Of a stretch of DNA of 64,000 bases, positions 1 through 64,000 are shown one piece after another. The translations under genes were made by a program, and so were the position numbers. A model generated the notes under the pieces. That model had not been told where the DNA came from. It did no database searches and saw only the letters and a program-made list of their open reading frames with translations. Positions within the stretch are counted from its first letter, which is position 1; each line of letters begins with the position of its first letter. This stretch comes from a virus. The stretch spans positions 64,571 through 128,570 of the IMG/VR virus record IMGVR_UViG_3300031972_002122; one strand, given 5' to 3'.

Positions 1-6
1 ACAGTA

Positions 7-219
7 TTGATGGAGAAGCAAGTAACTGATGAATTTTTGATCATGCTTGGTTATTCTAAAATGATAGGCGGTGAACCGTCTACGTGTTCATGTTTAGTCG
101 TTACACCTAACGCTGATAATACTCGGGCGAGAGTCAGGGGTATAAAATTTGTCAGTGAAGATGACTTAGTTATGGTGGATCGACCAGTGTGGGCAGATTA
201 TATTAATGTTTCTTGGTAA
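7..219 (+). CDS. hypothetical protein
   Basis: ORF track; same strand and packing as neighbours. Confidence 0.5.
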   Translation: MMEKQVTDEFLIMLGYSKMIGGEPSTCSCLVVTPNADNTRARVRGIKFVSEDDLVMVDRPVWADYINVSW

Positions 220-235
220 TTAAAATAGATTATTT

Positions 236-625
236 ATGAGTGTAATTAAAAAAACAGTGGTGCAGTTCACTGATGGTAAGTGCCATAGTTTAAATCTTGA
301 AGTTATGGTAGATGACTCGGATTTATCGTTAGTGAATATACTAACTGATTTGAAGGTAGCGTTACCAATGGGTGATGTAGCAACGCAGCGGATGATTCCT
401 GAATGTGTGGACGGTGATGGTTTAGTATTCCTAACTGAAGTTGCCGATGGTATTTACCGACCGAGTGTAGATGATATTGAGGCGTGTTACTATGATGATG
501 TCGGTCTCCCACCACACGTTAAGAATTATTATGAGGGCGTCGTGGTCTTCGATAAAGAAAATTTCACTGAAGCCCTGTCGGGTGGGTATGAAAGTATTAT
601 ATCAATATCAATTATTTCAAATTAA
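236..625 (+). CDS. hypothetical protein
   Basis: ORF track, 129 aa, tight packing. Confidence 0.6.
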   Translation: MSVIKKTVVQFTDGKCHSLNLEVMVDDSDLSLVNILTDLKVALPMGDVATQRMIPECVDGDGLVFLTEVADGIYRPSVDDIEACYYDDVGLPPHVKNYYEGVVVFDKENFTEALSGGYESIISISIISN

Positions 626-635
626 ATTTTAACAA

Positions 636-836
636 ATGAGTTATTACAACGTGAAAGTGAATGTCACTACTGAAAGTGACAAGGGTCAAATTAAGCAGAA
701 GTCAGAATTGTACTTGGTTGAGGCTGAGAGTGTAACGGAAGCTGAGGCTAAGATGTACAAAGATTTTGAGGGATATAATGACGATTGGGAAGTCGTTTCG
801 ACTGTTAAGACCAAAATTATTAAGGTAGTAGAATGA
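636..836 (+). CDS. DUF4494-like small protein (Bacteroidota-type)
   Basis: YNVKV...ELYLVEAESVTEAEAK resembles the DUF4494 signature YLVDAxSxTEAEA. Confidence 0.65.
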   Translation: MSYYNVKVNVTTESDKGQIKQKSELYLVEAESVTEAEAKMYKDFEGYNDDWEVVSTVKTKIIKVVE

Positions 837-1945
837 TTCATATCATTGATTATATAAACACTGACGCTCGTCATATGGATCATTGGAGGACTGTAGTTCC
901 CCAAGCATTGATAGATGCTGGGCACGAGGTGAATGTAATCAGTGGTACTGATGAGCATCTAGCTGCGTCGGAATGGAATCTCCTCGGGGAAATGTTTTAT
1001 AAAACAACTCAGTTTGCTACATTGCATGATGAAATTGTGACTGGGGGAATTTCTCGAGGAGATATCTTAATAATCGGTGATGCTTGGAATCCTACGATTA
1101 TATCGCTAAAATACATCCAATTGATAATGAATCTTGATGTCGTAGTGATTGGTATGTGGCGGGATGGGTTATTCGATCTTAATAGTAAAATCAGAACTGG
1201 ACTATTGAGAAAGCCTAAGCATTGGGCTAGATCGTTCGAACGAGCCTTATATAAAGCATATGATTATAACTGCTTTATTACCGACAGTCAACATAAACGA
1301 TTCATGAATCGGTATCGATATAACGAAACCAGTGAATCGTTAGTTACTGGTCTACCATATCAGAAGTTAATAGAGTTAAGATCACAATATAGCGTGGTTG
1401 ACAAGGAAAATATAATAGTTCTACCACATGACTCTGCAGATTCTGATCAACGGAAAATATTTGGGGCTTTAAAAAATTACTTAACGGACTTCACGTTTAT
1501 CGACTGTTATGAATTGCAATTGTCTAGTAGTGAGTACTATTCAATACTGAATCGGGCTAAAGCTGTAATGGCTATTAATTTATCAGAGACCGATCCGACT
1601 AATATATACGAAGCTATGTTGTTCGGTTGTGTCCCAATCATACCCGACGCGCTGATTTATTCGGATATATTCCCCGAACAATATTGGTATCCAACACACT
1701 ACACTCAACCACCGTTTATGAACTTTGTTAGGGGTCGAGAATATATGCATAGACATATTAAGGATGTGATGGAGAATTACGATCAACTAAAACCAGAAAA
1801 ATCCGTAGTTGACGCTATTGGGAATACATATTTTAACAATGACGGATTATTACAATTAGTTAATAAAATAAAGAAAGATTATGCTACAAAACCAAGGAAA
1901 CGGGTTAGACCTCAACGTAAATTTAAGCGAAGCCGAAACAATTAA
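833..1945 (+). CDS. GT-B fold glycosyltransferase-like protein, possibly DNA alpha-glucosyltransferase-like
   Basis: C-terminal EYYSILNRAKAV...ETDPTNIYEAMLFGCVPIIPDALIYSDIFP matches the GT-B donor-binding ExxxxxxxEA...G.P pattern. Confidence 0.6.
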   Translation: MIHIIDYINTDARHMDHWRTVVPQALIDAGHEVNVISGTDEHLAASEWNLLGEMFYKTTQFATLHDEIVTGGISRGDILIIGDAWNPTIISLKYIQLIMNLDVVVIGMWRDGLFDLNSKIRTGLLRKPKHWARSFERALYKAYDYNCFITDSQHKRFMNRYRYNETSESLVTGLPYQKLIELRSQYSVVDKENIIVLPHDSADSDQRKIFGALKNYLTDFTFIDCYELQLSSSEYYSILNRAKAVMAINLSETDPTNIYEAMLFGCVPIIPDALIYSDIFPEQYWYPTHYTQPPFMNFVRGREYMHRHIKDVMENYDQLKPEKSVVDAIGNTYFNNDGLLQLVNKIKKDYATKPRKRVRPQRKFKRSRNN

Positions 1946-2156
1946 ATGTGAAAATTGTGACGGTAGACTATTCAGCCAACACTTTATATTGAAAAAGCTA
2001 CCAAAGATAATGGTTGGTGCTCCAACGGACATCCCAGTACCAGTACCGATATGGACATGCGCTGGATGTGGTACTGTTAATTTAGACTTTATTCCTAGAG
2101 GGGTTGGTACCGCTGAAGAATTATTTGACCTTAAAAGCGATGACGACAATGAGTAA
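1881..2156 (+). CDS. small Zn-ribbon protein
   Basis: CENC and CAGC pairs. Confidence 0.6.
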   Translation: MLQNQGNGLDLNVNLSEAETIKCENCDGRLFSQHFILKKLPKIMVGAPTDIPVPVPIWTCAGCGTVNLDFIPRGVGTAEELFDLKSDDDNE

Positions 2157-2439
2157 TGAATTAAGTAATTTCAATTTGATACGTCAGAACGAGAAAAATC
2201 GAGCATTGCGTGCAGTGTCTGGAAAGTTTAATAATGTAGATAACTCAGAACCTGAGCACGGCGGTGATGAAGACGTGTATGATATACTGTCCGATCTAAC
2301 AACGCTAAATTTATCATCTAGAACGTTGCGTCAACTTGTCGGTAGTCGTACAGATATTGAATCTTCGGACGTAATTAAACATCTCCGTGATATACAAGAT
2401 CAATGCCGTGTAATTATCGGTAAGTTGGAGGGGATTTGA
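2149..2439 (+). CDS. hypothetical protein
   Basis: ORF; ATG at 2149 overlaps the upstream gene end. Confidence 0.55.
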   Translation: MSNELSNFNLIRQNEKNRALRAVSGKFNNVDNSEPEHGGDEDVYDILSDLTTLNLSSRTLRQLVGSRTDIESSDVIKHLRDIQDQCRVIIGKLEGI

Positions 2440-3350
2440 GAATATTGGGCGTTGACATACCAGAACGGAAGCGTGAAGACTTAGTAGTTTCTTACACGCA
2501 ATTTTCTGCTTATCAAAAGTGTCCTAAGAGTTGGGAACTTAAATACGCTAAACGTCTGGGTAAGTACGAGCCCAATATTTATCTATTATTTGGAACTGTT
2601 ATACACGATACCATTCAACTTTGGATTAAAAGTATGTTTGATGGTGACGAATCTTACGATTATGTTGATTGTTTTCGAAAAAACATGATGAGTGAATTCG
2701 ATAAGTTGGTAACTCGGTGGGGAACTACTTTCACTGACTTGGATACACTCATGGAATTTCATGACGATGGTATAGAAATATTACATTACCTGAAACATAC
2801 ACTTAGGCGGTATTTTAATCCACGTAAATATAATTTTTTAGGATTTGAGATACCCATCGTATATCAATGTGATGAGAGTAAGCCTAAACTTAAATTTCGT
2901 GGTCACTTGGATTTAGTATTTCAAGAGATCGGGAGTGGTAGATACATGATCATGGATATTAAGACTAGTACTAATGGGTGGGGTTTTTACCAACAGACAG
3001 ACATGAGTAAACAGTCCCAACTTGTTCTATATAAATACTTTTTTTCCAAGATGTTTAACGTTCCAATCGACAACATCGACACGTTATATTTTATAGTTAA
3101 GCGCAAGCTCAAGGACGACACCCCGTGGGGAAATAGTAGAGTTCAGGAATATTCACCAATCCAAAGTACACAGGCGTGTGAGAGTATAGCCAACGAGTTT
3201 GAAACATTTGTTCGGGAGTCGTTTGATCATGATGGAACTCCCAGAACTGATATAGAATACCCAGCGATTTCTGGTGACGATGGTAAGAACTGTAAATTTT
3301 GTGAATTTTCAGATTTCGAGGAGCACTGTCCTAAAAAAAATAGAAAATAG
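2436..3350 (+). CDS. PD-(D/E)XK nuclease (RecB/Cas4-like exonuclease)
   Basis: SYTQFSAYQKCP, FGTVIHDTIQ, GHLDLV..IMDIKTS, QLVLY, C-terminal CKFCEF..C. Confidence 0.85.
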   Translation: MRILGVDIPERKREDLVVSYTQFSAYQKCPKSWELKYAKRLGKYEPNIYLLFGTVIHDTIQLWIKSMFDGDESYDYVDCFRKNMMSEFDKLVTRWGTTFTDLDTLMEFHDDGIEILHYLKHTLRRYFNPRKYNFLGFEIPIVYQCDESKPKLKFRGHLDLVFQEIGSGRYMIMDIKTSTNGWGFYQQTDMSKQSQLVLYKYFFSKMFNVPIDNIDTLYFIVKRKLKDDTPWGNSRVQEYSPIQSTQACESIANEFETFVRESFDHDGTPRTDIEYPAISGDDGKNCKFCEFSDFEEHCPKKNRK

Positions 3351-3418
3351 TGCATATATACCTAGCGTGTATAAATTATTAAAAAGAATTTATATACTTA
3401 TTGTAAACTAGTTATTAT

Positions 3419-4909
3419 ATGCACAAAGTAAACTTACCTAAGTTAAAGCGAGTCGATCAAGACCGTCCTAAAAAGAAAAAAATCTTATTATTATCTGACG
3501 ATTTACGAATGCATTCAGGGATTGCTACAATGTCCCGAGAATTCGTTATCGGTACCTCTGACACATTTGATTGGGTACAATTAGGTGCCGCGTTGAAACA
3601 CCCCGATCATGGTAAAGCTTTCGACGTTTCTGATGATGTTAATTTTAATAAAGGAATAGATCATTCGTCGGTTAAGATATATGCACATACTGGATATGGG
3701 AGTCCTGATGTTTTGCGAGAACTTGTGGAAACTGAAAAACCAGACGCTATATTACATTTCACTGATCCTAGATTTTGGGGGTGGTTGTATGCGATGGAGC
3801 ATGAGATTCGTACAAAAATGCAAATACCGATCATGTACTACAATATATGGGATGCTCCACCAGCACCATTCTGGAATAAACCATTCTATCAGTCATGCGA
3901 TCTTATAATGAACATAAGTAAGCAAACAAACAATCTAGTTAAGTTAGTTTTAGGTGAGGATGGATATAAGGACATTAGTCAAGGCGATGGTGATGGTGAT
4001 ATTATGGTTTGCCATGTTCCACATGGTATAAACAAAACACAATATTTTAAAATCACGGAGGAGCATGCTGAGTGGGAAGAATATAAAGCCTTAGAGAAGA
4101 AATTTAAGGAGAGTCACGACGTAGATTTCATATTCTTTTGGAATAATAGAAACATTCGCCGTAAGATGATGGGGGACTTGATTCTAGCATATAAACAGTT
4201 CTGTGACTCATTACCACCAGAACAGGCTAAGCGTGTAGCATTATTCATGCATACTCAAATGCGCGATCCGAATGGTACAGATATACCAGAAGTGGTTAGA
4301 GTTGTCTGTCCAGATCATAAAGTTATATTTAACGAAGAGAAGCTTCCAGTCAAAGCATTGAACATGTTTTACAACTTATCTGATGTGACCATTAATATAG
4401 CGTCGAATGAAGGATTTGGATTGTCTTCTGCTGAATCAATTATGACTGAAACTCCTGTATTAAATAATACGACAGGTGGGCTCCAAGATCAGGTTAGATT
4501 CGAGGATGAAAATGGTGATTGGCTTACATTTAATAAGCAATTTACTAGTAACCACGCTGGTACATATACGAAACATGGTGCATGGGCTAAGGTAGTATTC
4601 CCGTCCAATCGATCATTGCAAGGATCGGTTGTAACTCCTTACATATTTGATGATCGATGTAATTTTTCTGACGTAGCTGAGCAGATGGCTGCTTGGTATG
4701 CTACTAGTAAATCTGAGCGAGATGAAGCTGGTAGAGCTGGGCGTGAATGGTTACTATCTGAGGAATCTGGAATGTCGGCGGATGAAATGTCGAACCGTAT
4801 GCGGGATGCGATATTAACGTGTCTGGATGGATGGGTTCGTAGAGAACGATTTGAATTGATTAAAGTAACTGATAAAGAAAAGATAACAGAGGCGGGTATC
4901 GTCTGGTAA
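3419..4909 (+). CDS. glycosyltransferase family 4-like (GT-B)
   Basis: ILLLSDDLRMHSG, NRNIRRK, SNEGFGLSSAES, TTGGLQDQV. Confidence 0.85.
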   Translation: MHKVNLPKLKRVDQDRPKKKKILLLSDDLRMHSGIATMSREFVIGTSDTFDWVQLGAALKHPDHGKAFDVSDDVNFNKGIDHSSVKIYAHTGYGSPDVLRELVETEKPDAILHFTDPRFWGWLYAMEHEIRTKMQIPIMYYNIWDAPPAPFWNKPFYQSCDLIMNISKQTNNLVKLVLGEDGYKDISQGDGDGDIMVCHVPHGINKTQYFKITEEHAEWEEYKALEKKFKESHDVDFIFFWNNRNIRRKMMGDLILAYKQFCDSLPPEQAKRVALFMHTQMRDPNGTDIPEVVRVVCPDHKVIFNEEKLPVKALNMFYNLSDVTINIASNEGFGLSSAESIMTETPVLNNTTGGLQDQVRFEDENGDWLTFNKQFTSNHAGTYTKHGAWAKVVFPSNRSLQGSVVTPYIFDDRCNFSDVAEQMAAWYATSKSERDEAGRAGREWLLSEESGMSADEMSNRMRDAILTCLDGWVRRERFELIKVTDKEKITEAGIVW

Positions 4910-4920
4910 AACGAGTATAA

Positions 4921-6300
4921 ATGAGTAAAAAAACAGTAGTAATAGCAGGAAGTGTAACGACTCGGTCGGGTTATGGTGCGCATGCACGTGATATCGCCAG
5001 AGCACTGATACTGTCCGATAAGTATGATGTTAGTATAATTCCCATTAAGTGGGGAAGCACTCCACAGGATGCGCTTGATCCTGATGATGCGGATGATAAA
5101 TTGATACTTGATAGGTTGGTAGCACCACAGCTACAAGCTCAACCTGATGTATTCATACATCTATCCATTCCGAATGAATTCCAAAGGGCTGGAAAATTTA
5201 ATATAGGCATCACGGCTGGTATAGAAACGACTGCGTGTCGAGCTGAATGGATTGAAGGGTGTAACCGGATGGATTTAGTATTAGCAACGTCTGAACATTC
5301 CAAAAAAGTATTTGAGATAACTAGATTTGAGAAGCGAGACACGGCGACTCAACAAATAGTTGATGTTATCCAATTGACTAGACCAGTTGAAGTGTTATTT
5401 GAGGGGATTAGACCAGAAATATACAATAAGAAGATAAACCCAAAATCTCCTATAGTAAAATCCTTGAATGAAATACCAGAAGATTTTTGTTTTCTATTTG
5501 TAGGTCACTGGCTGCAAGGTGATTTGGGTCAGGATCGGAAAGATGTCGGTGGACTTGTTAGGACATTTCTAGAATCATTCAAGCGAAAGAATAGTCGGAA
5601 TATGCCAGCACTGGTCATGAAAACTAGTCAAGCTGGATTTTCTGTAACTGAGCGTAAAGTTATTTTGGATAAGTTATCCGATTTAAGAGCCATGGTTCGG
5701 GGTGCTGGTTGGGAGCGCGAGCTTCCACCGATATATGTATTGCATGGTAACCTTACTGACTCTGAAATGAACGATCTGTATAATCATAAAAAGATTAAGG
5801 CGATGGTTTCATTCACAAAGGGGGAAGGTTTTGGTAGACCACTTCTAGAATTCACAACAACTGGTAAGCCAGTTATAGCGTCTGGGTGGTCAGGTCAACT
5901 AGACTTCTTACATCCAGATTATAGCGTTGTCCTACGTGGACAACTGACGCCTGTACACGAATCGGCTACTAACGAATGGATTGTTGAAGGTTCGCAATGG
6001 TTTACTGTTAATTATCAATTAGCTAGTCAGGTTATGCTAGACCTTCATAAGCGGTATGATGAATACTTGAAGAAATCTAGAAAGCATAGAAAGTACACCA
6101 TGGATAATTTTTCATTTGACAAGATGATTAATAAATTATGTGATTATATTGATCGTGTTGAGGACTATTCTAAACTTGAACGTAAGATACCGAAGGCACC
6201 ACAGCAGACTCAATTGAATCTTCCAAAGTTATCTAAGACTGGCAACATTCAGAAGCCTGTTACTAAGAAAATTAATTTACCGAAATTAAAAAAGGTATAA
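4921..6300 (+). CDS. glycosyltransferase family 4-like (GT-B)
   Basis: SGYGAHAR, FLFVGHW..DRKD, TKGEGFGRPLLE, SGWSGQLDF. Confidence 0.85.
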   Translation: MSKKTVVIAGSVTTRSGYGAHARDIARALILSDKYDVSIIPIKWGSTPQDALDPDDADDKLILDRLVAPQLQAQPDVFIHLSIPNEFQRAGKFNIGITAGIETTACRAEWIEGCNRMDLVLATSEHSKKVFEITRFEKRDTATQQIVDVIQLTRPVEVLFEGIRPEIYNKKINPKSPIVKSLNEIPEDFCFLFVGHWLQGDLGQDRKDVGGLVRTFLESFKRKNSRNMPALVMKTSQAGFSVTERKVILDKLSDLRAMVRGAGWERELPPIYVLHGNLTDSEMNDLYNHKKIKAMVSFTKGEGFGRPLLEFTTTGKPVIASGWSGQLDFLHPDYSVVLRGQLTPVHESATNEWIVEGSQWFTVNYQLASQVMLDLHKRYDEYLKKSRKHRKYTMDNFSFDKMINKLCDYIDRVEDYSKLERKIPKAPQQTQLNLPKLSKTGNIQKPVTKKINLPKLKKV

Positions 6301-6302
6301 AC

Positions 6303-6821
6303 ATGAGAATTACATATGATGAGGTTTCCCCGTTTACTGGGAATCGGCGAGTGATGATTGAACCAGACCCAGAGAAGCAAGATAACATGAAAGTGTGTAT
6401 GGATACTGGTTATCACACATACGCTGAGAGTTGGAAAAAGGAATCGGATGTGATCGATATCATCGAGAACACATTCCCATCTATATTATTAGACACTAAA
6501 CGTGTGATGGATGATGGCAACATCTGGTATAAATTAATGTTAGTTACGCCATTTGTTATGTTGATACCTGAAAGGTTTGGTGATAATGAAAGTGTGTGGG
6601 CTATATATGCGCTCAAAAATGGCAACCCAGAAACTGACGAGATCGTAATGGAAATTGCTGCAGTAGATGGGACACCACTTTATAGGTCGATTGATGTTGA
6701 TACTCGAAAAGAATTCCCAGACGAAAAATTTGAACTTGCCATGGACGCATTTCAAAGCGTCGGGGCTGCAGTGTATGGTAAAATATTTGAAATGGCAAAA
6801 TCTGAAACGGAAGCTGAATGA
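6303..6821 (+). CDS. hypothetical protein
   Basis: ORF track, packed in the operon. Confidence 0.65.
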   Translation: MRITYDEVSPFTGNRRVMIEPDPEKQDNMKVCMDTGYHTYAESWKKESDVIDIIENTFPSILLDTKRVMDDGNIWYKLMLVTPFVMLIPERFGDNESVWAIYALKNGNPETDEIVMEIAAVDGTPLYRSIDVDTRKEFPDEKFELAMDAFQSVGAAVYGKIFEMAKSETEAE

Positions 6822-7594
6822 ATCCAACAATAACTTACGCAATAACTGTGTGTAATGAGGACTGGGAACTGAAGGAGTTACTTAATACATTACATCCATA
6901 CCTGCAGCGAGGGGATCAAATTTTAATACAATCTGATTCGGATAGCGTCACTGATGGTGTTCTGGAGACTATAGATCGACGTATCTCACAATATCGAGGT
7001 TCGGACTTTAAGATAGAACACCAGAGCATTCGTCTGAATAAAGATTTTGGTAGCTTTAAGAATAAATTAAAGGATGGTGCTACTGGTGATTGGATATTTC
7101 AGATAGATGCTGATGAATATCCAACAGAATCATTGTTAACATCGTTATTATATATTCTCAAGGAGAACGATCACGCTGAAGTGATTCTAGTGCCCAGAAT
7201 AAACACCGTAGCTGGGATCACACAAGAACACATCAATAAGTGGGGTTGGAGACACCAGAAGATAGAACATCCACTGTTGAAGGGTGTTATGGATATTGAT
7301 GATAGTACTACGATGGCTGTAGAATTTCTTAAAAACGCAGACGCGGTGTATGAAGATAATGGTTCACGTGTTTATTATCATAAGCCCGTAATAAATTTCC
7401 CAGATTACCAATGGAGATTGTATAAGAACAAGAAATCGATACACTGGGTTAATAAGGTGCATGAACGATTGGTCGGGTATGATTATTATGCGACACTACC
7501 ACCCGATATCTCATGGTGCCTAATGCATAGCAAGGAAATTGTTAGACAAGAATCTCAAAACGAGTTTTACGACGAAATAATTGATAGAAAATGA
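6818..7594 (+). CDS. glycosyltransferase family 2
   Basis: ITYAITVCNE, ATGDWIFQIDADE (DxD), VHE motif. Confidence 0.85.
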   Translation: MNPTITYAITVCNEDWELKELLNTLHPYLQRGDQILIQSDSDSVTDGVLETIDRRISQYRGSDFKIEHQSIRLNKDFGSFKNKLKDGATGDWIFQIDADEYPTESLLTSLLYILKENDHAEVILVPRINTVAGITQEHINKWGWRHQKIEHPLLKGVMDIDDSTTMAVEFLKNADAVYEDNGSRVYYHKPVINFPDYQWRLYKNKKSIHWVNKVHERLVGYDYYATLPPDISWCLMHSKEIVRQESQNEFYDEIIDRK

Positions 7595-7787
7595 TGGTGT
7601 GAAGGTAGAAATTAATTTATTTTATGTAACTTTGATACTAATAATATCGAAGCTACTCGGACTGTTAAGTTGGTCTTGGTGGATTGTCTTCCTACCTGTA
7701 CTTATACCACTAATGATTTACCTTGGGTTGATTATAACAATCGTTGGGCTATTTTTAATTGAAAAGATATTTAGTGATACAGGTTAA
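7581..7787 (+). CDS. small two-helix membrane protein
   Basis: hydrophobic; KLLGLLSWSWWIVFLP motif common in phage membrane proteins. Confidence 0.65.
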   Translation: MIENDGVKVEINLFYVTLILIISKLLGLLSWSWWIVFLPVLIPLMIYLGLIITIVGLFLIEKIFSDTG

Positions 7788-8808
7788 AATATTTGAGTTA
7801 GATAAGCATAGGAATGAAACTACATTCCGACCGTACCTTGCAGCTAGGCATGTACTTGAAGATATTGGTATACAATTTACTGAAGGCGATTCTTACGATT
7901 TCGCATGGATCGGTCAGGCTAGTATAGCTGATAAAAAACTCCCACTTGAACAAAGCGTCGAGATGGGAATTCGTTTTTGTGAGGGTCTGGGTGATTTTAT
8001 GATATTCGATGGGCAGGATTCACATTCATTGATTGGAACCGTCGACGTGTTGAGGGAAACTGATTGTTTACTTTTACTTAAGAACACGTTGTTGCGGGAG
8101 TGGGATATGTACAATGTACCGACACCTAACGGTCGATGGTACTGGCGAGGTTTGGGGGAAGGTAATTACTCAGTACCAGATATACACGAGTTGAAGGATC
8201 GGATAACCCTTAGTGGTACGAATTGGATGAGTACAACTAACGTAAAATTTTTCGGTACAGAATATTTTGATAAAGTACATGACGTGTGTGGGTTATTTGG
8301 ATATCCAGCATCACCAAATAGTGAACATGGGCTGGAGCATTATAAATTGTATAACGCTCATAGGAAGCCCTGTGTAGACATCCTTAAAAAATTACCTAGA
8401 ACTAACACGTTACAAGATGGCGTCAAGATACCTATCCAACGATATTATAAGATAATGTCTGAAAGTAAAATTGTGGTATCACCCACTGGATATGGTGAGA
8501 TGACTCCACGTGATATTGAAGCTATTGGTATGGGTTGTATTGTCATTAAGCCGACGGTGGATCATTTAGTGAGTGAGCCGTGGATTTTCGATGAGGGTCG
8601 AGTGTACATTGGATGTCGACATGATTATGCTGATCTGGAGGAGAAGATAGATTTTGTATTGTCGGATTTCAAAAACTTACAGGCTGAGATGTACGAGTAT
8701 TCATTTAAAAAGTATATGTATATGTACGGTGATCCAACACGATTAGCTATACATTTACACAACATATTTGGAGAAAAATTAAACGGAGTTATAACACATG
8801 AAAATTAG
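7759..8808 (+). CDS. glycosyltransferase-like protein (GT-B C-terminal domain)
   Basis: YYKIMSESKIVVSPTGYGEMTPRDIEAIGMGCIVIKP. Confidence 0.7.
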   Translation: MKRYLVIQVKIFELDKHRNETTFRPYLAARHVLEDIGIQFTEGDSYDFAWIGQASIADKKLPLEQSVEMGIRFCEGLGDFMIFDGQDSHSLIGTVDVLRETDCLLLLKNTLLREWDMYNVPTPNGRWYWRGLGEGNYSVPDIHELKDRITLSGTNWMSTTNVKFFGTEYFDKVHDVCGLFGYPASPNSEHGLEHYKLYNAHRKPCVDILKKLPRTNTLQDGVKIPIQRYYKIMSESKIVVSPTGYGEMTPRDIEAIGMGCIVIKPTVDHLVSEPWIFDEGRVYIGCRHDYADLEEKIDFVLSDFKNLQAEMYEYSFKKYMYMYGDPTRLAIHLHNIFGEKLNGVITHEN

Positions 8809-9931
8809 AGATAAAATGTTGCCAGCCCTCCAACCGCAGGGTGGGGATGAAGAGATCGCAGCACTGTCGGAAGTCATTCGTTCTGGCTGGTGGGGCAAAG
8901 GTGCTAAGGTTAAAGAGTTTGAAGAAAAGTTTGCGAAGATGGTCGGTGCTAAATACGCTATTGCCGTGACTAGTAACTCACACGGAATTGATTTGGTATT
9001 AAAAGCTAACGGAATTGATAGTGGGGATATAATAAATCCAGCAATCTCGTTCGTAGCTACTGCAATGATTCCCGTTTGGAATGGCTGCAAAACAAATATA
9101 GTAGACGTTGATCCCGAGACATTGAATATTGACCCAGAGGATGTAGCGATTCGAATTACGGATGATACGAAAGCAATTATAGCTGTTAACATGGCAGGCG
9201 TACCAGCACCAATATCAGAACTGAGGAAGGTGTTTGATGGGCTGATCATAGAGGATTGCGCACATAGTTGTTATGTCGACGGGGCTGGGCAGGCAGGTGA
9301 TGTTGCGGTGTGGTCTTTCCAAGCAGTAAAAACTATGCCATGTGGTGACGGTGGTATGATTACTACCAATGATAAAGAGATGTATGAGAAGATGAGCTCT
9401 ATGACTTGGTTTGGAGTGTCGAGTACATTCTCTAGAGTTTCAAAACAGGAGGGGGATGGCGTGTCTGGTAAACCGGGCTACTCATGGGACTACGAGATCG
9501 ATACGATAGGTCAAAAATGTTACATGATTGACATCGCTGCTGCTATTTGTTTGGAGCAAATGAAGAAACTACCAGCTAACCTCGAGCGGCGACGATATAT
9601 ACGTGATAGGTATGACGCGGAATTGCATGACATGGTACGACGTCCAGCTAAAAGTGAGACGGTGCAGTATTATTGTATGCGAGTACCACCAGAAGATCGT
9701 GACTCGTTGATAGATTATTTAGCTGATAAGAAGATACATACATCTGTTCACTTTAAACCTCTTTATAAGTATAAGGCATTGCATGAACATTTGGTATTCC
9801 CAAAGAGACCATATAGTGTATCAGATCGGGAGTGGCTTGGATTGGTATCTATCCCATTACATACTGGGATGACTGACGAAGATATTGATTATGTAATTTA
9901 TTGGGTTAATAAATATTTTGATGAAAAGTAA
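8798..9931 (+). CDS. DegT/DnrJ/EryC1/StrS family PLP-dependent sugar aminotransferase
   Basis: EFEEKFA..GAKYAIAVTS, IIEDCAH, WSFQAVKTMPCGDGGMITTND. Confidence 0.92.
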   Translation: MKIRDKMLPALQPQGGDEEIAALSEVIRSGWWGKGAKVKEFEEKFAKMVGAKYAIAVTSNSHGIDLVLKANGIDSGDIINPAISFVATAMIPVWNGCKTNIVDVDPETLNIDPEDVAIRITDDTKAIIAVNMAGVPAPISELRKVFDGLIIEDCAHSCYVDGAGQAGDVAVWSFQAVKTMPCGDGGMITTNDKEMYEKMSSMTWFGVSSTFSRVSKQEGDGVSGKPGYSWDYEIDTIGQKCYMIDIAAAICLEQMKKLPANLERRRYIRDRYDAELHDMVRRPAKSETVQYYCMRVPPEDRDSLIDYLADKKIHTSVHFKPLYKYKALHEHLVFPKRPYSVSDREWLGLVSIPLHTGMTDEDIDYVIYWVNKYFDEK

Positions 9932-10652
9932 GATAGGAATACTGGGGGACGGGCTACTTGCTAAGGAGTTGAATAGGCAGACTGGCTGGGATATGATCAG
10001 TAGACGCATGCACGGTTTTGATATAACTGACCCATCGACATGGAATAGTACACCGTTGTGGAGGTCTGAGCACGGCGTCGCATTCTATACGCAATATACC
10101 ACACTCATAAATTGTATAGCGCATACCGATACGTATTCTGAAGATCGGGATACCCACTGGGATGTTAACTATGTGGGTGTTGCTAATTTAGTAGAGTTTT
10201 GTAATCATCATAACATAAAATTAGTACACATTTCGACGGATTATATCTACAGTAACTCGACATCTAACGCATCTGAAGAAAAAACAGTACCAGTTCACTG
10301 TGAGAACTGGTATGGCTATACTAAATTATTGGGTGATGGGCATGTGCAATTATCTAGTGACGATTATCTACTGATCCGTGCTACACATAAGGCTAAACCA
10401 TTTTCACATCAATCAGCGTGGATAAACCAGATCGGAAATTTTGATTATGTCGACGTGATTAGTGAGAAAATAATCAAACTAGTTGAGGCGGGTGCTGATG
10501 GTGTGTATAATGTTGGTACACAGTTGAAAAGTATGTATAATCTAGCCAAACAGACTAATATGGTAGTCACTCCTGAACATGGGTCGTATCGACCGAGTAC
10601 ACCAACCGACACAAGTATGAATATAACTAAAATGAAGAACAAATTAACATGA
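9918..10652 (+). CDS. RmlD-like dTDP-4-dehydrorhamnose reductase (SDR)
   Basis: GDGLLA, INCIAHTD, VHISTDYIY, YGYTKLLGD. Confidence 0.8.
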   Translation: MMKSKIGILGDGLLAKELNRQTGWDMISRRMHGFDITDPSTWNSTPLWRSEHGVAFYTQYTTLINCIAHTDTYSEDRDTHWDVNYVGVANLVEFCNHHNIKLVHISTDYIYSNSTSNASEEKTVPVHCENWYGYTKLLGDGHVQLSSDDYLLIRATHKAKPFSHQSAWINQIGNFDYVDVISEKIIKLVEAGADGVYNVGTQLKSMYNLAKQTNMVVTPEHGSYRPSTPTDTSMNITKMKNKLT

Positions 10653-11302
10653 TTACAGCCGTAATAACAACACATCAAAGTCATATTAGACCTACAGGTC
10701 ATGCAGAAGCTCTCAAATGTATTGAAACGTTATTAAACGTACTACCAGATGTTAATATAATTGTGGTTAATAATGGTTCCGACTCGTTGTTTTGGTATCC
10801 ACAAGGTATACAGATAGTCGAGCGGAAGGATCAAATCGATGGCTTGACTGGTGCGTGGAATGAGGGTGTTAACTTGGCTTACAAAAACGGAGCCGAACTA
10901 ATAATCCAGATGTCTGATGATATATCATTTAATGATACATTTAAACAATTTGGAGAAATAGTTATGAATCATCCAGATAAAGATATTGGTGTGTTTGGTA
11001 CATTGACGGATTCTATGACGTCATACCCACCGCAGCGTTCCCGAGTAGCTAAATCAGGAGTCAGAGAAATCACTGGGAGTAAATACGCCGTACATGGTTG
11101 GATGTTCGCATTTACGAAAAATTTTTACGAACAGTTTTTATTGCCTAATGGAAATTTATTTGATACGAAGTATCCATTTGGGTATAATGAAGAACATTTC
11201 CAGAGAAGAATCTGGAAGGATGGTGGGAAGAGTTTCATCGTCGATGATTGTTTAGTTCACCATGAGCATTTGAATGCTTGGAAAAAGGTAGACCAATTAT
11301 GA
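10649..11302 (+). CDS. glycosyltransferase family 2
   Basis: IIVVNNGS, GLTGAWNEG, MSDD, VHH. Confidence 0.75.
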   Translation: MITAVITTHQSHIRPTGHAEALKCIETLLNVLPDVNIIVVNNGSDSLFWYPQGIQIVERKDQIDGLTGAWNEGVNLAYKNGAELIIQMSDDISFNDTFKQFGEIVMNHPDKDIGVFGTLTDSMTSYPPQRSRVAKSGVREITGSKYAVHGWMFAFTKNFYEQFLLPNGNLFDTKYPFGYNEEHFQRRIWKDGGKSFIVDDCLVHHEHLNAWKKVDQL

Positions 11303-12264
11303 TCAATCTTCACTTAAGACCAGAGTTTACGTATGAATTAGTTCAGGCTATACCATATGCTAAGTGGCTCCATGACCGTGGAGAATTAGGGACGGTGTAT
11401 GTGTGTAATGGAATGGCACCGTATTATTTCTTCGCGGACAATGTTGTGGAGAAGTATGATCAACGAACGATTGATAATAAGACATCTGGAGTACTCCAGT
11501 TACCAAATACTTGGCTACATCACAACGCTGAGGCGGTCATGGGTAAGGATTATTCATTATTAACTGAAGAAGAAAAAGTAGAAGCTAATGGCGTGTTAGA
11601 TTACACCAAGTGGACACCACCCGATTATAGGGCGGAGTATCAGGAAGACGCCAAGAATCATATTGCGTTTGATAAGCCACTTATAATCATAAACAATCAG
11701 TATAATATCGAGAAGGGTATGATGCCCACCCGATATTTTAGTATCGAATGTTTATATGACATGTTTAGTACTTTAGAAGAAGCTGGTTATCAGGTTGTGT
11801 ATAATCGTCCAAGAAATACTGAGTTTACTATAGACGAAAACGAACATAACACTATTAGAAACGGGTTGAAACTGCAGGCTGACGTTGCTGGCGTGGGTAT
11901 AATGACTGATTATGATCTGTGTAAACACTTTGATAACGTAGTGACGTTTGAATCGTTACACGCCACATATGAACAGTACACATACAACGAATTTCAGTTG
12001 AGGTTGTTTTGTTTAGCTGAGGGGTTTGTAGGATTAGTTGGTGGGGCTGGGACACTATCTTGCTATTACCATAAACCAACAATTATGTACGGCACAGTCA
12101 GTCGAGCGATTGCTGATGGGTATTGGAAACCAACTAGTTACTATCAAAAGTTGAGTGATCGAAATGCATACCCAGTTATAGATAAACGAACAGAACAGAT
12201 CGCTAGAGGTGGTCATGACTATTCAGAATTGCATTATTTAATAAATGACTTATTTGTACAATGA
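11299..12264 (+). CDS. hypothetical protein, probable glycosyltransferase-like
   Basis: ORF within the glycan cluster; EFTYEL and FVGLVGG motifs. Confidence 0.55.
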   Translation: MINLHLRPEFTYELVQAIPYAKWLHDRGELGTVYVCNGMAPYYFFADNVVEKYDQRTIDNKTSGVLQLPNTWLHHNAEAVMGKDYSLLTEEEKVEANGVLDYTKWTPPDYRAEYQEDAKNHIAFDKPLIIINNQYNIEKGMMPTRYFSIECLYDMFSTLEEAGYQVVYNRPRNTEFTIDENEHNTIRNGLKLQADVAGVGIMTDYDLCKHFDNVVTFESLHATYEQYTYNEFQLRLFCLAEGFVGLVGGAGTLSCYYHKPTIMYGTVSRAIADGYWKPTSYYQKLSDRNAYPVIDKRTEQIARGGHDYSELHYLINDLFVQ

Positions 12265-12686
12265 GAATAACAAATGTAGATACACTATCGTCACTGATCG
12301 ATCGGTTGATTACCGAGAATATTAAACTATTCTTTTTTGCGAAGGGTGGGGAATTGGTGAAGGTAGCTCACCAGAAAGAAGTGATAGCTAAGATAAAGGA
12401 TCGGATGAGTAAATTGTTCCTAGAAGCTACAGAACGTGGGTATGAATATACTGGTGAGCGGAGAACTTTTAATAGCGAGTTTAGTGAGCATGTTCAAGAA
12501 CTTATACTCAACGACATACGTATTGGTGAGGCTGATAGAGCTAGACTGGAGGAGGTAACGTCGGAAGAACCAGACTTTTACCGGATGGCGTTTAACGAGA
12601 TTCGTTTAAGGATCGCTAACGAGGGAAGGGCTAAAAATAAAAATAACATTGATGAATCATTTAAGGGGATGACTAGTGAAGAATAA
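12261..12686 (+). CDS. hypothetical helical protein
   Basis: ORF; TLSSLIDRLITENIK motif. Confidence 0.6.
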   Translation: MRITNVDTLSSLIDRLITENIKLFFFAKGGELVKVAHQKEVIAKIKDRMSKLFLEATERGYEYTGERRTFNSEFSEHVQELILNDIRIGEADRARLEEVTSEEPDFYRMAFNEIRLRIANEGRAKNKNNIDESFKGMTSEE

Positions 12687-13281
12687 AATTGTAGTGTTAT
12701 CACAATGTAAGAATGGGACGACCACGATTTGTTCGTCAATTCAAATGGTTTCTAAGATGAAGCTCCATGGGTGGTTAGGTAATAAATTTTATAGAAAAAA
12801 GCATAAGGAGGTGTGGCTACCTGAATTGTTTAAAGAGATAGATAAGTATGATATTCTCCACGACGATCCCATGCCATTCATTTATCAGGAACTACACGAG
12901 CACTATCAAGCTATGGGTATTAGACCTAAATATATTCTGAGTTATCGGAATCCAGAAGACTGGTATAATTCGTTTCATTACGGGTTTTCTAGAGATTGGT
13001 CTGGTAAGTATAGGGGAAAGCGAAAATTATACCCATACGATTTGCGGGATATAACTAAAAAAGAACTATTTATCAATGCCTATATACGGCTAAATGAAAA
13101 AATTATCAAGTATTTTAATGATACATGTCCAGAAGATTTTTTACATTTTGATATCGGTGACTGGAGTGGTCGTAGTGATTATGAAAACTGGAAATTTTTA
13201 CTAGATTTTTGTCAGGTGGAATATGATGATGCGTATATTCGTGAAAAACCTTTTCCTAAATTAAGGGCTAGAAAAAAATAA
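12676..13281 (+). CDS. sulfotransferase-family P-loop protein
   Basis: SQCKNGTTT (PAPS 5'-phosphosulfate loop), KYILSYRNPEDWYNS. Confidence 0.75.
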   Translation: MKNKIVVLSQCKNGTTTICSSIQMVSKMKLHGWLGNKFYRKKHKEVWLPELFKEIDKYDILHDDPMPFIYQELHEHYQAMGIRPKYILSYRNPEDWYNSFHYGFSRDWSGKYRGKRKLYPYDLRDITKKELFINAYIRLNEKIIKYFNDTCPEDFLHFDIGDWSGRSDYENWKFLLDFCQVEYDDAYIREKPFPKLRARKK

Positions 13282-14294
13282 TGAAGAAAATATTAGTTAC
13301 AGGTGCTGCAGGCTTAGTTGGGTCTAATTTCGTAGAATTTTTATCTAAAAAGGATATAAAGGTATGTGCCGTCGACAATCTAACTGGTGGCAATCACGTA
13401 GTACGTAGTCCACATGTGGAATTCCATAAATGTGATGTTGAATCTGACAGATTCGAGCAGATATTCAGTGAATTCAAACCAGACGTAGTATATCATATGG
13501 CAGCGTACGCCGCGGAAGGTCTTAGCCCATTCATACGAAAGTTTAATTACACAAACAATTTAATATCGACCGCTAACGTAGTCAATTGTTGTATACAATA
13601 TGGTGTTAAGAGATTAGTGTTTCTATCGTCGATGGCAGTGTACGGTAATCAGTATGAGCCACCATTTCATGAGGACTTGATACCTAATCCGATTGATCCA
13701 TATGGGATTGCTAAATACGCGTGTGAAATGGATATCCGAGTTGCTGGTGAGCAGCATGGGTTAGACTGGTGTATTATAAGACCCCATAATGTTTATGGTG
13801 AGAAGCAAAATATATGGGACAGGTACAGAAATGTACTTGGAATTTGGATGTGGAAGCATATACAGGGGGAACCCATAACAATTTTCGGAGATGGTCAGCA
13901 AGAGCGAGCATTCTCATATATAGCTGATTGTATGCGACCTTTGTTTTTAGCAGGTATATCTCCATCCGCGAGTAAAGAGATCATAAATCTGGGCGGGAAA
14001 ACATCCATCAGTATTGAGGGAGCTGCAGATACACTTATCGATGTGATGGGCGGTGGTGAAAAAGTATTCCTTGAGGGGCGTCACGAAACTAAATATGCAT
14101 ATTCTACTTGGGATAAGTCGGTGGATATTCTAGAGTACTCAACGAGAACTCCTGAGACTTCATTTAAAGATGGGTTGACGAATATGTGGGCGTGGGCTAA
14201 AGAAGCTAGTCAGGGCGTCGCCAGACAGTGGCATGAGTATGAAATCGATAAAGGATTATATAATTTTTGGAAAAACGAAAACGATGCTGATTAA
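13281..14294 (+). CDS. NAD-dependent epimerase/dehydratase (UDP-glucose 4-epimerase-like)
   Basis: ILVTGAAGLVGS, SSMAVYG, YGIAK, RPHNVYG. Confidence 0.92.
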   Translation: MKKILVTGAAGLVGSNFVEFLSKKDIKVCAVDNLTGGNHVVRSPHVEFHKCDVESDRFEQIFSEFKPDVVYHMAAYAAEGLSPFIRKFNYTNNLISTANVVNCCIQYGVKRLVFLSSMAVYGNQYEPPFHEDLIPNPIDPYGIAKYACEMDIRVAGEQHGLDWCIIRPHNVYGEKQNIWDRYRNVLGIWMWKHIQGEPITIFGDGQQERAFSYIADCMRPLFLAGISPSASKEIINLGGKTSISIEGAADTLIDVMGGGEKVFLEGRHETKYAYSTWDKSVDILEYSTRTPETSFKDGLTNMWAWAKEASQGVARQWHEYEIDKGLYNFWKNENDAD

Positions 14295-14535
14295 AGAAGC
14301 GATGCTTGAAATGTATTCAGATATGGAATGGGTGACTGCCGACGGGTTTGACGACGCGATTATTGGGGTATGTGAAAATCGGGTAGTGTACTCAGTCCAC
14401 AAGTGCATTAAAATTCTTATGAATGATATGTCATTTGATGATGCGGTTGAGTATTTTAATTTTAATGTCAGCGGTTCATACATCGGGGAGCAAACTCCGA
14501 TATGGGTCGATGATTTATTTTATCAAGAAGTTTAA
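14284..14535 (+). CDS. conserved phage hypothetical protein
   Basis: ADGFDDAIIG...AVEYFNFNVSGSYIGEQTP. Confidence 0.7.
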   Translation: MLIKEAMLEMYSDMEWVTADGFDDAIIGVCENRVVYSVHKCIKILMNDMSFDDAVEYFNFNVSGSYIGEQTPIWVDDLFYQEV

Positions 14536-14536
14536 T

Positions 14537-15433
14537 ATGAGTAAACGAATAGTTATAATGCCAACATTTGCGGAGGCACCGATGATACGATGTCAGATTC
14601 CTAACATTGTAGAAACACTTAAACCAGATATCGTCATCTATAACGAGGGGGTTTTTCCACTCGGGCCAGAAAATGGTAGTATAATAAATGATGATTTCAT
14701 TTCTAATTATTGTTCTGATGATGGGTACACTGGATTTGATTTTGATGAAACTAAAGCAATATTAGCAGAAGCTCAGGAAACATACCCAGATATCGAATGG
14801 CACTTGGGTGCGATCAAATACCCAGCGGGTATGCGGGCTGAAGATGCATATACATTTGCCGTTTCTAATTTTGAAGATTACGGTATCGAACTTGAGGTTG
14901 GTGATATTATATTTCCATCTGAAGCTGATGTATTTCATCTTGAAAGTGCGGCGGATGAGATTGATGAACTTGTAAATAGCTTGAAACCCGATGAAGGAAT
15001 TTCAAGTAACTGGTGGGATTTTGGGGCGACCCAAAATTATATCGAACAACGACTTCATCCAGACGTGAACACAGTAACTCGAAGTAGGCGATTCGCCGTA
15101 TGTTACGGTACGATGGGATATTACCAATCCGTAGCTCAGAATTTTGTATCACAAAAATATACGAATACCAGACTCGTCGAGTTGAGAACATATCATTACC
15201 CATGGTTCAGAATCGGTAAATATTTAGACCTACGATGTATTATGTTGCGAAGGCAACGGAACTATTGGAACGATTATATGATAGGACATTGGGAGCAGAT
15301 CGAGGAGACTCGGAATGGAACATTTAAAGAATCTGTAATGATCAGACCAACATTGACTGGAAATTATAGATATGTAAAATATATCGACACCGAACATCCA
15401 AAGTCGATACAAAAACATACTTGTTATATATGA
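14537..15433 (+). CDS. GT-A fold glycosyltransferase-like protein
   Basis: VIMPTFAE, DIIFPSEADVF. Confidence 0.55.
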   Translation: MSKRIVIMPTFAEAPMIRCQIPNIVETLKPDIVIYNEGVFPLGPENGSIINDDFISNYCSDDGYTGFDFDETKAILAEAQETYPDIEWHLGAIKYPAGMRAEDAYTFAVSNFEDYGIELEVGDIIFPSEADVFHLESAADEIDELVNSLKPDEGISSNWWDFGATQNYIEQRLHPDVNTVTRSRRFAVCYGTMGYYQSVAQNFVSQKYTNTRLVELRTYHYPWFRIGKYLDLRCIMLRRQRNYWNDYMIGHWEQIEETRNGTFKESVMIRPTLTGNYRYVKYIDTEHPKSIQKHTCYI

Positions 15434-16284
15434 GATATGTAGCTAGGTGGGATGACGATTTTAATCACATAAATGACGATGAAATGAGCACGAAAAATGT
15501 AGTATTTTGGATCGGTGTAACACCAGACGATCCGAGAGTTGCAGATAAATTTAGATATGGTGATTTTTCATGGATGGAATACTCCAAGAAGACGTGGGAA
15601 TTCTGGTGTGCTAAAAATGGTGTAGAATTTATACACTATGATGCACCAACTAGGGATGATCTGATAAAATATAAAGTAAACTGGCAGCGATGGGTTGATG
15701 TATTTGACTTCGTACCTGAGGATTATGATTCCATTCTGACTGTTGACGCGTCGATCATGGTGAAATGGGATGCACCTAACTTTTTCGATATAGGTGTTGG
15801 GAAAATGTGTGCGATGCGTGCGAATGAGAACTGGAAGTGGACATATGCGAGTGCTAATGGGTATGCTGACCTATTTCCAGATGTAGACTTTGTGCATAAG
15901 GATTATTTTTGTTCTGGTATGGTTATGCTTAGAAAGGAACACGAAGAATTTATCAAGGAATTCGGTCGATTTTATTTAGATAACGTCGACGTGATTGTTG
16001 AGCGGGAAGATGTACTGATCAAGCGTGGTAGAGATCAACCTGTACTTAACTACTTTGTACAACGTGATGAGATACCATTTCATCATTGGGATATCAATGT
16101 CGCGGTCAATCACTTATATAGACGACAGATTTTGAATGGTAACTGGCAACTTAAAGAGGACACCACACCATTCTTCATTAAATATTTTAATGCTTGGCAA
16201 TTCTCAGGATTTCCAGACCGCGGAGATACTAGGACTAAATTGATGAGCCAGACATGGGATTTAATAAAACACAATTATGAGTAA
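15430..16284 (+). CDS. GT8/GT34-like glycosyltransferase
   Basis: YDSILTVDA, YFCSGMVML, DQPVLNYF. Confidence 0.75.
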   Translation: MRYVARWDDDFNHINDDEMSTKNVVFWIGVTPDDPRVADKFRYGDFSWMEYSKKTWEFWCAKNGVEFIHYDAPTRDDLIKYKVNWQRWVDVFDFVPEDYDSILTVDASIMVKWDAPNFFDIGVGKMCAMRANENWKWTYASANGYADLFPDVDFVHKDYFCSGMVMLRKEHEEFIKEFGRFYLDNVDVIVEREDVLIKRGRDQPVLNYFVQRDEIPFHHWDINVAVNHLYRRQILNGNWQLKEDTTPFFIKYFNAWQFSGFPDRGDTRTKLMSQTWDLIKHNYE

Positions 16285-17056
16285 GCACGTAGTATTTATG
16301 GTGAATATGTCCGAGGTAAAGAAGCCGGGACGAAACATGCCCTACGAATATTCAGTTCGTAGTTGGAAGCATTACTGTAAGCGACATGGATTTGAATTCT
16401 TCGTCCTAGATCAGCGAATATATGATGAGGGTTATGCGAATGCGAATTGGCATAAGTTATTTGTATTCGAATTATTAGAATCGAATGGTATCGATTATGA
16501 TAAAGTGTTGATTGTTGACGCTGACACGATCGTCCACCCAGATGCGCCTAGTATCTTCGATGAGTGTGGTGATGGTTTTTGTGCGGCGCATAACGATGGG
16601 AGTTACGACTGGTTACTGCGGAGTATTGAGAACTATTCTAAGTACTTATTCGATGGGTTTACATTCCCATTTTGGCAGTATTTTAACTCGGGGGTTATGG
16701 TAGTGAACAAAAACCACGCACAACTCTTCAGGGATATATTAGAATTTTACAACGAGAATCATGAAGCTGTAAAGCAATTGCAAAATACGTTTCATGTAGG
16801 CACCGATCAGCCAGTGATTAATTTCTTTGTACATAAGACTCGGGATGACTTGGAGTTGTTACCATACGAGTGGAATATGCAAGACCTAACTAGACGAGAA
16901 ATTCTTGATACTGAATTGACGTTTGTTAACTATGGATGGGTATACCATTTCAATGCGATACCATCTAACTATAAATTATCACCTAACCAATTAACAACTC
17001 CAGTTTATCAGTGGATGAAATATACTTACGAAAAATTATACGAGGAATTAATATGA
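16277..17056 (+). CDS. GT8/GT34-like glycosyltransferase
   Basis: VLIVDADT, YFNSGVMV, DQPVINFF, LPYEWN, YHFN. Confidence 0.85.
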   Translation: MSKHVVFMVNMSEVKKPGRNMPYEYSVRSWKHYCKRHGFEFFVLDQRIYDEGYANANWHKLFVFELLESNGIDYDKVLIVDADTIVHPDAPSIFDECGDGFCAAHNDGSYDWLLRSIENYSKYLFDGFTFPFWQYFNSGVMVVNKNHAQLFRDILEFYNENHEAVKQLQNTFHVGTDQPVINFFVHKTRDDLELLPYEWNMQDLTRREILDTELTFVNYGWVYHFNAIPSNYKLSPNQLTTPVYQWMKYTYEKLYEELI

Positions 17057-18081
17057 AAAATATTTTAGTTACAGGAGGATTTGGATTTATAGGAACTACG
17101 TTGGTGGAACTTTTACTCCAACAAGATAGTGAATGTAGAGTTCATATAGTAGATGATTTGTCAACGTCACCAGTTTCCGTACATGATTACCTAGATCAGT
17201 TGAAACATTCAACTCGGTGTACATTTGACATAATGACTGTGGATGAATACTTTAATGGATTGGCAACTGAGAGAGTGTTCGATGAGATATATCACTTGGC
17301 TAGTCCAGTTGGACCAGCCTCTGTAATAAAACAGGGCGGTAAGATGGTTGGGGATGTGGTTAAAGACATATACCTTATTATCGATTATTGTTTAGAACAC
17401 GGTACTAAACTTCTAGACGTATCAACGAGTGAGGTATATGGTGGTGGTGATCGAGACGGTTACTGTTCGGAACTGACCCCTAAAATATTCCCACACAACA
17501 CGAACATGCGGATGGAATATGCCATTGCAAAGTTAGCTGCAGAAACTGCGATAGTGAATACATGTAAAGTGGCTAATTTATTTGCAGTTATAATTAGACC
17601 ATTCAATGTTGCTGGTAAGCGTCAATCCATTGCTGGGGGGTTTGTAGTCCCGAGGTTTGTGCAGCAAGCGATTAACAGTTTACCATATACAGTTTTCAAT
17701 GATGGTGAAGACATTCGAGCATTTACACATGTAGAGGATATTGCAACTGGTATGATTTTAGCCATGAATAAGGGAACTTCTGGCACGGTTTATAATTTAG
17801 GAAACCCTGATAATAAAATTAAAATTAAGGAACTACCAGATAGAATCAATTTCACATTGGATGTGTCGAACCCAACGGCGTTCGTCAATCCGAAAATTTT
17901 ATACGGTGCTTATTATGAGAATGCGAACGACAAATATCCAGACTCGACACGAGCTTTTGATGAGTTGGGATGGAAACCATCGTTGTCGATCGGGACGATC
18001 GTATATGATTACTACACCGAGTACCAGCGTCAAGTTAGCGCAGGTACATTAGTTCATAACATATTAGAAGACTATAAATAA
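17053..18081 (+). CDS. NAD-dependent epimerase/dehydratase (UDP-glucuronate decarboxylase-like)
   Basis: ILVTGGFGFIG, IYHLASP, STSEVYG, YAIAK, RPFNVAG. Confidence 0.9.
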   Translation: MKNILVTGGFGFIGTTLVELLLQQDSECRVHIVDDLSTSPVSVHDYLDQLKHSTRCTFDIMTVDEYFNGLATERVFDEIYHLASPVGPASVIKQGGKMVGDVVKDIYLIIDYCLEHGTKLLDVSTSEVYGGGDRDGYCSELTPKIFPHNTNMRMEYAIAKLAAETAIVNTCKVANLFAVIIRPFNVAGKRQSIAGGFVVPRFVQQAINSLPYTVFNDGEDIRAFTHVEDIATGMILAMNKGTSGTVYNLGNPDNKIKIKELPDRINFTLDVSNPTAFVNPKILYGAYYENANDKYPDSTRAFDELGWKPSLSIGTIVYDYYTEYQRQVSAGTLVHNILEDYK

Positions 18082-19094
18082 TGAAGTTACATAAAAAATA
18101 CGTAATTGGAGCATTAATAATGTTCTACGAGATTGAAATGCTTGGTGAGTACTTCCAATCTATAATTAATATGGTTGACGGGGTTGAAAATCCCGAAAAT
18201 GTCACTGTACATCTATGCTGGAATACTCAGGAGTACTTGGAATCTGTCGATTTGGAAAAAACTTCAAAAGTAGCACTACTCAAAAAATTTGATCGGCTAG
18301 TAAAAAATCTCATAGAGGCCGGGTTATCGGTAATTATCGATTATAAGGACAATGACGACACTTTCTACAACATTGCACAGTACCGACGGGATTTAAACTA
18401 TAATTACTGTGAGAAGGCTGATTTCATCTTCTGGGGGGAAACTGACAGTATGTTCCCAGCGCAAGGATTAGAGATCGTGGAGAACGTATCACAATATGCA
18501 CAGTCGCAGGATATTCATCGATATACCCTTACATTTGGGTACCGTAAGAACTGGGATTCTTCGTGGGACGTATTGACGCATAGTATGTACGAAAGTACTG
18601 AATATGTGGATAACCCAGAGTGGACGATGAATAATGAGGCTAGTTCCAAGTCATACATGACCATGGAACGAATGAACGAGATCAACAATCTTGCTACGGA
18701 GCCAGACGTTCGTATCATAAAGCAGCCTAAATTTGACGGATCGTGTTTGGTCATATCTACTGATTTGATTAAGTCTGGGGTTTTGATTCCACACGCTTTG
18801 ACCCATTGTGCCGAGGATACGAGTTTTGGTGAGATGGCTAAGATCGTATTAGGTGACGAATACGTACAGTTTGTTGTAAAAAACATACTCAGAGTTCATA
18901 ATAGGAGGCATCCACGGAAGCGAAATTATATTCTGGGTGAGAATAATCCGATGGGCTTGGCTGGAGCGTCTAAAGGCGCGTGGTGGGACATATTAGAAAA
19001 AACATCCAAATATAATTTGGCAATTCTTAGAAATAGTCAGAAAAAATTCATTTCTTTGGGTGAAGTGATAAACAAAATAAAGGAAGTTAGATGA
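18081..19094 (+). CDS. GT-A fold glycosyltransferase-like protein
   Basis: DFIFWGETDS, AEDT motifs; cluster context. Confidence 0.55.
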   Translation: MKLHKKYVIGALIMFYEIEMLGEYFQSIINMVDGVENPENVTVHLCWNTQEYLESVDLEKTSKVALLKKFDRLVKNLIEAGLSVIIDYKDNDDTFYNIAQYRRDLNYNYCEKADFIFWGETDSMFPAQGLEIVENVSQYAQSQDIHRYTLTFGYRKNWDSSWDVLTHSMYESTEYVDNPEWTMNNEASSKSYMTMERMNEINNLATEPDVRIIKQPKFDGSCLVISTDLIKSGVLIPHALTHCAEDTSFGEMAKIVLGDEYVQFVVKNILRVHNRRHPRKRNYILGENNPMGLAGASKGAWWDILEKTSKYNLAILRNSQKKFISLGEVINKIKEVR

Positions 19095-19660
19095 GGTTGT
19101 TAGATAAATTACCGTTACCATTACCTAGAAAATTATATTTCTCAGAGCAAGTAGACCAAAAATCTATTGTTAATTTGACTCGGGAAATTATTAAGATTAA
19201 TGATAACGACGAATATTTGAAGGGGTTATATGCCTTACATAATTTAGATTACAATGTACTGCCTATCGAGATATACATAGATTCGTATGGTGGGCAAGTG
19301 TACCAGATATTAGGTCTTATAAGTGTTATCGAGAATTCAGTAACACCAGTTAATACTATTGTGACTGGATGTGCTATGAGTTGTGGGTTCATGTTACTGA
19401 TAAGTGGTCATGAACGATTTGCTCATAAACATTCAACTCCATTATACCATCAAGTGTCTAGTGGTTCGTCTGGAAAGATTAAAGATATCCAAGAGCGATA
19501 TAGAGAGACTAGAAGACTCCAGAAGAAGTTGGAAAAGTTGACGATGGAGAAGACTAATATTCCAAAATCTAAATTGAAGAAAATTTATAGAAGAAAGCAA
19601 GATTGGTATATGACCCCAAAGGAAGCTGTGAAGTATGGGGTTGTAGATCATATTTTATAA
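19091..19660 (+). CDS. clpP: ClpP-like protease
   Basis: PIEIYIDSYGG, GCAMSCG (catalytic Ser), LYHQ, DWYMTPKEAVKYGVVDHI. Confidence 0.85.
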   Translation: MRLLDKLPLPLPRKLYFSEQVDQKSIVNLTREIIKINDNDEYLKGLYALHNLDYNVLPIEIYIDSYGGQVYQILGLISVIENSVTPVNTIVTGCAMSCGFMLLISGHERFAHKHSTPLYHQVSSGSSGKIKDIQERYRETRRLQKKLEKLTMEKTNIPKSKLKKIYRRKQDWYMTPKEAVKYGVVDHIL

Positions 19661-19676
19661 CATAAAATAGTATAAT

Positions 19677-20156
19677 ATGTTTGGTGGACATTCAATAACA
19701 AAGGAATCGTTTGACCTTATCTGCGAATTAATGCCAGAAGGCGGGACTTTATTAGAACTCGGTAGCGGTCGTGTTACTGAATTATTTGCTGAAAAGTATA
19801 CATTGTATTCGGTTGAGAACGATCCCATGTGGGTTGATAACTATGATTGTGAATACATTTATGCTCCACTGGTTGACGATTTGTGGTATGATGTAGAAAT
19901 ACTTAAGGCAAATCTTCCAGTGGACTATGACATGCTGTTAGTGGATGGCCCGAGAACTCAAGAGCGGCGAGCTCATATACTCAATAATTTAGAATTATTT
20001 AGAGACGATCGGGTGTGGTTGTTTGACGATGTGAATCAGCCCGGCAACCTCGAAACATTCAAAAAAGTAGCTGAAGTTACTGGTCGGGATAGTAAGATAG
20101 TTGTAGTAGGAACAAAACATAACGGGATTTTATATCCAAAAAATGAGGAAAAATAA
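19677..20156 (+). CDS. class I SAM-dependent methyltransferase-like protein
   Basis: LLELGSG, YDMLLVDGP, FDD. Confidence 0.75.
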   Translation: MFGGHSITKESFDLICELMPEGGTLLELGSGRVTELFAEKYTLYSVENDPMWVDNYDCEYIYAPLVDDLWYDVEILKANLPVDYDMLLVDGPRTQERRAHILNNLELFRDDRVWLFDDVNQPGNLETFKKVAEVTGRDSKIVVVGTKHNGILYPKNEEK

Positions 20157-20728
20157 TGTCATGTAGAAAACCATTTGTACCAGAGATACATAAACACTTC
20201 GACGGTGAGTATGGGACTGTCGGGATGGAAATCGGATGCGATCGTGGTGGGATGTCGAATGCCATCGTGGAAATAATGAAACCATCAATATTTTATATGG
20301 TCGATCCTTGGGATGAAGTTGACAACCGTCGAAATGGATTGCGAAATTCCAAGGCGATGCGGGAACGGTATGAAGAAGCTATGGAGCAACCAAACATTAA
20401 AGACAACCCAGTCGTGAAAGTTCTAAAAATGAAAAGCGTGGAAGCGTTTGAACACATCCCCGATGAATCGTTGGACTGGGTGTTTATTGATGGTGATCAT
20501 ACTTACTTTGGAACTCGGGATGATTTGGAAGGGGTACTTCCGAAAATGAAACCTGATGGTATTATATTTGGGGATGACTACGTCTGGATGAACACGTACG
20601 GTGATGAGGAAGAAGGAAATACTGGGAAGGTTAAACGTGCTGCTGACGAGTTTTTAGTAAAGTATAGAGATATTATAAAAAAGGATGATTATAAATCTAA
20701 TTGTTTTATATTTGAATTGAATAAATGA
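20156..20728 (+). CDS. class I SAM-dependent methyltransferase (Methyltransf_24-like)
   Basis: GMEIG, VDPW, LDWVFIDGDHTY, KPDGIIFGDDY. Confidence 0.88.
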   Translation: MSCRKPFVPEIHKHFDGEYGTVGMEIGCDRGGMSNAIVEIMKPSIFYMVDPWDEVDNRRNGLRNSKAMRERYEEAMEQPNIKDNPVVKVLKMKSVEAFEHIPDESLDWVFIDGDHTYFGTRDDLEGVLPKMKPDGIIFGDDYVWMNTYGDEEEGNTGKVKRAADEFLVKYRDIIKKDDYKSNCFIFELNK

Positions 20729-21657
20729 ATGTAGCATTTTTTACTGAAGGTGGATGGTCAGGCAAGGTGCCTAGAAATCACCCAAATATGAGAACTGATT
20801 TGGCGTGGGAATGTGCACTAGAAGCAGACCACCATAATATACCAACATTCTACGTGGCGGAGTGGAAGGGTAAGTATGATTTGGGAATAATAATAGTTCC
20901 GAAGAAAAATCCAGAGAATGCATTTGAATGTGTGCAGTTTCTGAGGCATTATTGTAAGAAAATAGCAGTCATGCAGGAGGGGCCAAACTGGTACTGGCAA
21001 GACTGGGATTTACCGACACAGATAGGTTATTATAATTTACTTATCAGTGTAGATCGTATTTATGCCCACAATGAATTAGATAGAAAATACTACGCTGGCT
21101 TACTTGACCATCCTGATGTTAGGGTATTACCAACACTGATGATTGAAGACGCCATTGGTGATGTTGTACAGTCTCACGATCGGGATGGTGTAATGATTGG
21201 TGGTAACTTCGTTTCGTGGTATGGTGGATTTGATAGCTATGCAATCGCTGTGGAATTTAATACACCAATATTTGCACCGTCGATGGGTAGAAAGCAAGAT
21301 GGGGAAGATCAATTAGACGACATATCATATTTGCCATACCTAACGTGGAGGGATTGGATAACTGAACTGTCTAAGCGAAAGTATGCAGTTCATTTAATGC
21401 GAACACACGCCGCGGGAACATTCGCATTAAATTGTGCGTATTTAGGTATACCGTGTATTGGATGGAAGGGGTTGGATACTCAAGAGATTTGCTTCCCCAA
21501 ACTATCATTTGATGTGGGTGACATGGATAGTGCGAGGTCGATGGCGAGGCACTTAGCTACCGATGATGAGTTTTATAAGCATGTAGCCGCAGTCGCTAAG
21601 GATGCTTATGACAAACATTTTAAGGAAGATATATTTTTAATGAAATTTCATGATTGA
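20725..21657 (+). CDS. glycosyltransferase-like protein (GT-B)
   Basis: AAGTFALNCAYLGIPCIG C-terminal motif; cluster context. Confidence 0.6.
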   Translation: MNVAFFTEGGWSGKVPRNHPNMRTDLAWECALEADHHNIPTFYVAEWKGKYDLGIIIVPKKNPENAFECVQFLRHYCKKIAVMQEGPNWYWQDWDLPTQIGYYNLLISVDRIYAHNELDRKYYAGLLDHPDVRVLPTLMIEDAIGDVVQSHDRDGVMIGGNFVSWYGGFDSYAIAVEFNTPIFAPSMGRKQDGEDQLDDISYLPYLTWRDWITELSKRKYAVHLMRTHAAGTFALNCAYLGIPCIGWKGLDTQEICFPKLSFDVGDMDSARSMARHLATDDEFYKHVAAVAKDAYDKHFKEDIFLMKFHD

Positions 21658-22564
21658 TAGGTACGGTAAGTATAGGGATCAGAATGATGTTTGCTGGCAA
21701 TATAAGGTGAAAGAATCTCAGCGGTCGTATGACGCAGATACTTTTGGGTTAGATCGCGGCGAAATTTCAAATATTCGAACGGATGATCTAGAATTTCGAT
21801 ACATAGATCGTGATGATAAAGATGGGTGCCACGCTATAAGAGATTTTATAGAGAGGTACGAGTGGTTAGGTAAGATGCCAGTGTGGGTGACACAACGTTT
21901 TGGTGCTTATTATAATGATATTTTGGTTGGATGTGTGGTGATGGCTACACCATATACTATGAGTAAATATCTGGGTGATGATAAGTATAAAAAGCTAGAG
22001 AAGCTAATAGCTAGGGGAGCTAGTAGTTCCATAGCACCTAAGAATATGGCATCGTGGCTCATTATGAAATCGATTGGGTGGATGGTTGATAACACTGAGT
22101 ATCGACTGTTCAGCGCGTATGCAGACCCTGAAGCACTTGAACTTGGTACTGTGTATCAGGCGTGTAATTTTTACTACATGGGTCAAACATTTGGTGGTGG
22201 GTATGTGTATATCGATCCCGAGAACGAAGAGAATGGCTGGTTTGGAGATTCATATTTCAATCAGCGGTCAGTGATCAAGCGAGTAGCTATAGCATCTGGC
22301 GTAAAGTGGGAGGACGAGTATATCAAATTGAATAAGACTGGTAGGAAGCGTGTAATCGACTGGGATGCTATCGGTGTTGATTTGAAGGCTGAAATCAAAG
22401 CACATGTCCGATCCTACAGGGATAAATTTATAAAATACAAAACTGCTAGGAAGCATAAATACCTATACATTCAGGGGAAGGATAGACGAGAGACTAGAAC
22501 ACTTCGAAAGCTGTTTGAGGCAAATACTAAATTTTATCCATATCCCGTAGAGCGGGGCGAATAA
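21650..22564 (+). CDS. Mom-like DNA adenine-modification protein (GNAT fold)
   Basis: FIERYEWLG, PKNMASWLI, SAYADP...GTVYQACNFYYMG, KHKY match the Mu Mom-like family pattern. Confidence 0.75.
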   Translation: MIDRYGKYRDQNDVCWQYKVKESQRSYDADTFGLDRGEISNIRTDDLEFRYIDRDDKDGCHAIRDFIERYEWLGKMPVWVTQRFGAYYNDILVGCVVMATPYTMSKYLGDDKYKKLEKLIARGASSSIAPKNMASWLIMKSIGWMVDNTEYRLFSAYADPEALELGTVYQACNFYYMGQTFGGGYVYIDPENEENGWFGDSYFNQRSVIKRVAIASGVKWEDEYIKLNKTGRKRVIDWDAIGVDLKAEIKAHVRSYRDKFIKYKTARKHKYLYIQGKDRRETRTLRKLFEANTKFYPYPVERGE

Positions 22565-22607
22565 CCAATTTAAAAAATGATATTTATAAACACAAAGGGA
22601 ACAAGTT

Positions 22608-23876
22608 ATGAAAATATCGATTATACAACCATCTAGGAACAATTTAAAATATCTAAAATGGAGTTATGCAGCGATTAGAAAGAATCAGGGAGATCATGAA
22701 GTCCAAATTTGTATCGCTGACGACGCTTCCACGGACGGAACGCGTGAGTGGTTGGAAGAGATTAGTGTGGATGATCCTAATCTATCTTTTATTGTCAATG
22801 ATAGCGGGAATCGTGTCGGTCATACAATTTTGTATGACAGGTTAGTCAACGAAGTAGCTGAACATGACGTGTGTATGATATTCCATGCTGATATGTATCT
22901 GGCGGAGGGGGCATTGGATTCCATTGAGTATGCGTTATATGACTTGGAAACTACGAAAGAAGATACGCATAAACATCTAAAGGTAGTTGAGCGATATAAA
23001 ACTATCGTGTCGTTGACTAGGATTGAGCCGCCGTTACATCCACCCGGACCCGAAAAGATTGTAAAGAATTTTGGTACTGAACCTGAACAGTTTCTGCCGA
23101 CTGAATTCGATTCATGGGTTCAATGGTATTTACAAAATAACGATAAGTCTAAAACTACAGAGGGAATCTTTGCACCTTGGGCTTTTTTCAAACGAGATTT
23201 TCAGGAGATTGGTGGACATGATCCACTATACGCACCACAGAGTAAAGAGGACAGTGATATATTTAATAGGTTTCATTTAAACGGATGTAAATTCATTCAG
23301 GTGTGGGACGGGTTCGTGTATCATATGACATGTCGTGGGAGTAGATTTAATCCAACATTGACATCTATCGGTAAAAATAGTGATGAGTGGAACGCTCAGA
23401 ACATGAGAAGTTCTAGAAATTTCATTAGGAAGTGGGGACACTTCGTGAAGCATGATCGATTCATGAAGCCAATTGTTCCACCAAAGTATGACGTGGGGTT
23501 GGTTGTACATAATTGTAATTCGAAATTATTGGCAGCGTTGGAGCCGTGGTGTTCAGATATATACGTTGATATGGATGATGATATGGTGTATGTGTATACT
23601 AACAGGGAGCAAAAAAACACCACAATTGATCTAGAATCTAAAATTCATTATATGAAAGACCCAATCACAAACGATGTAGTTGTTGTGATCGATGGTAACC
23701 TCATTAGTGAAGCCGATGCCAACTATATACAAATGTTATCTGAAATACTTGCCGATAGTGGAGAAGCTGGGCAACAAATGGGTATTGGTAATCTTAGAAT
23801 TACTATAAATAAATTAGATACATACGAAAACGATTTGATCGTGTGTGAGGAAAATAAAATAAAGGAATTAGTATGA
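22608..23876 (+). CDS. glycosyltransferase family 2
   Basis: KISIIQPSRN, IADDASTDGT, HADM, IGGHD...EDSD. Confidence 0.88.
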   Translation: MKISIIQPSRNNLKYLKWSYAAIRKNQGDHEVQICIADDASTDGTREWLEEISVDDPNLSFIVNDSGNRVGHTILYDRLVNEVAEHDVCMIFHADMYLAEGALDSIEYALYDLETTKEDTHKHLKVVERYKTIVSLTRIEPPLHPPGPEKIVKNFGTEPEQFLPTEFDSWVQWYLQNNDKSKTTEGIFAPWAFFKRDFQEIGGHDPLYAPQSKEDSDIFNRFHLNGCKFIQVWDGFVYHMTCRGSRFNPTLTSIGKNSDEWNAQNMRSSRNFIRKWGHFVKHDRFMKPIVPPKYDVGLVVHNCNSKLLAALEPWCSDIYVDMDDDMVYVYTNREQKNTTIDLESKIHYMKDPITNDVVVVIDGNLISEADANYIQMLSEILADSGEAGQQMGIGNLRITINKLDTYENDLIVCEENKIKELV

Positions 23877-24727
23877 AAGTAGGAGTAATTGGTAATGGGT
23901 TTGTTGGGAATTCAATATACCACACATTCGCACAGTCGGTCGATGTTTATGTCAACGACATCAATCCAGAAAAATCTACGAACACGTTGTCTGATGTATT
24001 AGAAAACTGCGATGTAGTATTTGTATGCTTACCTACACCCATGCGTTCGGATGGTCGGCAAGATATAAGTTATATCAACTCGGCGTTCCAGAAAATTAAC
24101 GAGACGCTAGCGACGATCAAGCGTGCAGGTGATGATATTGTGTTTGTGGTTAAATCTACGGTTGTACCCGGTACAACTGACCGTTTAATCGAAGAGCACG
24201 GACTTAATATTTCATTCTCACCAGAATTCTTGACAGAGCGGACTGCTGTGTCGGATTCGATATGCAGTAATCATGTTATCATTGGTGGTAGTCAACAATC
24301 AACTGAAATACTGACTAAATTATTCCGAACACGTTTCGGAAGGGCTTATAATATTTTCGTTACTACGAATAAGACTGCAGAGTTTATCAAATACATGCGA
24401 AATACATACTTCGCTACTAAGGTAACGTACATGAATGAAATGTTTAGAGTTGCGGCGAACTGTGAGGTGGATTGGGAAGACGCTGTGAGCGGATTCGCTA
24501 TGGATGGAAGGATTGGTCACTCACATATGAGTGTACCCGGACACGATGGTATGTATGGCTACGGTGGTACATGCTTCCCTAAAGATGTTGGGGCAATAAT
24601 TACACATTCTGAAGACCTAGGATTTACACCACCAGTATTACGAGCAGTGCGTGATGCTAATTTAAAGTACCGTGGTGTGGAGGATTGGAAATCAAGTGTT
24701 GGGCGTGCAGTATCTGAGGACGAGTAG
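23873..24727 (+). CDS. UDP-glucose/GDP-mannose dehydrogenase family protein (short form)
   Basis: GNGFVG, FVCLPTP, KSTVVPGT, PEFL, GYGGTCFPKD. Confidence 0.9.
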   Translation: MKVGVIGNGFVGNSIYHTFAQSVDVYVNDINPEKSTNTLSDVLENCDVVFVCLPTPMRSDGRQDISYINSAFQKINETLATIKRAGDDIVFVVKSTVVPGTTDRLIEEHGLNISFSPEFLTERTAVSDSICSNHVIIGGSQQSTEILTKLFRTRFGRAYNIFVTTNKTAEFIKYMRNTYFATKVTYMNEMFRVAANCEVDWEDAVSGFAMDGRIGHSHMSVPGHDGMYGYGGTCFPKDVGAIITHSEDLGFTPPVLRAVRDANLKYRGVEDWKSSVGRAVSEDE

Positions 24728-24784
24728 ATGAACATTACTCTAAACCAAAAAAATACATATTTATAATAAAGTTGGGACATAATT

Positions 24785-25459
24785 ATGTATTATTTTGACA
24801 ATGATTTTTTAAGTCAATATTTCGATCAGGGGATTGCTGTTAAGGTATTCGTAGATGGTGAGTACTATGATATAGCAGGTAAATCTGATATAGAAGATAC
24901 CGAATTTGGGATCGGTTACACCCTTCAGGGTAGACCGCATACATTTGATTATAGATCAATTGAGCAAATAAAGGCTGGAAACAACATTATAACTAAAGAT
25001 CACTTACAGTCTAAGATTGATGGAGTAGAAGAGCCCGAGGGTGGTGAGGAAGACATGGATGGTGAAGATGGTGGTATGGACGATCTCGGCGGTGCTGACG
25101 GTGGGGGTGAACCTGCACCAGAGGGTGGGGGTGAAGAAGCACCTCCTGAAGAGGATGAAGAACCACCGATGGAAGGTTATACGCCTAGGGAATTGATGGG
25201 TATGATGTTGTCAGAAGCTAAAGCTAAAAAAAATACAGCAAAGACTGGGTTCGTGAAAGGTAACATGGTAGAAAACATAGATATGCTATGTGAGTTTCAT
25301 GGATCGCGTGGATCAGTTACAAATGTCGATATGCCAGACAGTGATGATGGTTTGGTTATGGTCGAATATAGAATTTTTAACTATGGGTATAATTTTAAAC
25401 CGGGTCAAAAAGTTATAAAGTCATCAAAACAGTTACAGAAGATCGATAGCGATGAGTGA
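24785..25459 (+). CDS. hypothetical protein with acidic Gly/Pro linker
   Basis: ORF; preceded by TATTTATA motif. Confidence 0.65.
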   Translation: MYYFDNDFLSQYFDQGIAVKVFVDGEYYDIAGKSDIEDTEFGIGYTLQGRPHTFDYRSIEQIKAGNNIITKDHLQSKIDGVEEPEGGEEDMDGEDGGMDDLGGADGGGEPAPEGGGEEAPPEEDEEPPMEGYTPRELMGMMLSEAKAKKNTAKTGFVKGNMVENIDMLCEFHGSRGSVTNVDMPDSDDGLVMVEYRIFNYGYNFKPGQKVIKSSKQLQKIDSDE

Positions 25460-25763
25460 ATTTATGAAAAATCTTCCAACTGTATTGAAGGGTAACAGTG
25501 ATGGAACTAAATTATCTTCAAAGCGAGTAATTACGTTCATGTTGGCGTTTACTTTAGTTAGTGTAGTTATAGCTAATACGTTTTTTAACTTTGAGGTAGA
25601 TGAGGCAATTTATACTGGTTTAGTTGACGTTCTTATATGGTCGTTGGGATTTATTGGTTCGGAACAATTTGCTGGGGCGTTAAAAAAGCGGTATGGTGGT
25701 AAACCAAATACGGAGGCGCAATTACCTCCGAGACCGGGAGGAGAAGAACATGAGCGATTCTGA
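25452..25763 (+). CDS. two-TM membrane protein, holin-like
   Basis: LSSKRVIT followed by two hydrophobic helices. Confidence 0.55.
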   Translation: MSEFMKNLPTVLKGNSDGTKLSSKRVITFMLAFTLVSVVIANTFFNFEVDEAIYTGLVDVLIWSLGFIGSEQFAGALKKRYGGKPNTEAQLPPRPGGEEHERF

Positions 25764-26010
25764 TATGATGAGTAATGAAGACGGGGATGCGGTTGATTAC
25801 ACTGGATTAGTGGTCAAGGATATGTATGAAATATTAACAACTCAGAGGAACCCGTGGCCGGGTCAATACACAAAACTCAAAAAGCTTGAGTTTCTAGATA
25901 AAATGCTTGTGTATTTAAGAGATAAACAGATGTATGAAATGTGTGATGGAATACATAAGATGAAGGAAGAAATTAAAAATGAACGTATTATTAAAGGTGA
26001 TAACACTTAA
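25750..26010 (+). CDS. hypothetical protein
   Basis: ORF; internal start MSDSD chosen. Confidence 0.5.
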   Translation: MSDSDMMSNEDGDAVDYTGLVVKDMYEILTTQRNPWPGQYTKLKKLEFLDKMLVYLRDKQMYEMCDGIHKMKEEIKNERIIKGDNT

Positions 26011-26158
26011 AGTTGGGGTTGTAGCTTATATCGGACTCGATCATGGTGATCGATTTCAGATAATTGATGCACACGTCGGTGATACATACGAACTGATTAG
26101 ATCAGTAGTTGACGCGTCACTGAAACGATTGGCTAATAATTTACACGAGTTTTAAGTT

Positions 26159-26431
26159 ATGACGGGATGTTGTAAGGGTACTCCGTATATGGATCGCGTG
26201 TCGGTGTATTTACCGAACGTCGGAGAATCTAACCGTGGAAATATATCTAACGCGTTGGTTAATGTGTTGGGATACACCCAGAGACAGGCATCCACGGCAA
26301 TTAATTTTGCAAACAGTCGTGGTGAGTGTTTAGTTTTTGAGGGGAGTCAAACGGAAGCGGTTGATAATATGAAAAAGTTGAGCATGATGGGTGTTCATTG
26401 TAGTGCAAGGTCAAGGAAAAATATCAAATGA
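26159..26431 (+). CDS. ClpS-like adaptor protein (divergent)
   Basis: VYLPN...ALVNVLGYTQRQA...GECLVFEG..EA...L..MG follows the ClpS fold pattern. Confidence 0.6.
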   Translation: MTGCCKGTPYMDRVSVYLPNVGESNRGNISNALVNVLGYTQRQASTAINFANSRGECLVFEGSQTEAVDNMKKLSMMGVHCSARSRKNIK

Positions 26432-26886
26432 TTAGCGTATTTGTAGTTAAGTTTTTTGTGTGGATTTTAGCAGTCTATGGTATGACCCAAATCATAGTCG
26501 ATAGTTATTTATTTGAACGCTGGCGGCTTAAAATATCAAGAGCTAGTCGGTGGGGTGGTGAGCTAGTTAATTGCATGTTATGTACATCCGTTTGGATTTC
26601 TCTATTATTTTCCGTATTATTGTGGTCACCTACACTTGAGATGTTTGTGTATAACTTAGTTGATGCACGACGGCTAGCACATATGCAGGGCGAGATTTCT
26701 CAAGGGGTTGATAATATTTCTGCATTAATGATCTACATAATGTATAAAGCTTATATTTTATGGGCATACGTTAGATTTATTTTTGTGGATATGATGTTGG
26801 GTAGTTGTGTTGTATGGTTTTTGTATGTGCTGGAAAATCGATTAACTAGCTCTAATAAGAATGATACTATTTATAAACAAGAATGA
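26428..26886 (+). CDS. membrane protein (DUF1360-like)
   Basis: LFERWR...ELVNCMLCTSVW plus TM helices. Confidence 0.6.
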   Translation: MISVFVVKFFVWILAVYGMTQIIVDSYLFERWRLKISRASRWGGELVNCMLCTSVWISLLFSVLLWSPTLEMFVYNLVDARRLAHMQGEISQGVDNISALMIYIMYKAYILWAYVRFIFVDMMLGSCVVWFLYVLENRLTSSNKNDTIYKQE

Positions 26887-26896
26887 GTATTGATAT

Positions 26897-27436
26897 ATGC
26901 CGTTATGGAAAAATAGAGCTTATAATTTAACGATGGACGATATCAGGTATGCGATGCGTAATAGTAAATCGAATCGTGGTGCTGCTAGATTTTTAAATAT
27001 ATCACATTTAACGTATAAAAAATACGCAGAATTATACATTGACGACGAGACAGGTAAATCTCTTTATGAGATTCACAAAAATAAATCTGGTGTTGGAATA
27101 CCTAGACGTGGATACACTAAATTCCACGGTAAGAAGGGGTTACGTGCTATTCTAGAGGGCAAACACCCTGAATATCGAGGTTCACTTCTTAAGAAACGGT
27201 TGATAAAGGAGGGGTTTAAGGAAGAATGCTGTGAGGAGTGTGGATTTGAAGAGCGTAGAATAACTGATTATACAGTTCCCCTGATACTAGTTTGGAAAGA
27301 TGGTGACAAGACAAATCATTTAGCAGAGAATTTGTCACTTATTTGCTATAACTGTTTTTACCTAACCCAGAGTGATTTATTCAATCGGCGAGCGGACAGG
27401 ACAGATTTTAAAGGATATAGGGATGACAATAAGTGA
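26897..27436 (+). CDS. HTH plus HNH-like Zn-binding protein
   Basis: SNRGAARFL HTH-like; CEECG..KDGDKTNHLAENLSLICYNC. Confidence 0.7.
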   Translation: MPLWKNRAYNLTMDDIRYAMRNSKSNRGAARFLNISHLTYKKYAELYIDDETGKSLYEIHKNKSGVGIPRRGYTKFHGKKGLRAILEGKHPEYRGSLLKKRLIKEGFKEECCEECGFEERRITDYTVPLILVWKDGDKTNHLAENLSLICYNCFYLTQSDLFNRRADRTDFKGYRDDNK

Positions 27437-27722
27437 AATTTACAACTGGCTGTTAAAAACCGACCCAACTGAAGAAAGTGTTGATGTCCGACATGTGTGG
27501 GCAGATATGGCATCGTACTGTTATTTTGTAAACACAATGGATTTCGATCGGATATATCAGTCAAGACTTAAACAAGTTTTAAAACGGGGTATGGAATTTG
27601 GTATAAACTTACCGACGGATGACCATTCAAAAGTTTTAGAAATAGCCAAGGAAATGGATCAGACAAATTTGAAAACCTATATAAATACGTGTACGTATGA
27701 CGAGCCACAAACAGCAAACTGA
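27423..27722 (+). CDS. hypothetical protein
   Basis: ORF; start MTISE. Confidence 0.5.
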   Translation: MTISEIYNWLLKTDPTEESVDVRHVWADMASYCYFVNTMDFDRIYQSRLKQVLKRGMEFGINLPTDDHSKVLEIAKEMDQTNLKTYINTCTYDEPQTAN

Positions 27723-27897
27723 CTTCGAACGGTTTGGAGAGTTAATAACATATCTAGGTCAACTAGAATATAATATCATAAACAGTAGAGAAGCGTTAAA
27801 TAGTATGGAACGCGAAAAGCATACTACTCTAGAGGAGCTAAGAAACTTAGAGACAAAGATCGGTGCGACCGAAACAGAACCTGATACTGAAAAATAA
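27697..27897 (+). CDS. small coiled-coil hypothetical protein
   Basis: ORF track. Confidence 0.5.
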   Translation: MTSHKQQTDFERFGELITYLGQLEYNIINSREALNSMEREKHTTLEELRNLETKIGATETEPDTEK

Positions 27898-27910
27898 ATA
27901 ATCATTTCCT

Positions 27911-28468
27911 ATGTATTACACACGATTGGTGATAGTTATACTATCCATCATCGTCCACTTTGATATAATGTTCATCGTGGATGACAATAGGGTATATGCT
28001 GGTGGTGAACTGGCAGAGATAAGTGTATGTGCAACGCTGATACTACCAGACTCACTCAAACCAGCTCAGAAGCTCATGGCGAAGCTTATTTACGCTGAGG
28101 CAGGTAACGAGTCACTACTGGGTAAACGTGCTGTAGCGGACGTTATAATGAATCGTGCGCATCATCACGACCTGACCGTAGCACAAATAGTCTATCAGGA
28201 TGGTGAATTCGATGGTATACATTCCGATGGGTTTAATATAAATCCTTACAAACAATATGATGATCCATCAATTAATAAGTCAATTGCCGATTGTATGCTC
28301 TCAGCTAAGTATGCATTAATGGGTAAGCATGTAATACCGCGTGGTGTATTGTTTTATCACAACCCACGGACATCAACGGATCGGGGTTGGATATCTTATA
28401 TAGAACAGTTTATGTATAGAGACATCGATAATCATCGATTTTGCTACCATCCTAAATTTTTTTCTTAG
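27911..28468 (+). CDS. cell wall hydrolase, SleB/Hydrolase_2 family
   Basis: LMAKLIYAEAGNE..GKRAVADVIMNR, LFYHNP, IDNHRF; N-terminal hydrophobic anchor. Confidence 0.9.
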   Translation: MYYTRLVIVILSIIVHFDIMFIVDDNRVYAGGELAEISVCATLILPDSLKPAQKLMAKLIYAEAGNESLLGKRAVADVIMNRAHHHDLTVAQIVYQDGEFDGIHSDGFNINPYKQYDDPSINKSIADCMLSAKYALMGKHVIPRGVLFYHNPRTSTDRGWISYIEQFMYRDIDNHRFCYHPKFFS

Positions 28469-28544
28469 AAATATATAAAAAAGTTTTGTAGTCTATCATA
28501 TAGATGTTATCTTGCAGTATATTTAATAACACAAATACTATAAG

Positions 28545-28772
28545 ATGATCCAGACAACAACATTTAATGAAGAATTGGTTGCAGCATTTTGGAACCAAAC
28601 GAGCGTAGTTTCTAACGGTCAAACAATGACATTACCATCTCGCCAGACTGGTGGGAAGTGGAGCCAGAATAATGCATATGATGTACTTGTTGCTCGTAGT
28701 ATAAGAACTGGCAACTATACCACTACACACCGACCAGACGGGACGTTGGGAGTTATTGTAACTAAATTTTAA
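28545..28772 (+). CDS. hypothetical protein
   Basis: ORF with its own upstream promoter-like motif and downstream terminator. Confidence 0.6.
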   Translation: MIQTTTFNEELVAAFWNQTSVVSNGQTMTLPSRQTGGKWSQNNAYDVLVARSIRTGNYTTTHRPDGTLGVIVTKF

Positions 28773-28809
28773 TCACTACCAGAGTAATATAAAATATTCT
28801 CATTTTTTG

Positions 28810-28841
28810 GGGGATGTCATGAAAATGGCATCCCCTTATTG
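28810..28841 (+). terminator. intrinsic terminator (possibly bidirectional)
   Basis: GGGGATGTCAT-GAAA-ATGGCATCCCC followed by TTATT. Confidence 0.75.
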
Positions 28842-28891
28842 TTTATCATATTTTTTACATATTTATATATGATATCAATTAGGAGAGTTTA

Positions 28892-29488
28892 GTGTACACA
28901 CTTATAGTCGACAAGCCTGACATATTCGAGGCTAAAATTAACATTGAGGGAGCGGAAGCCGATGATGCACAGTGCAGGTTAGTTATAGAATCTGGTGCGA
29001 TGTCATTACTATTTGAGGGTAGTTTAAAGGATGAGAAATGTAGCATCCCTATTAAAAAATTGAAAAAATATATCAAGGCTGGTGACACTGGCACGATGAA
29101 GTTAGAAGTTATTGCAGATGATACGTTTTTTTCACCTTGGGAGTCTGATTTTAAAGCTAAAGCTTCTAGGAAGGTAACTGCTGAGGTAGTCGAACCTGTA
29201 GCAGAAAAAGTACATAAGCCAACTGTTGTGGTGAGTGAAATAACACAAAATGTTGATGGTGTTGATGGTGGAATCCAAAATAAAGATATACTTATTAAGG
29301 AAATGGCTACAGAGTTTTTAATGTTTGGATTGAAACTTGAGGATGTTGGTAAACGAAAGAAAACAATAAATCACGTAGTTAGTAAAATGATTAAGCGGGG
29401 AATTATCACTACTGATATGAAAGATAGTCCCGAATTGATTGACGTTGTGTTAGAATCAATAATATTAAGCGAAAAGTCGAGGAAATAA
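28892..29488 (+). CDS. hypothetical protein
   Basis: ORF with GTG start after a TATTTATA motif. Confidence 0.65.
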   Translation: MYTLIVDKPDIFEAKINIEGAEADDAQCRLVIESGAMSLLFEGSLKDEKCSIPIKKLKKYIKAGDTGTMKLEVIADDTFFSPWESDFKAKASRKVTAEVVEPVAEKVHKPTVVVSEITQNVDGVDGGIQNKDILIKEMATEFLMFGLKLEDVGKRKKTINHVVSKMIKRGIITTDMKDSPELIDVVLESIILSEKSRK

Positions 29489-29491
29489 TAA

Positions 29492-30922
29492 ATGGCAAAA
29501 ATTACTGATCCAGATAATCTGAATCAAAGTGTAGAAGTAGAATTTATCACGGGTAGTAAATTGATAAAATTGAATCCTGCGGGTAATCTAGAACCATATG
29601 ATGGTGTAACGATGCAGGCGTTATATTCATTTACTAAAGAAGAATGGTTAAATGACGATAACTTGATTAAGTTTCCATTCCCATTTATTTCAATTACCGC
29701 CGAACAGTTTGAGTTGTTCAATGGGTGGGACTTGTCTGGATCATTTGAATCTTTACTTGATCCTAGTTCATCTAAGAATATGATTCGGGATGCTGGGTGG
29801 GCTGTTAAGGATGCTGCTGGTAACTCCCGAGAAGAGTATATGAACATTACATCGTTGGGTGCATTCAACGATTCAACCGCGGATCAGGCATATTACCTAC
29901 AATCTGGGTCTCTTGGATATCCACCAACATCTTCAGTATACACAGGTGAGGTGAATATACCAGTTAGAATTTACGCATCAGGTGCTGCTTACGGTGCAGC
30001 CGATGTAATTGATTTCCGAAACTTCTTTAACATTTATCTTCGTGAGCAGGGTAAAGTGTTTGGGTCGTATGATTTGATTACCGAGCAGAATATTACAACA
30101 CTTACGTATAAGAAGTTCGCACTACCACTGGTAAACAGTGAAGACCTTAAAGTGACATCTTCGGATACTGGTTTTACTGGATTACCTTATTCTGGTATGA
30201 GTATTAATTATTACACATCATCACAGAATCAAGATATTGGTGGGACTAATTATCCATATAAAATATTGATCGATGGTAATAGTGGTACTGCGGAGCAGAT
30301 TTACGAGTGGACACAATTCCAGTTGAGACAGACTAGTAGTATCGATTCGAATGATAACTATACAATTATTAGAGGTGATACTGCGGGTGATCTTCTAGCA
30401 TTTATTGGAGACACTTTAAGAACTCAATTAGTAACTATTGGCGGTGCTCCTCACGGGGTATATATCCAAAACTTCTTAGCGGCAGATACCAACCGTCTAG
30501 AATTTACTGATGACTCTGGATCAGTTAGAACGTTCCCGTTCGTTGCTGCAGGTACTATCTTATTTAATGAGAACTTACAGAACGATCCTTCAGCTAGATA
30601 TTTCATGTTCTTTACGAACGATGATTCTGGTGATAACACTGGGAGGGACTTTGGGACTAAGGACGCGATTATTATCAATGATAATGCCGGCCCATTACCG
30701 ATCACGGGTTCCGTGGCAACATCAGCCTCAGTCGCATTTGACTACGATTATGATGGTAACATCCAACGTGGTTCTGATTCATCAGGTTCAGATGCACCAT
30801 TTACTGCAGTTGCTCTTGGACTTTCAACGGCACAGTACGTGGTAACAACTGGTACGATTACGAGATCAACCGTGAACTCGGTAAACTTCGTTGCGGCACT
30901 AGAAAGAAATTACGCGACTTAA
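29492..30922 (+). CDS. putative virion structural protein
   Basis: Ser/Thr/Gly/Asn-rich, beta-rich composition; C-terminal ERNY motif shared with the next gene. Confidence 0.6.
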   Translation: MAKITDPDNLNQSVEVEFITGSKLIKLNPAGNLEPYDGVTMQALYSFTKEEWLNDDNLIKFPFPFISITAEQFELFNGWDLSGSFESLLDPSSSKNMIRDAGWAVKDAAGNSREEYMNITSLGAFNDSTADQAYYLQSGSLGYPPTSSVYTGEVNIPVRIYASGAAYGAADVIDFRNFFNIYLREQGKVFGSYDLITEQNITTLTYKKFALPLVNSEDLKVTSSDTGFTGLPYSGMSINYYTSSQNQDIGGTNYPYKILIDGNSGTAEQIYEWTQFQLRQTSSIDSNDNYTIIRGDTAGDLLAFIGDTLRTQLVTIGGAPHGVYIQNFLAADTNRLEFTDDSGSVRTFPFVAAGTILFNENLQNDPSARYFMFFTNDDSGDNTGRDFGTKDAIIINDNAGPLPITGSVATSASVAFDYDYDGNIQRGSDSSGSDAPFTAVALGLSTAQYVVTTGTITRSTVNSVNFVAALERNYAT

Positions 30923-30941
30923 TAGTTGACTAATAAAATTC

Positions 30942-30975
30942 AAAGGGGATCATCTTTTAGGTGATCCCCTTTTTT
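30942..30975 (+). terminator. intrinsic terminator
   Basis: AAAGGGGATCATC/GGTGATCCCCTTT plus U-run. Confidence 0.85.
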
Positions 30976-31022
30976 ATTGTTATTTTTTTTGATATTTATA
31001 AATAAATAACGGGTAAATATTA

Positions 31023-32624
31023 ATGGCGGCACCGAATTATAACACTGATTTAACGACGATCGATACTGCGGAGACTACTACTGGCTATAATCAGATAAAT
31101 CATGCTGGTGGTGGTGGTGGTTCGTTGGGTGTTGGGGCTGACTTTTCAATGCAAGGAACATTTTGCGTAGATAGGCAGGTGACTAGTAATAACAGGGGTA
31201 TTGCGTTTGATAATGGTACCCCGTTCATTGCTGACGCGACAGTTGGTGACGACCATATATTTGTTTGGATGTATGTGGCGACTTCTGGTCTTGCCGATAC
31301 TCTTCAAAATGAGGGTGGTGCCATTATGGTTGGAAATGCCACGAATCAGCTAGTTAGATATCACGTGGAGGGTAGTGATACGTATGGTGCGGGTGGGCGT
31401 GTGGCTAGGTGTTATCCAGTTAGACACAATCCAACAACTAATGCTTCCCCACCGTATAGAACATTGACTGGTACACCATCCAATGCTGCGCAGGTTGTGG
31501 GATGTTCAATTAATATGACAGGTACTGTAAAGGGTGCGAATCTTGGACTAGATGCTCAGCGATATGGTACGGGTTTATTTGTATCTGGTGGTGAGGCTGG
31601 CAACGCTGGAACATTTTCAGGATCAGCCGCTGTGAATGACAGTATTTCAAATCGTTGGGGTATACTTACACGAATTGGTGGTACATTTGAGCTGCAGGGA
31701 CACTACGGTATCGGTGTAGACATCAACGGAAATCCATCCCCAGCATATTTCGATGACTCGAATGTACTCGTGCAAATCGTTGACACGCCACATACCGACC
31801 CTGACTTTACCAGAATATTGATAGATCATGAGAGTACTACATGTAATTTGACTAACGTTAGTTTTCTATCACTGGGAGTCAACAATCGAGGTTATTTGGA
31901 TGTTCGGAACGCGTCTACAACTGCATCGTTTGTTGGTTGTGTATTTACTGATTTTGGTAATACTTTCCTGAATGCGAATGTTACGGCTAGTGCCTGTACG
32001 TGGAGAAATTCCGAGGTTATATACGGGAGTGGATCACACGTTGAGTCGTGTACTATCTCACACAACCTATCTGCTGGGTCGTCATCATTGGTTATATCAT
32101 CTTTAGATAAGATCATTGGGTGTGAATTCAGTACAGGATCAGGTGTAGTTAACGGTGGACACGCTATAGAAATAACTCAGGGTGGCGTGACTGCATCATT
32201 TTCTGGGAATACCTTCACAAACTTTGATGCGAACGATACGTCAGGGTCAGCGATTTTCAACAATAGTGGTGCTAATATTGTGATTAATATTAGTAATCAG
32301 GGAGATACACCAACCGTCCGTAATGGTGCTGGTTCGACAACACAGATTAACAATCCAACAGCATTCACGATAACTGGTATCATTTCTGGGTCGGAAGTTA
32401 GGATACATGCCGATGATGGTGAGCCTAGAACTGAATTGGCTGGGCAAGAATCCGTCGAAGGGACTTTTATTTATAGTTATAACTACGGTGGTAGTGATGT
32501 AGATGCGTTCCTCACCGTGGGTAATGTTGGTTATGAATGGTTCGAACTTCCAATCACATTAGGTAATGCAGATCAGACTCAAGCAGTACAACAGCGGATA
32601 GATAGAAATTATAGTAATCCATAA
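31023..32624 (+). CDS. putative tail fibre or receptor-binding protein with beta-helix-like region
   Basis: Gly/Thr/Asn-rich, repeated GCxF/GNTF turns, C-terminal DRNY. Confidence 0.55.
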   Translation: MAAPNYNTDLTTIDTAETTTGYNQINHAGGGGGSLGVGADFSMQGTFCVDRQVTSNNRGIAFDNGTPFIADATVGDDHIFVWMYVATSGLADTLQNEGGAIMVGNATNQLVRYHVEGSDTYGAGGRVARCYPVRHNPTTNASPPYRTLTGTPSNAAQVVGCSINMTGTVKGANLGLDAQRYGTGLFVSGGEAGNAGTFSGSAAVNDSISNRWGILTRIGGTFELQGHYGIGVDINGNPSPAYFDDSNVLVQIVDTPHTDPDFTRILIDHESTTCNLTNVSFLSLGVNNRGYLDVRNASTTASFVGCVFTDFGNTFLNANVTASACTWRNSEVIYGSGSHVESCTISHNLSAGSSSLVISSLDKIIGCEFSTGSGVVNGGHAIEITQGGVTASFSGNTFTNFDANDTSGSAIFNNSGANIVINISNQGDTPTVRNGAGSTTQINNPTAFTITGIISGSEVRIHADDGEPRTELAGQESVEGTFIYSYNYGGSDVDAFLTVGNVGYEWFELPITLGNADQTQAVQQRIDRNYSNP

Positions 32625-32793
32625 AAATAAGTTGATATGAAAATAGACGAAGCGATGATCAAACTGCGCACACTACAAGCAGCTATATTTGATCCAGAGA
32701 AAAATAAAAATGATTTGTTTGCAATGACAAATCAGATTATGAATGATCTTGAGCAAGTCTCAAGGGATATTAAAAATAAAGAAGGTGTAGACG

Positions 32794-33006
32794 ATGGGAA
32801 ATAATATTGATATAGTAAGTCTTAAACTTAAGCAACTAAAGCAAGCACTTCGTGATCCTACTAAGTCAGTTAAGGATTTGGAAAAAATGATAGATGACAT
32901 GGGGGAGAATGTTAAACTCGCGTCAAATGAAATCCAGATAAACTACGAACAGATATCTAAACGTCTAACGGACGAGATGAATGGTAAATCTTCAAAGAGA
33001 GAATAA
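32794..33006 (+). CDS. small coiled-coil protein
   Basis: ORF; similar to an unlisted ORF at ~32637 (MKIDEAMIKLRTLQAAIFDP). Confidence 0.5.
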   Translation: MGNNIDIVSLKLKQLKQALRDPTKSVKDLEKMIDDMGENVKLASNEIQINYEQISKRLTDEMNGKSSKRE

Positions 33007-33009
33007 TAT

Positions 33010-34263
33010 ATGGCACAAGTGTTTTTATTTGATGGAGAATCTAGCAGGATTAAGTGTCAAAATACATCGTCATTTACTATGACCGAGGTATACAGTCGTT
33101 GGAAGGACTGGGTACTCACATCGGATAATGCGAAGTTTTTGCGTGCGTTTAGATTTGTGGGGGGTGACCCTACGGTTTCTGGGAGATCGCTAGGGATAAC
33201 ATACTTTTTAATGAACAATTGGAGAATTGTGCCATTTACAGGATCATTAGATTATGATCTAGATGTTGAGGGTAATTTGTTCTTAGATGAGGCAACTAAT
33301 TCAGTGAGTGCGTCGAACCCTTACGAGTTCCCGGGCGTACTGGTACGACAATCCGTATCCAACCTTACCGACGCGCAAGTACTTGAATCAGATATTAATA
33401 AGCGACTAGATTATACAAATGACACGGTGTTCTTAGACCCAATCGGTGGGGTTAGTGGATCGCTACACCCTGTTGGTACGTCGGCATCCCCAGTTAATAA
33501 TGAAGCACAAGCACTTCAATTAATGGGTACGTATGGGCTACAGCACGTGGTGGTTCAAGGTCACTATACACTATCTAAAAATTGGGATGGTAAGGAGATA
33601 ATCGGTGAAACTCAGATGGTTAATTTGACAATCGACTCGGCATCACTTAATAATACTAAGATTTCTAATATCTCACTGACTGGGTATATCGATTCTACTA
33701 GATTTATGGTAGAGAGATCACTCGTGTATGATTTGACATATCAGAATGGGTGGTTTGATACGTGTGGGTTGTCGGGATCGTTATGTATGATCAATACACA
33801 ACCTAATGCTACATTCTTTTCGTGCTTCTCGATGGTGCCCGGTACAGGATCACCATTACTAGATTTCGCGGGATCGTCTAATTCACTCGTCAATATTCGA
33901 ATGTATTCTGGGGGTATACGATTCAAAAATTATGCATCGTCGACAAATATTAGTACCGTTGAATTTACTGCTGGTCGGATGAATATCGATCCAACATGTT
34001 CAGATGGTTTACTATCAGTACGTGGTACTGCATACTTGAACGGTACTGGTAGTGGTGTTAATTTGGAGACTGGATCATTATTTAACCCAGTATTCTTCAG
34101 TCGAAAGATTGATGACATGGCTACTAAAACTAAGGACATACACCTAGTTCACGGACTCGATCCAACAGCACCTATGTATGTGACTAAGACGCAGCGAACG
34201 GCTGGTGATGTGTCGCAAACATTCGTGACAGGTAGTGGTGATGTGACAGTAACGAGGTTGTAG
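33010..34263 (+). CDS. putative virion structural protein
   Basis: EVYSRWKDW...GGDP N-terminal motif; beta-rich. Confidence 0.55.
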   Translation: MAQVFLFDGESSRIKCQNTSSFTMTEVYSRWKDWVLTSDNAKFLRAFRFVGGDPTVSGRSLGITYFLMNNWRIVPFTGSLDYDLDVEGNLFLDEATNSVSASNPYEFPGVLVRQSVSNLTDAQVLESDINKRLDYTNDTVFLDPIGGVSGSLHPVGTSASPVNNEAQALQLMGTYGLQHVVVQGHYTLSKNWDGKEIIGETQMVNLTIDSASLNNTKISNISLTGYIDSTRFMVERSLVYDLTYQNGWFDTCGLSGSLCMINTQPNATFFSCFSMVPGTGSPLLDFAGSSNSLVNIRMYSGGIRFKNYASSTNISTVEFTAGRMNIDPTCSDGLLSVRGTAYLNGTGSGVNLETGSLFNPVFFSRKIDDMATKTKDIHLVHGLDPTAPMYVTKTQRTAGDVSQTFVTGSGDVTVTRL

Positions 34264-34625
34264 TGGAAGCGAACGGTCTTGATCCATTAACTATAGCCAA
34301 CCAAGGGCTACTTTCTAACGATCCATGTCAGGTCGCAGCTCAGGGATTGTTACATGTACGTATAGACATTGTCGATCCCGAGGATGAAATTATCATACCA
34401 GATACTGGTGGTGGGATCGTTGATAATGACATATGGAAGCGTAAGACTAAGGAAGAGAAGAAGAAATTACGTGCTAAAATCACAGTTTCGGCAACTGTTG
34501 ATGGAATTACATACGAAGAAATTAAGTATTCAAATGATTGCAGTATAACTGTACAAGACGTTGACATTCAAGTAGTTGAGTCTACTACTAAGCCTAAAAT
34601 TACCATTGAAGTTAAAAAAAAATAG
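34263..34625 (+). CDS. hypothetical protein
   Basis: ORF overlapping the upstream stop. Confidence 0.55.
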   Translation: MEANGLDPLTIANQGLLSNDPCQVAAQGLLHVRIDIVDPEDEIIIPDTGGGIVDNDIWKRKTKEEKKKLRAKITVSATVDGITYEEIKYSNDCSITVQDVDIQVVESTTKPKITIEVKKK

Positions 34626-34643
34626 TAGAAACTTTGTAAAAAA

Positions 34644-34678
34644 TTTGGTTATGTCTTGATGTTTTATATATATTTGCA
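34644..34678 (+). promoter_or_regulatory. Bacteroidota-type sigma70 promoter for tRNA block A
   Basis: TTTG...TATATTTG, matching -33 TTTG / -7 TAnnTTTG. Confidence 0.7.
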
Positions 34679-34706
34679 CATACTTATGAACGAAGAGATA
34701 CGAAAA

Positions 34707-34814
34707 ATGAAAACATTATTATATACATATAGTCTTTTATCGATGACACTGACAAGTGGCTGGTCGTTTTGCGACGGGACGGATTGTCTTTGTAATCTCC
34801 GCTGTGTGGAATAA
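34707..34814 (+). CDS. putative attenuator leader peptide of tRNA block A (MKTLLYTYSLLSMTLTSGWSFCDGTDCLCNLRCVE)
   Basis: Manual translation (in-frame upstream ATG at 34686); lies between promoter and terminator; composition matches downstream tRNAs. Confidence 0.75.
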   Translation: MKTLLYTYSLLSMTLTSGWSFCDGTDCLCNLRCVE

Positions 34815-34855
34815 AGTATTCATGTAATATGTAAGGGATACATTTTAAACATATA

Positions 34856-34891
34856 GAAGCTCGGAGACATAAAAAATCTTCGGGCTTTTTT
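34856..34891 (+). terminator. attenuator terminator upstream of tRNA block A
   Basis: GAAGCTCGGAGA/TCTTCGGGCTTT plus U-run. Confidence 0.8.
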
Positions 34892-34904
34892 AATTTATAG
34901 TAAT

Positions 34905-34973
34905 ATGGAAAATAGAGAAGACATAGAATATTATTATAGCATTACCAATGGGTGTGCTATCGTTGTGGTGTAA
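34905..34973 (+). CDS. Tyr-run uORF (MENREDIEYYYSITNGCAIVVV) reading into tRNA-Tyr
   Basis: TAT TAT TAT at 34929-34937, 12 nt before the tRNA. Confidence 0.7.
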   Translation: MENREDIEYYYSITNGCAIVVV

Positions 34974-35034
34974 ACAAGGCGGTCTGTAAAACCGTCGCCG
35001 TTGGCTAAGATGGGTTCGAATCCCTCCACACCCA
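34950..35034 (+). tRNA. tRNA-Tyr(GTA)
   Basis: GGGTGTG/CACACCC; GCGGT-CTGTAAA-ACCGT; variable arm; TTCGAAT. Confidence 0.85.
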
Positions 35035-35049
35035 CAAAATTTTTAAACT

Positions 35050-35211
35050 ATGAAATGTCCAAAGTGTACGGGAGAACTAAAAAAAGAATTGTTAAAGGAC
35101 AATTCACAACAGGCTCAAGGATCGTGGACTTGTAAGGATTGTAGAACCATTTGGTTCATAATTGAATGTGGGAACCGCGAACGGGGCAAGTATGGAAAGA
35201 AGGTGACGTAG
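35050..35211 (+). CDS. small Zn-ribbon protein (53 aa)
   Basis: Manual translation MKCPKC...WTCKDC. Confidence 0.6.
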   Translation: MKCPKCTGELKKELLKDNSQQAQGSWTCKDCRTIWFIIECGNRERGKYGKKVT

Positions 35212-35278
35212 CTGAGTTTTGGTTTAGCGCAGGTTTGAAGCATCTGAGACGTAGGTTCGATCCCTACCGTCACCACCA
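35202..35278 (+). tRNA. tRNA-Phe(GAA)
   Basis: GGTGACG/CGTCACC-A-CCA; CAGGT-TTGAAGC-ATCTG. Confidence 0.92.
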
Positions 35279-35298
35279 AAATTTCCATACTTATTAGT

Positions 35299-35877
35299 AT
35301 GGAAAGATTAAAACTTAAAAAGTTATTAGACTCTGGTAAAAGTACTAGAGAGATTGCAGAGTTAATTGGAAGGGGGCAGACGACTGTTAGATATTGGATT
35401 AAGAAGCATGGGTTGCGATGTAAGTATCATGAGATTAATCGTCAACAGCGGATAAGTGATATTTGTGAAGCTGTTGCCAAGTCCACCTCATACTCAGAGG
35501 TATGTAGGAAGTTGAAAATTCCTCGTTCTGGAAATTCATATCAGAATATGAGATCGGTGATTGAGAGATTGAGTTTAGATGTCTCCCATTTTACAGGGCA
35601 GCGAAAATATCTAGAGTCTATAAAATTAACTCCATATGATGTATTAATATATGATCGGTTGGATGGTAGGCGGGAACGTACTATAGTGTTGCGTAACGCG
35701 TTAACTGAACTTGGTGTTGATGTGTGTAGATGTAGCCTGTGTGGGTTAGATTCTTGGTTGGGAAAACCACTTGGAATGCATATTGATCATATAGATGGTG
35801 ATAGATTAAATAATATTCGTGATAATTTGAGAATTTTATGTCCAAATTGTCACAATCAAATAACGTATAACAAATGA
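35299..35877 (+). CDS. HNH homing endonuclease with N-terminal HTH
   Basis: CSLCG, HIDHIDGDRLNN..DNLRILCPNCH. Confidence 0.9.
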   Translation: MERLKLKKLLDSGKSTREIAELIGRGQTTVRYWIKKHGLRCKYHEINRQQRISDICEAVAKSTSYSEVCRKLKIPRSGNSYQNMRSVIERLSLDVSHFTGQRKYLESIKLTPYDVLIYDRLDGRRERTIVLRNALTELGVDVCRCSLCGLDSWLGKPLGMHIDHIDGDRLNNIRDNLRILCPNCHNQITYNK

Positions 35878-35939
35878 AATACAAAATAAAAAACAGCAAA
35901 GTCATGTAAGTATTTTAACTTACAAAATAGGACTTTGAT

Positions 35940-36221
35940 ATGAGTAGATCAAGAAAGAAACACGGTGTTGTTAAAGACCGTGGACTCACCCGTAGAGAAT
36001 GGAACAGAAAATTCAGAAGGGTGAACAGACAACGAGTACGTATGGGTAAAGACCCATACCAAATGAAGGAACTGATAAATCCTTACGATGTGTATGATTG
36101 GATATACATATGGGATGAATCGGATATGCAGCGACGGTGGGCTGAAGATGGACGCCATGATTATTATAAAAGGGTATATAAAACCCTTGATAATATGCGT
36201 CGCTGGTACTTTAGAAAGTGA
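35940..36221 (+). CDS. basic conserved phage protein (MSRSRKK family)
   Basis: ORF track. Confidence 0.65.
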   Translation: MSRSRKKHGVVKDRGLTRREWNRKFRRVNRQRVRMGKDPYQMKELINPYDVYDWIYIWDESDMQRRWAEDGRHDYYKRVYKTLDNMRRWYFRK

Positions 36222-36224
36222 CAT

Positions 36225-36295
36225 GGGGATAAGCGTAGGTTGTGTCAGGTGGTCTCCAAAACCGCTCTGTTAGAGTTCGAATCTCTATATCCTTG
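36225..36295 (+). tRNA. tRNA-Trp(CCA), weak D arm
   Basis: GGGGATA/TATCCTT-G; GTGGT-CTCCAAA-ACCGC; TAGAG-TTCGAAT-CTCTA. Confidence 0.8.
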
Positions 36296-36336
36296 CTATT
36301 CGAGTACGTATAAGCACCGCGTTAAGGGCTTGCTAT

Positions 36337-36425
36337 AGTGCTAAAGCGAATGGAAAGCGATCGCCCTGTCACGGCGACATCAGTCGAAAGATTGTATGCG
36401 GGTTCGAGTCCCGTTAGCACTGCCA
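36337..36425 (+). tRNA. tRNA-Asp(GTC) with long variable arm
   Basis: AGTGCTA/TAGCACT-G-CCA; TCGCC-CTGTCAC-GGCGA. Confidence 0.88.
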
Positions 36426-36576
36426 ATAAGAAGCCGTGTGTAAATCCCTGATGATCCAGAATACTCGAGGTCTGGGGAGGGGGTGGAGCATGTAAAGAAA
36501 GCAGTTAACCTAACGTACATGGGGATGACTCGGTTTAAATCCGACGTGAGTAGCGGGACGATATACGCTACAACTC

Positions 36577-36651
36577 GCGGCACACGCATAAGAGGTGGTG
36601 CACCTGCCTTCCAAGCAGGAATTAGATTCGGTTCGATCCCGAAGTGCCGCA
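36577..36651 (+). tRNA. tRNA-Gly(TCC)
   Basis: GCGGCAC/GTGCCGC; CCTGC-CTTCCAA-GCAGG. Confidence 0.9.
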
Positions 36652-36724
36652 CAAATTGATCATCGCTAGGAGATGCATCGGTTGAGAATCAGTTAGGCTG
36701 CTCGATTTGACTGGCGATGAACTT

Positions 36725-36798
36725 GCGACCAACGCATAAGAGGTGGTGCACCACGTTGCCAACGTGGAATAGAGCGAGTTCGATCCTCGCTGGTCGCC
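36725..36798 (+). tRNA. tRNA-Gly(GCC)
   Basis: GCGACCA/TGGTCGC; CCACG-TTGCCAA-CGTGG. Confidence 0.9.
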
Positions 36799-36875
36799 AA
36801 AATCTAGGTCGCAACTAGATGATGTGAGTTATGAGTTCAGGAATCTCACGAAGAATGACAAAATGTCCTGTCTAT

Positions 36876-36947
36876 GTCTCTAAAGCATTTATGGATGATG
36901 TCCACCTTTGTACCGTGGGGAACGGGATTCGATTTCTCGTAGAGACT
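36876..36947 (+). tRNA. tRNA, probably Thr(TGT)
   Basis: GTCTCTA/TAGAGAC; CCACC-TTTGTAC-CGTGG with one mismatch; anticodon register somewhat ambiguous. Confidence 0.65.
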
Positions 36948-36997
36948 CAACAATTCGATTCCAGTGTTTGATTCGTTTTTTGTATACTTATATATGT

Positions 36998-37654
36998 ATG
37001 AAATGGACAGAAACTGAATTGAACGAAGTGATTAATCTTATCAAAAGTGGTAAGACTTATGGTGAAATATCTAACATTGTGGGTAGAAGTAAATCTTCTA
37101 TCAAAAATAAACTAGGGCGTAGCAACGAAAATTATAAAAAGTATGTTAAGTGCGACGTGCTTTTATGTATTCAGTGTGATAATGTTATTAAAAATTTTGG
37201 TATTAAATTTTGCTCTAGATCATGTGCTACTACTTATAACAATTTACTACGAGGAAAAAATCCACGTAAGTGTAAGTGTTGTGGTGGTGAATATTTCGGA
37301 AGAGCTAAAAAATACTGCAGTATTTATTGCTTTCATAAAAGTCAGTGGATGGCAATCGTGAATTTAATTGAATCTGGTGATACTAGCCTTTCTAATCGAC
37401 GTTATAAAAAATATTTAATTTATAAATATGGTGAACAATGTATGGAATGCGGTTGGGATAAAATCAATCCATATAGTGGAAATATACCAATTGAATTAGA
37501 ACATATCGATGGTAATTCTAATAATAACTCTTTGGATAACTTAAAATTATTATGTCCTAATTGTCATTCACTCACACCAACATACAAAGCATTAAATATT
37601 GGTAATGGTCGACATAACCGCATGGTGAGATATAAATCTGGTAAGAGTTTTTAA
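36998..37654 (+). CDS. HNH endonuclease with HTH and Cys-rich repeats
   Basis: FCSRSC, YCSIYC, ELEHIDGNSNNN..NLKLLCPNCHSLT; start moved to MKWTE because the longer ORF overlaps a tRNA. Confidence 0.9.
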   Translation: MKWTETELNEVINLIKSGKTYGEISNIVGRSKSSIKNKLGRSNENYKKYVKCDVLLCIQCDNVIKNFGIKFCSRSCATTYNNLLRGKNPRKCKCCGGEYFGRAKKYCSIYCFHKSQWMAIVNLIESGDTSLSNRRYKKYLIYKYGEQCMECGWDKINPYSGNIPIELEHIDGNSNNNSLDNLKLLCPNCHSLTPTYKALNIGNGRHNRMVRYKSGKSF

Positions 37655-37750
37655 AAAGAGCCGTTTAGACTGTGAGGCGTACCATAGGGATGGTGAATAT
37701 CCTTACATTTATGTGTTGCGTATATGAAAAAGTTTTTTTATATTTGATGT

Positions 37751-38014
37751 ATGAGAAAATTAGAAGGCACAACAGCATGTAAAATGAGAGATGAACTTTG
37801 GTCTAAGCGGAGTAAAACGTTTACACCTACTGTGATTACCAACAGGTTGACTAAGATTGGAATACCAGCGTGGTTACGGTCACAGATCATTCAAATGGTA
37901 CGGTACAACGAAATGGATCGATGTACAGATGCAATTGAGCAGGCGATGTACCAGTCTGTATGTAATTTGATCGTCAAGGAATTGATGGATGCTGAGAAAA
38001 AGGTATTTGATTAA
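37751..38014 (+). CDS. hypothetical protein
   Basis: ORF after a sigma70-like promoter. Confidence 0.6.
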   Translation: MRKLEGTTACKMRDELWSKRSKTFTPTVITNRLTKIGIPAWLRSQIIQMVRYNEMDRCTDAIEQAMYQSVCNLIVKELMDAEKKVFD

Positions 38015-38022
38015 AACAATAT

Positions 38023-38092
38023 AGCACAAGTGCGCGGGACACAGGACGGACTCATATTCTGTCTTCGCTCGGATCGTTACCGAGTTGTGCTA
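38023..38092 (+). tRNA. tRNA(CAT), Met or Ile2, with non-canonical D and T loops
   Basis: AGCACAA/TTGTGCT; ACGGA-CTCATAT-TCTGT; CTCGG-ATCGTTA-CCGAG. Confidence 0.7.
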
Positions 38093-38107
38093 CTGATTAG
38101 AATAAAA

Positions 38108-38206
38108 ATGAAAGAAAGAACTGAAATATCGAGTAGTAGTTCCAGATACTGGAAGGTGAACCTAGCAGGGTCTAGGACTGGATTGCTAATCCATGGGGTC
38201 GGGTAA
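38108..38206 (+). CDS. Ser-run uORF (MKERTEISSSSSRYW...) reading into tRNA-Ser
   Basis: TCG AGT AGT AGT TCC at 38129-38143, 7 nt before the tRNA. Confidence 0.72.
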   Translation: MKERTEISSSSSRYWKVNLAGSRTGLLIHGVG

Positions 38207-38238
38207 AACTGACTGGGCTTCGATTGCTCCTCCTTCCG
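38151..38238 (+). tRNA. tRNA-Ser(GCT)
   Basis: GGAAGG/CCTTCC-G; TGGA-TTGCTAA-TCCA; long variable arm. Confidence 0.82.
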
Positions 38239-38245
38239 CTTAATT

Positions 38246-38335
38246 GGTAAGTTAAGCAGTCCCATGGAGGGGCGACTAGTCTTGAAAACTAGGTAGCAGG
38301 TCATGCTGCTCGGGGGTCGGTTCCTCAACTTACCG
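38246..38335 (+). tRNA. tRNA-Ser(TGA)
   Basis: GGTAAGT/ACTTACC-G; CTAGT-CTTGAAA-ACTAG; long variable arm. Confidence 0.85.
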
Positions 38336-38343
38336 CAATTTAT

Positions 38344-38417
38344 GGTCAAGTGGCTGAGTGGATGTAGGCATCTGATTGCAAGTCAGGTTTACGGGGGTTC
38401 GAATCCCTCCTTGACCT
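38344..38417 (+). tRNA. tRNA-Cys(GCA)
   Basis: GGTCAAG/CTTGACC-T; TCTGA-TTGCAAG-TCAGG. Confidence 0.92.
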
Positions 38418-38430
38418 CAACGAAAAAATT

Positions 38431-38484
38431 ATGAAAGTAATAAATACATACAATCGATTACGACTGCTACTCTTACCTGAGTAG
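38431..38484 (+). CDS. Leu-run leader peptide (MKVINTYNRLRLLLLPE)
   Basis: TTA CGA CTG CTA CTC TTA; followed by a hairpin and four tRNA-Leu genes. Confidence 0.78.
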   Translation: MKVINTYNRLRLLLLPE

Positions 38485-38521
38485 CCTCACCACTTCAAAA
38501 TTCAGTGGGGGGCAAATCTAT

Positions 38522-38595
38522 GCCCCCATGGTGGAACTGGAATACACGTTTGATTAAGGATCAAAAGCTTGCGAGTTCGAATCTCGCTGGGGGTA
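38522..38595 (+). tRNA. tRNA-Leu(AAG), short variable loop
   Basis: GCCCCCA/TGGGGGT-A; TTTGA-TTAAGGA-TCAAA. Confidence 0.85.
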
Positions 38596-38605
38596 CAAAA
38601 AGAAA

Positions 38606-38666
38606 CCGATCGGGTACACGGTATACCCGATTGGGTACACGGTATACCCGATTGGGTATATCCGAT
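38606..38666. repeat. 21-bp tandem repeat (~2.9 copies), each copy a hairpin
   Basis: CCGATYGGGTACACGGTATAC x2 plus a partial third copy. Confidence 0.85.
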
Positions 38667-38749
38667 GACTCTGTGATGAAATGGAAGACATGCCCGGCTC
38701 AAAATCGGGTGCCTAGCTAGGCGTGTGGGTTCGAATCCCACTAGGGTCA
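38667..38749 (+). tRNA. tRNA-Leu(CAA)
   Basis: GACTCTG/TAGGGTC; CCCGG-CTCAAAA-TCGGG; variable arm. Confidence 0.9.
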
Positions 38750-38754
38750 CAAAT

Positions 38755-38832
38755 ACCTCCGTGGGCAAATGGTAAAGTCCGCAGTCTTAGACACTGTAAT
38801 CGTAGTTGCTGGTTCGACTCCAGTCGGAGGTA
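38755..38832 (+). tRNA. tRNA-Leu(TAG)
   Basis: ACCTCCG/CGGAGGT; GCAGT-CTTAGAC-ACTGT. Confidence 0.9.
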
Positions 38833-38840
38833 CAATTAAT

Positions 38841-38914
38841 AGTCCCGTAGCCCAACCGGAAGAGGCATCAGGTTTAAACTCTGTTCAGTGTGGGTTCGAC
38901 TCCCATCGGGACTA
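38841..38914 (+). tRNA. tRNA-Leu(TAA), short variable loop
   Basis: AGTCCCG/CGGGACT; CAGG-TTTAAAC-TCTG. Confidence 0.85.
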
Positions 38915-38937
38915 CTATTTTTTATATACTTATTAGT

Positions 38938-39669
38938 ATGTGTACATGTATTGATATAAACGAGCTCCAATTGATTGAGGATGGATCACAACCAGACTTC
39001 AATCTGGATAATGAATTTGCCGAAGCTAATAGAAAATACTTCAAGGGCATGCTTAAGAAGATTCCTATGGAATATAAACACCTGACTGGTAAACTAGGGT
39101 TAGTTAAAGCTAAAGTGCGTAGAGATAGCTCTAAACGGATCGTGAAAGCATTCCCAGTAGTACTGCAGATGACTGATCAATTCAATTACACCAGAGAACA
39201 ATTCTTGAGTACATTCTTACATGAACTTTGCCACTTATTCATGCTGCAGGATGCTGGTAAGTATTCGTGGAGTGGTGGGTATCATGGTAGAGAATGGCAG
39301 AAACTAGCTGATACCGTATCTAAGAAATCTGGTGTACCTATAACTAAGGACGAACATACTGGTAAATATGACACTAAAGACCTACCATCACCAGTAGTAG
39401 CGTTTGCCAAATTTAGTGGTGGGCATATTAGTATCGCATATACAACCAAAAGTATATGGAGTCGGCGAGATGATGAGTATATAGATTGGTTAACCGCCAC
39501 CGCTAAAGGGAAGCAGTGGGTGGTCTTCACAACCAGAGATGGTCGAATAACAAACTTCGCTGCAAAATCTATAAAGAGACCCACGTTCTATAAAATCGAT
39601 CAGGACATTGTTACTGACATGATGAAGAACAAATCCGAAGAAGTTATATTAACCAATAATCATGTATAG
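38938..39669 (+). CDS. SprT-like zinc metalloprotease
   Basis: FAEANRKYF, TFLHELCH (HExxH), YHGREW. Confidence 0.8.
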   Translation: MCTCIDINELQLIEDGSQPDFNLDNEFAEANRKYFKGMLKKIPMEYKHLTGKLGLVKAKVRRDSSKRIVKAFPVVLQMTDQFNYTREQFLSTFLHELCHLFMLQDAGKYSWSGGYHGREWQKLADTVSKKSGVPITKDEHTGKYDTKDLPSPVVAFAKFSGGHISIAYTTKSIWSRRDDEYIDWLTATAKGKQWVVFTTRDGRITNFAAKSIKRPTFYKIDQDIVTDMMKNKSEEVILTNNHV

Positions 39670-39745
39670 GACAAAAATGCATCGATTGGGTTTTGTTATA
39701 TGAAAAACTTTTAGTATCTTAGTGTTGCAAACAAATACAGATACT

Positions 39746-40087
39746 ATGAAATCTAAGAAAATCACCAAAGCAGCTCGTAAGGAATTCGTAAGGGCTATGC
39801 TTAAAAACAACAAGACATGGGCACTACGTGCGCTCGTAGTAATCTACGCCCATCAGACAGTTGACGAGCAGTCGACTGGAATCACAAGTCACGAAAATGG
39901 TGTTGGATTCTCAGGATCAGATTCTGAGATATTATCATCATTCGCAGTACAATATCAACGACGTGGATGGCTGACATATAAACAGATGACAATCGTATTC
40001 AGGTTGATACCTAAGTACTGGAGACAGGTTATCGATAACGCTGACCTAGATAAAATCGATTCACTAATCATTAAACACGCTGCATAA
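39746..40087 (+). CDS. conserved phage hypothetical protein
   Basis: RALVVIYAHQTVDEQ...NGVGFSGSD..LSSFA. Confidence 0.7.
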   Translation: MKSKKITKAARKEFVRAMLKNNKTWALRALVVIYAHQTVDEQSTGITSHENGVGFSGSDSEILSSFAVQYQRRGWLTYKQMTIVFRLIPKYWRQVIDNADLDKIDSLIIKHAA

Positions 40088-40926
40088 TGACAAAGGTTAA
40101 AGATTTAATAACTAAGGAGCAGGTTAGTGAAGGTGGATGGGCGGGTGCCATGTACGAATACAAAATGTACGATGGTACTGAAACGGATTTTTATGACCAT
40201 CTTGCACTTAAAGAATTTCTAGAGAAACATCCGAGATTTAAGGACGCCGTGATTATGGAGAGGGGGGCAGTATTCGGTCGATACCCATTCCGTCACCGTT
40301 ATCGTTCGGTCAATAACAATGAAATGTGGAAGGTAAGGATCGGTGATAAATTCACGTATGCGTTAGGTATCAGCCGACCGTGGAGGGGATACGATACAAT
40401 GCCCAAGATCATTCAGCGTAGATTTTATGAGGATGGTGAGAAGCCAATCAAGAGAAAGGTACGTAAGGTAGATGTCGAATATGTAGATCACGGGAAGGGT
40501 CAATCGACGTATGGACGTGATTGTCAATTGAGGACGTTGGCAACCGTGATGGGTCAGGATTATTTTGACGTCCACCGAGAAATGTCAGATCGAGGTTGGA
40601 AACCTAATCATGTTGGAAACGTACACTACACCACAGGGCATAAAAAGAATAGATGGGATGAAGTGATGGAAGTGTTTGGTTATGAGAAGGAGCGAGTCTG
40701 GACTAAGAAGAATTTACTCACATATGGCTGTGAGGTCAAGTCTAAGCTACTCAAACACAAAACTGGTATGACTGTGGCAACTGCCGCGTGTGAGCTTCCT
40801 AGGGGGACTTATATAGTTAGTATGCGATCACACGTATGTGCGGTCATTGACAACAAAATTTTTGACTCGTGGAACTGTCAGAATAAACATGTTCACAGAA
40901 TTTGGAAAGTTAATTCAATTAAGTAG
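40087..40926 (+). CDS. hypothetical protein, C-terminal Cys/His/Asp (papain-like?) domain
   Basis: DCQLRTLA...SHVCAVID..IFDSW. Confidence 0.55.
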   Translation: MTKVKDLITKEQVSEGGWAGAMYEYKMYDGTETDFYDHLALKEFLEKHPRFKDAVIMERGAVFGRYPFRHRYRSVNNNEMWKVRIGDKFTYALGISRPWRGYDTMPKIIQRRFYEDGEKPIKRKVRKVDVEYVDHGKGQSTYGRDCQLRTLATVMGQDYFDVHREMSDRGWKPNHVGNVHYTTGHKKNRWDEVMEVFGYEKERVWTKKNLLTYGCEVKSKLLKHKTGMTVATAACELPRGTYIVSMRSHVCAVIDNKIFDSWNCQNKHVHRIWKVNSIK

Positions 40927-40982
40927 TTGTGTATATGAAAAACTTTCTGTATCTTTATATTGTAATCAAAAGAAAGACAGTT

Positions 40983-41147
40983 ATGACAGCGAATGAAATT
41001 AAAAATACACTTGACGGGTGCGAAGTTAACTCACTAACATACGAGGGAGTTGTTTACGTCAGTAATGGAAAAGCTTATATGGATGGTGATGTAATCCGTG
41101 TGAGTTGGAAGACACTTTGGAATGAATATATTGGTAACGAATTTTAA
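40983..41147 (+). CDS. hypothetical protein
   Basis: ORF after a sigma70-like promoter. Confidence 0.5.
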   Translation: MTANEIKNTLDGCEVNSLTYEGVVYVSNGKAYMDGDVIRVSWKTLWNEYIGNEF

Positions 41148-41156
41148 TTTATACCC

Positions 41157-41399
41157 ATGGCAAACAAGAAGCAAACAATATCAGAAATAGCTGCAGTGAT
41201 CAGGGAGGACTGGAAGAAAGTCAACTACGGTGCAGAACCTTACTTACGTGCAATGTCCTCAATGGAAACTATCGATGACAGCTACGGAATGGAAAGTGGT
41301 CGATTTATCGTGGCATACTTCTTAAGTAACGCAAGTGCGTGGAGAGGTGATGTTGCTAGGGAGACTAAAAAAGAATTGAACAAACGTATAAAATACTAG
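41157..41399 (+). CDS. conserved phage hypothetical protein
   Basis: EIAAVIREDWKKVNYGAEPYL..YFLSNASAWRG. Confidence 0.75.
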   Translation: MANKKQTISEIAAVIREDWKKVNYGAEPYLRAMSSMETIDDSYGMESGRFIVAYFLSNASAWRGDVARETKKELNKRIKY

Positions 41400-41401
41400 A
41401 G

Positions 41402-41962
41402 ATGGAATCAAGAGATGTACTAGAATGTGCAGCATGTGGGTGTGATATCGAGTATGGTAACTCATACATAGATGAGGATGGTGCTGATGTTTGTGAATCG
41501 TGTGAAGCAAACGCGTGGAACTACGCTAATACGGTGGTCGTAATTTCGGATGGTGAGGTTACGAAATTCTTACACTCGTCTATGGGATGGCGCGAGGCTG
41601 AATATTTCGAACAGGAATCACCAGATGCGGTTGAAAAGTTCGAGTACAAGAGTACTGATGGGTGGCGAGGGTATCACCAACCTGTATTGGCGGATGGTTA
41701 CGTTACCTTAGCGGATGGTTGGTCTACTGGCAACTATTCAGACGTTCCGTGGAAGCATAAATTCAACAACTTTGTTAGTGAACTAGCAAGTGGTGAGAAG
41801 GTATGTCCAGTGGACGTTACATTGGCGTATGGGTTGACTTCAAATGTATTTTCAGTATCAACTGATATTATAGTTGCGTCTGGGGATGTTGATGAGTTTA
41901 CGGCGTGGGTGGCTAACGAGATGGGGTATAGTGTTGACGACTTACAGGCAGCTCTGGTGTAA
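41402..41962 (+). CDS. hypothetical protein with N-terminal Zn ribbon
   Basis: CAAC..CESC; STDGWRGY. Confidence 0.7.
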   Translation: MESRDVLECAACGCDIEYGNSYIDEDGADVCESCEANAWNYANTVVVISDGEVTKFLHSSMGWREAEYFEQESPDAVEKFEYKSTDGWRGYHQPVLADGYVTLADGWSTGNYSDVPWKHKFNNFVSELASGEKVCPVDVTLAYGLTSNVFSVSTDIIVASGDVDEFTAWVANEMGYSVDDLQAALV

Positions 41963-42010
41963 ATGAATACTTAAGCAAAATTTCCTATACTTATATATAA
42001 AGGAAATGTT

Positions 42011-42244
42011 ATGGCAAAGGAATTCAAATGTATAAAGGGATGGGCTCGTAATCGTGTTGGTGATGTAGTAGAAAATTATATGTTTTCTAGGTACCCAAAA
42101 GAAATTCAACAAAATCATTTTGTGGAAATTAAGCCGAAGAAAGTTACACCGAAATCTTCTCCGAAATCTTCTCCGAAAGTAGTATCGACCTCGTCGAGTA
42201 AATCATCGACTAAGGGATCATCAACTACAACTAACAAATCGTAG
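42011..42244 (+). CDS. small basic Ser/Lys-rich protein
   Basis: ORF after a TACTTATA motif; PKSS repeats. Confidence 0.6.
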   Translation: MAKEFKCIKGWARNRVGDVVENYMFSRYPKEIQQNHFVEIKPKKVTPKSSPKSSPKVVSTSSSKSSTKGSSTTTNKS

Positions 42245-42255
42245 GGGGATTTGAT

Positions 42256-42516
42256 ATGAAATCATTATTGATTATACTGGGATTGTTATTCGTTATGCCT
42301 ATAGCAACTCAACAAACACAAGAACCGTCGGCAAACGTCGCCGCGGTAGTTTATATAGTGGACGTCACAGATTTTTCATCTGATGGATACCAGTTCACTC
42401 ATACACTGGACGTTAGGCTAGATGATTCGAAGATTTCACCAGAACAAATTGTGGCAATCCTAGACAATTACACAGCATGGTATAAGACAAAATATCTGGG
42501 ATACAAAAAAATATAA
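42256..42516 (+). CDS. small secreted protein
   Basis: N-terminal signal-peptide-like segment. Confidence 0.55.
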   Translation: MKSLLIILGLLFVMPIATQQTQEPSANVAAVVYIVDVTDFSSDGYQFTHTLDVRLDDSKISPEQIVAILDNYTAWYKTKYLGYKKI

Positions 42517-42534
42517 ATATTTTTTAGCAAAATA

Positions 42535-42568
42535 GTTGTTTTTATCCAAAATATTTATATATATTTGT
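42535..42568 (+). promoter_or_regulatory. Bacteroidota-type promoter for tRNA block B
   Basis: TTTATATATATTTG, same motif as at ~34665 and ~48367. Confidence 0.65.
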
Positions 42569-42617
42569 GTCGATGGAAATGTTGAAGCATTTCTTAAAAT
42601 AAAAAAATAGAGTAACG

Positions 42618-42752
42618 ATGAAAGATTTGATGAACATAGAACGTGTGGACGAACCAGCCGAGGAGACATGGCGCGGTCGTCTAAATGGACTAGGACACCA
42701 GACTTTCAATCTGGACGATGCGGGTTCGATCCCCGTCCGCGCTACCAAGTAG
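42618..42752 (+). CDS. Glu-rich uORF (MKDLMNIERVDEPAEET...) reading through tRNA-Glu
   Basis: GAA, GAA, GAG GAG within the last 10 codons before the tRNA. Confidence 0.68.
   Translation: MKDLMNIERVDEPAEETWRGRLNGLGHQTFNLDDAGSIPVRATK
42670..42747 (+). tRNA. tRNA-Glu(TTC)
   Basis: GGCGCGG/CCGCGCT-A-CCA; CCAGA-CTTTCAA-TCTGG. Confidence 0.93.
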
Positions 42753-42784
42753 TCGTTTTATGTACTTTTTACATACTAATTAAA

Positions 42785-42925
42785 ATGACAACTAAAGAAT
42801 TATTAAAGCCAGTATACGATTCGGCACGTATTGTTACACTTAAAAAACTATATGTTCCGAAATCATTGAGAAAATATCTTAAGACTAAAAAAGTAAATGG
42901 CTTGACGGTTATGGATACCAATTAA
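42785..42925 (+). CDS. small hypothetical protein
   Basis: MTTKELLK start downstream of the tRNA. Confidence 0.5.
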   Translation: MTTKELLKPVYDSARIVTLKKLYVPKSLRKYLKTKKVNGLTVMDTN

Positions 42926-42944
42926 CAAAAAACAAAATAACGTA

Positions 42945-43016
42945 ATGAACACATACACAATCATACAACATCAACCGCAGCCCGTAGGGGCTATTCATCA
43001 ACATAGATTGGTGTAG
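42945..43016 (+). CDS. Gln/His/Pro leader peptide (MNTYTIIQHQPQPVGAIHQHRLV)
   Basis: 4 Gln, 3 His, 2 Pro; followed by a hairpin and tRNA-Pro, -His, -Gln. Confidence 0.8.
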   Translation: MNTYTIIQHQPQPVGAIHQHRLV

Positions 43017-43052
43017 GGAATTGATATGTCGTTCCCTTACATCGTAAGATAA

Positions 43053-43127
43053 CGGGGAGCGATCCATTGGTGTGGTTGCGCGGTTTGGAGCCGTGGTTAT
43101 TTGAAGGTTCGAATCCTTTCTCCCCGA
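43053..43127 (+). tRNA. tRNA-Pro(TGG)
   Basis: CGGGGAG/CTCCCCG-A; CGCGG-TTTGGAG-CCGTG. Confidence 0.88.
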
Positions 43128-43141
43128 CTAGTAATACACAT

Positions 43142-43235
43142 GGTGTGCGAGTCGGATATGGTTTTTTGCCGAGGCAGGTTGTGACCCTGTTGTAGAAATT
43201 TCTACATGCGAGTTCGAATCTCGTCGTACACCCCA
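43142..43235 (+). tRNA. tRNA-His(GTG) with long variable arm
   Basis: G-1:C73, CCA; GCAGG-TTGTGAC-CCTGT; TGTAGAAATTTCTACA extra hairpin. Confidence 0.88.
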
Positions 43236-43253
43236 TTAGTAGTTTTTTTATAA

Positions 43254-43326
43254 AGACCTATGGTATAACGGCTCATTACATCGGCTTTTGGCGTCGAGGA
43301 TTCCAGTTCGATTCTGGATAGGTCTT
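43254..43326 (+). tRNA. tRNA-Gln(TTG)
   Basis: AGACCTA/TAGGTCT; TCGGC-TTTTGGC-GTCGA. Confidence 0.87.
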
Positions 43327-43351
43327 CAAGAATAAAATAATAATAGCATAT

Positions 43352-43469
43352 GGGGGAGATTTATCTCACTCTTTTAGGTGATCTCCTTATGGTAGTAGTA
43401 AATAGAGTTACTTCGGTTAACATTTGTACTTGAAATTCAAATTACTTGGTTCGATTCCAAGCTCCCCCA
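43352..43469 (+). ncRNA. 118-nt tRNA-like RNA (TGA loop) with enlarged D region
   Basis: GGGGGAG/CTCCCCC-A, CTTGG-TTCGATT-CCAAG, TTGTA-CTTGAAA-TTCAA. Confidence 0.65.
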
Positions 43470-43496
43470 CATTTTTTAATCTTAAAAAGGATAGTT

Positions 43497-43577
43497 ATGT
43501 TTAAAAGTATTTTTACACGAATGTTTGTTCGTACATACACAGTTCACGCACCTGCAGTGCCATACCACAAAAGATAA
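43497..43577 (+). CDS. 26-aa uORF ending 3 nt before the initiator-like tRNA
   Basis: Manual translation MFKSIFTRMFVRTYTVHAPAVPYHKR. Confidence 0.45.
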   Translation: MFKSIFTRMFVRTYTVHAPAVPYHKR

Positions 43578-43580
43578 TAT

Positions 43581-43667
43581 CGCGGGGATGAAGGCTGTTG
43601 GTATGCCTCCTAAGTCTCATAAGCTCTGAACGTTTAACGTGTGTAGGTTCGATTCCTACCCCCGCTA
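43581..43667 (+). tRNA. tRNA-Met(CAT), initiator-like (C1 unpaired), atypical
   Basis: CGCGGGG/CCCCGCT; CTCATAA loop; long variable region. Confidence 0.75.
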
Positions 43668-43672
43668 CTATC

Positions 43673-43702
43673 AAGGAGATGAAGAAATTCATCTCCTTTT
43701 TT
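43673..43702 (+). terminator. intrinsic terminator closing tRNA block B
   Basis: AAGGAGATGAA-GAAA-TTCATCTCCTT plus U-run. Confidence 0.88.
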
Positions 43703-43762
43703 GTTTATACCAAAAGTTTTTTATATTATTGCATTATTAATTAACTTAAAATACTTAGCAAT

Positions 43763-44119
43763 ATGGAGAAAGATTTAATGACAGGTAAGTTTGGAACGTT
43801 ATTGAAGCGGTCTAATAAACAACTCCGCGAGGATCGGGGTAGGAAGATCGTCAGTACTACTGAAAAACTTTATCGTAGGAAGGTTGAAGACCTTCAGGAC
43901 GAGTTAGAAACTCTACAGATCGATCGGGATAATTTATTGGATATTAACCCAAGTAACACACAATCAATCATCAACCCATCAGATTTCCAATCTCAACAAT
44001 TCGTTGAAAGGGATATGAAACTCGGTTTAGCTATCCGTGAGACTTCGATCAAGTTAGAAGTAGCACGGGAAGCATACACCGCGCTGTTCAGTGTTGATGT
44101 TACTAAAACTGACGCATAA
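43763..44119 (+). CDS. coiled-coil hypothetical protein
   Basis: ORF track. Confidence 0.7.
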   Translation: MEKDLMTGKFGTLLKRSNKQLREDRGRKIVSTTEKLYRRKVEDLQDELETLQIDRDNLLDINPSNTQSIINPSDFQSQQFVERDMKLGLAIRETSIKLEVAREAYTALFSVDVTKTDA

Positions 44120-45030
44120 TGGGAGGTGGAACGTATAATTTTAATGCTAGAGCTACGTCTTCGGTTACTAAAGGTTTTAACAAGGCAACTGTTGATTCGT
44201 TGGATACTGTATTTAAGCAGCAACGACAACGCCGAGTGCATGATAGTCTCGACCCACGCGGTGTGGTTATTCGGGAATCTAGGGATGGTGAGGATCACCC
44301 AGAATCATTAGCTATTTTAGTTGGTATAGATGTCACAACATCAATGGGTAACGTCCCAGTATTGTTAATACGTGACGGACTACCCAATATGATACAGCGT
44401 ATATTCGAGGAGGGTATCGCTGATCCACAGGTGGCGTTCATTGCCATCGGTGATCATGAGTGTGATAACTATCCATTACAGATCGGGCAGTTCGAATCTT
44501 CGGATCAGCTACTAGATGAGTCGTTGACCAACACCTATATTGAAGGTGGTGGTGGTGGCAATGGTGGTGAGAGTTATTTGTTAGCTTGGTACCACGCCGC
44601 GATGCACACGTCAATTGATTGTTTTGAAAAGCGCGGACAGAAAGGGGTTCTTATAACAATTGGTGATGAGCCATGTCTTAATAAGGTTTCTGGATCAGTA
44701 TTAGCTAGGTTGTATAATTTACAATCTGAACTAGATTATTCAGCAGCAGAATTGTTAAAACTTGCTTCGGAGAAGTATGATGTGTATCATATCAATGTCG
44801 GATCGACGTATTCTGGGTATAGATCGAGTACTAAGAATTATTGGAAAGAGTTGCTTAGTGATCATTTCATCGACGCTAAAAGTCATGAAGATATTCCTAG
44901 AATTGTTGCGGAGCTGACGTCTAAGAGTTATAGTGGTACTCGGCAGAAAGTTGAGACTGACTATGCTGAGGCTTATAATGGATCACCTACAGACGTGGAT
45001 GATATTAAAGAACCTAAAATCACATTATAA
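44119..45030 (+). CDS. vWA (MIDAS) domain protein
   Basis: DVTTSMG (DxTxS), AIGDHECD, EGGGGGNGGESY, ITIGDE. Confidence 0.85.
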   Translation: MGGGTYNFNARATSSVTKGFNKATVDSLDTVFKQQRQRRVHDSLDPRGVVIRESRDGEDHPESLAILVGIDVTTSMGNVPVLLIRDGLPNMIQRIFEEGIADPQVAFIAIGDHECDNYPLQIGQFESSDQLLDESLTNTYIEGGGGGNGGESYLLAWYHAAMHTSIDCFEKRGQKGVLITIGDEPCLNKVSGSVLARLYNLQSELDYSAAELLKLASEKYDVYHINVGSTYSGYRSSTKNYWKELLSDHFIDAKSHEDIPRIVAELTSKSYSGTRQKVETDYAEAYNGSPTDVDDIKEPKITL

Positions 45031-46178
45031 TGAATGTAAGTATTGTCACTGGAGTTGGATATGGCGACGAAGGTAAAGGCGTAACCACTAAGTGGCTATG
45101 CGAGCAATTGTTATCTGGGAATGATGATGTACATGTGATGGTAGTCCGATTTGGTGGTGGAAATCAAGTCGGACATACCACCATGGTTGATGATTTCATT
45201 CACACACATCATCACACTGGTGCTGGAACCTTAGTAAATGTACCAACGTTCTATTCTAGATTCTGTACTGTAGACCCAATTAACACGGTATCTGAGATTG
45301 AGTTCTTAACCCAGAAGGGATTTACACCACGTAATATGTATGACCCACGGTGTATGATTGTAACTCCACTCGATGTGATTTACAATCGAATGCGTCATGC
45401 TAAAACACAACACGGAAGTGTTGGGGTGGGGTTTGGTGCAACTATTGCTAGAAATGAATCACACTACCGACTATATGTTGCCGACATTGCAACTCGGGAG
45501 ATATTCATCCAGAAGTGTAAGGGTATCCAGCAATATTATAACAGCCTAGGTGTGGATTTTGATCTAGATTGTGAGGCGTTTTACATCGACTGTATTAACT
45601 TTTTAGATATTGTGGAGGTAAGCAATCTAAATCTGGAGATAACACGTTACATTGGCTCAAAATCGTCCCATATAGTATTTGAGGGGCATCAAGGGGTATT
45701 GCTAGATCAGGAATATGGTGTATTTCCCCATGTTACTAGATCAAAGACTACATGTAAGAATGCATTCACGATACTTGAAGAAGAGAACCTTAACGGGATA
45801 TGTGAGCATATAAATCAATTCATGGTAACGCGAGCATATCATACACGTCATGGTAATGGGTATTTTGAAGAGGAGGATATTTTACTGACAAATACTGAGT
45901 TTGAAACTAATAAATTCAGTGAGCATCAGGGAGCATTTAAAACAGCTCCACTTAACAAAGCATTATTGACTAGGGGAGTACTTTGTAATCTTATGGATGA
46001 GTCTGACTTAGGAAATATTAAAAGACATCTAGTAGTTACGTGTTGTGATCAAGTAGAGTCTTATGAGGACGTCATTGAATATATTTCTGAAACCACCCAA
46101 CTACTGGACACTCTGTGTATTAATGACCATCCATCAGGAAACATTAGACTATATGCCAAGGAAGAAAAAGATAACTAA
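45030..46178 (+). CDS. purA: adenylosuccinate synthetase-like protein (divergent PurA family)
   Basis: GYGDEGKG, RFGGGNQVGHT, HGSVGVG, FEGHQGVLLDQEYGVFPHVTRS, TRHGNG. Confidence 0.85.
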   Translation: MNVSIVTGVGYGDEGKGVTTKWLCEQLLSGNDDVHVMVVRFGGGNQVGHTTMVDDFIHTHHHTGAGTLVNVPTFYSRFCTVDPINTVSEIEFLTQKGFTPRNMYDPRCMIVTPLDVIYNRMRHAKTQHGSVGVGFGATIARNESHYRLYVADIATREIFIQKCKGIQQYYNSLGVDFDLDCEAFYIDCINFLDIVEVSNLNLEITRYIGSKSSHIVFEGHQGVLLDQEYGVFPHVTRSKTTCKNAFTILEEENLNGICEHINQFMVTRAYHTRHGNGYFEEEDILLTNTEFETNKFSEHQGAFKTAPLNKALLTRGVLCNLMDESDLGNIKRHLVVTCCDQVESYEDVIEYISETTQLLDTLCINDHPSGNIRLYAKEEKDN

Positions 46179-46368
46179 ATCCCGATGGAGTCAGCAGCCA
46201 GAATTGAAAACTGTTGATTTTAAAAATAGGGATGGTACTGTTGATGAGTGGGTTTATGATACTTCATATAAGCCGATCCGACCCATCCAAGTTACAACAA
46301 ATATCCGTCGAAGGGCTAAAAAAAATAAATGATTAGTTTTATCTACATAAATTACATATTTATAGTTG

Positions 46369-47034
46369 ATGAAGATGACTAATATAGTAAACGAAATTGT
46401 CTCCGAGAAGATGACAGTTAACAAGGTCAGTGCCAAGGACTACGCTAAACTCGTGGCAGCGGCTTACGATGCTGCACCTGAGCACGACCCAAATGCACTC
46501 CCACATTGGAAGGCACTCAATGAATCAAATTACAAACTCTGGAGGAGACTACTATCTAAGGTGAATGTCGTATTCACTTCAGAAAATCCTCCACGGAAAG
46601 ATACTATTCGTATAGCTGGTAAGGATCATCCACTCATTCATAATGGTGATCCGTATGAAAATCAACCAGAAATGCGTCAGGATGTTAAGGAGAATAATCG
46701 AATTATGATTATGATTGATCATTCCGAACATCCAGTGTTTACTGTCGAGGATAATATTGTATTTAGAACTGTACACGATTACATTGTACATATATTAGGG
46801 AATAAACCATTCGGTTTATTTGGAGAACTTCAATCATATAACTTGCATGCGAAGATGGTGCCAGTTGCGGCACGACCAGCCATATTTACCGAAGTTGTCG
46901 GGCAAGTATGCTATCATTCTATCCATGGCAAGTTTCCAGTGCAAAAAGTAGCTACACTGGATGGGTTTGATTATTTAAGAGTTGGGGATGTAAGCCCCGA
47001 GGCAATAAAGAGGTACGGGAATGAAGTTAATTGA
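46369..47034 (+). CDS. hypothetical protein
   Basis: HPVF...NIVFRTVHDYIVH motif; TATTTATA upstream. Confidence 0.7.
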   Translation: MKMTNIVNEIVSEKMTVNKVSAKDYAKLVAAAYDAAPEHDPNALPHWKALNESNYKLWRRLLSKVNVVFTSENPPRKDTIRIAGKDHPLIHNGDPYENQPEMRQDVKENNRIMIMIDHSEHPVFTVEDNIVFRTVHDYIVHILGNKPFGLFGELQSYNLHAKMVPVAARPAIFTEVVGQVCYHSIHGKFPVQKVATLDGFDYLRVGDVSPEAIKRYGNEVN

Positions 47035-47668
47035 TATATTGAGTGAATCGTTAGACTTTGGCTTAATCAATGAGGCTGGACTAGCCAGAGTTTTATCTAG
47101 GGTCGGTGGTAAGGATTTTATTATAGCATCGGCGTATCGGTACGGGAATTCTAATAAGGAAAATCGAAGACGTAATGGTGAACTTTTAAATTATCTAAAC
47201 ACTAAGAGGATGGGCGGTTACGTTTTAATTGGACACTGGCAAGAAGCACCCGACGGGATAGAGTGGAAGGACGCTGATCAGGATCAGTTGACGGATTCTA
47301 TAGAAGAAGCTATTCTATTTATCAAGCCTGATGATATGAGTCGTGATGAATTTACACAAATTGGGGTAGACATAACCAATCAATATAATCAAGATGCGGT
47401 ATTATTAGGTTTAAACAGTTCTGAACTAGACGCTGAACCTGAAGCTGGAGCTCCGTCGTTAGATAATATGGATGTGTATCTACTCTTTAAGGATGGCGGT
47501 CGTGAGAAAATAGGCACCAGACTGACATTGAATAAAATATCTCAGGCTTATTCTCAATTAAAATCTAAACCAAACATTCCGTTTGTATTTGAAGGTGTGC
47601 TACATCCTACGAATAATCTGGGTAAGCAGCTCTTTAAGATAAAAAATATATTGTATGAAATTAATTGA
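47021..47668 (+). CDS. hypothetical protein (MKLIDIL.E N-terminus)
   Basis: IASAYR..NKENRRRN..L; YNQDAVL. Confidence 0.7.
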   Translation: MKLIDILSESLDFGLINEAGLARVLSRVGGKDFIIASAYRYGNSNKENRRRNGELLNYLNTKRMGGYVLIGHWQEAPDGIEWKDADQDQLTDSIEEAILFIKPDDMSRDEFTQIGVDITNQYNQDAVLLGLNSSELDAEPEAGAPSLDNMDVYLLFKDGGREKIGTRLTLNKISQAYSQLKSKPNIPFVFEGVLHPTNNLGKQLFKIKNILYEIN

Positions 47669-48341
47669 TATGTTAATAGAAACGTTGGTGACTGAAGGCG
47701 TGTATGATCCAGCGATATTTAAAGCAATTTTCATAGTAGGCGGTGCAGGCTCTGGGAAGACATTCGTTAGGAATAAATCGACTAGAGGATTGGGTTATAA
47801 AGTGGTGACGTCGGATGATATGCTTGTTTCGCTAATGAACAAGAATAATCTATCACTAAAAATGCCCCCAGAGGAGGATGATGAGCGTGATGCACTAAGA
47901 ACTATCGCTAAGGATAAAACAGACGATCGATTAGACATGTATCTAGAAAATCGCCTAGGTGTTATTATTGAAGGTACAGGGCATAATTATGAAAATATCA
48001 AAAATACTCAGCGGAGATTAGCTGAACTTGGGTACGACACGTTTATGATCTTTGTGAACGTTCCAATGGATGTAGCATTAGATAGAAATGCTAAACGAGA
48101 TAGATCAGTTCCACCAGATATTGTTAAAGAGAAATGGCTCAACGCTCAGCAAAACTTGGGTAGGTATCAGTCACTATTTGGTCGGAATAATGTTTCTATC
48201 ATAGATAATGATGACCCATCCGAGAATGTATTTGAACGAATGTGGAAAAACGTTATGATTTTTACCAAGATGAAGGTCAAAAATCACCGAGCAGTGGAGT
48301 GGATAAAGCAGCAATTGAAAAAAAAAGACAGAAATAATTAA
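47655..48341 (+). CDS. P-loop kinase, zeta-toxin/AAA_33-like
   Basis: GGAGSGKT, IIEGTG, VALDRNAKRDRSVP. Confidence 0.85.
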   Translation: MKLIDMLIETLVTEGVYDPAIFKAIFIVGGAGSGKTFVRNKSTRGLGYKVVTSDDMLVSLMNKNNLSLKMPPEEDDERDALRTIAKDKTDDRLDMYLENRLGVIIEGTGHNYENIKNTQRRLAELGYDTFMIFVNVPMDVALDRNAKRDRSVPPDIVKEKWLNAQQNLGRYQSLFGRNNVSIIDNDDPSENVFERMWKNVMIFTKMKVKNHRAVEWIKQQLKKKDRNN

Positions 48342-48346
48342 AATAA

Positions 48347-48380
48347 TTTGGTTTATTCGAAATGTTTTATATATATTTAC
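48347..48380 (+). promoter_or_regulatory. Bacteroidota-type promoter for tRNA block C
   Basis: TTTGG...TTTTATATATATTTA, near-copy of the block A promoter. Confidence 0.68.
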
Positions 48381-48397
48381 ACTAATTATAAAAAATC

Positions 48398-48478
48398 ATG
48401 TTAAGAAATATCAACATATCAGCCATTAAAGTGAATCGCATTAAAGCGAAAGGGTCGAAGTATGTCGTGTTGATATAA
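48398..48478 (+). CDS. putative attenuator leader peptide of tRNA block C (MLRNINISAIKVNRIKAKGSKYVVLI)
   Basis: Manual translation; I/K/N/R/A/V-rich; its 3' end is complementary to the terminator 5' arm. Confidence 0.8.
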   Translation: MLRNINISAIKVNRIKAKGSKYVVLI

Positions 48479-48504
48479 ACTAAATTAGAAGTAATTAAGG
48501 ATAT

Positions 48505-48539
48505 AAAGCCAGTACGACAAGATCGCACTGGCTTTTTTT
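48505..48539 (+). terminator. attenuator terminator directly before tRNA block C
   Basis: AAAGCCAGTACGA/TCGCACTGGCTTT plus U-run. Confidence 0.85.
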
Positions 48540-48542
48540 ATT

Positions 48543-48621
48543 GGCGAGTACCAGCCCATCCTGATAAGATGGAGAACTGTAATTGGTTGTTGAAAATGTG
48601 GGTTCAAATCCCATCTCGCCA
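48543..48621 (+). tRNA. atypical tRNA-Ile(GAT) lacking a normal D arm
   Basis: GGCGAG/CTCGCC-A; CCATC-CTGATAA-GATGG; GTGGG-TTCAAAT-CCCAT. Confidence 0.7.
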
Positions 48622-48637
48622 ACTTAACTGTTAAAAT

Positions 48638-48712
48638 ACGCATGTAGGCAAGTAGGTGAAGCCGTGAAGCTTATATCTTCATGACACGTTGGTTCGAACC
48701 CAACCATGCGTA
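48638..48712 (+). tRNA. tRNA-Ile(TAT)
   Basis: ACGCATG/CATGCGT-A; TGAAG-CTTATAT-CTTCA. Confidence 0.88.
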
Positions 48713-48830
48713 CAATAATTACAAATAAAAATATTTGTATTTTTTTTTCAAAAAAGTTTGGAAATACGTGAAAGTTGTTTATCTTAGTGTTGTAATCGGA
48801 GGGGATTATTATTAACCTAAACCTTATATC

Positions 48831-49352
48831 ATGACAACCACCGCAGTATTAAGTCGACCAATTGGCGAGCACAGAATTGAAGAATTGAAAAAAACAATTG
48901 AACACACTCGAGAATTGATGCGAGATCGATCTAGACGAATCGGGGAAGGTCTGACGGATATGGATGATTGCTTCATTTCAGAACGATCCAACCAGCAGAC
49001 TATAACTGGGTGTGAAATGAAGATTAATATTCTTGAAAACAAAGGACTTAGTCAATTTGAAGTACTCGTTGATATTGATACTGATGAGATAGTATCAGAT
49101 GGTGATCGGAGATATGGTGAGTATGGTGGATACTGGGTCATGAACGATGAGTATTATAAGCGAACTGGAAAACGTTACGTCGGAGATGCCAAACGAGAAT
49201 CGACTTTCACCAAGAAGGGTGTACGAAAGGAATATCGAGAATTTCCAGCATGGGTGTATTTTTCGGCAGGAGGTGGTAGTGGTTTGATGGGTGCGTATAC
49301 TGGATCATATCGTGTATTCCGTTCAGATAAAAATTACTACACCGAAAAATAA
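48831..49352 (+). CDS. hypothetical protein
   Basis: ORF after a sigma70-like promoter. Confidence 0.7.
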   Translation: MTTTAVLSRPIGEHRIEELKKTIEHTRELMRDRSRRIGEGLTDMDDCFISERSNQQTITGCEMKINILENKGLSQFEVLVDIDTDEIVSDGDRRYGEYGGYWVMNDEYYKRTGKRYVGDAKRESTFTKKGVRKEYREFPAWVYFSAGGGSGLMGAYTGSYRVFRSDKNYYTEK

Positions 49353-49427
49353 TTGTGTGGATATTTGATTTATATGAAAAAGTTTTTTATATTAGCGTAA
49401 CAATACTTAACCAAAAATACTAATACA

Positions 49428-49739
49428 ATGGATATCAATTTTGAAGAAATTATACTTAGACAGCAACTTTCGAGTCGTGGTGGGGGGATTGAGGTAGATT
49501 TAACAAGTCTTGGATTTCCAGAAGCTAAAATGACAGTGTACCAAAACTATTTGGGTGGTGGAATGCTTGGGAGAGTTTGCAACGATTGTACGATTAGTGA
49601 CTGGCGAGACGACGCGAAACTATCTAAGATTGCTGCAGAGCTTCGACAGTTCATGCATAAAGTTACAAATCCATCAGATGATGCGTGGGAATCTGTGAGT
49701 TATGAGCAGAATCAAAAAATGCCAGTAAGTGCATACTAG
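49428..49739 (+). CDS. hypothetical protein
   Basis: ORF after a sigma70-like promoter. Confidence 0.7.
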   Translation: MDINFEEIILRQQLSSRGGGIEVDLTSLGFPEAKMTVYQNYLGGGMLGRVCNDCTISDWRDDAKLSKIAAELRQFMHKVTNPSDDAWESVSYEQNQKMPVSAY

Positions 49740-49744
49740 TAATC

Positions 49745-50315
49745 CAAAGGGATTACATTAAATTTGACAGAAGAGCATAAACCGCCTCGGGGTGACTAGT
49801 TTGGATTGGCGTCTTAATTAGGTGAACTTAGAGGAAACGATATGTCAAAGCGTGTGGATACTATGAGCTGTAACCTTATCAGGTTAGACGTAAGAACTTT
49901 GGGTAAGACGTACTATGAGGGTGAAGTTATCAGGTTAGATGAAGCGCGTGAGTTGGTTGCCTGTTTGGAAGGGCAGCGAAGTATTGAGCGAGTTCGACAT
50001 ATCTGGGGATTCTGTATGTGGTAGGTCATTGCGATCCGCCAAGATCATATGACTGAGTTATTACTGAGTCCTCATTACCGCTCACGTATAATGATAAAAA
50101 CCTCGTGCGGTGAAATTCCCTCACTTGAATGAATCATATAGGCGTGATACCTATTTTGGAAAAACGTGAGGCGAGGTTTTAAAATAATAGTGCTTTACGT
50201 GGAGACCATTGCACTCGAAATATGTGGGTCTATCCTATCCCTTAAGCTGAGGGCATAGCAGAGAAGCTAGATGTTTAAAAACTCTGTGCTGAGCAAGCAC
50301 GCTAAAAGGCTCATA
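49745..50315 (+). ncRNA. candidate large structured ncRNA
   Basis: ~570 nt without a credible ORF, GC-richer than flanks, many long-range helices. Confidence 0.55.
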
Positions 50316-50337
50316 TTTTTAAAACTAAATATTTAGT

Positions 50338-50565
50338 ATGGATATGATAAATATGATGAATGCGTTTTTGAAGTTGGGTGAAATATCATCTCCAGACGCT
50401 TCATTAGAAGATAAGGTGAAGTATAAGGAGCGCATTGTTTTCGCTACTATGCGAGCATCTATACCTGATTGGAAAGTTCCAGCACATTACAATGAATTAG
50501 ACACTCAGGGGAAATACGATTTGTTGGTTAAACTTGAAAAAATAACAACTGAGGATACTCAGTGA
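50338..50565 (+). CDS. hypothetical protein
   Basis: ORF track. Confidence 0.6.
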   Translation: MDMINMMNAFLKLGEISSPDASLEDKVKYKERIVFATMRASIPDWKVPAHYNELDTQGKYDLLVKLEKITTEDTQ

Positions 50566-50578
50566 AAATAGTTGAATA

Positions 50579-51046
50579 ATGGCAAACCATGCACGGATTG
50601 TAAAAAATAAATTACCGATAACTGTAGCTGGTGTTGATATGATTGTTGATCGAATTATATCTGACCGATTTGGAGATGTTTTATCGGTGACTAAGAATTC
50701 TGAAACTGAGTGGTTGATTAGTGTGTATGGGGATAACACATATGAAGGTATTTTATTTTGGATCAATGAGGTAGGTGAATTAGAATTTAGACACGGTCAC
50801 GGATTTATACATTTTTGGTATTTAGAGGGAGTATTTAGAGAGAATTTGGCAGTGTTTTTTGGAGGAGATGTGAATGACGACGGGGTAGGAGAAGATGAAA
50901 TTCCCAGACCAGAAAAATATGAAAATTTTGATGCTTACTTTAGTAAATTACCAAAAAAATATTTGAAATCTATATACAAAGATTATTTACAACTTTACTC
51001 TAAGGAAATTTATGAAAAGTTAGAAGTTCCAGAATGGTTAAGGTGA
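50579..51046 (+). CDS. hypothetical protein
   Basis: ORF track. Confidence 0.65.
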   Translation: MANHARIVKNKLPITVAGVDMIVDRIISDRFGDVLSVTKNSETEWLISVYGDNTYEGILFWINEVGELEFRHGHGFIHFWYLEGVFRENLAVFFGGDVNDDGVGEDEIPRPEKYENFDAYFSKLPKKYLKSIYKDYLQLYSKEIYEKLEVPEWLR

Positions 51047-51202
51047 CGTAGCTCAGATATCGTTTGAAACGGAAGCTGCCAATTACTAACGAGTAATGTA
51101 GTCCTGAGTAGCACACGCGGAGTGTACATTAAACGTGTGAGATTTGGTTAGAGCATTATTCTGATAGAATAAGGGTCGGTGGTTCGAATCCACCCGTCGC
51201 AA
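51042..51202 (+). tRNA. tRNA-Ile(GAT) with ~85-nt structured insertion in the D loop
   Basis: GGTGACG-TA-GCTC-AG[insert]TTGGTTA-GAGC-A-TTATT-CTGATAG-AATAA...GGTGG-TTCGAAT-CCACC-CGTCGC. Confidence 0.75.
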
Positions 51203-51208
51203 CGAATT

Positions 51209-51281
51209 GGGGGTGTAGCTCAACTGGATGAGCACTTGCTTTGCAAGTAGGGAGATGTGGGTTCGAGTCCCATCACTTCCA
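51209..51281 (+). tRNA. tRNA-Ala(TGC)
   Basis: GGGGGTG/CACTTCC-A (G3:U70); CTTGC-TTTGCAA-GTAGG. Confidence 0.92.
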
Positions 51282-51398
51282 CTAATAATTGAAATATCGT
51301 TCGGTGAACGTCCGAAACACCGAGTAGTAACTGTTCAGAGCGGTCAAACACTTGGGAATGACGTCCCTGACGATAATTCTTTTTAAAATGTAAATAAA

Positions 51399-52577
51399 AT
51401 GAAACAAGTAATAAGTAGTCAGAAGAAGCCAATTAAGATGTGGCTAGATAATCTGGAGCATGGAGCGATCCAGCAAGCTAAGAACTTGGCGAACTTGCCA
51501 TTCTTATTTAAGCATGTTGCGATTATGCCAGACTCACATCAGGGTTATGGTATGCCGATCGGTGGTGTACTAGCTACTGAAGGTGTGGTTATACCGAATG
51601 CTGTCGGTGTTGACATTGGATGTGGGATGTGTAGTGTTAAGACTAGCATCAAAACGGAAGAGATTGATAAAATTGACTTCTCAAAGTTAATGAACTTGAT
51701 CCGTAAGAAGGTTCCAGTGGGATTTAACCATCACCAGCGAAATCAGAATTCCAAGTGGATGCCTGATGGGATGGATGATGTACCAAAGACTGGTAACATT
51801 CGGAAGGAGTTGAGTAGTGCGCTGAAGCAAGTAGGCACACTCGGTGGTGGTAATCACTTTATAGAGATACAAGCTGGTGATGATGGCTATGTGTGGATAA
51901 TGATTCACTCAGGGTCACGTAACTTAGGTTATAAGACAGCTAGACACCATAACACGTTGGCTAAAGAGATCAATAAGAAATATTGGTCTGAGGTTCCACC
52001 ATCGTGGGATTTAGCATTCTTACTGATCGACTCGCAGGAGGGACAGGATTATATAAGTGAGCTTAATTATGCGACGAAGTTTGCGCTAGCAAACCGTGCA
52101 CATATGATGGAAGCTGTTAAAGAATGTTTAATTGATGTAGCGGGATGGGGTGTTACGTTTGATCCGATGATCAACAAGCCACATAACTTTGCGGAGATGG
52201 AACATCACTTTGGTAAGAATGTTATGGTACACCGTAAGGGTGCTTGTCGGGCTAGGAATGGTGAAGTGGGTATGATACCCGGCTCTCAAGGAACGCACTC
52301 GTATATCGTGAAGGGTAAGGGTGAGGAAAACTCATTCCAGTCTTGCTCACACGGTGCTGGTAGAGTGATGGGACGTAAAGCCGCTCAGAGAAGTTTAGAT
52401 TTTGACACTGAGGTTAAGCGGTTGAATGACATGGGAGTGTACCACACATTAGAAACGGTAAAGCAATTAGATGAAGCTGCAGGGGCATATAAAGATATTG
52501 ACCTCGTGATGGAAAACCAATCTGATCTAGTAGAAATATTAGTGAAGCTGAAGCCATTAGCAGTAGTAAAAGCATAA
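51399..52577 (+). CDS. rtcB: RNA ligase RtcB
   Basis: MPDSHQGYGMPIGG, VGVDIGCGM, GTLGGGNHFIE, HSGSR, HN, HRKGA, SCSHGAGR, DEAAGAYKDI. Confidence 0.96.
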   Translation: MKQVISSQKKPIKMWLDNLEHGAIQQAKNLANLPFLFKHVAIMPDSHQGYGMPIGGVLATEGVVIPNAVGVDIGCGMCSVKTSIKTEEIDKIDFSKLMNLIRKKVPVGFNHHQRNQNSKWMPDGMDDVPKTGNIRKELSSALKQVGTLGGGNHFIEIQAGDDGYVWIMIHSGSRNLGYKTARHHNTLAKEINKKYWSEVPPSWDLAFLLIDSQEGQDYISELNYATKFALANRAHMMEAVKECLIDVAGWGVTFDPMINKPHNFAEMEHHFGKNVMVHRKGACRARNGEVGMIPGSQGTHSYIVKGKGEENSFQSCSHGAGRVMGRKAAQRSLDFDTEVKRLNDMGVYHTLETVKQLDEAAGAYKDIDLVMENQSDLVEILVKLKPLAVVKA

Positions 52578-52579
52578 AG

Positions 52580-52674
52580 ATATCCTGACGTCAGGTTCGA
52601 TTCCTGAATTCCACCACGGTACCATTGGGTGGATGTTCTTTGCGCAAAGAATTCCTTGGTGGCAGTTGGGACAT
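52580..52674 (+). ncRNA. permuted tRNA-like RNA (YrlA-like arrangement)
   Basis: outer stem ATATCCTGAC/GTTGGGACAT enclosing a T arm TCAGG-TTCGATT-CCTGA, then a TCCACC/GGTGGA hairpin. Confidence 0.5.
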
Positions 52675-52693
52675 TTTATAACATATTCAATAT

Positions 52694-52948
52694 ATGAAAT
52701 TTATTGTAACCTCAGTAATATATTTGGATGATGTACTCGTCGATAGTCGAGTGTCATTCTGTGAGAATGAATCATTGATGAAAGCAGTTGACGCTGAATG
52801 TCGTAGACGTATGGATTTCTCCGAGGAGAATAATGTACTGACGCCATCACTATCATTTCATATTAGAGAGAATTGTATCATAGTACAAGATACAAGAGCT
52901 CAAGCGGTGCACGTTGTGGCACCATTTATAAATTGCCTCGGGAGCTGA
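52694..52948 (+). CDS. hypothetical protein
   Basis: ORF track. Confidence 0.55.
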   Translation: MKFIVTSVIYLDDVLVDSRVSFCENESLMKAVDAECRRRMDFSEENNVLTPSLSFHIRENCIIVQDTRAQAVHVVAPFINCLGS

Positions 52949-53007
52949 CAAGGCGTAGCGACTGGCTGTTAACCAGAGGGCGGTGGGTTCGATTCCCACC
53001 CGAGGCG
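52935..53007 (+). tRNA. tRNA-Asn(GTT)
   Basis: GCCTCGG/CCGAGGC-G; CTGG-CTGTTAA-CCAG. Confidence 0.9.
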
Positions 53008-53111
53008 CAAAACATACAGGTAGATTGTGAGGTATAAGCAATCTTTTAATCTTGATACTTGCTTTAAATAGCACAGAACGCTTAGTCTAGTATCATCCTA
53101 TGTGTTAATTT

Positions 53112-53185
53112 AGCCTCATGGCGCAATTGGATAGCGCACTTGACTACGAATCAAGAGGTTGAAGGTTCGAATCCTTCTGGGGCTA
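53112..53185 (+). tRNA. tRNA-Arg(ACG)
   Basis: AGCCTCA/TGGGGCT; CTTGA-CTACGAA-TCAAG. Confidence 0.93.
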
Positions 53186-53200
53186 CAAAATATAAATACA

Positions 53201-53716
53201 ATGGATCGTGTTTTTAAAACAATGGATGGTGAAGTAGTTGACGTGATACCATACACGTTCGATTTCATCCGAGACAACAAAGGGACTAAAATCTTTGTTG
53301 GAGCAGACTCACAAGTTCGTAGGTATACTATCAAGTACGCCGTATGTATTGTGTATCGATATGGTACGCTCTTCTCATACACCGAGGGTGGTGTGAAGCG
53401 TGAGATCGGGAAGGGATGTCACGTACTTAAATCGGTCTGGGAGGTACCCAAGCGTGGTGCTGGTACTGGTGAAGCGTTGTTGATTAAGAGGTTGATGGAT
53501 GAAATAACGACATCTATAGTAACTGCAGAGACATTGCGAGAAAACGCGATACACGTTGAACAAATTGATTTTGACTTGAATGATGATGATCAGTGCGCGT
53601 CACATAAAATGGTGAGTACTGCGAGAGGTTGGGCAACTGGTCTTGGATATAAAGTGAGTATAAAACCAGATATGCAGTTCGCTACTAAGGCAGCTAACCA
53701 TATTGTAAACCATTAA
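53201..53716 (+). CDS. RNase H-like YkuK (DUF458) family protein
   Basis: KIFVGADSQ, RLMDEITTS, IDFDLN, IKPD..ATKAAN. Confidence 0.8.
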   Translation: MDRVFKTMDGEVVDVIPYTFDFIRDNKGTKIFVGADSQVRRYTIKYAVCIVYRYGTLFSYTEGGVKREIGKGCHVLKSVWEVPKRGAGTGEALLIKRLMDEITTSIVTAETLRENAIHVEQIDFDLNDDDQCASHKMVSTARGWATGLGYKVSIKPDMQFATKAANHIVNH

Positions 53717-53720
53717 TAAT

Positions 53721-53750
53721 ATGAAGTATAAACGAAAATATAAACAGTAA
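53721..53750 (+). CDS. Lys-rich leader peptide (MKYKRKYKQ)
   Basis: AAG plus 3x AAA in 9 codons; followed by a hairpin and three tRNA-Lys genes. Confidence 0.72.
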   Translation: MKYKRKYKQ

Positions 53751-53783
53751 TTAACTTCACCAGCGAGTCTGGGGGAGTTAAAT

Positions 53784-53856
53784 ACCCCCAATGCTCGTAT
53801 GGTAGAGCACCTGACTTTTAATCAGGGTATAGTGAGTTCGAATCTCACTGGGGGTA
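53784..53856 (+). tRNA. tRNA-Lys(TTT)
   Basis: ACCCCCA/TGGGGGT; CCTGA-CTTTTAA-TCAGG. Confidence 0.92.
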
Positions 53857-53866
53857 CATATGATAT

Positions 53867-53938
53867 CCGCTCGAAGCATTGCTGGCGATGTTCTTGGCTC
53901 TTAACCTTGAGAATTGGGTTCGATTCCCGACGGGCGGA
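53867..53938 (+). tRNA. tRNA-Lys(CTT)
   Basis: CCGCTCG/CGGGCGG; CTCTTAA loop; weak anticodon stem. Confidence 0.78.
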
Positions 53939-53947
53939 CAATTTTAA

Positions 53948-54038
53948 ACCCCCATAGCTGAATTGGAAGCAGTACTGTAAGGGAACAAGCAACGCACTTT
54001 TAATGCGTGGGATGTGAGTTCGAGTCTCACTGGGGGTA
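53948..54038 (+). tRNA. tRNA-Lys(TTT) with enlarged D loop
   Basis: ACCCCCA/TGGGGGT; ACGCA-CTTTTAA-TGCGT; ~17 extra nt in the D loop. Confidence 0.8.
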
Positions 54039-54093
54039 CTAAAATATATTACGTAATTTGTATAATGTTGAGAATTTTTTATATTTGCTTTAT

Positions 54094-54345
54094 ATGAATA
54101 AGAAAGATAAAGAAACGTATAAAAAGATTGTGGAAGGTGAATGGAAAGACATGCCTGAATTCCACCAAGACGATTTAACGTCTAAGCGAAAGATTGTTGT
54201 TCATTTTAGGAACGATGATGATGTAAAAAAGTTTGAGGAGTTGATGGATCAAAAGATAACGCCAAAGCAAAAATCGCTATGGTATCCATACATGCCTCCT
54301 AGACGGTATGCTCATAAACGATATATAGACGAAGATGAATCCTAG
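54094..54345 (+). CDS. small protein of the type found next to GREB1/TAGT-like glycosyltransferases
   Basis: WKDMPEF..IVVHFRN..F..LMDQKITPKQKSLWYP. Confidence 0.65.
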   Translation: MNKKDKETYKKIVEGEWKDMPEFHQDDLTSKRKIVVHFRNDDDVKKFEELMDQKITPKQKSLWYPYMPPRRYAHKRYIDEDES

Positions 54346-55201
54346 ATATCCTATATACATACCATCTAAGGGTCGATACGAGACGCGTAAGACCGTTAAA
54401 GCACTCGATGCTATATCGGTGCCATATCGGATCGTTGTAGAGCCACAGGAGTACGATAAATACGCTGCAGTCATTGACGAGCATAATATATTAGTACTCC
54501 CAGAGGATAACGTGAAGTTAATCGGTGCTCGGAATTGGATAAAGCAACATTCAATATCGGAGGGGTATGAGCGACATTGGCAACTTGATGATAATATAGA
54601 ACAGTTCAATAGGCTTAATAGAAATTACCAAGTCAAGGTATCGTCTGGGACTATATTTAGGTGTGCTGAAGATTTCACGGATAGGTATGACAACATAGCT
54701 TATTCAGGATTTCAATACGATCACTTCGCAAAGGCGAAGACTAAGATGTTACCATTTATATTGAATACACGGGTGTATTCGTGTACGTTAGTCAATAACC
54801 TTGCACCATACGCTTGGCGATCGATTTATAATGATGATACTGATGTGTGTCTTCAAGCTTTGAAAGATGGGTGGTGTACTGTGTTGTTCAACGCATTCCT
54901 CCAGTGTAAAGCTACGACAATGACAGTTAAGGGTGGAAACACTGAAGAGTTATATTTGATCGAGGATGGTCGTAAGAAGATGGCACAGGCGTTAGTAGAC
55001 TTACATCCAGACGTTGCTAAGGTAGCGTGGAGATTTAATCGATGGCAACATGTAGTGGACTATAGCTCATTCAAGTTGAATAATCGATTGCAGAAGAAAG
55101 ATGGTATAACGATCCCAGAAGGGATCAATAATTATGGTATGAAATTAGTCACCGTAGATTCTGATGAATACACACGGTGGGAAGCAAATAAGCTCCTTTA
55201 G
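54335..55201 (+). CDS. GREB1-like / TET-associated glycosyltransferase (putative DNA base modification)
   Basis: YPIYIPSKGR, GARNWI, WQLDDNI, YNDDTD.CLQAL..GWCT, KGGNT. Confidence 0.82.
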   Translation: MNPRYPIYIPSKGRYETRKTVKALDAISVPYRIVVEPQEYDKYAAVIDEHNILVLPEDNVKLIGARNWIKQHSISEGYERHWQLDDNIEQFNRLNRNYQVKVSSGTIFRCAEDFTDRYDNIAYSGFQYDHFAKAKTKMLPFILNTRVYSCTLVNNLAPYAWRSIYNDDTDVCLQALKDGWCTVLFNAFLQCKATTMTVKGGNTEELYLIEDGRKKMAQALVDLHPDVAKVAWRFNRWQHVVDYSSFKLNNRLQKKDGITIPEGINNYGMKLVTVDSDEYTRWEANKLL

Positions 55202-55266
55202 CTCAGTTGGTTTAGAGCACTTGTTTTACATGCATGGGGTCGTAGGTTCGAATCCTACAGGGAGCA
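55192..55266 (+). tRNA. tRNA-Val(TAC)
   Basis: GCTCCTT/AGGGAGC-A; TTTACAT loop. Confidence 0.88.
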
Positions 55267-55278
55267 CAAATTAAATAT

Positions 55279-55728
55279 ATGACAAATTCAGAGATAATAA
55301 GTTTAGGTATTAACATTGGCGTTTTTGACGAAACAGTAACAGATTTTGAATTACAATATATACTATTCACTCATTATATGGAGAGGATGGCTGTTATGGG
55401 CTTATTATCTAGTTCTGGTGGGGAATATGAAATATCAGATACTGGTAAGGCGGTGATTGAATTTCTAGTTAGTAATGAGTATACACTAAATGCTGATGAT
55501 TTGAAAATGTTTATGATGAACGACGTTGAACAATATGTACAATTAATACCTGTTATTGACGCGTTCGTGGAGTCTATTATACTCCTACACACTGACGGTG
55601 AAGATGTCTTAATTAATCGTCTTATAGACTTAGGTGCTAGGCGTGATCCTGATGAGATAGATGCATTGATTGAGATGCATAGCGAGATGGTGGAGCAGGT
55701 AAAGACCAAGTATAATATTACTGAATAA
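55279..55728 (+). CDS. hypothetical protein
   Basis: ORF track. Confidence 0.6.
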   Translation: MTNSEIISLGINIGVFDETVTDFELQYILFTHYMERMAVMGLLSSSGGEYEISDTGKAVIEFLVSNEYTLNADDLKMFMMNDVEQYVQLIPVIDAFVESIILLHTDGEDVLINRLIDLGARRDPDEIDALIEMHSEMVEQVKTKYNITE

Positions 55729-55731
55729 CAT

Positions 55732-55804
55732 GCTCCCTTGGCTCAACGGATAGAGTATCCGACTTCGAATCGGAGGATTATAGGTTCGAATCCTATAGGG
55801 AGTA
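55732..55804 (+). tRNA. tRNA-Arg(TCG)
   Basis: GCTCCCT/AGGGAGT; TCCGA-CTTCGAA-TCGGA. Confidence 0.93.
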
Positions 55805-55941
55805 CAAATAGGTTCTACCACATCCAGACGTGGACGGTAGATTATAAAAATAATTCCATAAAAGTTTGTTAATACCAATATTTTTTATATATTAGTGTTC
55901 TAAAAATTTATTGCATTTTTTATTTCATTTAAAACAACAAT

Positions 55942-56421
55942 ATGAAAGGTTCAATTTTTACGATTATGTTCATGCTATTGATTAGCACATTCATCACCGC
56001 ACAGACTGAAGCTCCAGTGGATGATGATCGTGGGTGGTATCAGGGTGATATACTGGCAGGTGCCAATACGACACTGGACAACACATCACTTTTAAATGTT
56101 CAGTTCTCACCAGTAGTTGGTTACGCCGTAACGGATTATGATATGGTAACGACATCGATCATTTACGCTGACAGTGATGGCTCGGCAAGTTACAGTGTTC
56201 AAGTTGGTTATCAACGAGCTGTATGGCTTGACGGCTTATATGTAGGTGCTGGATTGGGATTAGTTAATTTTACAGGGGAATCCAATACAATTATTAATGC
56301 TAATGTCGGATATTTTGCAAAATTAGGAAACTACTGGTATGTATCGCCAAGGCTTGGATTTGAGACCTCGGATGGGGATTCTAATTTGATGACTCAGCTA
56401 ACCTTTGGATTTGTTTTGTAA
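55942..56421 (+). CDS. outer-membrane beta-barrel protein (8-strand type) with signal peptide
   Basis: signal peptide, alternating beta strands (FSPVVGY, LYVGAGLG, YWYVSPRLGF), C-terminal LTFGFVL. Confidence 0.75.
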   Translation: MKGSIFTIMFMLLISTFITAQTEAPVDDDRGWYQGDILAGANTTLDNTSLLNVQFSPVVGYAVTDYDMVTTSIIYADSDGSASYSVQVGYQRAVWLDGLYVGAGLGLVNFTGESNTIINANVGYFAKLGNYWYVSPRLGFETSDGDSNLMTQLTFGFVL

Positions 56422-56446
56422 TAGTAAATAATAGTTAAACATATAC

Positions 56447-56479
56447 GAGGGAAGTTGATACATGTCAACTTCCCTTTTT
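56447..56479 (+). terminator. intrinsic terminator
   Basis: GAGGGAAGTTGATA/TGTCAACTTCCCTT plus U-run. Confidence 0.85.
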
Positions 56480-56486
56480 AATATAA

Positions 56487-56558
56487 GCTCCTATGGTGTA
56501 ATGGATAGCACAAGAGTTTTCTAAACTTTTAGTTGGGGTTCGAATCCCTGTAGGAGTA
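56487..56558 (+). tRNA. tRNA-Arg(TCT)
   Basis: GCTCCTA/TAGGAGT; AGAGT-TTTCTAA-ACTTT. Confidence 0.9.
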
Positions 56559-56694
56559 CAATCGTTAAGAAATGCCCGCTGATGATCTCGGTGGGTATTC
56601 TTATTAGTGTGGTTGTAATTTTATATCCATTTAATTTTATTTATTGATAAATTACATTTATATTAGCGTAAAATTACGATCACCAACCAAATAC

Positions 56695-56949
56695 ATGTAT
56701 ATGACGCCAATTGTTTTTAAAGATTTACATATTTTCGACTTGACTAGTGATAAGACTTGGGTAATATCTGGGGAGTTTTCATTCGATGATGACGAAGCGT
56801 ATCGAGATTTTATCACACAGATCGAGGACTCGTTCTCGCACACATTCGGATACACGGTAGTTGCACGGGCATTACCATCCAAAGAAGTCGAGGATGCAGA
56901 AAAAGCTATTGACGACGTAATAAATGGTACATTTTATGATCAAAAATGA
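56695..56949 (+). CDS. hypothetical protein
   Basis: ORF track, internal start. Confidence 0.5.
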   Translation: MYMTPIVFKDLHIFDLTSDKTWVISGEFSFDDDEAYRDFITQIEDSFSHTFGYTVVARALPSKEVEDAEKAIDDVINGTFYDQK

Positions 56950-57204
56950 TAGAAATACGCCGACTGCTAGGTTGTCTACTATCGAGTTGGGTGGTAATAC
57001 TTATCAAATTAGTGTGCAAGATGACGGCTCACTACACATCCCAGAAATTTGTGTAGTAATAACTAAACGTAATTTACGAGACCTTGTGGACTTGATTTCT
57101 GACGGTGGATATAATTATGACATATTGTCTGAATTATAGCGGATAATATTATGAAATGATAGAATTTTTTTATATATTGCGGCATAATCAAAAATACAAA
57201 TAGT

Positions 57205-57633
57205 ATGAAAACTGAAGATTTTACAGACAAGTCGTTAGAATTGATCGGTGAGGCACTTGGACTTGCCAAGAATTTCAATAACAAAGACATAACTGAGTTC
57301 CATTTCATCAGTAAAATATGGTCTAAGCTAGAAAATGAGATTAGATCGTCTCAAATTGTGACTCATCGTGAATTCGATGCATTGACTAATTACTGGTTTG
57401 ACAATTTACGTATCAATTCTGACGAGGTGGATAAGTCTATTTTAAGTGGGACGAGTCATCGCATATTATCAGAAGCTAAAAGTATTTCTAAATTTTTAGA
57501 AGCTATTAAGACTAACCCACTCCATATATTACTAGCCATCTTGAAAGTGGACACTAAGGTTAGTGTGATGCTTCGAGATTATGGCTTCACGCCGAGTAAC
57601 ATTCTCCAGATTGACTATGAGGAGGATGTGTAA
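57205..57633 (+). CDS. stand-alone Clp N-terminal (Clp_N repeat) domain protein
   Basis: FTDKSLELIGEALGLA...ITEFHF and LSEAKSIS...PLHILLAIL double repeat. Confidence 0.75.
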   Translation: MKTEDFTDKSLELIGEALGLAKNFNNKDITEFHFISKIWSKLENEIRSSQIVTHREFDALTNYWFDNLRINSDEVDKSILSGTSHRILSEAKSISKFLEAIKTNPLHILLAILKVDTKVSVMLRDYGFTPSNILQIDYEEDV

Positions 57634-57657
57634 TTATGTCACATTAAATTTTACAGG

Positions 57658-57930
57658 ATGAAAACTCATAAAACTAACGACAATTCCATTTGTCTACAAT
57701 GTCTAAAAGTTCTAGACGCCGCCACAGGTGTCGATCACGACGACGTTCCAAAGGTTGGCGATATAACCATCTGTGCATACTGCGCCACTGTTGGTAAATT
57801 TGACGAAAATATGTCACTGCGTGAAATATCGGTCGAAGAACTTGAGGAGATTAACCAGACCAATCCATTAGTTTACGACGAGATTGCTAGGGTTGTTGTT
57901 TTAATTAAACAAACAAATGGATTATTATGA
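57658..57930 (+). CDS. Zn-binding hypothetical protein
   Basis: CLQC..PKVGDITICAYC. Confidence 0.65.
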   Translation: MKTHKTNDNSICLQCLKVLDAATGVDHDDVPKVGDITICAYCATVGKFDENMSLREISVEELEEINQTNPLVYDEIARVVVLIKQTNGLL

Positions 57931-58012
57931 AAAAGTTTACATGTTTTCTATTCCACCGATTTTACTGGAATCGTAATGCTGGATTGAATGGAACTGATAA
58001 GGTTTGTAAAAA

Positions 58013-59510
58013 ATGTGGAATACGATGGAAGTAACCAACTATAAAACTAGAACACTAATCAATATACTATTTGGATTTCTCGGAACATTATTCATTATAT
58101 GTTTACTTGCTATGGACTGTAGTGGATCACATTCAGATGTTGATGAGACCGTGGAGACCAGTGTGCTGTCTATACATGTGCTGGAAAACTTTACAGTTCG
58201 TGGGTACGATAGTAAGTTTAGAACTCAAGTTTCTAGGATAACGTCTCAGGGACATGAATATTTAATCACGTCGAGTGGTGGTATCGTTCACATGGAGCAT
58301 TGCTTACATCGAGACATAAACTTTGGGACTGATGGGGATTGATGATGTACGCTCAACGTTAACGATCCAGTTTCGTAGTAGGAGAAAATGTTTAAAATTT
58401 CTACGCCAAATTGACAGTGGGGTTCTAAAAGAATATATAGCAGACAGTTTTGATAATGTTATTTGGTTGAAATTTCCAGATCAATATACCCGAGACGTCA
58501 TGCTAGATACCATGAAGCGGACAGTACCTAAGTATAAGATTAAAATAAATAACGGACAAGAACAAATATTGATATGAGTAGTAATAATGGTAATGACTTG
58601 GTTAAGGAAGTTAAGGTGATGTTAATTAGATTGCGAGCATTTTATAAGAAAACCATCGAGGTGGAAACTTTGGCGAGGACGTTAGGACATGAAGACTTTG
58701 ACATAGAAAGTTTCGTTAAGGAAAATCCAGAGCTTAGTGCTATATATGATGAAATAGACGTTTTAACCAATACGTTAGCTGATATCGAACATAGCTAGTG
58801 ACAAACTGTTGAATATGGTACATAACTTACTAGAAATTAATAACCTCATCAACATTCACCATGTCGTCGAAATTGATGTGAAACGTCAGGAAGAGCATAG
58901 GGATATTAAGTGGGTTGAACATGTAGGTAATCTATTTACACCTGTTAAGCGTGGTTGGTATTATTCTATACTTGGGGAAGGTAGTTGGATTGATGAAGAG
59001 GAAGTTTCCAATATATCAAAACACGTTTATCTAGATCATGATCTTAGGAAGGCTTTTTACTACCCACATATCGAGTTTGGTATGGTTGATCGCTCGCGAT
59101 GTTATCGATGGTTCGAAACTGTAGATGAGCTAAACGCGTACCTGAAGGATATGGAATTAAGTATGTTCGTTTAGTAAAATATAATTATGTCGGAAGAAAT
59201 AAATAAAGAATATTGGGAAGCTCGTGACAAGTATATGAACGATCTAGTAGAGTTAGCAGAGTATGCAAATCATACTGGGGATGAGTTGGGGGAGTATAGT
59301 GCTAAATTGGTAAACCTAGCTCGGTCTAGTGCCATAGGGAAAACGTTTGAGGATGCTCTAAAGCTTGAAGTGTATGCTGTGCTTAAGATGTTCAGAAGCG
59401 AATTTATATGGGGAGAGCAAGTCATGACTGTGACTACCGAAATTGATGGTGAGGTGACTGTCAAAAAAAGCACTAATAAAGTATTAAAACATCAATCAGA
59501 ATGCAAATAA
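58013..59510 (+). other. run of five small hypothetical ORFs (58013, 58323, 58574, 58809, 59187)
   Basis: ORF track; contiguous on the same strand. Confidence 0.55.
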
Positions 59511-59818
59511 CTGAAATTCCAGACTGGTGGGTAATTGTACAGATACCATATGGGTATAAAGTATTTGCATCGTGGAATGCGAGTGGGTTGAGTGGTGATC
59601 GATGGCGACTGAACAGTGGCATTAAACACGTAACGAGTGATCCAGAGTTTTATTATTTTCATGGATATTCAGGATCAGTTTATCAATGTAACCGACTTGG
59701 GTATGGCGTATCATCTGTCTGGACGGGATCAGTTCTAGATGGAATGGTTGATGCTAGTGGTGGTATGATGGAAGTTCTCGGTGACGATCGTGATTGGACT
59801 GAATTAAACGTAAGATAA
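59501..59818 (+). CDS. conserved phage hypothetical protein
   Basis: PDWWV..YKVFASW...GDRWRLNSGI...FHGYSGSVYQC. Confidence 0.75.
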   Translation: MQITEIPDWWVIVQIPYGYKVFASWNASGLSGDRWRLNSGIKHVTSDPEFYYFHGYSGSVYQCNRLGYGVSSVWTGSVLDGMVDASGGMMEVLGDDRDWTELNVR

Positions 59819-59843
59819 TTTTTTAACATATAAACATAATATT

Positions 59844-60368
59844 ATGGAAGATACCAATAACTCAACTTTCAAAAAATACCTCCAAATGGCAGATGCGATG
59901 TACGTGACTAAGAAAGTAGATACATTGCCTAAGATTCGTAAAGATTTTCGTGTTGATATGGCATTTGTTAATGTCTTAAGAGATTTTAACTACCTAATAG
60001 CTACGGAAGATGATCCAAAAATGTATCGATGGAATCCTGAGTTAGTACCCAACGAACTTTTAATTACATTAGCTAGGGATGAAGTTAGAAAAATTCGTAA
60101 AGCAAGTGTAGATCGAGTTGCCGCGCGTAAAGCCAAGAAGCAAGAGTTAGTCGAACTTGAACGTAAATCTGACGCGAATAAGTCTAGTGCCACTGAAGTT
60201 AATTCTGCTAGTGTTACGTTGGGTGGTGACGTTGCTGATGATGTTGATGATACTAGTGATCAAGTAACTTCTCCCGAAATTACTGTAGATCAGGCACTCG
60301 CTACCTTGAAAGCTAATGGCGGGTATGTTGTATACAAAACTGTTACAACACAAACTCAAGTTGTCTAA
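59844..60368 (+). CDS. hypothetical protein
   Basis: ORF track. Confidence 0.65.
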   Translation: MEDTNNSTFKKYLQMADAMYVTKKVDTLPKIRKDFRVDMAFVNVLRDFNYLIATEDDPKMYRWNPELVPNELLITLARDEVRKIRKASVDRVAARKAKKQELVELERKSDANKSSATEVNSASVTLGGDVADDVDDTSDQVTSPEITVDQALATLKANGGYVVYKTVTTQTQVV

Positions 60369-60370
60369 GA

Positions 60371-60676
60371 ATGGCGATTGATTACACGACATATCAGAGG
60401 GTACATAAACCAAAACTCGGTATTAAATACCACGTGTCATGGGCACCGATGGGAGTCGTCGGTGTCTGTGTCAAAATTCTGGATGGTAAGGTATGGTTGA
60501 TGAGACCAAAGCAAAAAACGCTATTTAAAAATCCTATACCATTTGGTGATCTCGTACATTTAAGGAACACGTCTATAAAGATTTTAAAGCTTGGCTACGA
60601 AGTCGTCGAGCGTAGTTCGATACCCGATAAAAAGTGGCTCAAGTATGTACTGAGATATAACGATGTTAAAATCTAA
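60371..60676 (+). CDS. hypothetical protein
   Basis: ORF track. Confidence 0.55.
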   Translation: MAIDYTTYQRVHKPKLGIKYHVSWAPMGVVGVCVKILDGKVWLMRPKQKTLFKNPIPFGDLVHLRNTSIKILKLGYEVVERSSIPDKKWLKYVLRYNDVKI

Positions 60677-60712
60677 TAATCGACTCCTGAAGGGGTATAA
60701 AAATATAATACG

Positions 60713-61120
60713 ATGCATGTAAGACACGATGATCGAAACGACGACGTAACTCAGTTGGATATAGCACTTCGCATGGTTGGTTTGAATGTGGACTATACGA
60801 CGTCTGATTTAATATACATGATGCTCAAGGCGTTAGCTGAACGTGGGGATGATTTCTCACTACAGGATGCTGCAGCGATACAAACAGAACACGCCAATAA
60901 ATGGGAACGGTATGCGGATGTGTTAGCAACTGAAGAGAATAGTTCGGCGGAATCAGAAATAAATCCAGACGAAGCTCCAGACCTTAACCTATCGGACATT
61001 GAAGAGATCGCAATTAAATCTGCACTAGCTAAATATAATGGTCACCGTGGCAAGGCTGCTAAATCGTTGGGAATGTCTGAGCGGACGTTACATCGTCGAT
61101 TGAACAAACTGAATATGTAG
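60713..61120 (+). CDS. protein with C-terminal Fis-type HTH
   Basis: LSDIEEIAIKSALAKYNGHRGKAAKSLGMSERTLHRRL. Confidence 0.85.
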   Translation: MHVRHDDRNDDVTQLDIALRMVGLNVDYTTSDLIYMMLKALAERGDDFSLQDAAAIQTEHANKWERYADVLATEENSSAESEINPDEAPDLNLSDIEEIAIKSALAKYNGHRGKAAKSLGMSERTLHRRLNKLNM

Positions 61121-61412
61121 TCAACTTGGTAACATAATTTTTCAAAAACTAAATATAGATACGATGGATGGTGGTACTGATGTACTTGAAGAGAGTCTGA
61201 ATGACGTACTAGTAGATACGGTGAATCTTCAGGCGGAACTGATAACTATGCATGCTACGAAGTTAACGACGGATGGGTTACATACGTACTGTGAGATGCT
61301 TAGTAAATTCATAGAAGAAAATTGCGAATAATGATCAGTTGTAATATTGATATAATAACATTTGCCCTTGTTGTCTGGATGACTTACAGGGGCATTACTT
61401 ATAAAATAGACA

Positions 61413-64000
61413 ATGGTAGTAAATAGTCGAGGTAGTGGAGATGGGTATGGATATGGTAGTGGAATTGGAGCTGGGAATGGGAGTGGTGATGGGTATGGTA
61501 GTGGAATTGGAGCTGGAAATGGGTGTGGGCGTGGCGATGTTCGTAGTATATGGTGTGACGAGGTAGATGGTTGTGGTAGTGGTCATTGGTATGAGGTTGG
61601 ACGTGGAAGTGGAGATGGTTGGGGTTATGGAGGTGGCTTTGGTGGTGGGTGTGGATACGGGCGTGGAAATGGCTCTGGGTATAAATATGGAAAGGGAAAG
61701 GGCTAAAATCAGTAAATTATGAGAGTATATAGTTACGGAGATGGTGATGGGCATGGACTTATAACTGCACGTGGCGATGGGGGTGGATGTGGAAGTGGAG
61801 TTGGAACTGTATATGGGTATGGATATGGATATGGATGTGGGGATGGACGTGGAAATGAATATGGTCGTGGAAATGGATATGAACTTGGAAATGGTCGTGG
61901 AAAAGGTCGTAGTCATGGAGATGGCGATGGGTATGGATATGGTTGTGGGGGTGGAGAGGGCTAAAATCAAAAAATATGAGAGTATATAGTTACGGTAGCA
62001 GTGATGGGCATGGATTTGAAAGTGGAGAGGGCTGGGGAGCTGGGGATGGAGACGGACGTGGAAATACATACGGTGGTGGGGGTTCGCTTGGTGGGCGTGG
62101 AGATGGGTGTGGGCGTGGAAATGAATATGGGAGTGGTGATGGGAGTGGTGATGGGCGTGGAAATCGCGGCGGAACTGGAAATGGAAGTGGCGGATGGTGA
62201 TGGTCGTGGATATGAAAATGGTTAAATCAGAAAATTATGAGAGTAGATAGTTACGGGATTGGAACTGGTCGTGGAAATAGTCGTGGTCATGGGGATGGTC
62301 GTGGATATGGAACTGGACGTGGGAATGGTTATGGACACGGACGTGGGTGTGGTCGTAGTCATGGTCGTGGATATGGAAGTGGACATGGAACTGGAAATGG
62401 CTCGGGTATTGGAACTGGAAATGGTCGTGGAACTGGGAATGGCTCGGGTACTGGAACTGGAACTGGAAAGGGTTAAATCAGAAAATTATGAGAGTAGATA
62501 GTCAAGGTGGTAGTGTTCGTGGGGATGGTCATGGATATGGAACTGGAAGTGGGAATGGTTATGGACGTGGATGTGGGGAAGGTTATGGTTTTTCGTATGG
62601 AGATGGAAGTGGTCGTGGGGATGGTTATGGTTTTAATGGAAAAGGGAGTGGACGTGGTCATGGCGATGGATGTGGAGATGGAAATGGAAATGGTTAAATC
62701 AAAAAATTATGAGAATAGATAGTCAAGGTGGTGGTGATGGTCGTTGGTATGGTCATGGGCATGATCGAGGACGTGGGCAAGGACGTGGGAGTGGGTGTGG
62801 GGCTAGATTTGGAACTGGAGGTGGGCGTGGAATAGATCATGGACATGGGATTGGGTATGTTTATGGGGATGGTCGTGGATATGGAACTGGACGTGGGAAT
62901 GGTTATGGACACGGACGTGGGTGTGGGTATGGTCGTGGGGATGGGAGTGGTCGTGGAGATCGTGATGGAACTGGAAAGGGCTAAAATTAAAAATTATGAG
63001 AGTAAATAGTTACGGAGCTGGAGATGGGTATGTGTATAGAGACGGGAGTGGCGATGGCAGTGGAACGTCGAGTGGTTGTAAATATGGAATTGGAAGTGGA
63101 TATGGTGATGGAGATGGACGTGGAGATGGGTATGGAAGGGGGTTTGGGCGTGGAGCTGGAACTGTTCATGGGTATGGACATGGCGATGGCAGTGGGTGTG
63201 GAATTGGGTATGGACGTGGAAGTTGGTATGGAACTGGACTTGGTTAAATCAAAAAATTATGAGAGTATATAGCAGTGGATATGAAGATGGGTATGGACGT
63301 GGAGATGGTTGGGGAAGTGGAAGTGGAAGTGGAGCTGTCTGGGGAAGTGGAAATGGAAGTGGGCATGGAACTGGAAATCGCGATAGATATGAACTTAAAC
63401 GTGGGTATGGACGTGGATATGGACGTGGAGATGGAGATGGGTGTGGAAGTGGAGCTGGATATGGACATGGCGATGGCGATGGAGCTGGAACTGGAAAGGG
63501 CTAAAATCAGAAAATTATGAGAGTATATAGTTACGGGGTTGGACATGGAAGTGGACGTGGAGATGGAAGTGGATATGGATATGGACGTGGAAATGGAAGT
63601 GGATATGGACATGGCGATGGCGATGGAGCTGGACGTGGAGATGGATATGGAACTGGACGTGGGAATGGTTATGGACACGGACGTGGGTGTGGGTATGGTC
63701 GTGGGGATGGGAGTGGTCGTGGAGATCGTGATGGAACTGGAAAGGGCTAAATCAGCAATTATGAGAGTGTATAGTTATGGAGATGGGAATGGATATGGAA
63801 GTGGAAATGGATATGGAAGTGGACGTGGATATGGATATGGAAGTGGACGTGGATATGGAATTGGATATGGACGCGGAGATGGATATGGAAGTAGACATGG
63901 AAATGGACGTGGACATGGAAGTGGATCGGGAAGTGGACGTGGATAATCAAAATCAGCAATTATGAGAGTGTATAGTTATGGATCGGGAAGTGGATATGGA
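61413..64000 (+). repeat. tandem array of at least 11 Gly-X repeat mini-ORFs (starts 61413, 61719, 61976, 62237, 62488, 62709, 62996, 63259, 63517, 63761, 63962), truncated by the window end
   Basis: conserved junction GG(C/T)TAAA(A)TCA(G/A)AAAATTATGAGAGTA(T/G)ATAGT; peptides MRV(Y/D/N)S..(GX)n, often ending GKG. Confidence 0.9.

Follow-up and report, generated by a model that had tools for sequence, protein, structure and literature searches.

The tRNA array of an uncultured marine phage with 39% G+C DNA raises the question of whether phage tRNA genes can be controlled by short translated open reading frames (ORFs) that precede them and are rich in the codons read by the very same tRNAs. The array lies in a window of 64,000 nucleotides (the whole stretch of DNA analyzed here, positions 64,571 to 128,570 of the IMG/VR record IMGVR_UViG_3300031972_002122). 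All coordinates below are those of the window and all features are on the plus strand, as are the 26 tRNA genes identified by ARAGORN with default settings.

Codon content of the leader ORFs

The preliminary description placed eight short ORFs in front of tRNA genes, and all eight, each with an ATG codon, were found there. Two of these head entire blocks of tRNA genes. L1 (34707..34814, 35 codons, with further in-frame ATGs at 34686 and 34659) precedes block A (34950..38915; Tyr, Phe, Trp, Asp, Gly(TCC), Gly(GCC), Thr, Met-like, Ser(GCT), Ser(TGA), Cys and four Leu tRNAs), and L3 (48398..48478, 26 codons) precedes block C (48542..56559; Ile(GAT)-like, Ile(TAT), a tentative Ile(GAT), Ala, Asn, Arg(ACG), Lys(TTT), Lys(CTT), Lys-like, Val, Arg(TCG) and Arg(TCT); the tRNA at 48542-48622 has the Ile anticodon GAU). 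HNH endonuclease genes are scattered among the tRNA genes of block A, and other protein genes among those of block C, including a gene for an RtcB ligase (51399-52577) that is mentioned here as context only.

The other six are local uORFs. These are uORF-Y (34905..34973, ..EYYYS.., with TAT TAT TAT at 34929-34937), which runs into the tRNA-Tyr gene; uORF-S (38108..38206, ..ISSSSSR.., with TCG AGT AGT AGT TCC at 38129-38143), which runs into tRNA-Ser(GCT); uORF-L (38431..38484, ..RLRLLLLPE, with the five Leu codons TTA, CTG, CTA, CTC and TTA); uORF-E (42618..42752, ..IERVDEPAEET), also the leader of block B, which contains four Glu codons among the 16 codons ahead of tRNA-Glu (42670-42747) and then continues through that gene; uORF-PHQ (42945..43016, ..QHQPQP..HQH.., with four Gln, three His and two Pro among 22 codons), which precedes the tRNA-Pro/His/Gln genes (43053-43327); and uORF-K (53721..53750, MKYKRKYKQ). 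The two Ser tRNA genes reported previously are absent from the default ARAGORN output and were recovered with relaxed settings (38151-38239, GCT, and 38251-38336, TGA; one of the two is weak in Rfam). Of the three reported Lys tRNAs, the third (53948-54039) is ambiguous, being called Leu(taa) by ARAGORN, with CUUUUAA as the anticodon loop in our own reading.

In L1, the block A set {Y,F,W,D,G,T,M,S,C,L} accounts for 29 of the 34 residues, among them all of residues 3-29, an unbroken stretch of 27 (at most 10 in 620 other short ORFs); a fraction this high is reached by none of the 741 short ORFs of the genome and by two of 30600 protein windows. For L3, 19 of the 25 residues are within the block C set {I,A,N,R,K,V}, a fraction matched by L3 alone among the 741 short ORFs and by seven of 31599 protein windows. 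In the cross-check, only 4 of 34 residues of L1 are in the block C set and 6 of 25 residues of L3 in that of block A (Fisher p=1.4e-6, with blocks A and C delimited after the data were seen). When L1 is read from the upstream ATG at 34686, its fraction drops to 0.73, which is matched by nine of the 741 short ORFs.

The codon match of the local uORFs was assessed on this array by the shuffled leader-tRNA pairing proposed in the preliminary description. Among the candidate uORFs located up to 200 nt upstream of a tRNA, 9 of 30 contain a cognate run (at least three cognate residues in five codons), compared to 1.59 +/- 1.12 with shuffled tRNA labels (p<=0.0005), so that the claimed cognate-codon enrichment is far above chance, and the two-tier arrangement of the matching, in block leaders and local uORFs, is borne out. 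The most enriched amino acid is the cognate one in five of the six local uORFs (in the Tyr uORF, it ranks second), and the three most enriched amino acids of uORF-PHQ are Q, H and P. Among the T, S, P, A and V codons of the leaders, 18 of 22 match phage anticodons (13.3 expected, p=0.027), and 8 of the 14 tRNA clusters, as defined here, have no local cognate leader. Half of the phage genes (65 of 130) have no Shine-Dalgarno sequence, compared to 43% of random sites; since the phage's own genes show no enrichment, uORFs that lack this signal are not thereby disqualified.

Of the tRNA arrays fetched from other genomes, 24 were included in the permutation analysis and 23, once duplicates were removed, in later comparisons. 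In a joint ranking of 1007 ORF-by-span rows from the window and the 23 other arrays, the top four come from the window ORFs at 48398 and 42945, and L1, scored from the ATG at 34659, is seventh. No comparable layout was detected in T5, Vibrio phage Va1 or the 23 other arrays, and a search for relatives close enough for conservation or covariation tests retrieved none.

Predicted folding of the leader transcripts

Predicted intrinsic terminators follow both block leaders, in agreement with the preliminary description: T1 (34857..34891; an 11-bp stem, a 9-nt loop and a U-run) lies behind the ORF at 34707 and T3 (48506..48539), predicted by folding, behind that at 48398. Upstream of the ORFs, a pattern scan identified the near-identical promoter-like motifs P1 (34644..34676, TTTG-N21-TATATTTG) and P3 (48347..48379, TTTG-N21-TATATTTA), of a type that we take to be the Bacteroidota -33/-7 consensus; the TATATTTG element of another such motif, P2, is at the head of block B (42560..42567), which is closed by a strong terminator (43673..43707) after a Met-like tRNA (43581-43668). 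Further copies of TATATTTG (37739 and 54080) hint at internal promoters, and no separate promoter precedes the tRNAs that immediately follow T1 and T3.

L1 has a predicted antiterminator strand (34795..34806) under codons 30-33, complementary to the 5' arm of T1, and L3 has one (48463..48472) under its last codons, complementary to the 5' arm of T3 (48509-48519); in both leaders, the cognate runs are upstream of this strand. The duplex energies are unremarkable: -9.6 kcal/mol for L1, equalled by 710 of 2000 shuffles (127 of 2000 at that position), and -11.4 kcal/mol for L3, equalled by 101 of 2000 (33 of 2000 at that position). Under co-transcriptional folding with a ribosome mask, the end of the leader holds the 5' arm of T1 for A-sites 34710-34782 and that of T3 for A-sites 48401-48446, and both arms are released once the masked ribosome occupies the final codons or the stop codon. 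In the equilibrium fold of the full transcript, T1 and T3 form with a probability of 0.88-0.99 at every ribosome position, and therefore any switch must be kinetic. The succession of promoter-like motif, short ORF, antiterminator strand and terminator, as read from the sequence, supports the anatomy of a leader-peptide transcription attenuator for both L1 and L3.

The attenuation reading of the preliminary description holds in this respect for the block leaders but not for the six local uORFs: only two of the eight ORFs (L1 and L3) are followed by a terminator, and the local ones, including the Glu leader, cannot be trp-type attenuators because none follows. What the local leaders display is complementarity to tRNA 5' ends, with a mean z=-2.9 in the six uORF units compared to -0.4 for 16 other tRNAs (Mann-Whitney p=0.0009) and with values at or under 1% of shuffles in the Y, L, P and K units. 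The strand 34935-34947 in the uORF-Y unit pairs with the 5' end of tRNA-Tyr (z=-3.5), and the uORF-E leader is strongly complementary to the 5' half of tRNA-Glu (-32.3 kcal/mol, z=-5.2 over 40 nt). Folding further predicts hairpins at three stop codons: next to that of uORF-L (38485..38514), where tRNA-Leu(AAG) (start 38522) offers its 5' acceptor strand as an alternative partner for the 3' arm GGGGGGCA (z=-3.7); over that of uORF-PHQ (43010..43043), where the alternative partner for the strand 43027-43038 is the 5' end of tRNA-Pro (z=-4.5); and next to that of uORF-K (53751..53781), where the 3' arm CUGGGGG has such a partner in the 5' acceptor strand of tRNA-Lys(TTT) (start 53784; z=-3.6 and z=-4.1 in two tests). 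In the uORF-S unit, complementarity is not above chance (z=-0.3) and there is no anti-acceptor strand; the alternative pairing previously proposed for each leader is predicted in L1, L3 and five of the six local units, and not in the Ser unit.

When the local units are folded with a ribosome mask, the models show the acceptor stem with the A-site on cognate codons and its loss with the ribosome at the uORF end, bearing in mind that minimum free energy folding of tRNAs is unreliable and that, in the Glu unit, the acceptor-stem score was 0 throughout, which we attribute to a coordinate offset, so that the tRNA fold was judged by eye from the structures. The presence, in five of the six local uORFs, of a strand able to sequester the 5' acceptor end points, in these models, to an effect on pre-tRNA folding or processing instead of termination.

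A possible two-level control of the tRNA genes

We lean slightly towards the view that the phage controls its tRNA genes by translated sensor ORFs at two levels, probably making these tRNAs when ribosomes read the cognate codons slowly, in which case the signal would be a shortage of charged or intact tRNA. At the first level, L1 and L3, located behind host-type promoters and composed almost only of codons for the amino acids of the downstream tRNA genes, would exert multivalent leader-peptide attenuation of the ilv/thr kind, directed at tRNA genes. A ribosome that reaches the stop codon would cover the antiterminator strand, so that the terminator forms and the tRNA block is off; an earlier stall on a hungry cognate codon would leave the antiterminator in place and let RNA polymerase enter the tRNA genes. 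At the second level, the six short uORFs, with codon runs for the next one to four tRNAs, would act beside an acceptor-sequestering strand. In the Tyr and Glu units, a ribosome stalled on the cognate run would mask this strand; in the Leu, Pro/His/Gln and Lys units, the stall would keep it locked in the hairpin that a terminating ribosome would open. With the strand masked or locked, the tRNA could fold and mature.

It seems unlikely that the same mechanism responds to general translation stress or amino-acid starvation, with the block-specific composition only tuning a broad, whiB7-like sensor. Such a sensor would be compatible with the sampling of ten amino acids by L1 and six by L3, many with only one or two codons, and with the reported response of the whiB7 uORF when genes for amino-acid biosynthesis, tRNAs and synthetases are knocked down (PMC10274678). 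However, it requires neither the split of L1 and L3, which share almost no amino acids, exactly by tRNA block (p=1.4e-6) nor the match of local runs for one to three amino acids to the very next tRNAs.

We likewise consider it improbable that the ORFs are translated micro-protein genes, or serve ribosome coupling against RNases or Rho, such that the terminators just end small genes and the codon match arises from something else or by coincidence. By eye, L1 resembles a signal peptide followed by a peptide with four cysteines, and ordinary small ORFs do occur in the array (a zinc-ribbon-like 53-aa one at 35050-35211 and another at 43497 with a Shine-Dalgarno-like AAGGA); the thermodynamic dominance of T1 and T3 at all ribosome positions would fit as well. 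Left unexplained are the tRNAs directly behind T1 and T3 that lack their own promoter, the block-wise split of amino acids, and the confinement of anti-acceptor strands to uORF-bearing leaders.

Chance combined with AT-rich composition, whereby the fitting ORFs were picked out of many short ones, is disfavoured and appears very improbable. K, Y, I and N codons abound at this G+C content, the Lys and Tyr runs taken alone are weak (p=2e-4 and 0.027, picked post hoc), and a window test that ignores the frame yields only p=0.025, but the label permutation preserves composition and remains significant, L1 and L3 have empirical ranks 0 and 1 among the 741 short ORFs, and window ORFs lead the ranking of 1007 rows. 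Least probable of all is an RNA-only sensor in which leader triplets pair with tRNA anticodons in the manner of a T-box specifier, without translation: the leaders do hold triplets read by the downstream tRNAs and can form alternative helices, but Rfam gave no match to a T-box or other leader family at E<=0.1, the ATG-to-stop ORFs carry all of the cognate codons in a single frame, and the mixture of synonymous codons (Leu: TTA, CTG, CTA, CTC; Ser: TCG, AGT, TCC) fits decoding at the amino-acid level, not by one anticodon.

Comparison with known regulatory systems

The systems closest to the proposed control by translated sensor ORFs are the enterobacterial multivalent attenuators of ilvGMEDA (Leu/Val/Ile) and thr (Thr/Ile), together with trpL, hisL, leuL and the pheST leader. 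The pheL leader (PMC3082878) is also counted among the amino-acid attenuators. Like these attenuators, L1/T1 and L3/T3 comprise a short ORF after a promoter-like motif, rich in the regulatory codons, with an antiterminator strand that would be covered by a ribosome at the stop codon and a terminator before the regulated genes; as in ilv and thr, one leader samples several amino acids. In contrast, the targets here are tRNA genes of a phage, not genes for enzymes or a synthetase, the leaders sample ten and six amino acids, most of them through 1-7 dispersed codons and not through long runs, and they have neither sequence homology to known leaders (no Rfam leader match) nor a Shine-Dalgarno sequence.

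In translation attenuation of the erm/cat type, a drug-stalled ribosome in a short leader ORF frees a ribosome-binding site. The same logic, a stalled ribosome that remodels a downstream hairpin after transcription, is proposed for the six local uORFs, except that codons would induce the stall, and what it frees would be a tRNA's 5' acceptor strand. T-box riboswitches, whose Stem I and T-box sequence are conserved and which regulate synthetase and amino-acid genes with no translation involved, similarly respond to the state of one particular tRNA by a choice between terminator and antiterminator, but the phage leaders have no T-box match in Rfam. In mycobacteria (PMC10274678), stalling in the whiB7 uORF is believed to give antitermination, knock-down of tRNA or synthetase genes activates whiB7, and the uORF codons decide what is sensed, all of which resembles the control proposed here; unlike the phage leaders, this uORF is bacterial, controls a transcription factor gene and has an alanine bias unmatched to a downstream tRNA set.

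Phage tRNA arrays have been linked to counter-defense, in the case of a T5 tRNA against PARIS (PMC11464382) and through anticodon-loop changes (PMC10264068); the available portions of these reports make no mention of leader-peptide control of tRNA genes, and the small ORFs between the tRNAs of T5 are not cognate-rich. The present locus shares with such arrays the large number of tRNA genes and the homing endonucleases, to which the RtcB RNA ligase is added here, a combination that offers a plausible reason for making tRNAs on demand. Our literature search found no description of such leader-peptide control for tRNA genes: control of this kind is so far known for amino-acid genes.

Codon content of short ORFs preceding the tRNA genes

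All eight short upstream ORFs (uORFs) that the preliminary description had placed before tRNA genes are present, and the enrichment in codons cognate to the tRNAs that follow holds within the window when set against shuffled leader-tRNA pairings. Taking as candidates the first-ATG ORFs of 6-50 codons whose start lies outside any tRNA and no more than 200 nt before one, and as a match a stretch of 5 codons in which the amino acid of a tRNA that follows occurs at least three times, we found a cognate run in 9 of 30 candidate uORFs, compared to 1.59 +/- 1.12 with shuffled tRNA labels; none of the 2000 label shuffles reached nine (two of the nine matching uORFs are frames through tRNA genes and are to be discounted). 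The cognate amino acid ranks first of twenty by enrichment in five of the six local uORFs, namely those at 38108 (Ser), 38431 (Leu), 42618 (Glu), 42945 (Pro/His/Gln) and 53721 (Lys), and second in the Tyr uORF (34905); in uORF 42945, Q, H and P lead the ranking, matching precisely the three tRNAs that come next. Within the partly covered codon boxes (T, S, P, A, V), the phage anticodons cover 18 of 22 leader codons versus 13.3 expected (p = 0.027). The feature is very probably real and non-random.

ARAGORN detects 26 tRNAs at 34950-56559, every one on the + strand, and Rfam together with relaxed ARAGORN contributes further genes for Gly(TCC) (36577), a Met-like tRNA (38023), Ser(GCT) (38151), Ser(TGA) (38251), Ile(GAU) (48542) and a weak Ile(GAT) (51136). 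Non-canonical tRNAs are numerous in the array: in the Ile(GAU) tRNA (48542-48622), the variable region is long (22 nt) and the D arm is reduced; long extra arms are present in tRNA-Asp (36337-36425, 89 nt), tRNA-His (43143-43235, 93 nt) and a Met-like tRNA (43581-43668, 88 nt); a Lys(UUU)-like gene (53948-54039) carries an insertion of about 18 nt; and a 120-nt tRNA-like element (43350-43470) combines a good acceptor and T arm with a 55-nt 5' insertion. Interspersed among the tRNAs are HNH endonuclease genes and a gene for an RtcB RNA ligase (51399-52577); the HNH genes in the array begin directly after a common palindromic motif (..ATACTTATTAGTATG..; 35282-35305, 36975-37000 and 38918-38940). 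A 21-nt tandem repeat of 2.5 copies (38606-38658) separates tRNA-Leu(AAG) and tRNA-Leu(CAA). A cmscan search of 30000-60000 against Rfam (E<=0.1) yielded only tRNA-type matches and weak Plastid-ycf2 matches antisense to tRNA genes, and no match to the His, Leu, Thr or Trp leaders or to the T-box.

The window makes up the right half of an IMG/VR viral contig of 128.6 kb with an estimated completeness of 73%; almost all long ORFs are on the + strand. The phage is covered 88x in a seawater metagenome and is contained in three DNA sequencing runs from a single seawater study, in which the leaders show no variants; the search of sequencing runs listed no RNA runs with this stretch. One diverged 260-nt contig from the DNA runs covers the RtcB gene only, and a DNA search of GenBank phages matched single tRNAs and nothing else. 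Away from the tRNA array, genes for glycosyltransferases, aminotransferases and sugar epimerases/dehydratases form a large island at 3400-24700, and a tandem family of at least 8 small genes, whose glycine-rich (G-X)n repeat products of about 60-80 aa all begin MRV(D/Y)S.., occupies 61400-64000, where it accounts for an extreme G-over-C skew of 0.69.

Block leaders L1 and L3 and their terminators

The strongest signal is carried by two promoter-proximal leaders, L1 and L3, which precede the first and the third block of tRNA genes (A and C), respectively. In L1 (34707-34814), 29 of the 34 residues, with an unbroken run of 27, belong to the set {Y,F,W,D,G,T,M,S,C,L}, that is, the amino acids served by the 15 tRNA genes at 34950-38915, and all ten are present in the leader; in L3 (48398-48478), 19 of the 25 residues belong to {I,A,N,R,K,V}, the amino acids that the 12 tRNA genes at 48542-56559 serve. 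With the sets swapped, the counts are 4 of 34 for L1 and 6 of 25 for L3 (Fisher p = 1.4e-6). Among 741 short ORFs from both strands of the genome, none attains the fraction of L1 and L3 alone attains that of L3; sliding windows in phage proteins attain these fractions in 2 of 30600 and 7 of 31599 cases, respectively. Counted from the upstream in-frame ATG at 34686, L1 has a fraction of 0.73, which is equalled by 9 of the 741 short ORFs. The leader of block B (42618) is weaker, with {E,P,H,Q,M} accounting for 6 of its 16 codons (p = 0.02). As in an attenuator, the codons of L1 and L3 are tied to the product that would be regulated.

The layout of both regions also resembles that of an attenuator. 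A pattern scan identified three TTTG-N-TATATTT(G/A) motifs that head the tRNA region (34644-34676, about 42527-42567 and 48347-48379); we take these to be Bacteroidota-type promoters, and motifs of the form TTTG-N21-TATATTT(G/A) can be considered putative promoters here. L1 and L3 are short ORFs that begin 31 nt and 19 nt, respectively, past such a motif, and a canonical intrinsic terminator lies between each leader and its tRNAs (T1, 34857-34891, after L1; T3, 48506-48539, after L3). The first tRNA gene begins 59 nt past T1 and 3 nt past T3, with no promoter motif in between. Both leaders have an ATG start preceded by an A-rich stretch and lack a Shine-Dalgarno sequence, as do the phage's own genes: 65 of 130 long + strand ORFs are without a Shine-Dalgarno-like k-mer, compared with 43% of random positions. 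The host is presumably a member of Bacteroidota; this assignment stays provisional because TAnnTTTG is not enriched upstream of the phage genes overall (5 of 129 versus 3.1% of random windows).

Within the upstream transcript, the best pairing partner of the T1 5' arm is 34795-34806, under the last codons of L1 (-9.6 kcal/mol), and that of the T3 5' arm is 48463-48472, under the last codons of L3 (-11.4 kcal/mol). When the transcript is folded as it would stand before the terminator 3' arm is made, with 30 nt masked around the ribosomal A site, this antiterminator pairing is kept for A sites 34710-34782 in L1 and 48401-48446 in L3, and is gone with the ribosome on the last codons or the stop of either leader. 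The cognate runs (codons 3-29 of L1 and 3-18 of L3) fall in the zone where the pairing is kept, and the antiterminator strand is overlain by the non-cognate C-terminal residues of the leaders. The duplex energies themselves are ordinary, being equalled by 710 (L1) and 101 (L3) of 2000 dinucleotide shuffles, and by 127 and 33 of 2000, respectively, with the duplex at the right place. In the complete transcript at equilibrium, T1 and T3 form with a probability of 0.88-0.99 at any ribosome position; since the terminators win wherever the ribosome sits, the switch could only be kinetic, which is the accepted view of the trp attenuator. In these predicted folds, position and logic fit an attenuator twice, in unrelated sequences.

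Candidate anti-acceptor strands of the local uORFs

The attenuator picture of the preliminary description fits L1 and L3, which are followed by terminators, but not the six local uORFs: a stem with a U-run between uORF and tRNA is absent in all of them, the Glu leader included, so that the picture needs to be changed there. What most of these leaders contain instead is an anti-acceptor strand, a segment that can pair with the 5' acceptor end of the next tRNA. Complementarity to the first 12 nt of that tRNA, measured against shuffled leaders, gives z-scores of -3.5 (Tyr), -3.7 (Leu), -4.5 (Pro) and -3.6 (Lys); the Glu leader has z = -1.8 for the first 12 nt and -5.2 over 40 nt, and the strand is missing from the Ser leader (z = -0.3). 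The 16 tRNAs without a uORF have z-scores between -1.6 and +0.7 and differ from the uORF units at p = 0.0009 (Mann-Whitney). In three units (Leu, Pro/His/Gln and Lys), the strand makes up the 3' arm of a hairpin, and the opposite 5' arm starts at the stop codon or overlaps it. The Tyr and Glu units have the strand beneath the cognate codons or directly after them, and their ORFs continue into the tRNA.

In ribosome-mask folding, the acceptor stem is predicted to be intact with the A site on the cognate codons and lost with the ribosome at the uORF end or entering the tRNA, an ON/OFF pattern that is hypothetical for these local units, given that the energy model treats tRNAs poorly. The stem is intact for A sites 34926-34932 in the Tyr unit, 38117-38135 in the Ser unit, up to 38470 in the Leu unit and up to 53736 in the Lys unit, and mostly intact for 42948-42990 in the Pro unit; in the Glu unit, it is intact by eye at 42639-42657, with an acceptor-stem score of 0 everywhere that we attribute to a coordinate offset. 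Anti-acceptor switches in the local uORFs are possible but rather doubtful.

Other phage tRNA arrays and known control systems

The enrichment for which the preliminary description proposed to test related phage arrays did not reach significance in the ATG-uORF test, which gave 13 of 319 versus 8.5 expected (24 arrays beside the three-gene module described below; p = 0.08). A frame-agnostic test of other arrays gave a small excess (26 of 189 versus 16.6, p = 0.006), consisting of scattered, unorganised L, S, R and K runs without ORF structure. When 1007 ORF-by-span rows from the window and 23 other arrays were ranked together, two ORFs of the window, 48398 (L3) and 42945, supplied the four highest, and L1 was seventh when scored with 34659 as its ATG.

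An IMG/VR scan with a single protein found no relatives, and a search with the promoter pattern gave two AT-rich, unrelated matches; profile scans with the conserved neighbouring gene 44119-45030 retrieved 80 loci each from viruses and metagenomes, none above 58% protein identity. The three-gene module at 43763-46178 is widespread beside phage tRNA arrays (<=58% identity). It encodes proteins of 118, 303 and 382 aa, of which the 303-aa protein has thousands of homologues and the 382-aa protein is adenylosuccinate-synthetase/PurZ-like (phrog_1211), and recurs by the tRNA arrays of many unrelated large phages, including Vibrio phage Va1, Rhizobium phages and cluster-C-like mycobacteriophages. 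The locus that has the most genes in common with the window, L037, contains a 29-codon ORF (12735-12824) with 4 His (HVKHVEKYLKH), 30 nt before tRNA-His, and nothing else in that array is suggestive. Neither the small ORFs of T5 nor the leaders of Vibrio phage Va1 are cognate-rich. Just upstream of the T5 tRNA-Cys, T5.070 (L164, 12628-12756, minus strand) encodes 42 aa with 5 Cys and resembles a CxxC..CxxC zinc ribbon, so that the Cys match may be a coincidence.

The purpose and control of phage-carried tRNA genes have been debated for decades. The best explanation of the arrangement described here is, with modest confidence, a two-tier sensor, read by the ribosome, that would activate the phage tRNA genes upon slow decoding of their own codons; this reading is somewhat firmer, and fairly probable, for the terminator-bearing leaders L1 and L3 than for the anti-acceptor switches. 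In the local units, the position of the ribosome on a cognate-codon uORF would set whether the anti-acceptor strand captures the tRNA's own 5' end, such that each tRNA or small tRNA group would mature only while its own codons are read slowly. Such a per-tRNA homeostat, acting through the anti-acceptor strand, could double as an alarm for host anticodon nucleases; that the local uORFs represent a new type of riboregulation of this kind, beside the attenuators, is a tentative and rather unlikely proposal. Anti-defence is a plausible putative purpose; two published reports concern phage tRNAs as counter-defence (PMC10264068, PMC11464382).

Should the sensor reading be correct, the phage would gauge decoding capacity codon by codon and supply tRNAs on demand, attenuation would reach beyond the supply of amino acids to the pool of tRNAs, and there would be a direct link to host defences that target tRNA. 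The small, self-contained units of promoter, leader and switch could then serve as portable sensors of tRNA availability.

The preliminary description knew of no such control of tRNA genes, and a full-text search of the literature (main texts) returned no description of tRNA genes, whether of phages or of cells, being controlled through a leader peptide or a uORF. Of the published systems considered, the closest in logic is the uORF attenuator of whiB7 (PMC10274678). For the local uORFs, the analogy is translation attenuation of the erm/cat type, in which a leader strand that sequesters an element is under the control of ribosome position, as would be the case here. What would be new here is that leader-peptide attenuation, a known kind of control, acts on tRNA genes.

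Follow-up and report, generated by a model that had tools for sequence, protein, structure and literature searches.

In the genome of an uncultured marine phage (128,570 bp in total), a short segment at the head of a block of tRNA genes (block A) appears to act as a ribosome-mediated, or leader-peptide, transcription attenuator that gates these genes, a reading to which we assign a probability of roughly 0.6. The segment occupies positions 34642-34897 of the window, the 64,000-nucleotide stretch of DNA that was analysed. On the + strand, a promoter-like motif is followed by a 35-codon ORF, a hairpin with a U-tract, and then 14 tRNA genes (34950-38915), the specificities of which are exactly Y, F, W, D, G, T, M, S, C and L (set A below). 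As a tiny ORF written almost entirely in the ten cognate amino acids and a stop signal lie ahead of the block, we propose that the block A tRNAs are probably made mainly when ribosomes read the leader codons slowly. The elements themselves, the match in composition, the repetition of the arrangement at a second tRNA block (block C), and the dependence of the modelled fold on ribosome position are directly established. The element is kept apart from the named families of attenuator operons, since the genes downstream encode tRNAs, and not enzymes of amino acid biosynthesis or a synthetase.

The leader ORF and the tRNA genes of block A

Most tRNA genes of the block, all on the + strand, are found by ARAGORN at default settings. 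This applies to tRNA-Tyr (gta, 34950-35035) and tRNA-Trp (cca, 36225-36296), and, with additional detection by Rfam, to tRNA-Phe (gaa, 35202-35278), tRNA-Asp (gtc, 36337-36425), one tRNA-Gly (gcc, 36725-36798), tRNA-Cys (gca, 38344-38418) and four tRNA-Leu genes (aag, caa, tag and taa, 38522-38915). The tRNA-Thr gene (tgt, 36876-36948) is likewise a default ARAGORN prediction, and is absent from the Rfam listings. The other tRNA-Gly (tcc, 36577-36652) is found by relaxed ARAGORN and by Rfam with 45.2 bits, and tRNA-Ser (tga, 38251-38336) by relaxed ARAGORN, together with a match to the Rfam tRNA-Sec model that scores 34 bits, under the cut-off. An atypical tRNA with a CAT anticodon (38023-38093; Met, or Ile if modified) is seen by relaxed ARAGORN only. 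A second tRNA-Ser (GCT, about 38150-38240), proposed in an earlier reading of the sequence without database searches (the sequence-only reading), is detected by no tool. HNH and small ORFs lie between the tRNA genes of the block.

The leader ORF (34707-34814, + strand) starts with an ATG at 34707, 28 nt past the promoter-like motif, and has 35 codons and a TAA stop (34812-34814); the first tRNA gene lies 135 nt beyond it. The encoded peptide is MKTLLYTYSLLSMTLTSGWSFCDGTDCLCNLRCVE, and its translation is predicted. A purine-rich GAAGAGA (34692-34698), 9 nt upstream of the start, is a weak ribosome-binding site, and SD-like motifs are present at just 36 of the 97 long ORFs of the genome.

The sequence-only reading counted 29 of the 34 post-start residues in set A, with all ten amino acids represented, and our recount agrees. 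The residues outside the set are K2, N30, R32, V34 and E35, and codons 3-26 are in the set without exception (24/24). Set A is half of the amino acid alphabet, and in an exact test against all sets of this size, only 56 of 184,756 match the leader as well (3.0e-4), 29/34 being the highest score that any ten-amino-acid set reaches on it. The binomial probability is 1e-5 at a background of 0.486. If the alternative start at ATG 34686 is used, 30 of 41 residues belong to the set (p = 9.4e-3). The remaining five frames over the leader region have 11-21 of 32-36 residues in set A, so that the signal is frame-specific, which points to translation. None of the 741 ATG ORFs of 20-60 amino acids in the genome reaches the leader's fraction. 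The six frames yield 84,331 windows of 24 residues without a stop, of which only seven overlapping ones, all in the leader ORF, contain at least 23 residues from the set; when the windows are widened to 34 residues, low-complexity ORFs rich in Gly and Tyr (61.5-63.8 kb) equal the leader with 28-30/34. The match may extend to the choice of codons. All five Thr codons of the leader are ACA or ACG, in agreement with the sole Thr tRNA (tgt), compared with a genome-wide usage of 47%, and by standard wobble rules a cognate leader codon should be available for 13 of the 14 block A tRNAs.

The promoter-like motif and the second cassette

The promoter-like motif (34642-34679, + strand) consists of AATTTGGTT, nine variable nucleotides, ATGTTTTATATATATTT, R and CAC, and could possibly be read as TTGGTT, an 18-nt spacer and TATATT. 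The 38-nt motif recurs at 48340-48377, ahead of block C, and exact copies of its 17-nt core occur only at these two places, both in the 64-kb window and in the whole 128-kb genome. A sigma-70 consensus scan listed no promoter at 34642-34679, and we therefore infer promoter function from the sharing of the motif with block C. Among the elements named by the sequence-only reading, the ORF, the terminator, the pairing strands and the ten tRNA kinds are thus all present, whereas the promoter is a deduction from the shared motif.

The cassette ahead of block C (48340-48545, + strand) is paralogous in layout: the same promoter-like motif is followed by an ORF (48398-48478) and a terminator (48506-48536). 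Its leader has 26 codons, and 21 of 25 residues belong to the set of that block, {I,A,N,R,K,L,V}, a score equalled by only 4 of 77,520 sets (5.2e-5). When the leaders are assigned to each other's blocks, the match fails (p = 0.61 and 0.98). The predicted antiterminator of this cassette pairs UGUCGUGUUG at 48463-48472 with 48510-48519 on the + strand in the fold model, and nascent models suggest a ribosome-dependent design like that of leader A. The duplex is matched by 3.5% of random 30-mers. A candidate protector (1:2) helix joins 48408-48417 with 48468-48477, and since a helix of this type competes, the leader C arm stays mostly unpaired (0.16, with 175 nt of upstream context). The exceptions in this leader fall in the non-sensing tail with a Fisher p of 0.08.

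Terminator, antiterminator and ribosome position

The intrinsic terminator of block A (34856-34897, + strand) consists of a 12-bp stem, three pairs of which are G-U, a loop of 9 nt and a U-rich tail (-14.3 kcal/mol). Its 5' arm (34856-34867), loop (34868-34876) and 3' arm (34877-34888) are followed by a T-rich stretch. A simple hairpin scan missed it, because the scan was limited to loops of 8 nt. In the 128,570 bp, just eight + strand sites with a hairpin and a U-tract reach -13 kcal/mol or lower; they include the terminators of both cassettes, each between the shared motif and a tRNA block. The location between the leader ORF and the regulated genes fits the attenuator class. The fold z-score of the region is -2.29.

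The predicted 5' strand of the antiterminator (34796-34808, + strand) pairs UCUCCG with CGGAGA in the terminator 5' arm, and CUGUGUG (34802-34808) with CAUAUAG (34849-34855). The two strands of the first helix had been pointed out in the sequence-only reading, and they are found in the DNA where it placed them, TCTCCG at 34796-34801 and CGGAGA at 34862-34867. Both antiterminator segments are covered by a ribosome that finishes the leader ORF. In folds of the nascent transcript, the antiterminator has a pair probability of 0.80-0.97 as long as the A-site is at codons 1-25/27, and of 0 beyond (three footprints). It is part of the minimum-energy nascent fold, and is lost from codons 26-28 onward, depending on the footprint. 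The composite structure amounts to -18.3 kcal/mol, with an outer helix share of -7.4. This modelled loss late in the ORF accounts for the position of four of the five exceptions at its 3' end. As had been noted, N, R, V and E are at the C-terminus of the peptide; they overlap the helix-constrained, non-sensing tail, in which the misfits to set A are concentrated (Fisher p = 0.012).

The antiterminator has a less distinctive side. The helix that sets it apart is only 6 bp long, and equally good pairing with the arm is seen for 9% of 30-mers taken at random from the genome. Comparable upstream pairing is seen at three of the six other strong terminators (-4.0 to -6.6 kcal/mol, versus -7.5 for leader A). 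The 3' arm of the terminator starts with UCUUCG, which repeats the antiterminator strand UCUCCG in a weaker form. In equilibrium folds, the terminator prevails wherever the ribosome is placed (P at least 0.89), so that any switch must be kinetic. The folding with ribosome-masked windows that had been suggested as a check therefore gives a divided answer, since the nascent model switches with ribosome position, but the equilibrium fold does not. The same applies to the idea of a ten-input OR gate. The composition and the modelled ribosome dependence speak for it, and the modelled loss only at late codons fits a gate in which any stall gives read-through, but the helix is short and not rare, and the terminator wins at equilibrium.

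A protector (1:2) helix is a trait of classical trp-type attenuators, and not of every attenuator. In the fold model, the free nascent RNA of leader A has no clear helix of this kind, and no stable competitor for UCUCCG. Leader A RNA that is not translated would therefore read through.

A proposed mechanism and its alternatives

In the proposed mechanism, transcription would begin at the phage promoter motif common to blocks A and C, and ribosomes would translate the 35-codon leader. If all codons were decoded promptly, the ribosome would get to the last codons or the stop and mask UCUCCGCUGUGUG (34796-34808). As a consequence of the masking, the nascent CGGAGA would be free, the hairpin (34856-34888) would form, and RNA polymerase would halt at the U-tract. 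If instead the ribosome stalled in codons 2-26 for any of the ten charged tRNA kinds, UCUCCG and CGGAGA would pair atop the CUGUGUG/CAUAUAG helix. This pairing would hold the upper terminator stem, and polymerase would continue into the tRNA genes. Fresh phage tRNAs would then end the stall and close a negative feedback loop. Promoter activity, ORF translation and a kinetic switch are each put forward as proposals, as are the length of the transcript and the nature of the trigger. The trigger could be a mismatch between codons and tRNA supply, or host defences that cleave tRNAs. The latter is suggested by two genes of the tRNA zone, one for RtcB and one for a P-loop kinase that has a secondary match to polynucleotide kinase.

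Alternatively, the hairpin could be the ordinary end of the tail-fibre operon (31023-34625) or of a small-peptide gene, with tRNA genes that have their own promoters and a leader composition that is coincidental. The hairpin is indeed the first strong terminator past the stop at 34625, the consensus scan finds a promoter-like site ahead of tRNA-Tyr (TGGAAA, 17 nt, TATTAT; 34906-34934), and the antiterminator is statistically not distinctive. Nevertheless, we regard this alternative as unlikely. It would require two coincidences, in each of which the leader matches its own block (3.0e-4 and 5.2e-5), together with failure of the crossed tests, and the shared motif would then drive transcripts of merely about 200 nt.

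The leader could also encode a functional small protein that resembles set A by chance, and the basic peptide of block C could be another one. Small proteins are common in phages, and the leader ORF is intact and specifies a hydrophobic N-terminus and four Cys within the final 14 residues. However, a search of 5.8 billion proteins for candidates of 23-74 amino acids sharing three common 5-residue words with the leader peptide did not identify homologues. A protein function would also leave unexplained that each of two unrelated peptides fits the tRNA set downstream of it, and that the exceptions fall where an RNA helix constrains the codons. This explanation thus appears quite improbable.

A different sensor, also with a low probability of about the same order, would report on translation in general. 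Read-through would then be set by any translation of the leader, through coupling or ribosome supply, and not by particular tRNAs. The model in which untranslated RNA forms the antiterminator too is compatible with this, because a loss of translation would by itself open the gate. Block-specific amino acids would be needless for such a sensor, yet the two leaders use nearly disjoint sets, each that of its own block. A gene for a trans-acting small regulatory RNA of about 210 nt is very improbable, because, despite the compact promoter-to-terminator unit and the fold z-score, there is no Rfam family match and the composition signal follows a reading frame. At 34640-34900, Rfam gave no matches; the matches in the surrounding DNA are solely of the tRNA type (30000-60000 at the gathering threshold, 34500-57000 at E <= 1). 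A T-box riboswitch or other curated RNA family was rejected on the basis of the missing covariance model match at 34640-34900.

Relation to known systems

The attenuator reading of leader A has multivalent precedents in enterobacteria. The thr leader senses Thr and Ile, and the ilvGMEDA leader Ile, Leu and Val; trpL, hisL, pheL and leuL are further examples. The pheST operon of E. coli, which encodes phenylalanyl-tRNA synthetase, has an attenuator with a Phe-rich leader. As in the enterobacterial systems, a short ORF with the relevant codons follows the promoter, an intrinsic terminator precedes the regulated genes, and an antiterminator (here predicted) uses a terminator strand and is masked by a ribosome that finishes the ORF. 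General accounts of leader-peptide attenuation are found in the available parts of PMC1183508 and PMC3082878. In contrast to the enterobacterial cases, the phage element would control tRNA genes and not biosynthetic genes, and it samples ten amino acids along the peptide, whereas the enterobacterial leaders sample one to three in a run. It also differs from them in the lack of a clear 1:2 helix, with read-through as the likely default when untranslated. Like the pheST attenuator, it would place part of the translation machinery under leader-peptide attenuation and thereby let the availability of charged tRNA act back on decoding, but the pheST attenuator is cellular, controls a synthetase and senses one amino acid. 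T-box riboswitches similarly make read-through of a terminator dependent on tRNA status; in contrast to the phage element, they bind one uncharged tRNA directly and do not require translation.

A related arrangement, which we count in favour of the attenuator reading as an example of its kind, is present in phiCbK-like phages (Dolichocephalovirinae), where a promoter, a cognate-rich ORF of about 31 codons and a terminator precede a Val/Ile/Gln(/Asn/Phe/Tyr/Arg) tRNA array. Leader, 1:2 hairpin and terminator are conserved in 38 records with compensatory pairs, and an Asn-to-Phe change in the leader tracks the content of tRNA-Asn or tRNA-Phe. These elements follow the classical 1:2/2:3/3:4 scheme, their GC-rich stem has about -30 kcal/mol, and they sample five to six amino acids. 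They have no sequence similarity to leader A, and the conservation in 38 records is a feature of the phiCbK-like element only. In the available text of the phiCbK genome paper (PMC3556154), neither "attenuat" nor "leader" occurs. For the Brevundimonas phage Kikimora, the set test on the whole leader was not significant (p = 0.146). The portion of this leader preceding the 1:2 hairpin did give a significant result, for a portion picked after the fold had been viewed. A terminator ahead of Thr/Tyr/Ala tRNA genes in Vibrio phage Va1 was considered as a similar cassette and rejected, as it follows an ordinary ORF that does not match in composition.

The available parts of PMC10264068, PMC11555353 and PMC11464382 discuss phage tRNAs as a counter-defence against tRNA-cleaving systems. 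They supply a reason for phage tRNAs on demand, and as far as these parts go, they treat tRNA function and not gene regulation; a term look-up in the available text of PMC10264068 found leader, attenuation and terminator unmentioned. The co-occurrence of RtcB and the kinase gene with tRNA genes in the window resembles this counter-defence setting.

Searches for relatives

A megablast search of 34000-37000 against phages gave no matches. Using the 417-aa neighbour protein as the query, tblastn returned one record, with 39% identity over 29% of the length. Among viral contigs, this protein matched three loci at 38-44% identity, in the N-terminus only, and there were no tRNA genes either in the loci or in the whole records. 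The SprT-like protein had no matches in viral or metagenome contigs, and the promoter-motif pattern was found in no stretch of the viral contigs. RtcB had no matches in viral contigs; in metagenome contigs, it matched six loci at 44-58%, with one tRNA and no tRNA block. In tblastn searches against phages, all matches of RtcB and of the 303-aa protein were below 60% identity. Relatives of RtcB at 80-87% identity exist at the protein level. None of the sequencing runs that carry the phage sequence is listed as RNA. In contigs from three DNA runs of one study, the leader is unchanged, and the only piece that varies, a fragment of RtcB, differs at 34 of 247 letters.

Implications and local uORFs

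Full-text literature searches of main articles did not turn up a published description of tRNA genes under the control of a leader peptide, and the regulation by phages of their own tRNA genes is essentially undescribed. If the attenuator reading is true, phages gauge directly how fast codons are decoded, and adjust their tRNA supply in a feedback. This would bear on why phages carry tRNAs, whether for codon compensation or for escape from tRNA-cleaving defences. Leader A would be a naturally occurring RNA logic gate with ten inputs, and unannotated leaders of this type would become recognisable in the annotation of phage genomes. The phiCbK-like example opens the idea to testing in Caulobacter, a standard laboratory system.

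More tentatively, and with odds that we place somewhat below even, unrelated lineages of large phages might run a "tRNA on demand" regulon. Each block would have a master leader that samples all of its amino acids as a many-input OR gate, and local uORFs with cognate codons would add a second gate at individual tRNAs or small clusters of them. In this way, the phage would detect, one codon at a time, those host tRNAs that are scarce or have been cleaved by anticodon nucleases, and it would supply only these, together with RtcB-type repair genes carried by the same blocks. The leader of the phiCbK family would be a cultured, testable member.

With respect to local uORFs, a rule-defined set ahead of 21 tRNA groups of the genome contains 74 residues that correspond to their own tRNAs, versus 47.7 +/- 7.9 (P = 7e-4). 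In three other phages rich in tRNA genes, this test gave no such signal (Vibrio phage Va1, P = 0.56; Brevundimonas phage Kikimora, P = 0.67; Burkholderia phage FLC9, P = 0.41). Of 149 + strand runs with four of five identical residues, only 3 have a cognate tRNA at most 200 nt downstream. One local uORF (34905-34973, + strand), the second ORF ahead of block A, has three successive Tyr codons and runs into tRNA-Tyr; it was included in the rule-defined test.

Composition of leader A and its tRNA block

The 35-residue peptide of leader A, an ORF running from ATG 34707 to TAA 34812-34814, consists largely of the amino acids carried by the tRNAs behind it, those of block A (34950-38915, + strand). 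ARAGORN at default and relaxed thresholds, together with Rfam, gives exactly the ten amino acids that the sequence-only reading had named for this block (Y, F, W, D, G, T, M, S, C and L; set A), and 29 of the 34 residues after the start belong to them. Of the tRNA genes concerned, 11 are called by default ARAGORN, Gly(tcc) also by Rfam, and Met/CAT and Ser(tga) at the relaxed threshold only. All elements of the leader lie where that reading had placed them. It had also assumed a second Ser tRNA (GCT), which was found by no tool; acceptor-like pairing was seen by eye and not counted. The terminator hairpin (arms 34856-34867 and 34877-34888, 9-nt loop, T-rich tail; -14.3 kcal/mol) is present in both the minimum-energy and the centroid fold of the region. 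A simple terminator scan, which allows loops of up to 8 nt, missed it for that reason alone.

Set A accounts for a fraction of 0.486 of residues in the long ORFs of the phage, and against this background 29 of 34 has a binomial probability of 1e-5. Translated in its five other frames, this DNA gives 11-21 of 32-36 residues in the set. For an exact set test, which is independent of background composition, there are 184,756 possible sets of ten amino acids, and just 56 of them cover as much of the peptide (3.0e-4); no set covers more than 29 residues. None of the 741 ATG ORFs of 20-60 amino acids on both strands of the whole genome reaches the set A fraction of leader A (the list uses the first ATG per frame, and leader A enters it in a longer form). 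Among 84,331 stop-free windows of 24 residues in six frames, 23 or 24 residues in set A are reached only in seven overlapping windows, all in leader A. All five Thr codons of the leader are ACA or ACG (genome-wide share 47%), which are read by the sole Thr tRNA (tgt). Two cautions apply. Starting the ORF at ATG 34686 instead gives 30 of 41 (p = 9.4e-3), and low-complexity Gly/Tyr/Ser/Asp-rich ORFs at 61.5-63.8 kb score 28-30 of 34 for set A. The stretch 61500-63950 holds several + strand ORFs of Gly/Tyr/Ser/Asp/Arg-rich low-complexity repeats of the GYG/GSG type.

A second leader ahead of block C

The decisive internal control for the leader A match is a second cassette, ahead of block C (48542-56559, + strand; Ile, Ala, Asn, Arg, Lys, Leu and Val; set C). 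When the genome was searched with the DNA of the region, the sequence upstream of leader A turned up a second time, at 48318-48392 (75% identity). Its 17-nt core motif has just two exact matches in the whole genome, both of them in the window (34659 and 48362); a degenerate copy with three mismatches lies at 42550, ahead of block B (42670-43668, + strand; Glu, Pro, His, Gln and Met). At the second site the motif is followed by a 26-codon ORF (leader C, 48398-48478), a terminator of -15.0 kcal/mol and then the tRNA block. The leader C peptide is basic and aliphatic, unlike that of leader A. It has 21 of 25 residues in set C, and 4 of the 77,520 seven-amino-acid sets do equally well. When the sets are crossed there is no signal, either for leader A with set C (11 of 34, p = 0.61) or for leader C with set A (6 of 25, p = 0.98). 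The genome has eight strong + strand terminators (-13 kcal/mol or lower), and leaders A and C own two of them.

Modelled RNA switch

The sequence-only reading had proposed a ten-input OR gate, in which a ribosome stalled on any of the leader codons would leave the antiterminator (UCUCCG paired with CGGAGA) free to form and allow read-through into the tRNA genes. When the complete leader A is folded with a ribosome-sized stretch held single-stranded codon by codon, the terminator has a probability of at least 0.89 at every ribosome position, and hence there is no equilibrium switch. In the trp attenuator the terminator is likewise the most stable element, and the decision is kinetic. The transcript was therefore folded as it stands just before synthesis of the 3' arm. 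In this nascent fold UCUCCG (34796-34801) and CGGAGA (34862-34867) form a helix that stacks, over a 5-nt bulge, on a second one, CUGUGUG/CAUAUAG; the composite structure has -18.3 kcal/mol, of which -7.4 is the share of the outer helix. For three ribosome footprints, the predicted pair probability is 0.80-0.97 for A-site positions from codon 1 to codon 25, 26 or 27, depending on the footprint, and 0 beyond, through the stop codon. With CGGAGA, all six pairs of the antiterminator strand are Watson-Crick, against five plus one G-U pair for the UCUUCG of the terminator, so that the antiterminator strand is the better partner for this segment.

For leader C, the modelled antiterminator is a 10-bp helix of 48463-48472 with 48510-48519, which persists while the ribosome is at codons 1-17/19 and disappears further on. 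If 175 nt of upstream context is included, a competing 1:2-type helix leaves the arm mostly free; the predicted candidate for such a protector helix pairs 48408-48417 with 48468-48477.

The ribosome-position geometry predicts which leader codons can signal. Codons 3-26 of leader A are all in set A (24 of 24), and four of its five exceptions fall in the helix-constrained codons 30-35 (Fisher p = 0.012). In leader C, 16 of 17 residues of the signalling zone are in set C, and 5 of 8 in the tail (p = 0.08). The pairing of the real ORF tail with the terminator arm is equalled by 9% of random genomic 30-mers for leader A and by 3.5% for leader C. Over all eight strong terminators the upstream-pairing gain is largest for leader A (-7.5 kcal/mol), and three of the six that belong to neither leader gain -4.0 to -6.6.

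An independent example in phiCbK-like phages

The Brevundimonas phage Kikimora and other phiCbK-like phages serve as a check that this kind of control exists. In Kikimora (ON529857.1, about 224936-225130, - strand), the tRNA array Tyr, Val, Ile, Val, Gln and Asn has a terminator (-29.7 kcal/mol) 57 nt ahead of it. Upstream of this terminator is a 31-codon ORF that the annotation lacks, preceded by a promoter of the TTGACA type. A scan of 9,811 13-residue windows, in three + strand frames of the 14-kb locus, found at least nine residues of {Y,V,I,Q,N} only in five overlapping windows, all in the leader ORF. The set test on the whole peptide is not significant (p = 0.146); the part ahead of the first hairpin, picked after seeing the fold, has 9 of 13 (p = 0.007).

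The leader region recurs in phiCbK-like Caulobacter and Brevundimonas phages, with 71-77% identity in 36 further records and 97% in one more (38 including the query's own), of which eight were fetched for comparison. The shared layout is a promoter, an unannotated ORF of about 31 codons, a hairpin, a strong terminator and then a tRNA array for the amino acids in which the ORF is rich (Tyr, Gln, Asn or Phe, Val, Ile and Arg). The ORF is open in 8/8 fetched records, and the first hairpin and terminator show compensatory changes, with both sides changed in 5 of 39 predicted pairs. By eye, all five records with tRNA-Asn in the array have two Asn codons within the first eleven leader codons; in all three records whose array starts with tRNA-Phe and contains no tRNA-Asn, the aligned place is occupied by Phe. 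Further along, within the hairpin loop, both groups retain an Asn or Phe. The agreement of the Asn/Phe choice with tRNA content is a single co-change between two clades, a hint and not proof. The phiCbK genome paper (PMC3556154) notes that, apart from tRNAs, Rfam detected no RNA elements, and the words 'attenuat' and 'leader' are absent from it. The phiCbK-like phages are in culture, and the attenuator idea is testable in them.

Comparison with known attenuators and other readings

Leader A would work like a leader-peptide attenuator, and it shares a short ORF, cognate codons and a terminator with known ones. A candidate shared-strand alternative helix beneath the terminating ribosome is predicted by the nascent-RNA model. 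It differs from them in that its target is tRNA genes, that it samples ten amino acids along the whole peptide, and that it lacks a clear protector helix. Neither a T-box nor any other Rfam family matches the element. No published account of leader-peptide control of tRNA genes was found in open-access full text.

The analysis bears out the observation at leader A. Both the composition match and its repeat with a block-specific set are real, and they are difficult to account for unless translation-linked control acts on the tRNA block. As to the OR gate itself, the composition match, the block-specific repeat and the nascent-RNA model speak for it; the result at equilibrium speaks against it, and the RNA switch is a modelled one. 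We consider the ten-input OR-gate attenuator the best-supported mechanism at leader A, with a probability of about 0.6. Such a gate is a known type of control in a new form, and is directly testable.

The leader A terminator may also serve the upstream operon, and independent transcription of tRNA-Tyr could start at a promoter-like site (34906-34934). A consensus promoter scan at 34645-34674 called no promoter. The ribosome-binding site of leader A is weak; an SD-like motif is present in only 36 of 97 long ORFs, few of them in the tRNA zone. Usable relatives were found neither in the phage collection, viral contigs and metagenome contigs nor among 5.8 billion proteins. RtcB has three relatives at 80-87% identity. 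The phage collection contains no cultured relative, and contigs from three DNA runs contain no leader A variants.

Other small ORFs near tRNA genes

The 23-codon ORF at 42945-43016, rich in Gln, His and Pro, lies directly 5' of tRNA-Pro, -His and -Gln. It contains QHQPQP and HQH, and 9 of its 22 residues match (7 of 1,140 sets are equally good). A hairpin without a U-tract follows it ahead of tRNA-Pro (whole feature 42945-43052). The sequence-only reading had also listed uORFs with three Tyr codons before tRNA-Tyr, with five Ser codons, with LRLLLL before four tRNA-Leu genes, and a Lys-rich nonamer before tRNA-Lys. Selection was kept out by a rule: we took every ATG ORF of 5-60 codons that starts at most 130 nt upstream of one of 21 tRNA groups, left out both master leaders, and permuted the group labels 100,000 times. 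Of 681 residues, 74 match the amino acids of their own group, where permutation gives 47.7 +/- 7.9 (P = 7e-4). The same script gave a null result on three other tRNA-rich phages (P = 0.56, 0.67 and 0.41), so the test yields no signal by itself. A cruder test of identical-residue runs is weak, with 3 of 149 near a cognate tRNA.

A terminator at 56447-56486 (-18.6 kcal/mol) ends 12 nt upstream of tRNA-Arg(tct), and its 5' arm, taken as a terminator control, pairs upstream with -6.6 kcal/mol. This terminator could act as a further gate or just end transcription of the 159-aa ORF.

Genome setting of the tRNA blocks

The window is the second half (64571-128570) of the 128,570-bp IMG/VR virus record, with an estimated completeness of 73%, and the whole stretch is present in one DNA run labelled seawater metagenome, possibly the run it came from. 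The + strand carries every long ORF and tRNA gene of the region. ARAGORN finds 26 tRNA genes at 34950-56559 by default, 30 at the relaxed threshold, and none in the first half of the genome. They form three blocks with protein genes between them, and small ORFs and HNH endonuclease-like ORFs lie between the tRNAs.

RtcB (51399-52577; Pfam E = 7e-111) is encoded within the tRNA zone, and its closest cellular counterparts, at about 61% identity, carry Desulfobulbaceae/Electrothrix names. A P-loop kinase-like protein (47655-48341), whose best PHROG match is a family of unknown function and which has a weaker polynucleotide-kinase match (E = 1e-11), is likewise encoded in or adjoining the tRNA blocks, and the two look like a tRNA repair pair. 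Two further genes, for a phage-type adenylosuccinate-synthetase homologue (45030-46178; PHROG 1211) and for a TET-associated glycosyltransferase (54335-55201), suggest that DNA bases may be modified.

Direct repeats with a unit of about 20 nt, noted by eye, lie at 38599-38660, between tRNA-Leu(aag) and tRNA-Leu(caa). By eye, about 118 nt at 43353-43470 resemble a tRNA acceptor/T-arm frame with a long insertion, called by no tool, and 48542-48622 is a tRNA-like element found by Rfam only, at 34 bits. A shared ATACTTAT(T/A)..T motif at 35284-35301, 36983-37000 and 38923-38940 stands directly 5' of three ORF starts without SD, namely two HNH endonuclease-like ORFs (35299-35877 and 36998-37654) and a SprT-like ORF; a similar CATACTTATG is found at 34679-34688, in the promoter region of leader A. 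Sites of the ATACTTAT(T/A)..T type may represent a -10 element with leaderless or short-leader mRNAs.

Follow-up and report, generated by a model that had tools for sequence, protein, structure and literature searches.

Leader-peptide sensing is textbook knowledge for amino-acid operons, whose leader-peptide transcription attenuators include trpL, pheL, hisL, leuL, thrL and ilvL, and also pheM of pheST. In translational attenuation of the erm/cat type, for example at the ermC leader, a ribosome stalled in the leader ORF on the 5′ arm of a hairpin frees a sequence in the 3′ arm. The pheL attenuator is a subject of PMC3082878. Full-text literature searches returned no account of leader-peptide sensing for tRNA genes, and none of a ribosome that directly gates the folding of a tRNA precursor. 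The DNA analyzed here (the window) is a stretch of 64,000 nucleotides from the 128-kb IMG/VR record IMGVR_UViG_3300031972_002122, the source of which is an uncultured marine phage. The reading of its tRNA-Tyr leader towards which we lean is that a frame of 22 codons is translated, senses how Tyr codons are decoded and thereby gates the folding and maturation of the phage tRNA-Tyr.

Tyr uORF and tRNA-Tyr

The upstream open reading frame (uORF), its codon run and the tRNA are arranged as follows.

34905..34973, + strand, Tyr uORF of 22 codons, MENREDIEYYYSITNGCAIVVV and stop, with ATG at 34905-34907 and TAA at 34971-34973
34929..34937, + strand, TAT TAT TAT in frame, Tyr codons 9-11 of the uORF, proposed stall site
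34950..35035, + strand, tRNA-Tyr(GUA), class II, no encoded CCA, called by ARAGORN

The frame begins 14 nt after the U-tract of an upstream terminator. As the ARAGORN call places the tRNA at 34950-35035, the frame ends within the D loop (tRNA bases 22-24). The preliminary description of this DNA had already given a Tyr uORF with this TAT run and a stop inside the tRNA, and both were recovered with base-exact agreement. The uORF and the tRNA make up a small element of about 130 nt.

Regarding the tRNA itself, the features of a bacterial-type class II tRNA-Tyr are a GUA anticodon, a long variable arm, a 7-bp acceptor stem and A73, and ARAGORN draws all four for this gene. The D stem in this drawing is weak, and the T stem consists of three G-C pairs and two non-standard positions. 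The gene is below the gathering score of the Rfam tRNA model RF00005, its best Rfam match being the tRNA-Sec model at 30.9 bits (cut-off 47), and the tRNA-Tyr of the phage is non-canonical. Matches to a trpB motif and to permuted tmRNA in the Rfam search lay under their cut-offs and were discarded.

The codon TAT accounts for 972 of the 1448 Tyr codons in long ORFs of the phage, and the 9-mer TATTATTAT occurs four times in the window against 3.05 expected. The 128-kb genome has 664 ATG-ORFs with a length of 15-30 codons, four of which, the Tyr uORF counted, encode YYY, and by plain Tyr count over the whole ORF the uORF ranks 82nd of 1679 (p 0.077). Compared with all + strand ATGs, its start context is in the 92nd percentile, and that of all eight leaders is in at least the 80th. 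Tyr codons are clustered in a short ORF, as in a classical leader-peptide attenuator; a sequence scan and folds gave no terminator-like site between 34905 and 34950. Singly, these features are just moderately unusual; in context, the uORF is probably real.

Master leaders and cognate mini-ORFs of the tRNA region

The Tyr uORF lies in a tRNA region that contains further leader elements.

34644..34684, + strand, promoter-like motif of tRNA block A, with a near-identical copy at 48347-48384 before block C
34707..34814, + strand, block-A master leader ORF, MKTLLYTYSLLSMTLTSGWSFCDGTDCLCNLRCVE and stop, coding nearly wholly for the amino acids of the following tRNAs (Y F W D G T S C L)
34855..34891, + strand, intrinsic terminator of the block-A master attenuator, seen in folds (12-13 bp stem, 9-nt loop, U6)
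42618..42752, + strand, Glu uORF (MKDLMNIERVDEPAEET...), a second copy of the architecture, reading through tRNA-Glu at 42670-42747

The block-A master leader ranks first of 2686 small ATG-ORFs in the genome for the amino-acid set of its own block (binomial p 2e-5), with a start context in the 98th percentile of all + strand ATGs, and the master leader at 48398 ranks first or second of 2686 small ORFs for the set of its own tRNA block. Each master leader (34707, 48398) has a terminator downstream. The one at 34855-34891 is upstream of the Tyr uORF ATG and belongs to the master leader 34707-34814; folds give an alternative antiterminator, 34789-34808 with 34850-34873, and the 199-nt stretch folded has a z of -3.28, equalled by 0 of 200 shuffles. 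The 21-nt core of the promoter-like motif is found at 34659 (0 mismatches) and at 48362 (1 mismatch), the two next-best sites in the 128-kb record having 5 mismatches, and near-identical copies of the motif number just two in that record. Together, the ranks of the master leaders, the motif that they share and that occurs only twice, and the terminators argue that codon-sensing leaders are a property of the tRNA region. The motif fits TTTG-N-TAnnTTTG, which we take to be a Bacteroidota-type promoter consensus; assignment of a Bacteroidota host from TAnnTTTG counts was dropped, as the motif has no strand bias (67 vs 60). Only 12 of 43 genes have a Shine-Dalgarno motif, a scarcity that we read as a sign of a host without classical sigma-70 and Shine-Dalgarno signals.

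The pairing of mini-ORFs with tRNAs was assessed by label permutation, using 31 tRNAs, the 39 ATG-ORFs that start at most 150 nt upstream of them, and 20000 permutations. Cognate homo-runs of at least three codons are present in three ORFs (Tyr, Ser and Leu) against a mean of 0.45, a count that 99 of the 20000 permutations reach. When the -log10 binomial p values are summed, the total is 21.2, whereas permutations average 11.2 +/- 2.8 and 19 of 20000 attain the observed value. By this test, cognate mini-ORFs are commoner than chance before the tRNAs of the window. In the Glu uORF, the Glu-codon stretch pairs with the 5′ strand of tRNA-Glu at -20 kcal/mol (z -2.51, 2 of 200 shuffles). RtcB (6.9e-111) and a kinase-like protein are also encoded within the tRNA region, which fits a phage coping with tRNA damage.

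Pairing of the Tyr leader with the tRNA

Two hairpins are predicted for the Tyr leader.

34936..34946, + strand, anti-tRNA strand ATAGCATTACC, which forms the 5′ arm of hairpin B and overlaps the third TAT
34951..34960, + strand, 3′ arm of hairpin B, GGTGTGCTAT, tRNA-Tyr positions 2-11
34895..34939, + strand, AU-only hairpin A of the MFE structures, 34895-34906 with 34928-34939

Hairpin B has 10 pairs and one bulged U at -9.9 kcal/mol, in keeping with the single-bulge pairing to the tRNA 5′ end put forward in the preliminary description, and the duplex between Tyr leader and tRNA 5′ strand has -10.5 kcal/mol with a z of -3.14. Whether hairpin B goes beyond chance depends on the null chosen: an equally good fold was obtained in 3 of 200 dinucleotide shuffles of a 34-nt excerpt and in 0 of 300 and 3 of 500 leader-only shuffles, as opposed to 19 of 200 shuffles of a 61-nt stretch. 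The full pre-tRNA-Tyr folds no better than shuffles (z -0.94). Hairpin A, the 5′ arm of which includes the AU of the start codon and the 3′ arm of which spans the Tyr codons, and hairpin B partly exclude each other.

A stalled ribosome was represented as a mask with a footprint of -12 to +15 from the P site. With the A site at 34929, 34932 or 34935, the footprints cover 34914-34947. When the mask is placed at any of the three Tyr codons, the mean pair probability predicted for the acceptor stem goes up from 0.09 to 0.98-0.99 and that of the anti-tRNA hairpin drops from 0.69 to 0; the calculation is one of geometry and thermodynamics. On the same calculation, the footprint lies over the 5′ arm of the hairpin, which is the arrangement of the erm/cat type. 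Ensemble acceptor-stem probability was also tried as a marker of the uORF-led class and failed, the two groups not being separated: the p values for acceptor-stem disruption in uORF-led versus other tRNAs are 0.39 and 0.53. In shuffled 57-nt leaders, P(acceptor) has a mean of 0.75 and is at most 0.31 in 15%, and with the natural 57-nt upstream context, low P(acceptor) is predicted also for many tRNAs without a uORF. The median z of the duplex between leader and tRNA 5′ strand is -2.0 for uORF-led tRNAs (n=7) and -0.28 for the others (n=25; Mann-Whitney p 0.0025).

These values bear on an explanation by chance, namely that the AT-rich 57-nt spacer from the terminator to the first tRNA happens to include an ATG, an in-frame copy of the 9-mer and a 10-bp complement of the tRNA start, none of which is functional. 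Chance is consistent with the frequency of the 9-mer in the window, with the p of 0.077 for whole-ORF Tyr enrichment, with the shuffles of the 61-nt stretch and with predicted leader interference with the acceptor stem, which is common in the array; moreover, about 30 tRNAs were looked over for any such feature in the first reading. It is harder to reconcile with the permutations, which retain all sequence features and still give the above 19 and 99 of 20000, with the presence of YYY in just 3 others of 663 similar-size ORFs, with the co-occurrence of the hairpin and the uORF-led class, and with the finding, described below, that further phage contigs also have an in-frame Tyr mini-ORF ahead of tRNA-Tyr. 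We consider chance rather unlikely.

Relatives of the phage and Tyr mini-ORFs elsewhere

No close relative of the phage was found in INPHARED, IMG/VR, protein, metagenome or sequencing-run searches. In INPHARED, megablast and blastn of the locus returned nothing, or just 46 nt of tRNA matching Microbacterium phage Cece, blastn of 34893-39000 returned scattered tRNA and HNH matches only, and tblastn with RtcB gave a top identity of 42.6%. In IMG/VR, searched with flanking proteins, a 417-aa fibre-like protein matched three loci by its N-terminus only, none with a tRNA, a 120-aa protein, a PurZ-like protein and RtcB each matched zero loci, and the exact tRNA-Tyr 22-mer was absent. Against 5.8 billion proteins, the 417-aa protein had 18 matches (best foreign 56%); when 13 of these 18 proteins were aligned and the alignment was used to scan metagenomes, 50 loci emerged, with a tRNA in 0 of 50, and two large records examined had no tRNA match in either. 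Among the sequencing-run contigs, those of X2 and X3 are identical low-depth fragments, a piece at 51397-51643 differs at 34 of about 247 nt, an RtcB fragment is 86% identical, and no relative covering the Tyr leader was found.

Two pattern scans of IMG/VR yielded 17 loci, seven of which have a called tRNA-Tyr; six of these are distinct (L061 = L062). Five of the six have a Tyr-codon run in frame behind an ATG with no stop.

L055, MDYYYCYRHSHME and stop, then tRNA-Tyr and tRNA-His
L057, MLYYYVCQ..., in-frame Tyr run before tRNA-Tyr
L060, 7 Tyr in 32 codons, Tyr then Phe, the order as in the window
L070, MIYYY and stop, after a terminator-like hairpin
L061, in-frame run behind ATG, promoter-like

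Under an in-frame null of 0.14-0.23 per locus, the probability of at least five of six is 0.0014; because the L061 run looks like a -10 box, the strict count is four of six, and the probability of at least four is 0.015. ORFs shared with this phage number 1 of 32 in L055, 0 of 15 in L057 and 0 of 30 in L060. The 17-tRNA array of L055 gave 735 of 20000 in the same permutation test, with Tyr and Lys mini-ORFs at the top. A non-cognate control scan of IMG/VR still gave two loci, and seven of the eight loci of the second scan, which lack a tRNA, were rejected as chance matches. The cognate mini-ORFs of the window, the repeat of the architecture at tRNA-Glu and the Tyr mini-ORFs of other phage contigs support a real codon-sensing uORF.

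The promoter-like loci raise another possibility, in which TATTAT (34929-34934) is the -10 box of a tRNA-array promoter, with the inverted repeat 34895-34906 / 34928-34939 as a possible operator; the transcript would then start near 34941, so that the ATG at 34905 would not be in the RNA. The string TGGAAA-17-TATTAT at 34906-34934 is a 9-of-12 sigma-70-like match, and in L056 and L061/L062 the same -10-box-like string follows a good -35 hexamer (TTGCAT or TTGACG) by 17 nt before tRNA-Tyr. At the present locus, however, the -35 hexamer (TGGAAA) is poor, the region has about as many matches this good as chance would give (11 vs 8.5 +/- 2.5 in shuffles), and the two promoter motifs of the phage tRNA blocks are of a different type. 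The rarity of Shine-Dalgarno motifs, as read above, also speaks against a sigma-70 promoter, which would in addition leave the frame, the ATG and the recurrence of in-frame mini-ORFs elsewhere unexplained. We consider a promoter a highly improbable account of the TAT run.

In L055, L057 and L060, anti-tRNA pairing is not significant (z -0.48, +0.89 and -0.96), and thus the anti-tRNA hairpin may be incidental. The Tyr mini-ORF could be a real decoding sensor with an output other than the hairpin. Ribosomes moving into the tRNA, or stopping short of it, might instead govern how readily Rho, RNase E or RNase P gains access, or how stable the precursor is, the pairing within 34936-34960 being a bystander. 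Such an output would suit L055, L057, L060 and L070, which share an in-frame Tyr run near the tRNA without significant anti-tRNA pairing, the varied positions of the uORF stops relative to the tRNA start (-29, +4, +8, +17, +22 and +36) and the lack of class specificity of the ensemble measure. What makes it distinctly unlikely in our view is that leader-to-5′-strand pairing is concentrated in the uORF-led tRNAs of the window, that this pairing is strong at both Glu and Tyr, and that the masking calculation gives a clean switch.

Proposed mechanism

The layout suggests that tRNA-Tyr folds and matures only when a ribosome stalls for lack of tyrosine tRNA. Under the favoured reading of the frame as a Tyr-codon sensor acting on the tRNA, read-through of the block-A master terminator would yield one RNA with the uORF and tRNA-Tyr. 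When charged tRNA-Tyr is plentiful, ribosomes would pass YYY, enter the tRNA body and halt in the D loop, where the 5′ half of tRNA-Tyr would be unwound. After departure of the ribosome, the hairpin 34936-34946/34951-34960 would re-form faster than the long-range acceptor stem, a putative kinetic trap in which the precursor would misfold and give little mature tRNA-Tyr. When tRNA-Tyr is scarce, through starvation or host nuclease cleavage, a ribosome would stall on TAT 1-3 and its footprint, reaching to about the first base of tRNA-Tyr, would hide the anti-tRNA strand, upon which the whole tRNA-Tyr may fold as a cloverleaf and be processed, presumably by RNase P. The suggestion of the preliminary description that a stalled ribosome masks the inhibitory strand is supported in part: it agrees with the footprint geometry and the folding switch, whereas the pairing, not significant in the analogues, and the ensemble measure, not specific to the class, do not favour it.

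More tentatively, the region may exert a two-tier, codon-resolved control of phage tRNA supply, in which master attenuators and per-tRNA mini-ORFs are directed against tRNA-cutting host nucleases. In the first tier, 34707-34891 (Y/F/W/D/G/T/S/C/L) and 48398-48540 (I/A/N/R/K/V) would be multivalent master attenuators, and slow decoding of any block codon would lead to transcription of the whole tRNA block. In the second, mini-ORFs (Tyr and Glu; probably Ser, Leu, Lys and Pro/His/Gln) would select by ribosome occupancy which tRNAs fold and mature. Together with RtcB and the kinase-like protein, this control could let the phage sense, and respond to, host nucleases with particular tRNAs as targets. 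If leader-peptide sensing of this kind is real, the regulatory logic of phage tRNAs would be to make a given tRNA only when that tRNA fails, which bears on the reason for tRNA arrays in phages and on the phage response to defence systems that cleave tRNAs. A translating ribosome that acts on the folding of a structured RNA in its own transcript, as its chaperone or anti-chaperone, would be a new mechanism.

Comparison with known systems

In the tRNA region of phage T5 (NC_005859), as here, HNH endonuclease genes and tiny ORFs lie among the tRNAs. The overall cognate signal of T5 is weak (356 of 10000 permutations), and there is no Tyr-codon uORF in the 96-nt leader that follows promoter P14a and precedes its tRNA-Tyr, which ruled out T5 as a cultured example.

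Like the attenuators of amino-acid operons, the Tyr uORF is very short and has several codons for the same amino acid in a row, and in the proposed model, as in those attenuators, stalling would report the supply of charged cognate tRNA and the leader has mutually exclusive pairings. It differs in that the regulated product would be tRNA-Tyr instead of genes that make or charge the amino acid, that the uORF has no terminator before its target and runs into the target RNA, and that it is proposed to act on how the RNA folds and is processed rather than on termination of transcription. The Tyr uORF sits downstream of a classical-looking multivalent attenuator (34707-34891) and is not such an attenuator itself. 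The model resembles the erm/cat type in that a leader-stalled ribosome on the 5′ arm would release a sequence in the 3′ arm. Unlike in erm/cat, the ribosome is proposed to stall for want of a tRNA and not in response to a drug together with the nascent peptide, and the element freed would be the acceptor/D-arm strand of tRNA-Tyr (positions 2-11), not a ribosome-binding site.

Anatomy of the Tyr uORF

The Tyr uORF is an ATG frame of 22 codons (34905-34973) that runs into tRNA-Tyr(GUA), and inspection of the sequence and its fold revealed that all the coordinates of the preliminary description are correct. The frame starts at the ATG at 34905 and reads MENREDIEYYYSITNGCAIVVV*, its three TAT codons occupy 34929-34937, and it does stop inside the tRNA (34950-35035), with the TAA (34971-34973) in the D loop. 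The pairing described between the anti-tRNA strand (34936-34946) and the tRNA 5′ strand (34951-34960) comprises 10 pairs with one bulge (-9.9 kcal/mol). In a second hairpin, composed of A-U and G-U pairs only, the region of the start codon (34895-34906) pairs with that of the Tyr codons (34928-34939). Upstream lies a strong terminator (34855-34891), and the uORF starts 14 nt past its U-tract.

Taken alone, the features of the Tyr uORF are only moderately above chance. TATTATTAT occurs at the expected frequency (4 occurrences versus 3.05 expected), genome-wide, 4 of the 664 ATG-ORFs that are 15-30 codons long contain YYY, the Tyr uORF included, and by its total number of Tyr codons the ORF ranks 82nd of 1679. 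The anti-tRNA hairpin was better than 197/200 shuffles of a 34-nt excerpt, than 300/300 and 497/500 leader-only shuffles, and than only 181/200 shuffles of a 61-nt stretch; the whole pre-tRNA-Tyr fold was no better than its shuffles (z -0.94).

Codon-Matched Leaders across the tRNA Region

The tRNA region is demonstrably enriched in codon-matched leaders. In the label permutation, all sequence features were retained and only the placement of tRNAs was reshuffled (31 tRNAs; 39 ATG-ORFs starting at most 150 nt upstream). Cognate homo-runs of at least three codons are present in three ORFs of the window (YYY/Tyr, SSSSS/Ser, and LLLL/Leu) versus a permutation mean of 0.45, a count reached in 99/20000 permutations, and the summed enrichment score of 21.2 versus 11.2 ± 2.8 was reached in 19/20000. 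The number of ORFs with p < 0.01 was not significant (1000/20000).

Master attenuator-like units and cognate mini-ORFs in the window
34644-34891, + strand, master attenuator-like unit (promoter-like motif, leader ORF, terminator)
48347-48540, + strand, master attenuator-like unit (same components)
38108, + strand, cognate mini-ORF MKERTEISSSSS..., ahead of two tRNA-Ser
38431, + strand, cognate mini-ORF MKVINTYNRLRLLLLPE*, ahead of four tRNA-Leu
42945, + strand, cognate mini-ORF MNTYTIIQHQPQPVGAIHQHRLV*, ahead of tRNA-Pro/His/Gln
53721, + strand, cognate mini-ORF MKYKRKYKQ*, ahead of tRNA-Lys genes

The master leaders are composed of the amino acids served by the tRNA block downstream. The leader of block A, MKTLLYTYSLLSMTLTSGWSFCDGTDCLCNLRCVE* (34707-34814), ranks first of 2686 small ORFs in the genome for Y, F, W, D, G, T, S, C, and L, and the second, MLRNINISAIKVNRIKAKGSKYVVLI* (48398), is placed 1-2 among the 2686 for the I, A, N, R, K, and V of its own block. 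A promoter-like motif of about 45 nt, which has only two copies in the genome, lies upstream of both, and a strong terminator lies downstream of each. The last codons of the first leader are able to pair with the 5′ arm of its terminator as an antiterminator, which gives the layout of a classical multivalent attenuator. The start contexts of the eight candidate leaders all reach the 80th percentile or higher among + strand ATGs (Tyr uORF, 92nd), as scored on a matrix from 43 long-gene starts, though against a background of mostly coding ATGs that favours AT-rich spacers. The enriched leaders and the master terminator directly upstream are therefore the context of the Tyr uORF. Pure chance, for which the single-feature statistics leave room and against which the permutation counts speak, is an unlikely explanation of the Tyr arrangement.

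Gene Content of the Region

The parent virus record (128,570 bp), of which the window is the final 64 kb, is 73% complete according to CheckV, and 33000-37000 of the window is present whole in one seawater metagenome run and in small parts in two more. All window genes are carried on the + strand. ARAGORN detected 26 tRNAs in the window (34950-56559), and relaxed settings and Rfam added about six more; several tRNAs of the phage are non-canonical.

tRNAs missed by ARAGORN default settings
36577, Gly(tcc)
38023, possible tRNA-Met
38151, Ser(gct)
38251, Ser(tga)
48542-48622, Rfam tRNA
51136, Ile(gat)

HNH endonuclease genes are interspersed among the tRNAs, and a Shine-Dalgarno motif is rare (12/43 gene starts under a loose rule).

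Other genes in the window
38890-39669, + strand, SprT-like protein
45030-46178, + strand, PurZ-like adenylosuccinate-synthetase homologue, within the tRNA region
47021-47668, + strand, S-adenosylmethionine lyase-like protein (weak match)
47655-48341, + strand, kinase-like P-loop protein (AAA_33/Zeta_toxin families), within the tRNA region
51399-52577, + strand, RtcB RNA ligase (6.9e-111), within the tRNA region
54335-55201, + strand, TET-associated glycosyltransferase (1.3e-43), within the tRNA region, ORF overlapping tRNA-Val by 10 nt

RtcB and the kinase-like protein form a possible tRNA-repair pair. A match to phrog_1211, annotated as “2-aminooxy adenylosuccinate synthetase” (E 1.6e-43), makes the ORF at 45030-46178 PurZ-like, and the phage DNA may contain 2-aminoadenine in place of adenine. 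Two small ORFs adjoin tRNAs: a zinc-ribbon-like 53-aa ORF (CxxC...CxxC; 35050-35211) separates tRNA-Tyr from tRNA-Phe, with a 10-nt overlap into the latter, and a 93-aa ORF with 5 Trp (35940-36221) ends 3 nt upstream of tRNA-Trp. Over 60001-64000, both GC content (45.5%) and GC skew (0.53) rise, and highly repetitive small ORFs lie near 63.5-64 kb, with Asp/Met/Glu/Val repeats on the + strand and Ser/Thr/Ile repeats on the - strand.

Analogues in Other Phages

No close relative of the window phage was found in the INPHARED, IMG/VR, JGI metagenome contigs, or sequencing runs searched. Two IMG/VR pattern scans for a Tyr run followed 40-70 nt on by a GUA anticodon loop and then a T loop gave 9 and 8 loci, with an ARAGORN tRNA-Tyr in 6 and 1 of them, respectively. 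Because L061 and L062 are identical, the tRNA-Tyr loci number six; the remaining 10 were chance matches without a tRNA. In five of the six, the Tyr run is in frame after an ATG with no stop between.

IMG/VR loci with an in-frame Tyr run
L055, MDYYYCYRHSHME*, ending at tRNA base 4-6, then tRNA-Tyr and tRNA-His
L057, M(KM)LYYYVCQ..., frame entering the tRNA
L060, MLLFNFYTSTQYYYLQYGATYRPVDVSASIPY*, stop at +17, tRNA-Phe next as in the window
L061, in-frame Tyr run after ATG
L070, terminator-like hairpin, MIYYY*, 26 nt, lone tRNA-Tyr

With upstream leaders shuffled, the chance of an in-frame run is 0.14-0.23 per locus, and P for five or more of six is 0.0014. In L061/L062 and L056, the Tyr-run string lies 17 nt downstream of TTGACG or TTGCAT and probably serves as a -10 box; the count without L061 is 4/6 (P 0.015). 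That the TAT run of the window is likewise a -10 box, for which these loci offer a precedent and the other four in-frame loci a counterweight, is very improbable. As a control, a scan for Asn-codon runs of equal composition gave 2 loci.

Gene sharing with the window phage is almost nil for L055, L057, and L060, the three loci covered by the comparison. L055 also has MKKYKHKQ* and a hairpin ahead of tRNA-Lys (10329-10355), resembling the Lys mini-ORF of the window, and a uORF with QPQQ entering tRNA-Gln (478-564). The array of 17 tRNAs in L055 likewise comes through the permutation test (735/20000). Anti-tRNA pairing was not significant in the Tyr-run analogue loci, and phage T5 has no Tyr uORF within its 96-nt tRNA-Tyr leader. 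T5.070 (9676-9804), a 42-aa ORF with 5 Cys, ends 5 nt upstream of tRNA-Cys and could encode a zinc-binding protein or act as a cognate leader.

Anti-tRNA Pairing and the Predicted Folding Switch

Local duplex energies between the 22 nt upstream of each tRNA and the first 12 nt of the tRNA itself, scored against shuffled leaders, gave a median z of -2.0 for tRNAs led by a cognate uORF (n = 7) versus -0.28 for the rest (n = 25; Mann-Whitney p 0.0025), with tRNA-Tyr at -3.14. The Tyr architecture is repeated at tRNA-Glu (42618-42752), where a uORF with 4 Glu in codons 1-17 extends across the entire tRNA and its stretch of Glu codons pairs with the 5′ strand of the tRNA (-20 kcal/mol; 2/200 shuffles). 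Leaders complementary to the tRNA 5′ strand are also present at Leu, Pro, and Lys.

A thermodynamic calculation on the free 148-nt tRNA-Tyr precursor gives the acceptor pairs a mean probability of 0.09 and the hairpin one of 0.69, and masking a ribosome footprint at any of the three Tyr codons raises the acceptor value to 0.98-0.99, with the caveat that shuffled leaders alone give 0.75 ± 0.31 and 15% of them fall at or below 0.31. These values are in keeping with the proposed switch. When each tRNA kept its natural upstream context of 57 nt, the acceptor measure did not separate uORF-led from other tRNAs (29 tRNAs; p 0.39, 0.53), in part owing to computed misfolding of truncated neighbouring tRNAs. 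It is quite unlikely that the Tyr mini-ORF is a sensor of which the hairpin is not the effector, a reading that these p values and the non-significant pairing in the analogues would suit, and that the duplex scores and the masking calculation argue against.

Proposed Mechanism and Comparison with Known Systems

With moderate confidence, we read the Tyr uORF as a translated sensor of Tyr-codon decoding that would control whether the tRNA-Tyr carried by the same transcript folds and matures; the steps past the sequence features are ones that we infer. A ribosome stalled at YYY would be held on the anti-tRNA strand and off the tRNA, while unimpeded translation would let it invade tRNA-Tyr as far as the D loop, after which the local hairpin would trap the tRNA 5′ strand. 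This stalling and masking scheme, put forward in the preliminary description, is partly borne out: the enrichment of cognate leaders, the in-frame analogues, and the masking calculation support it, whereas the pairing in the analogues and the acceptor measure do not. That the cognate Tyr mini-ORF truly belongs to a codon-sensing system is held most firmly, and the hairpin as effector less so.

Full-text literature searches, within the portions of the sources covered, turned up no description of tRNA genes or pre-tRNA folding being controlled by leader peptides or uORFs. The Tyr element resembles leader-peptide attenuators on its sensor side and erm-type translational attenuation on its effector side. 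It falls outside both classes because, unlike the former, it has no terminator between ORF and target and, in contrast to the latter, in which a ribosome-binding site is sequestered, it would sequester a tRNA strand. The Tyr element would be a known regulatory principle in a new form.
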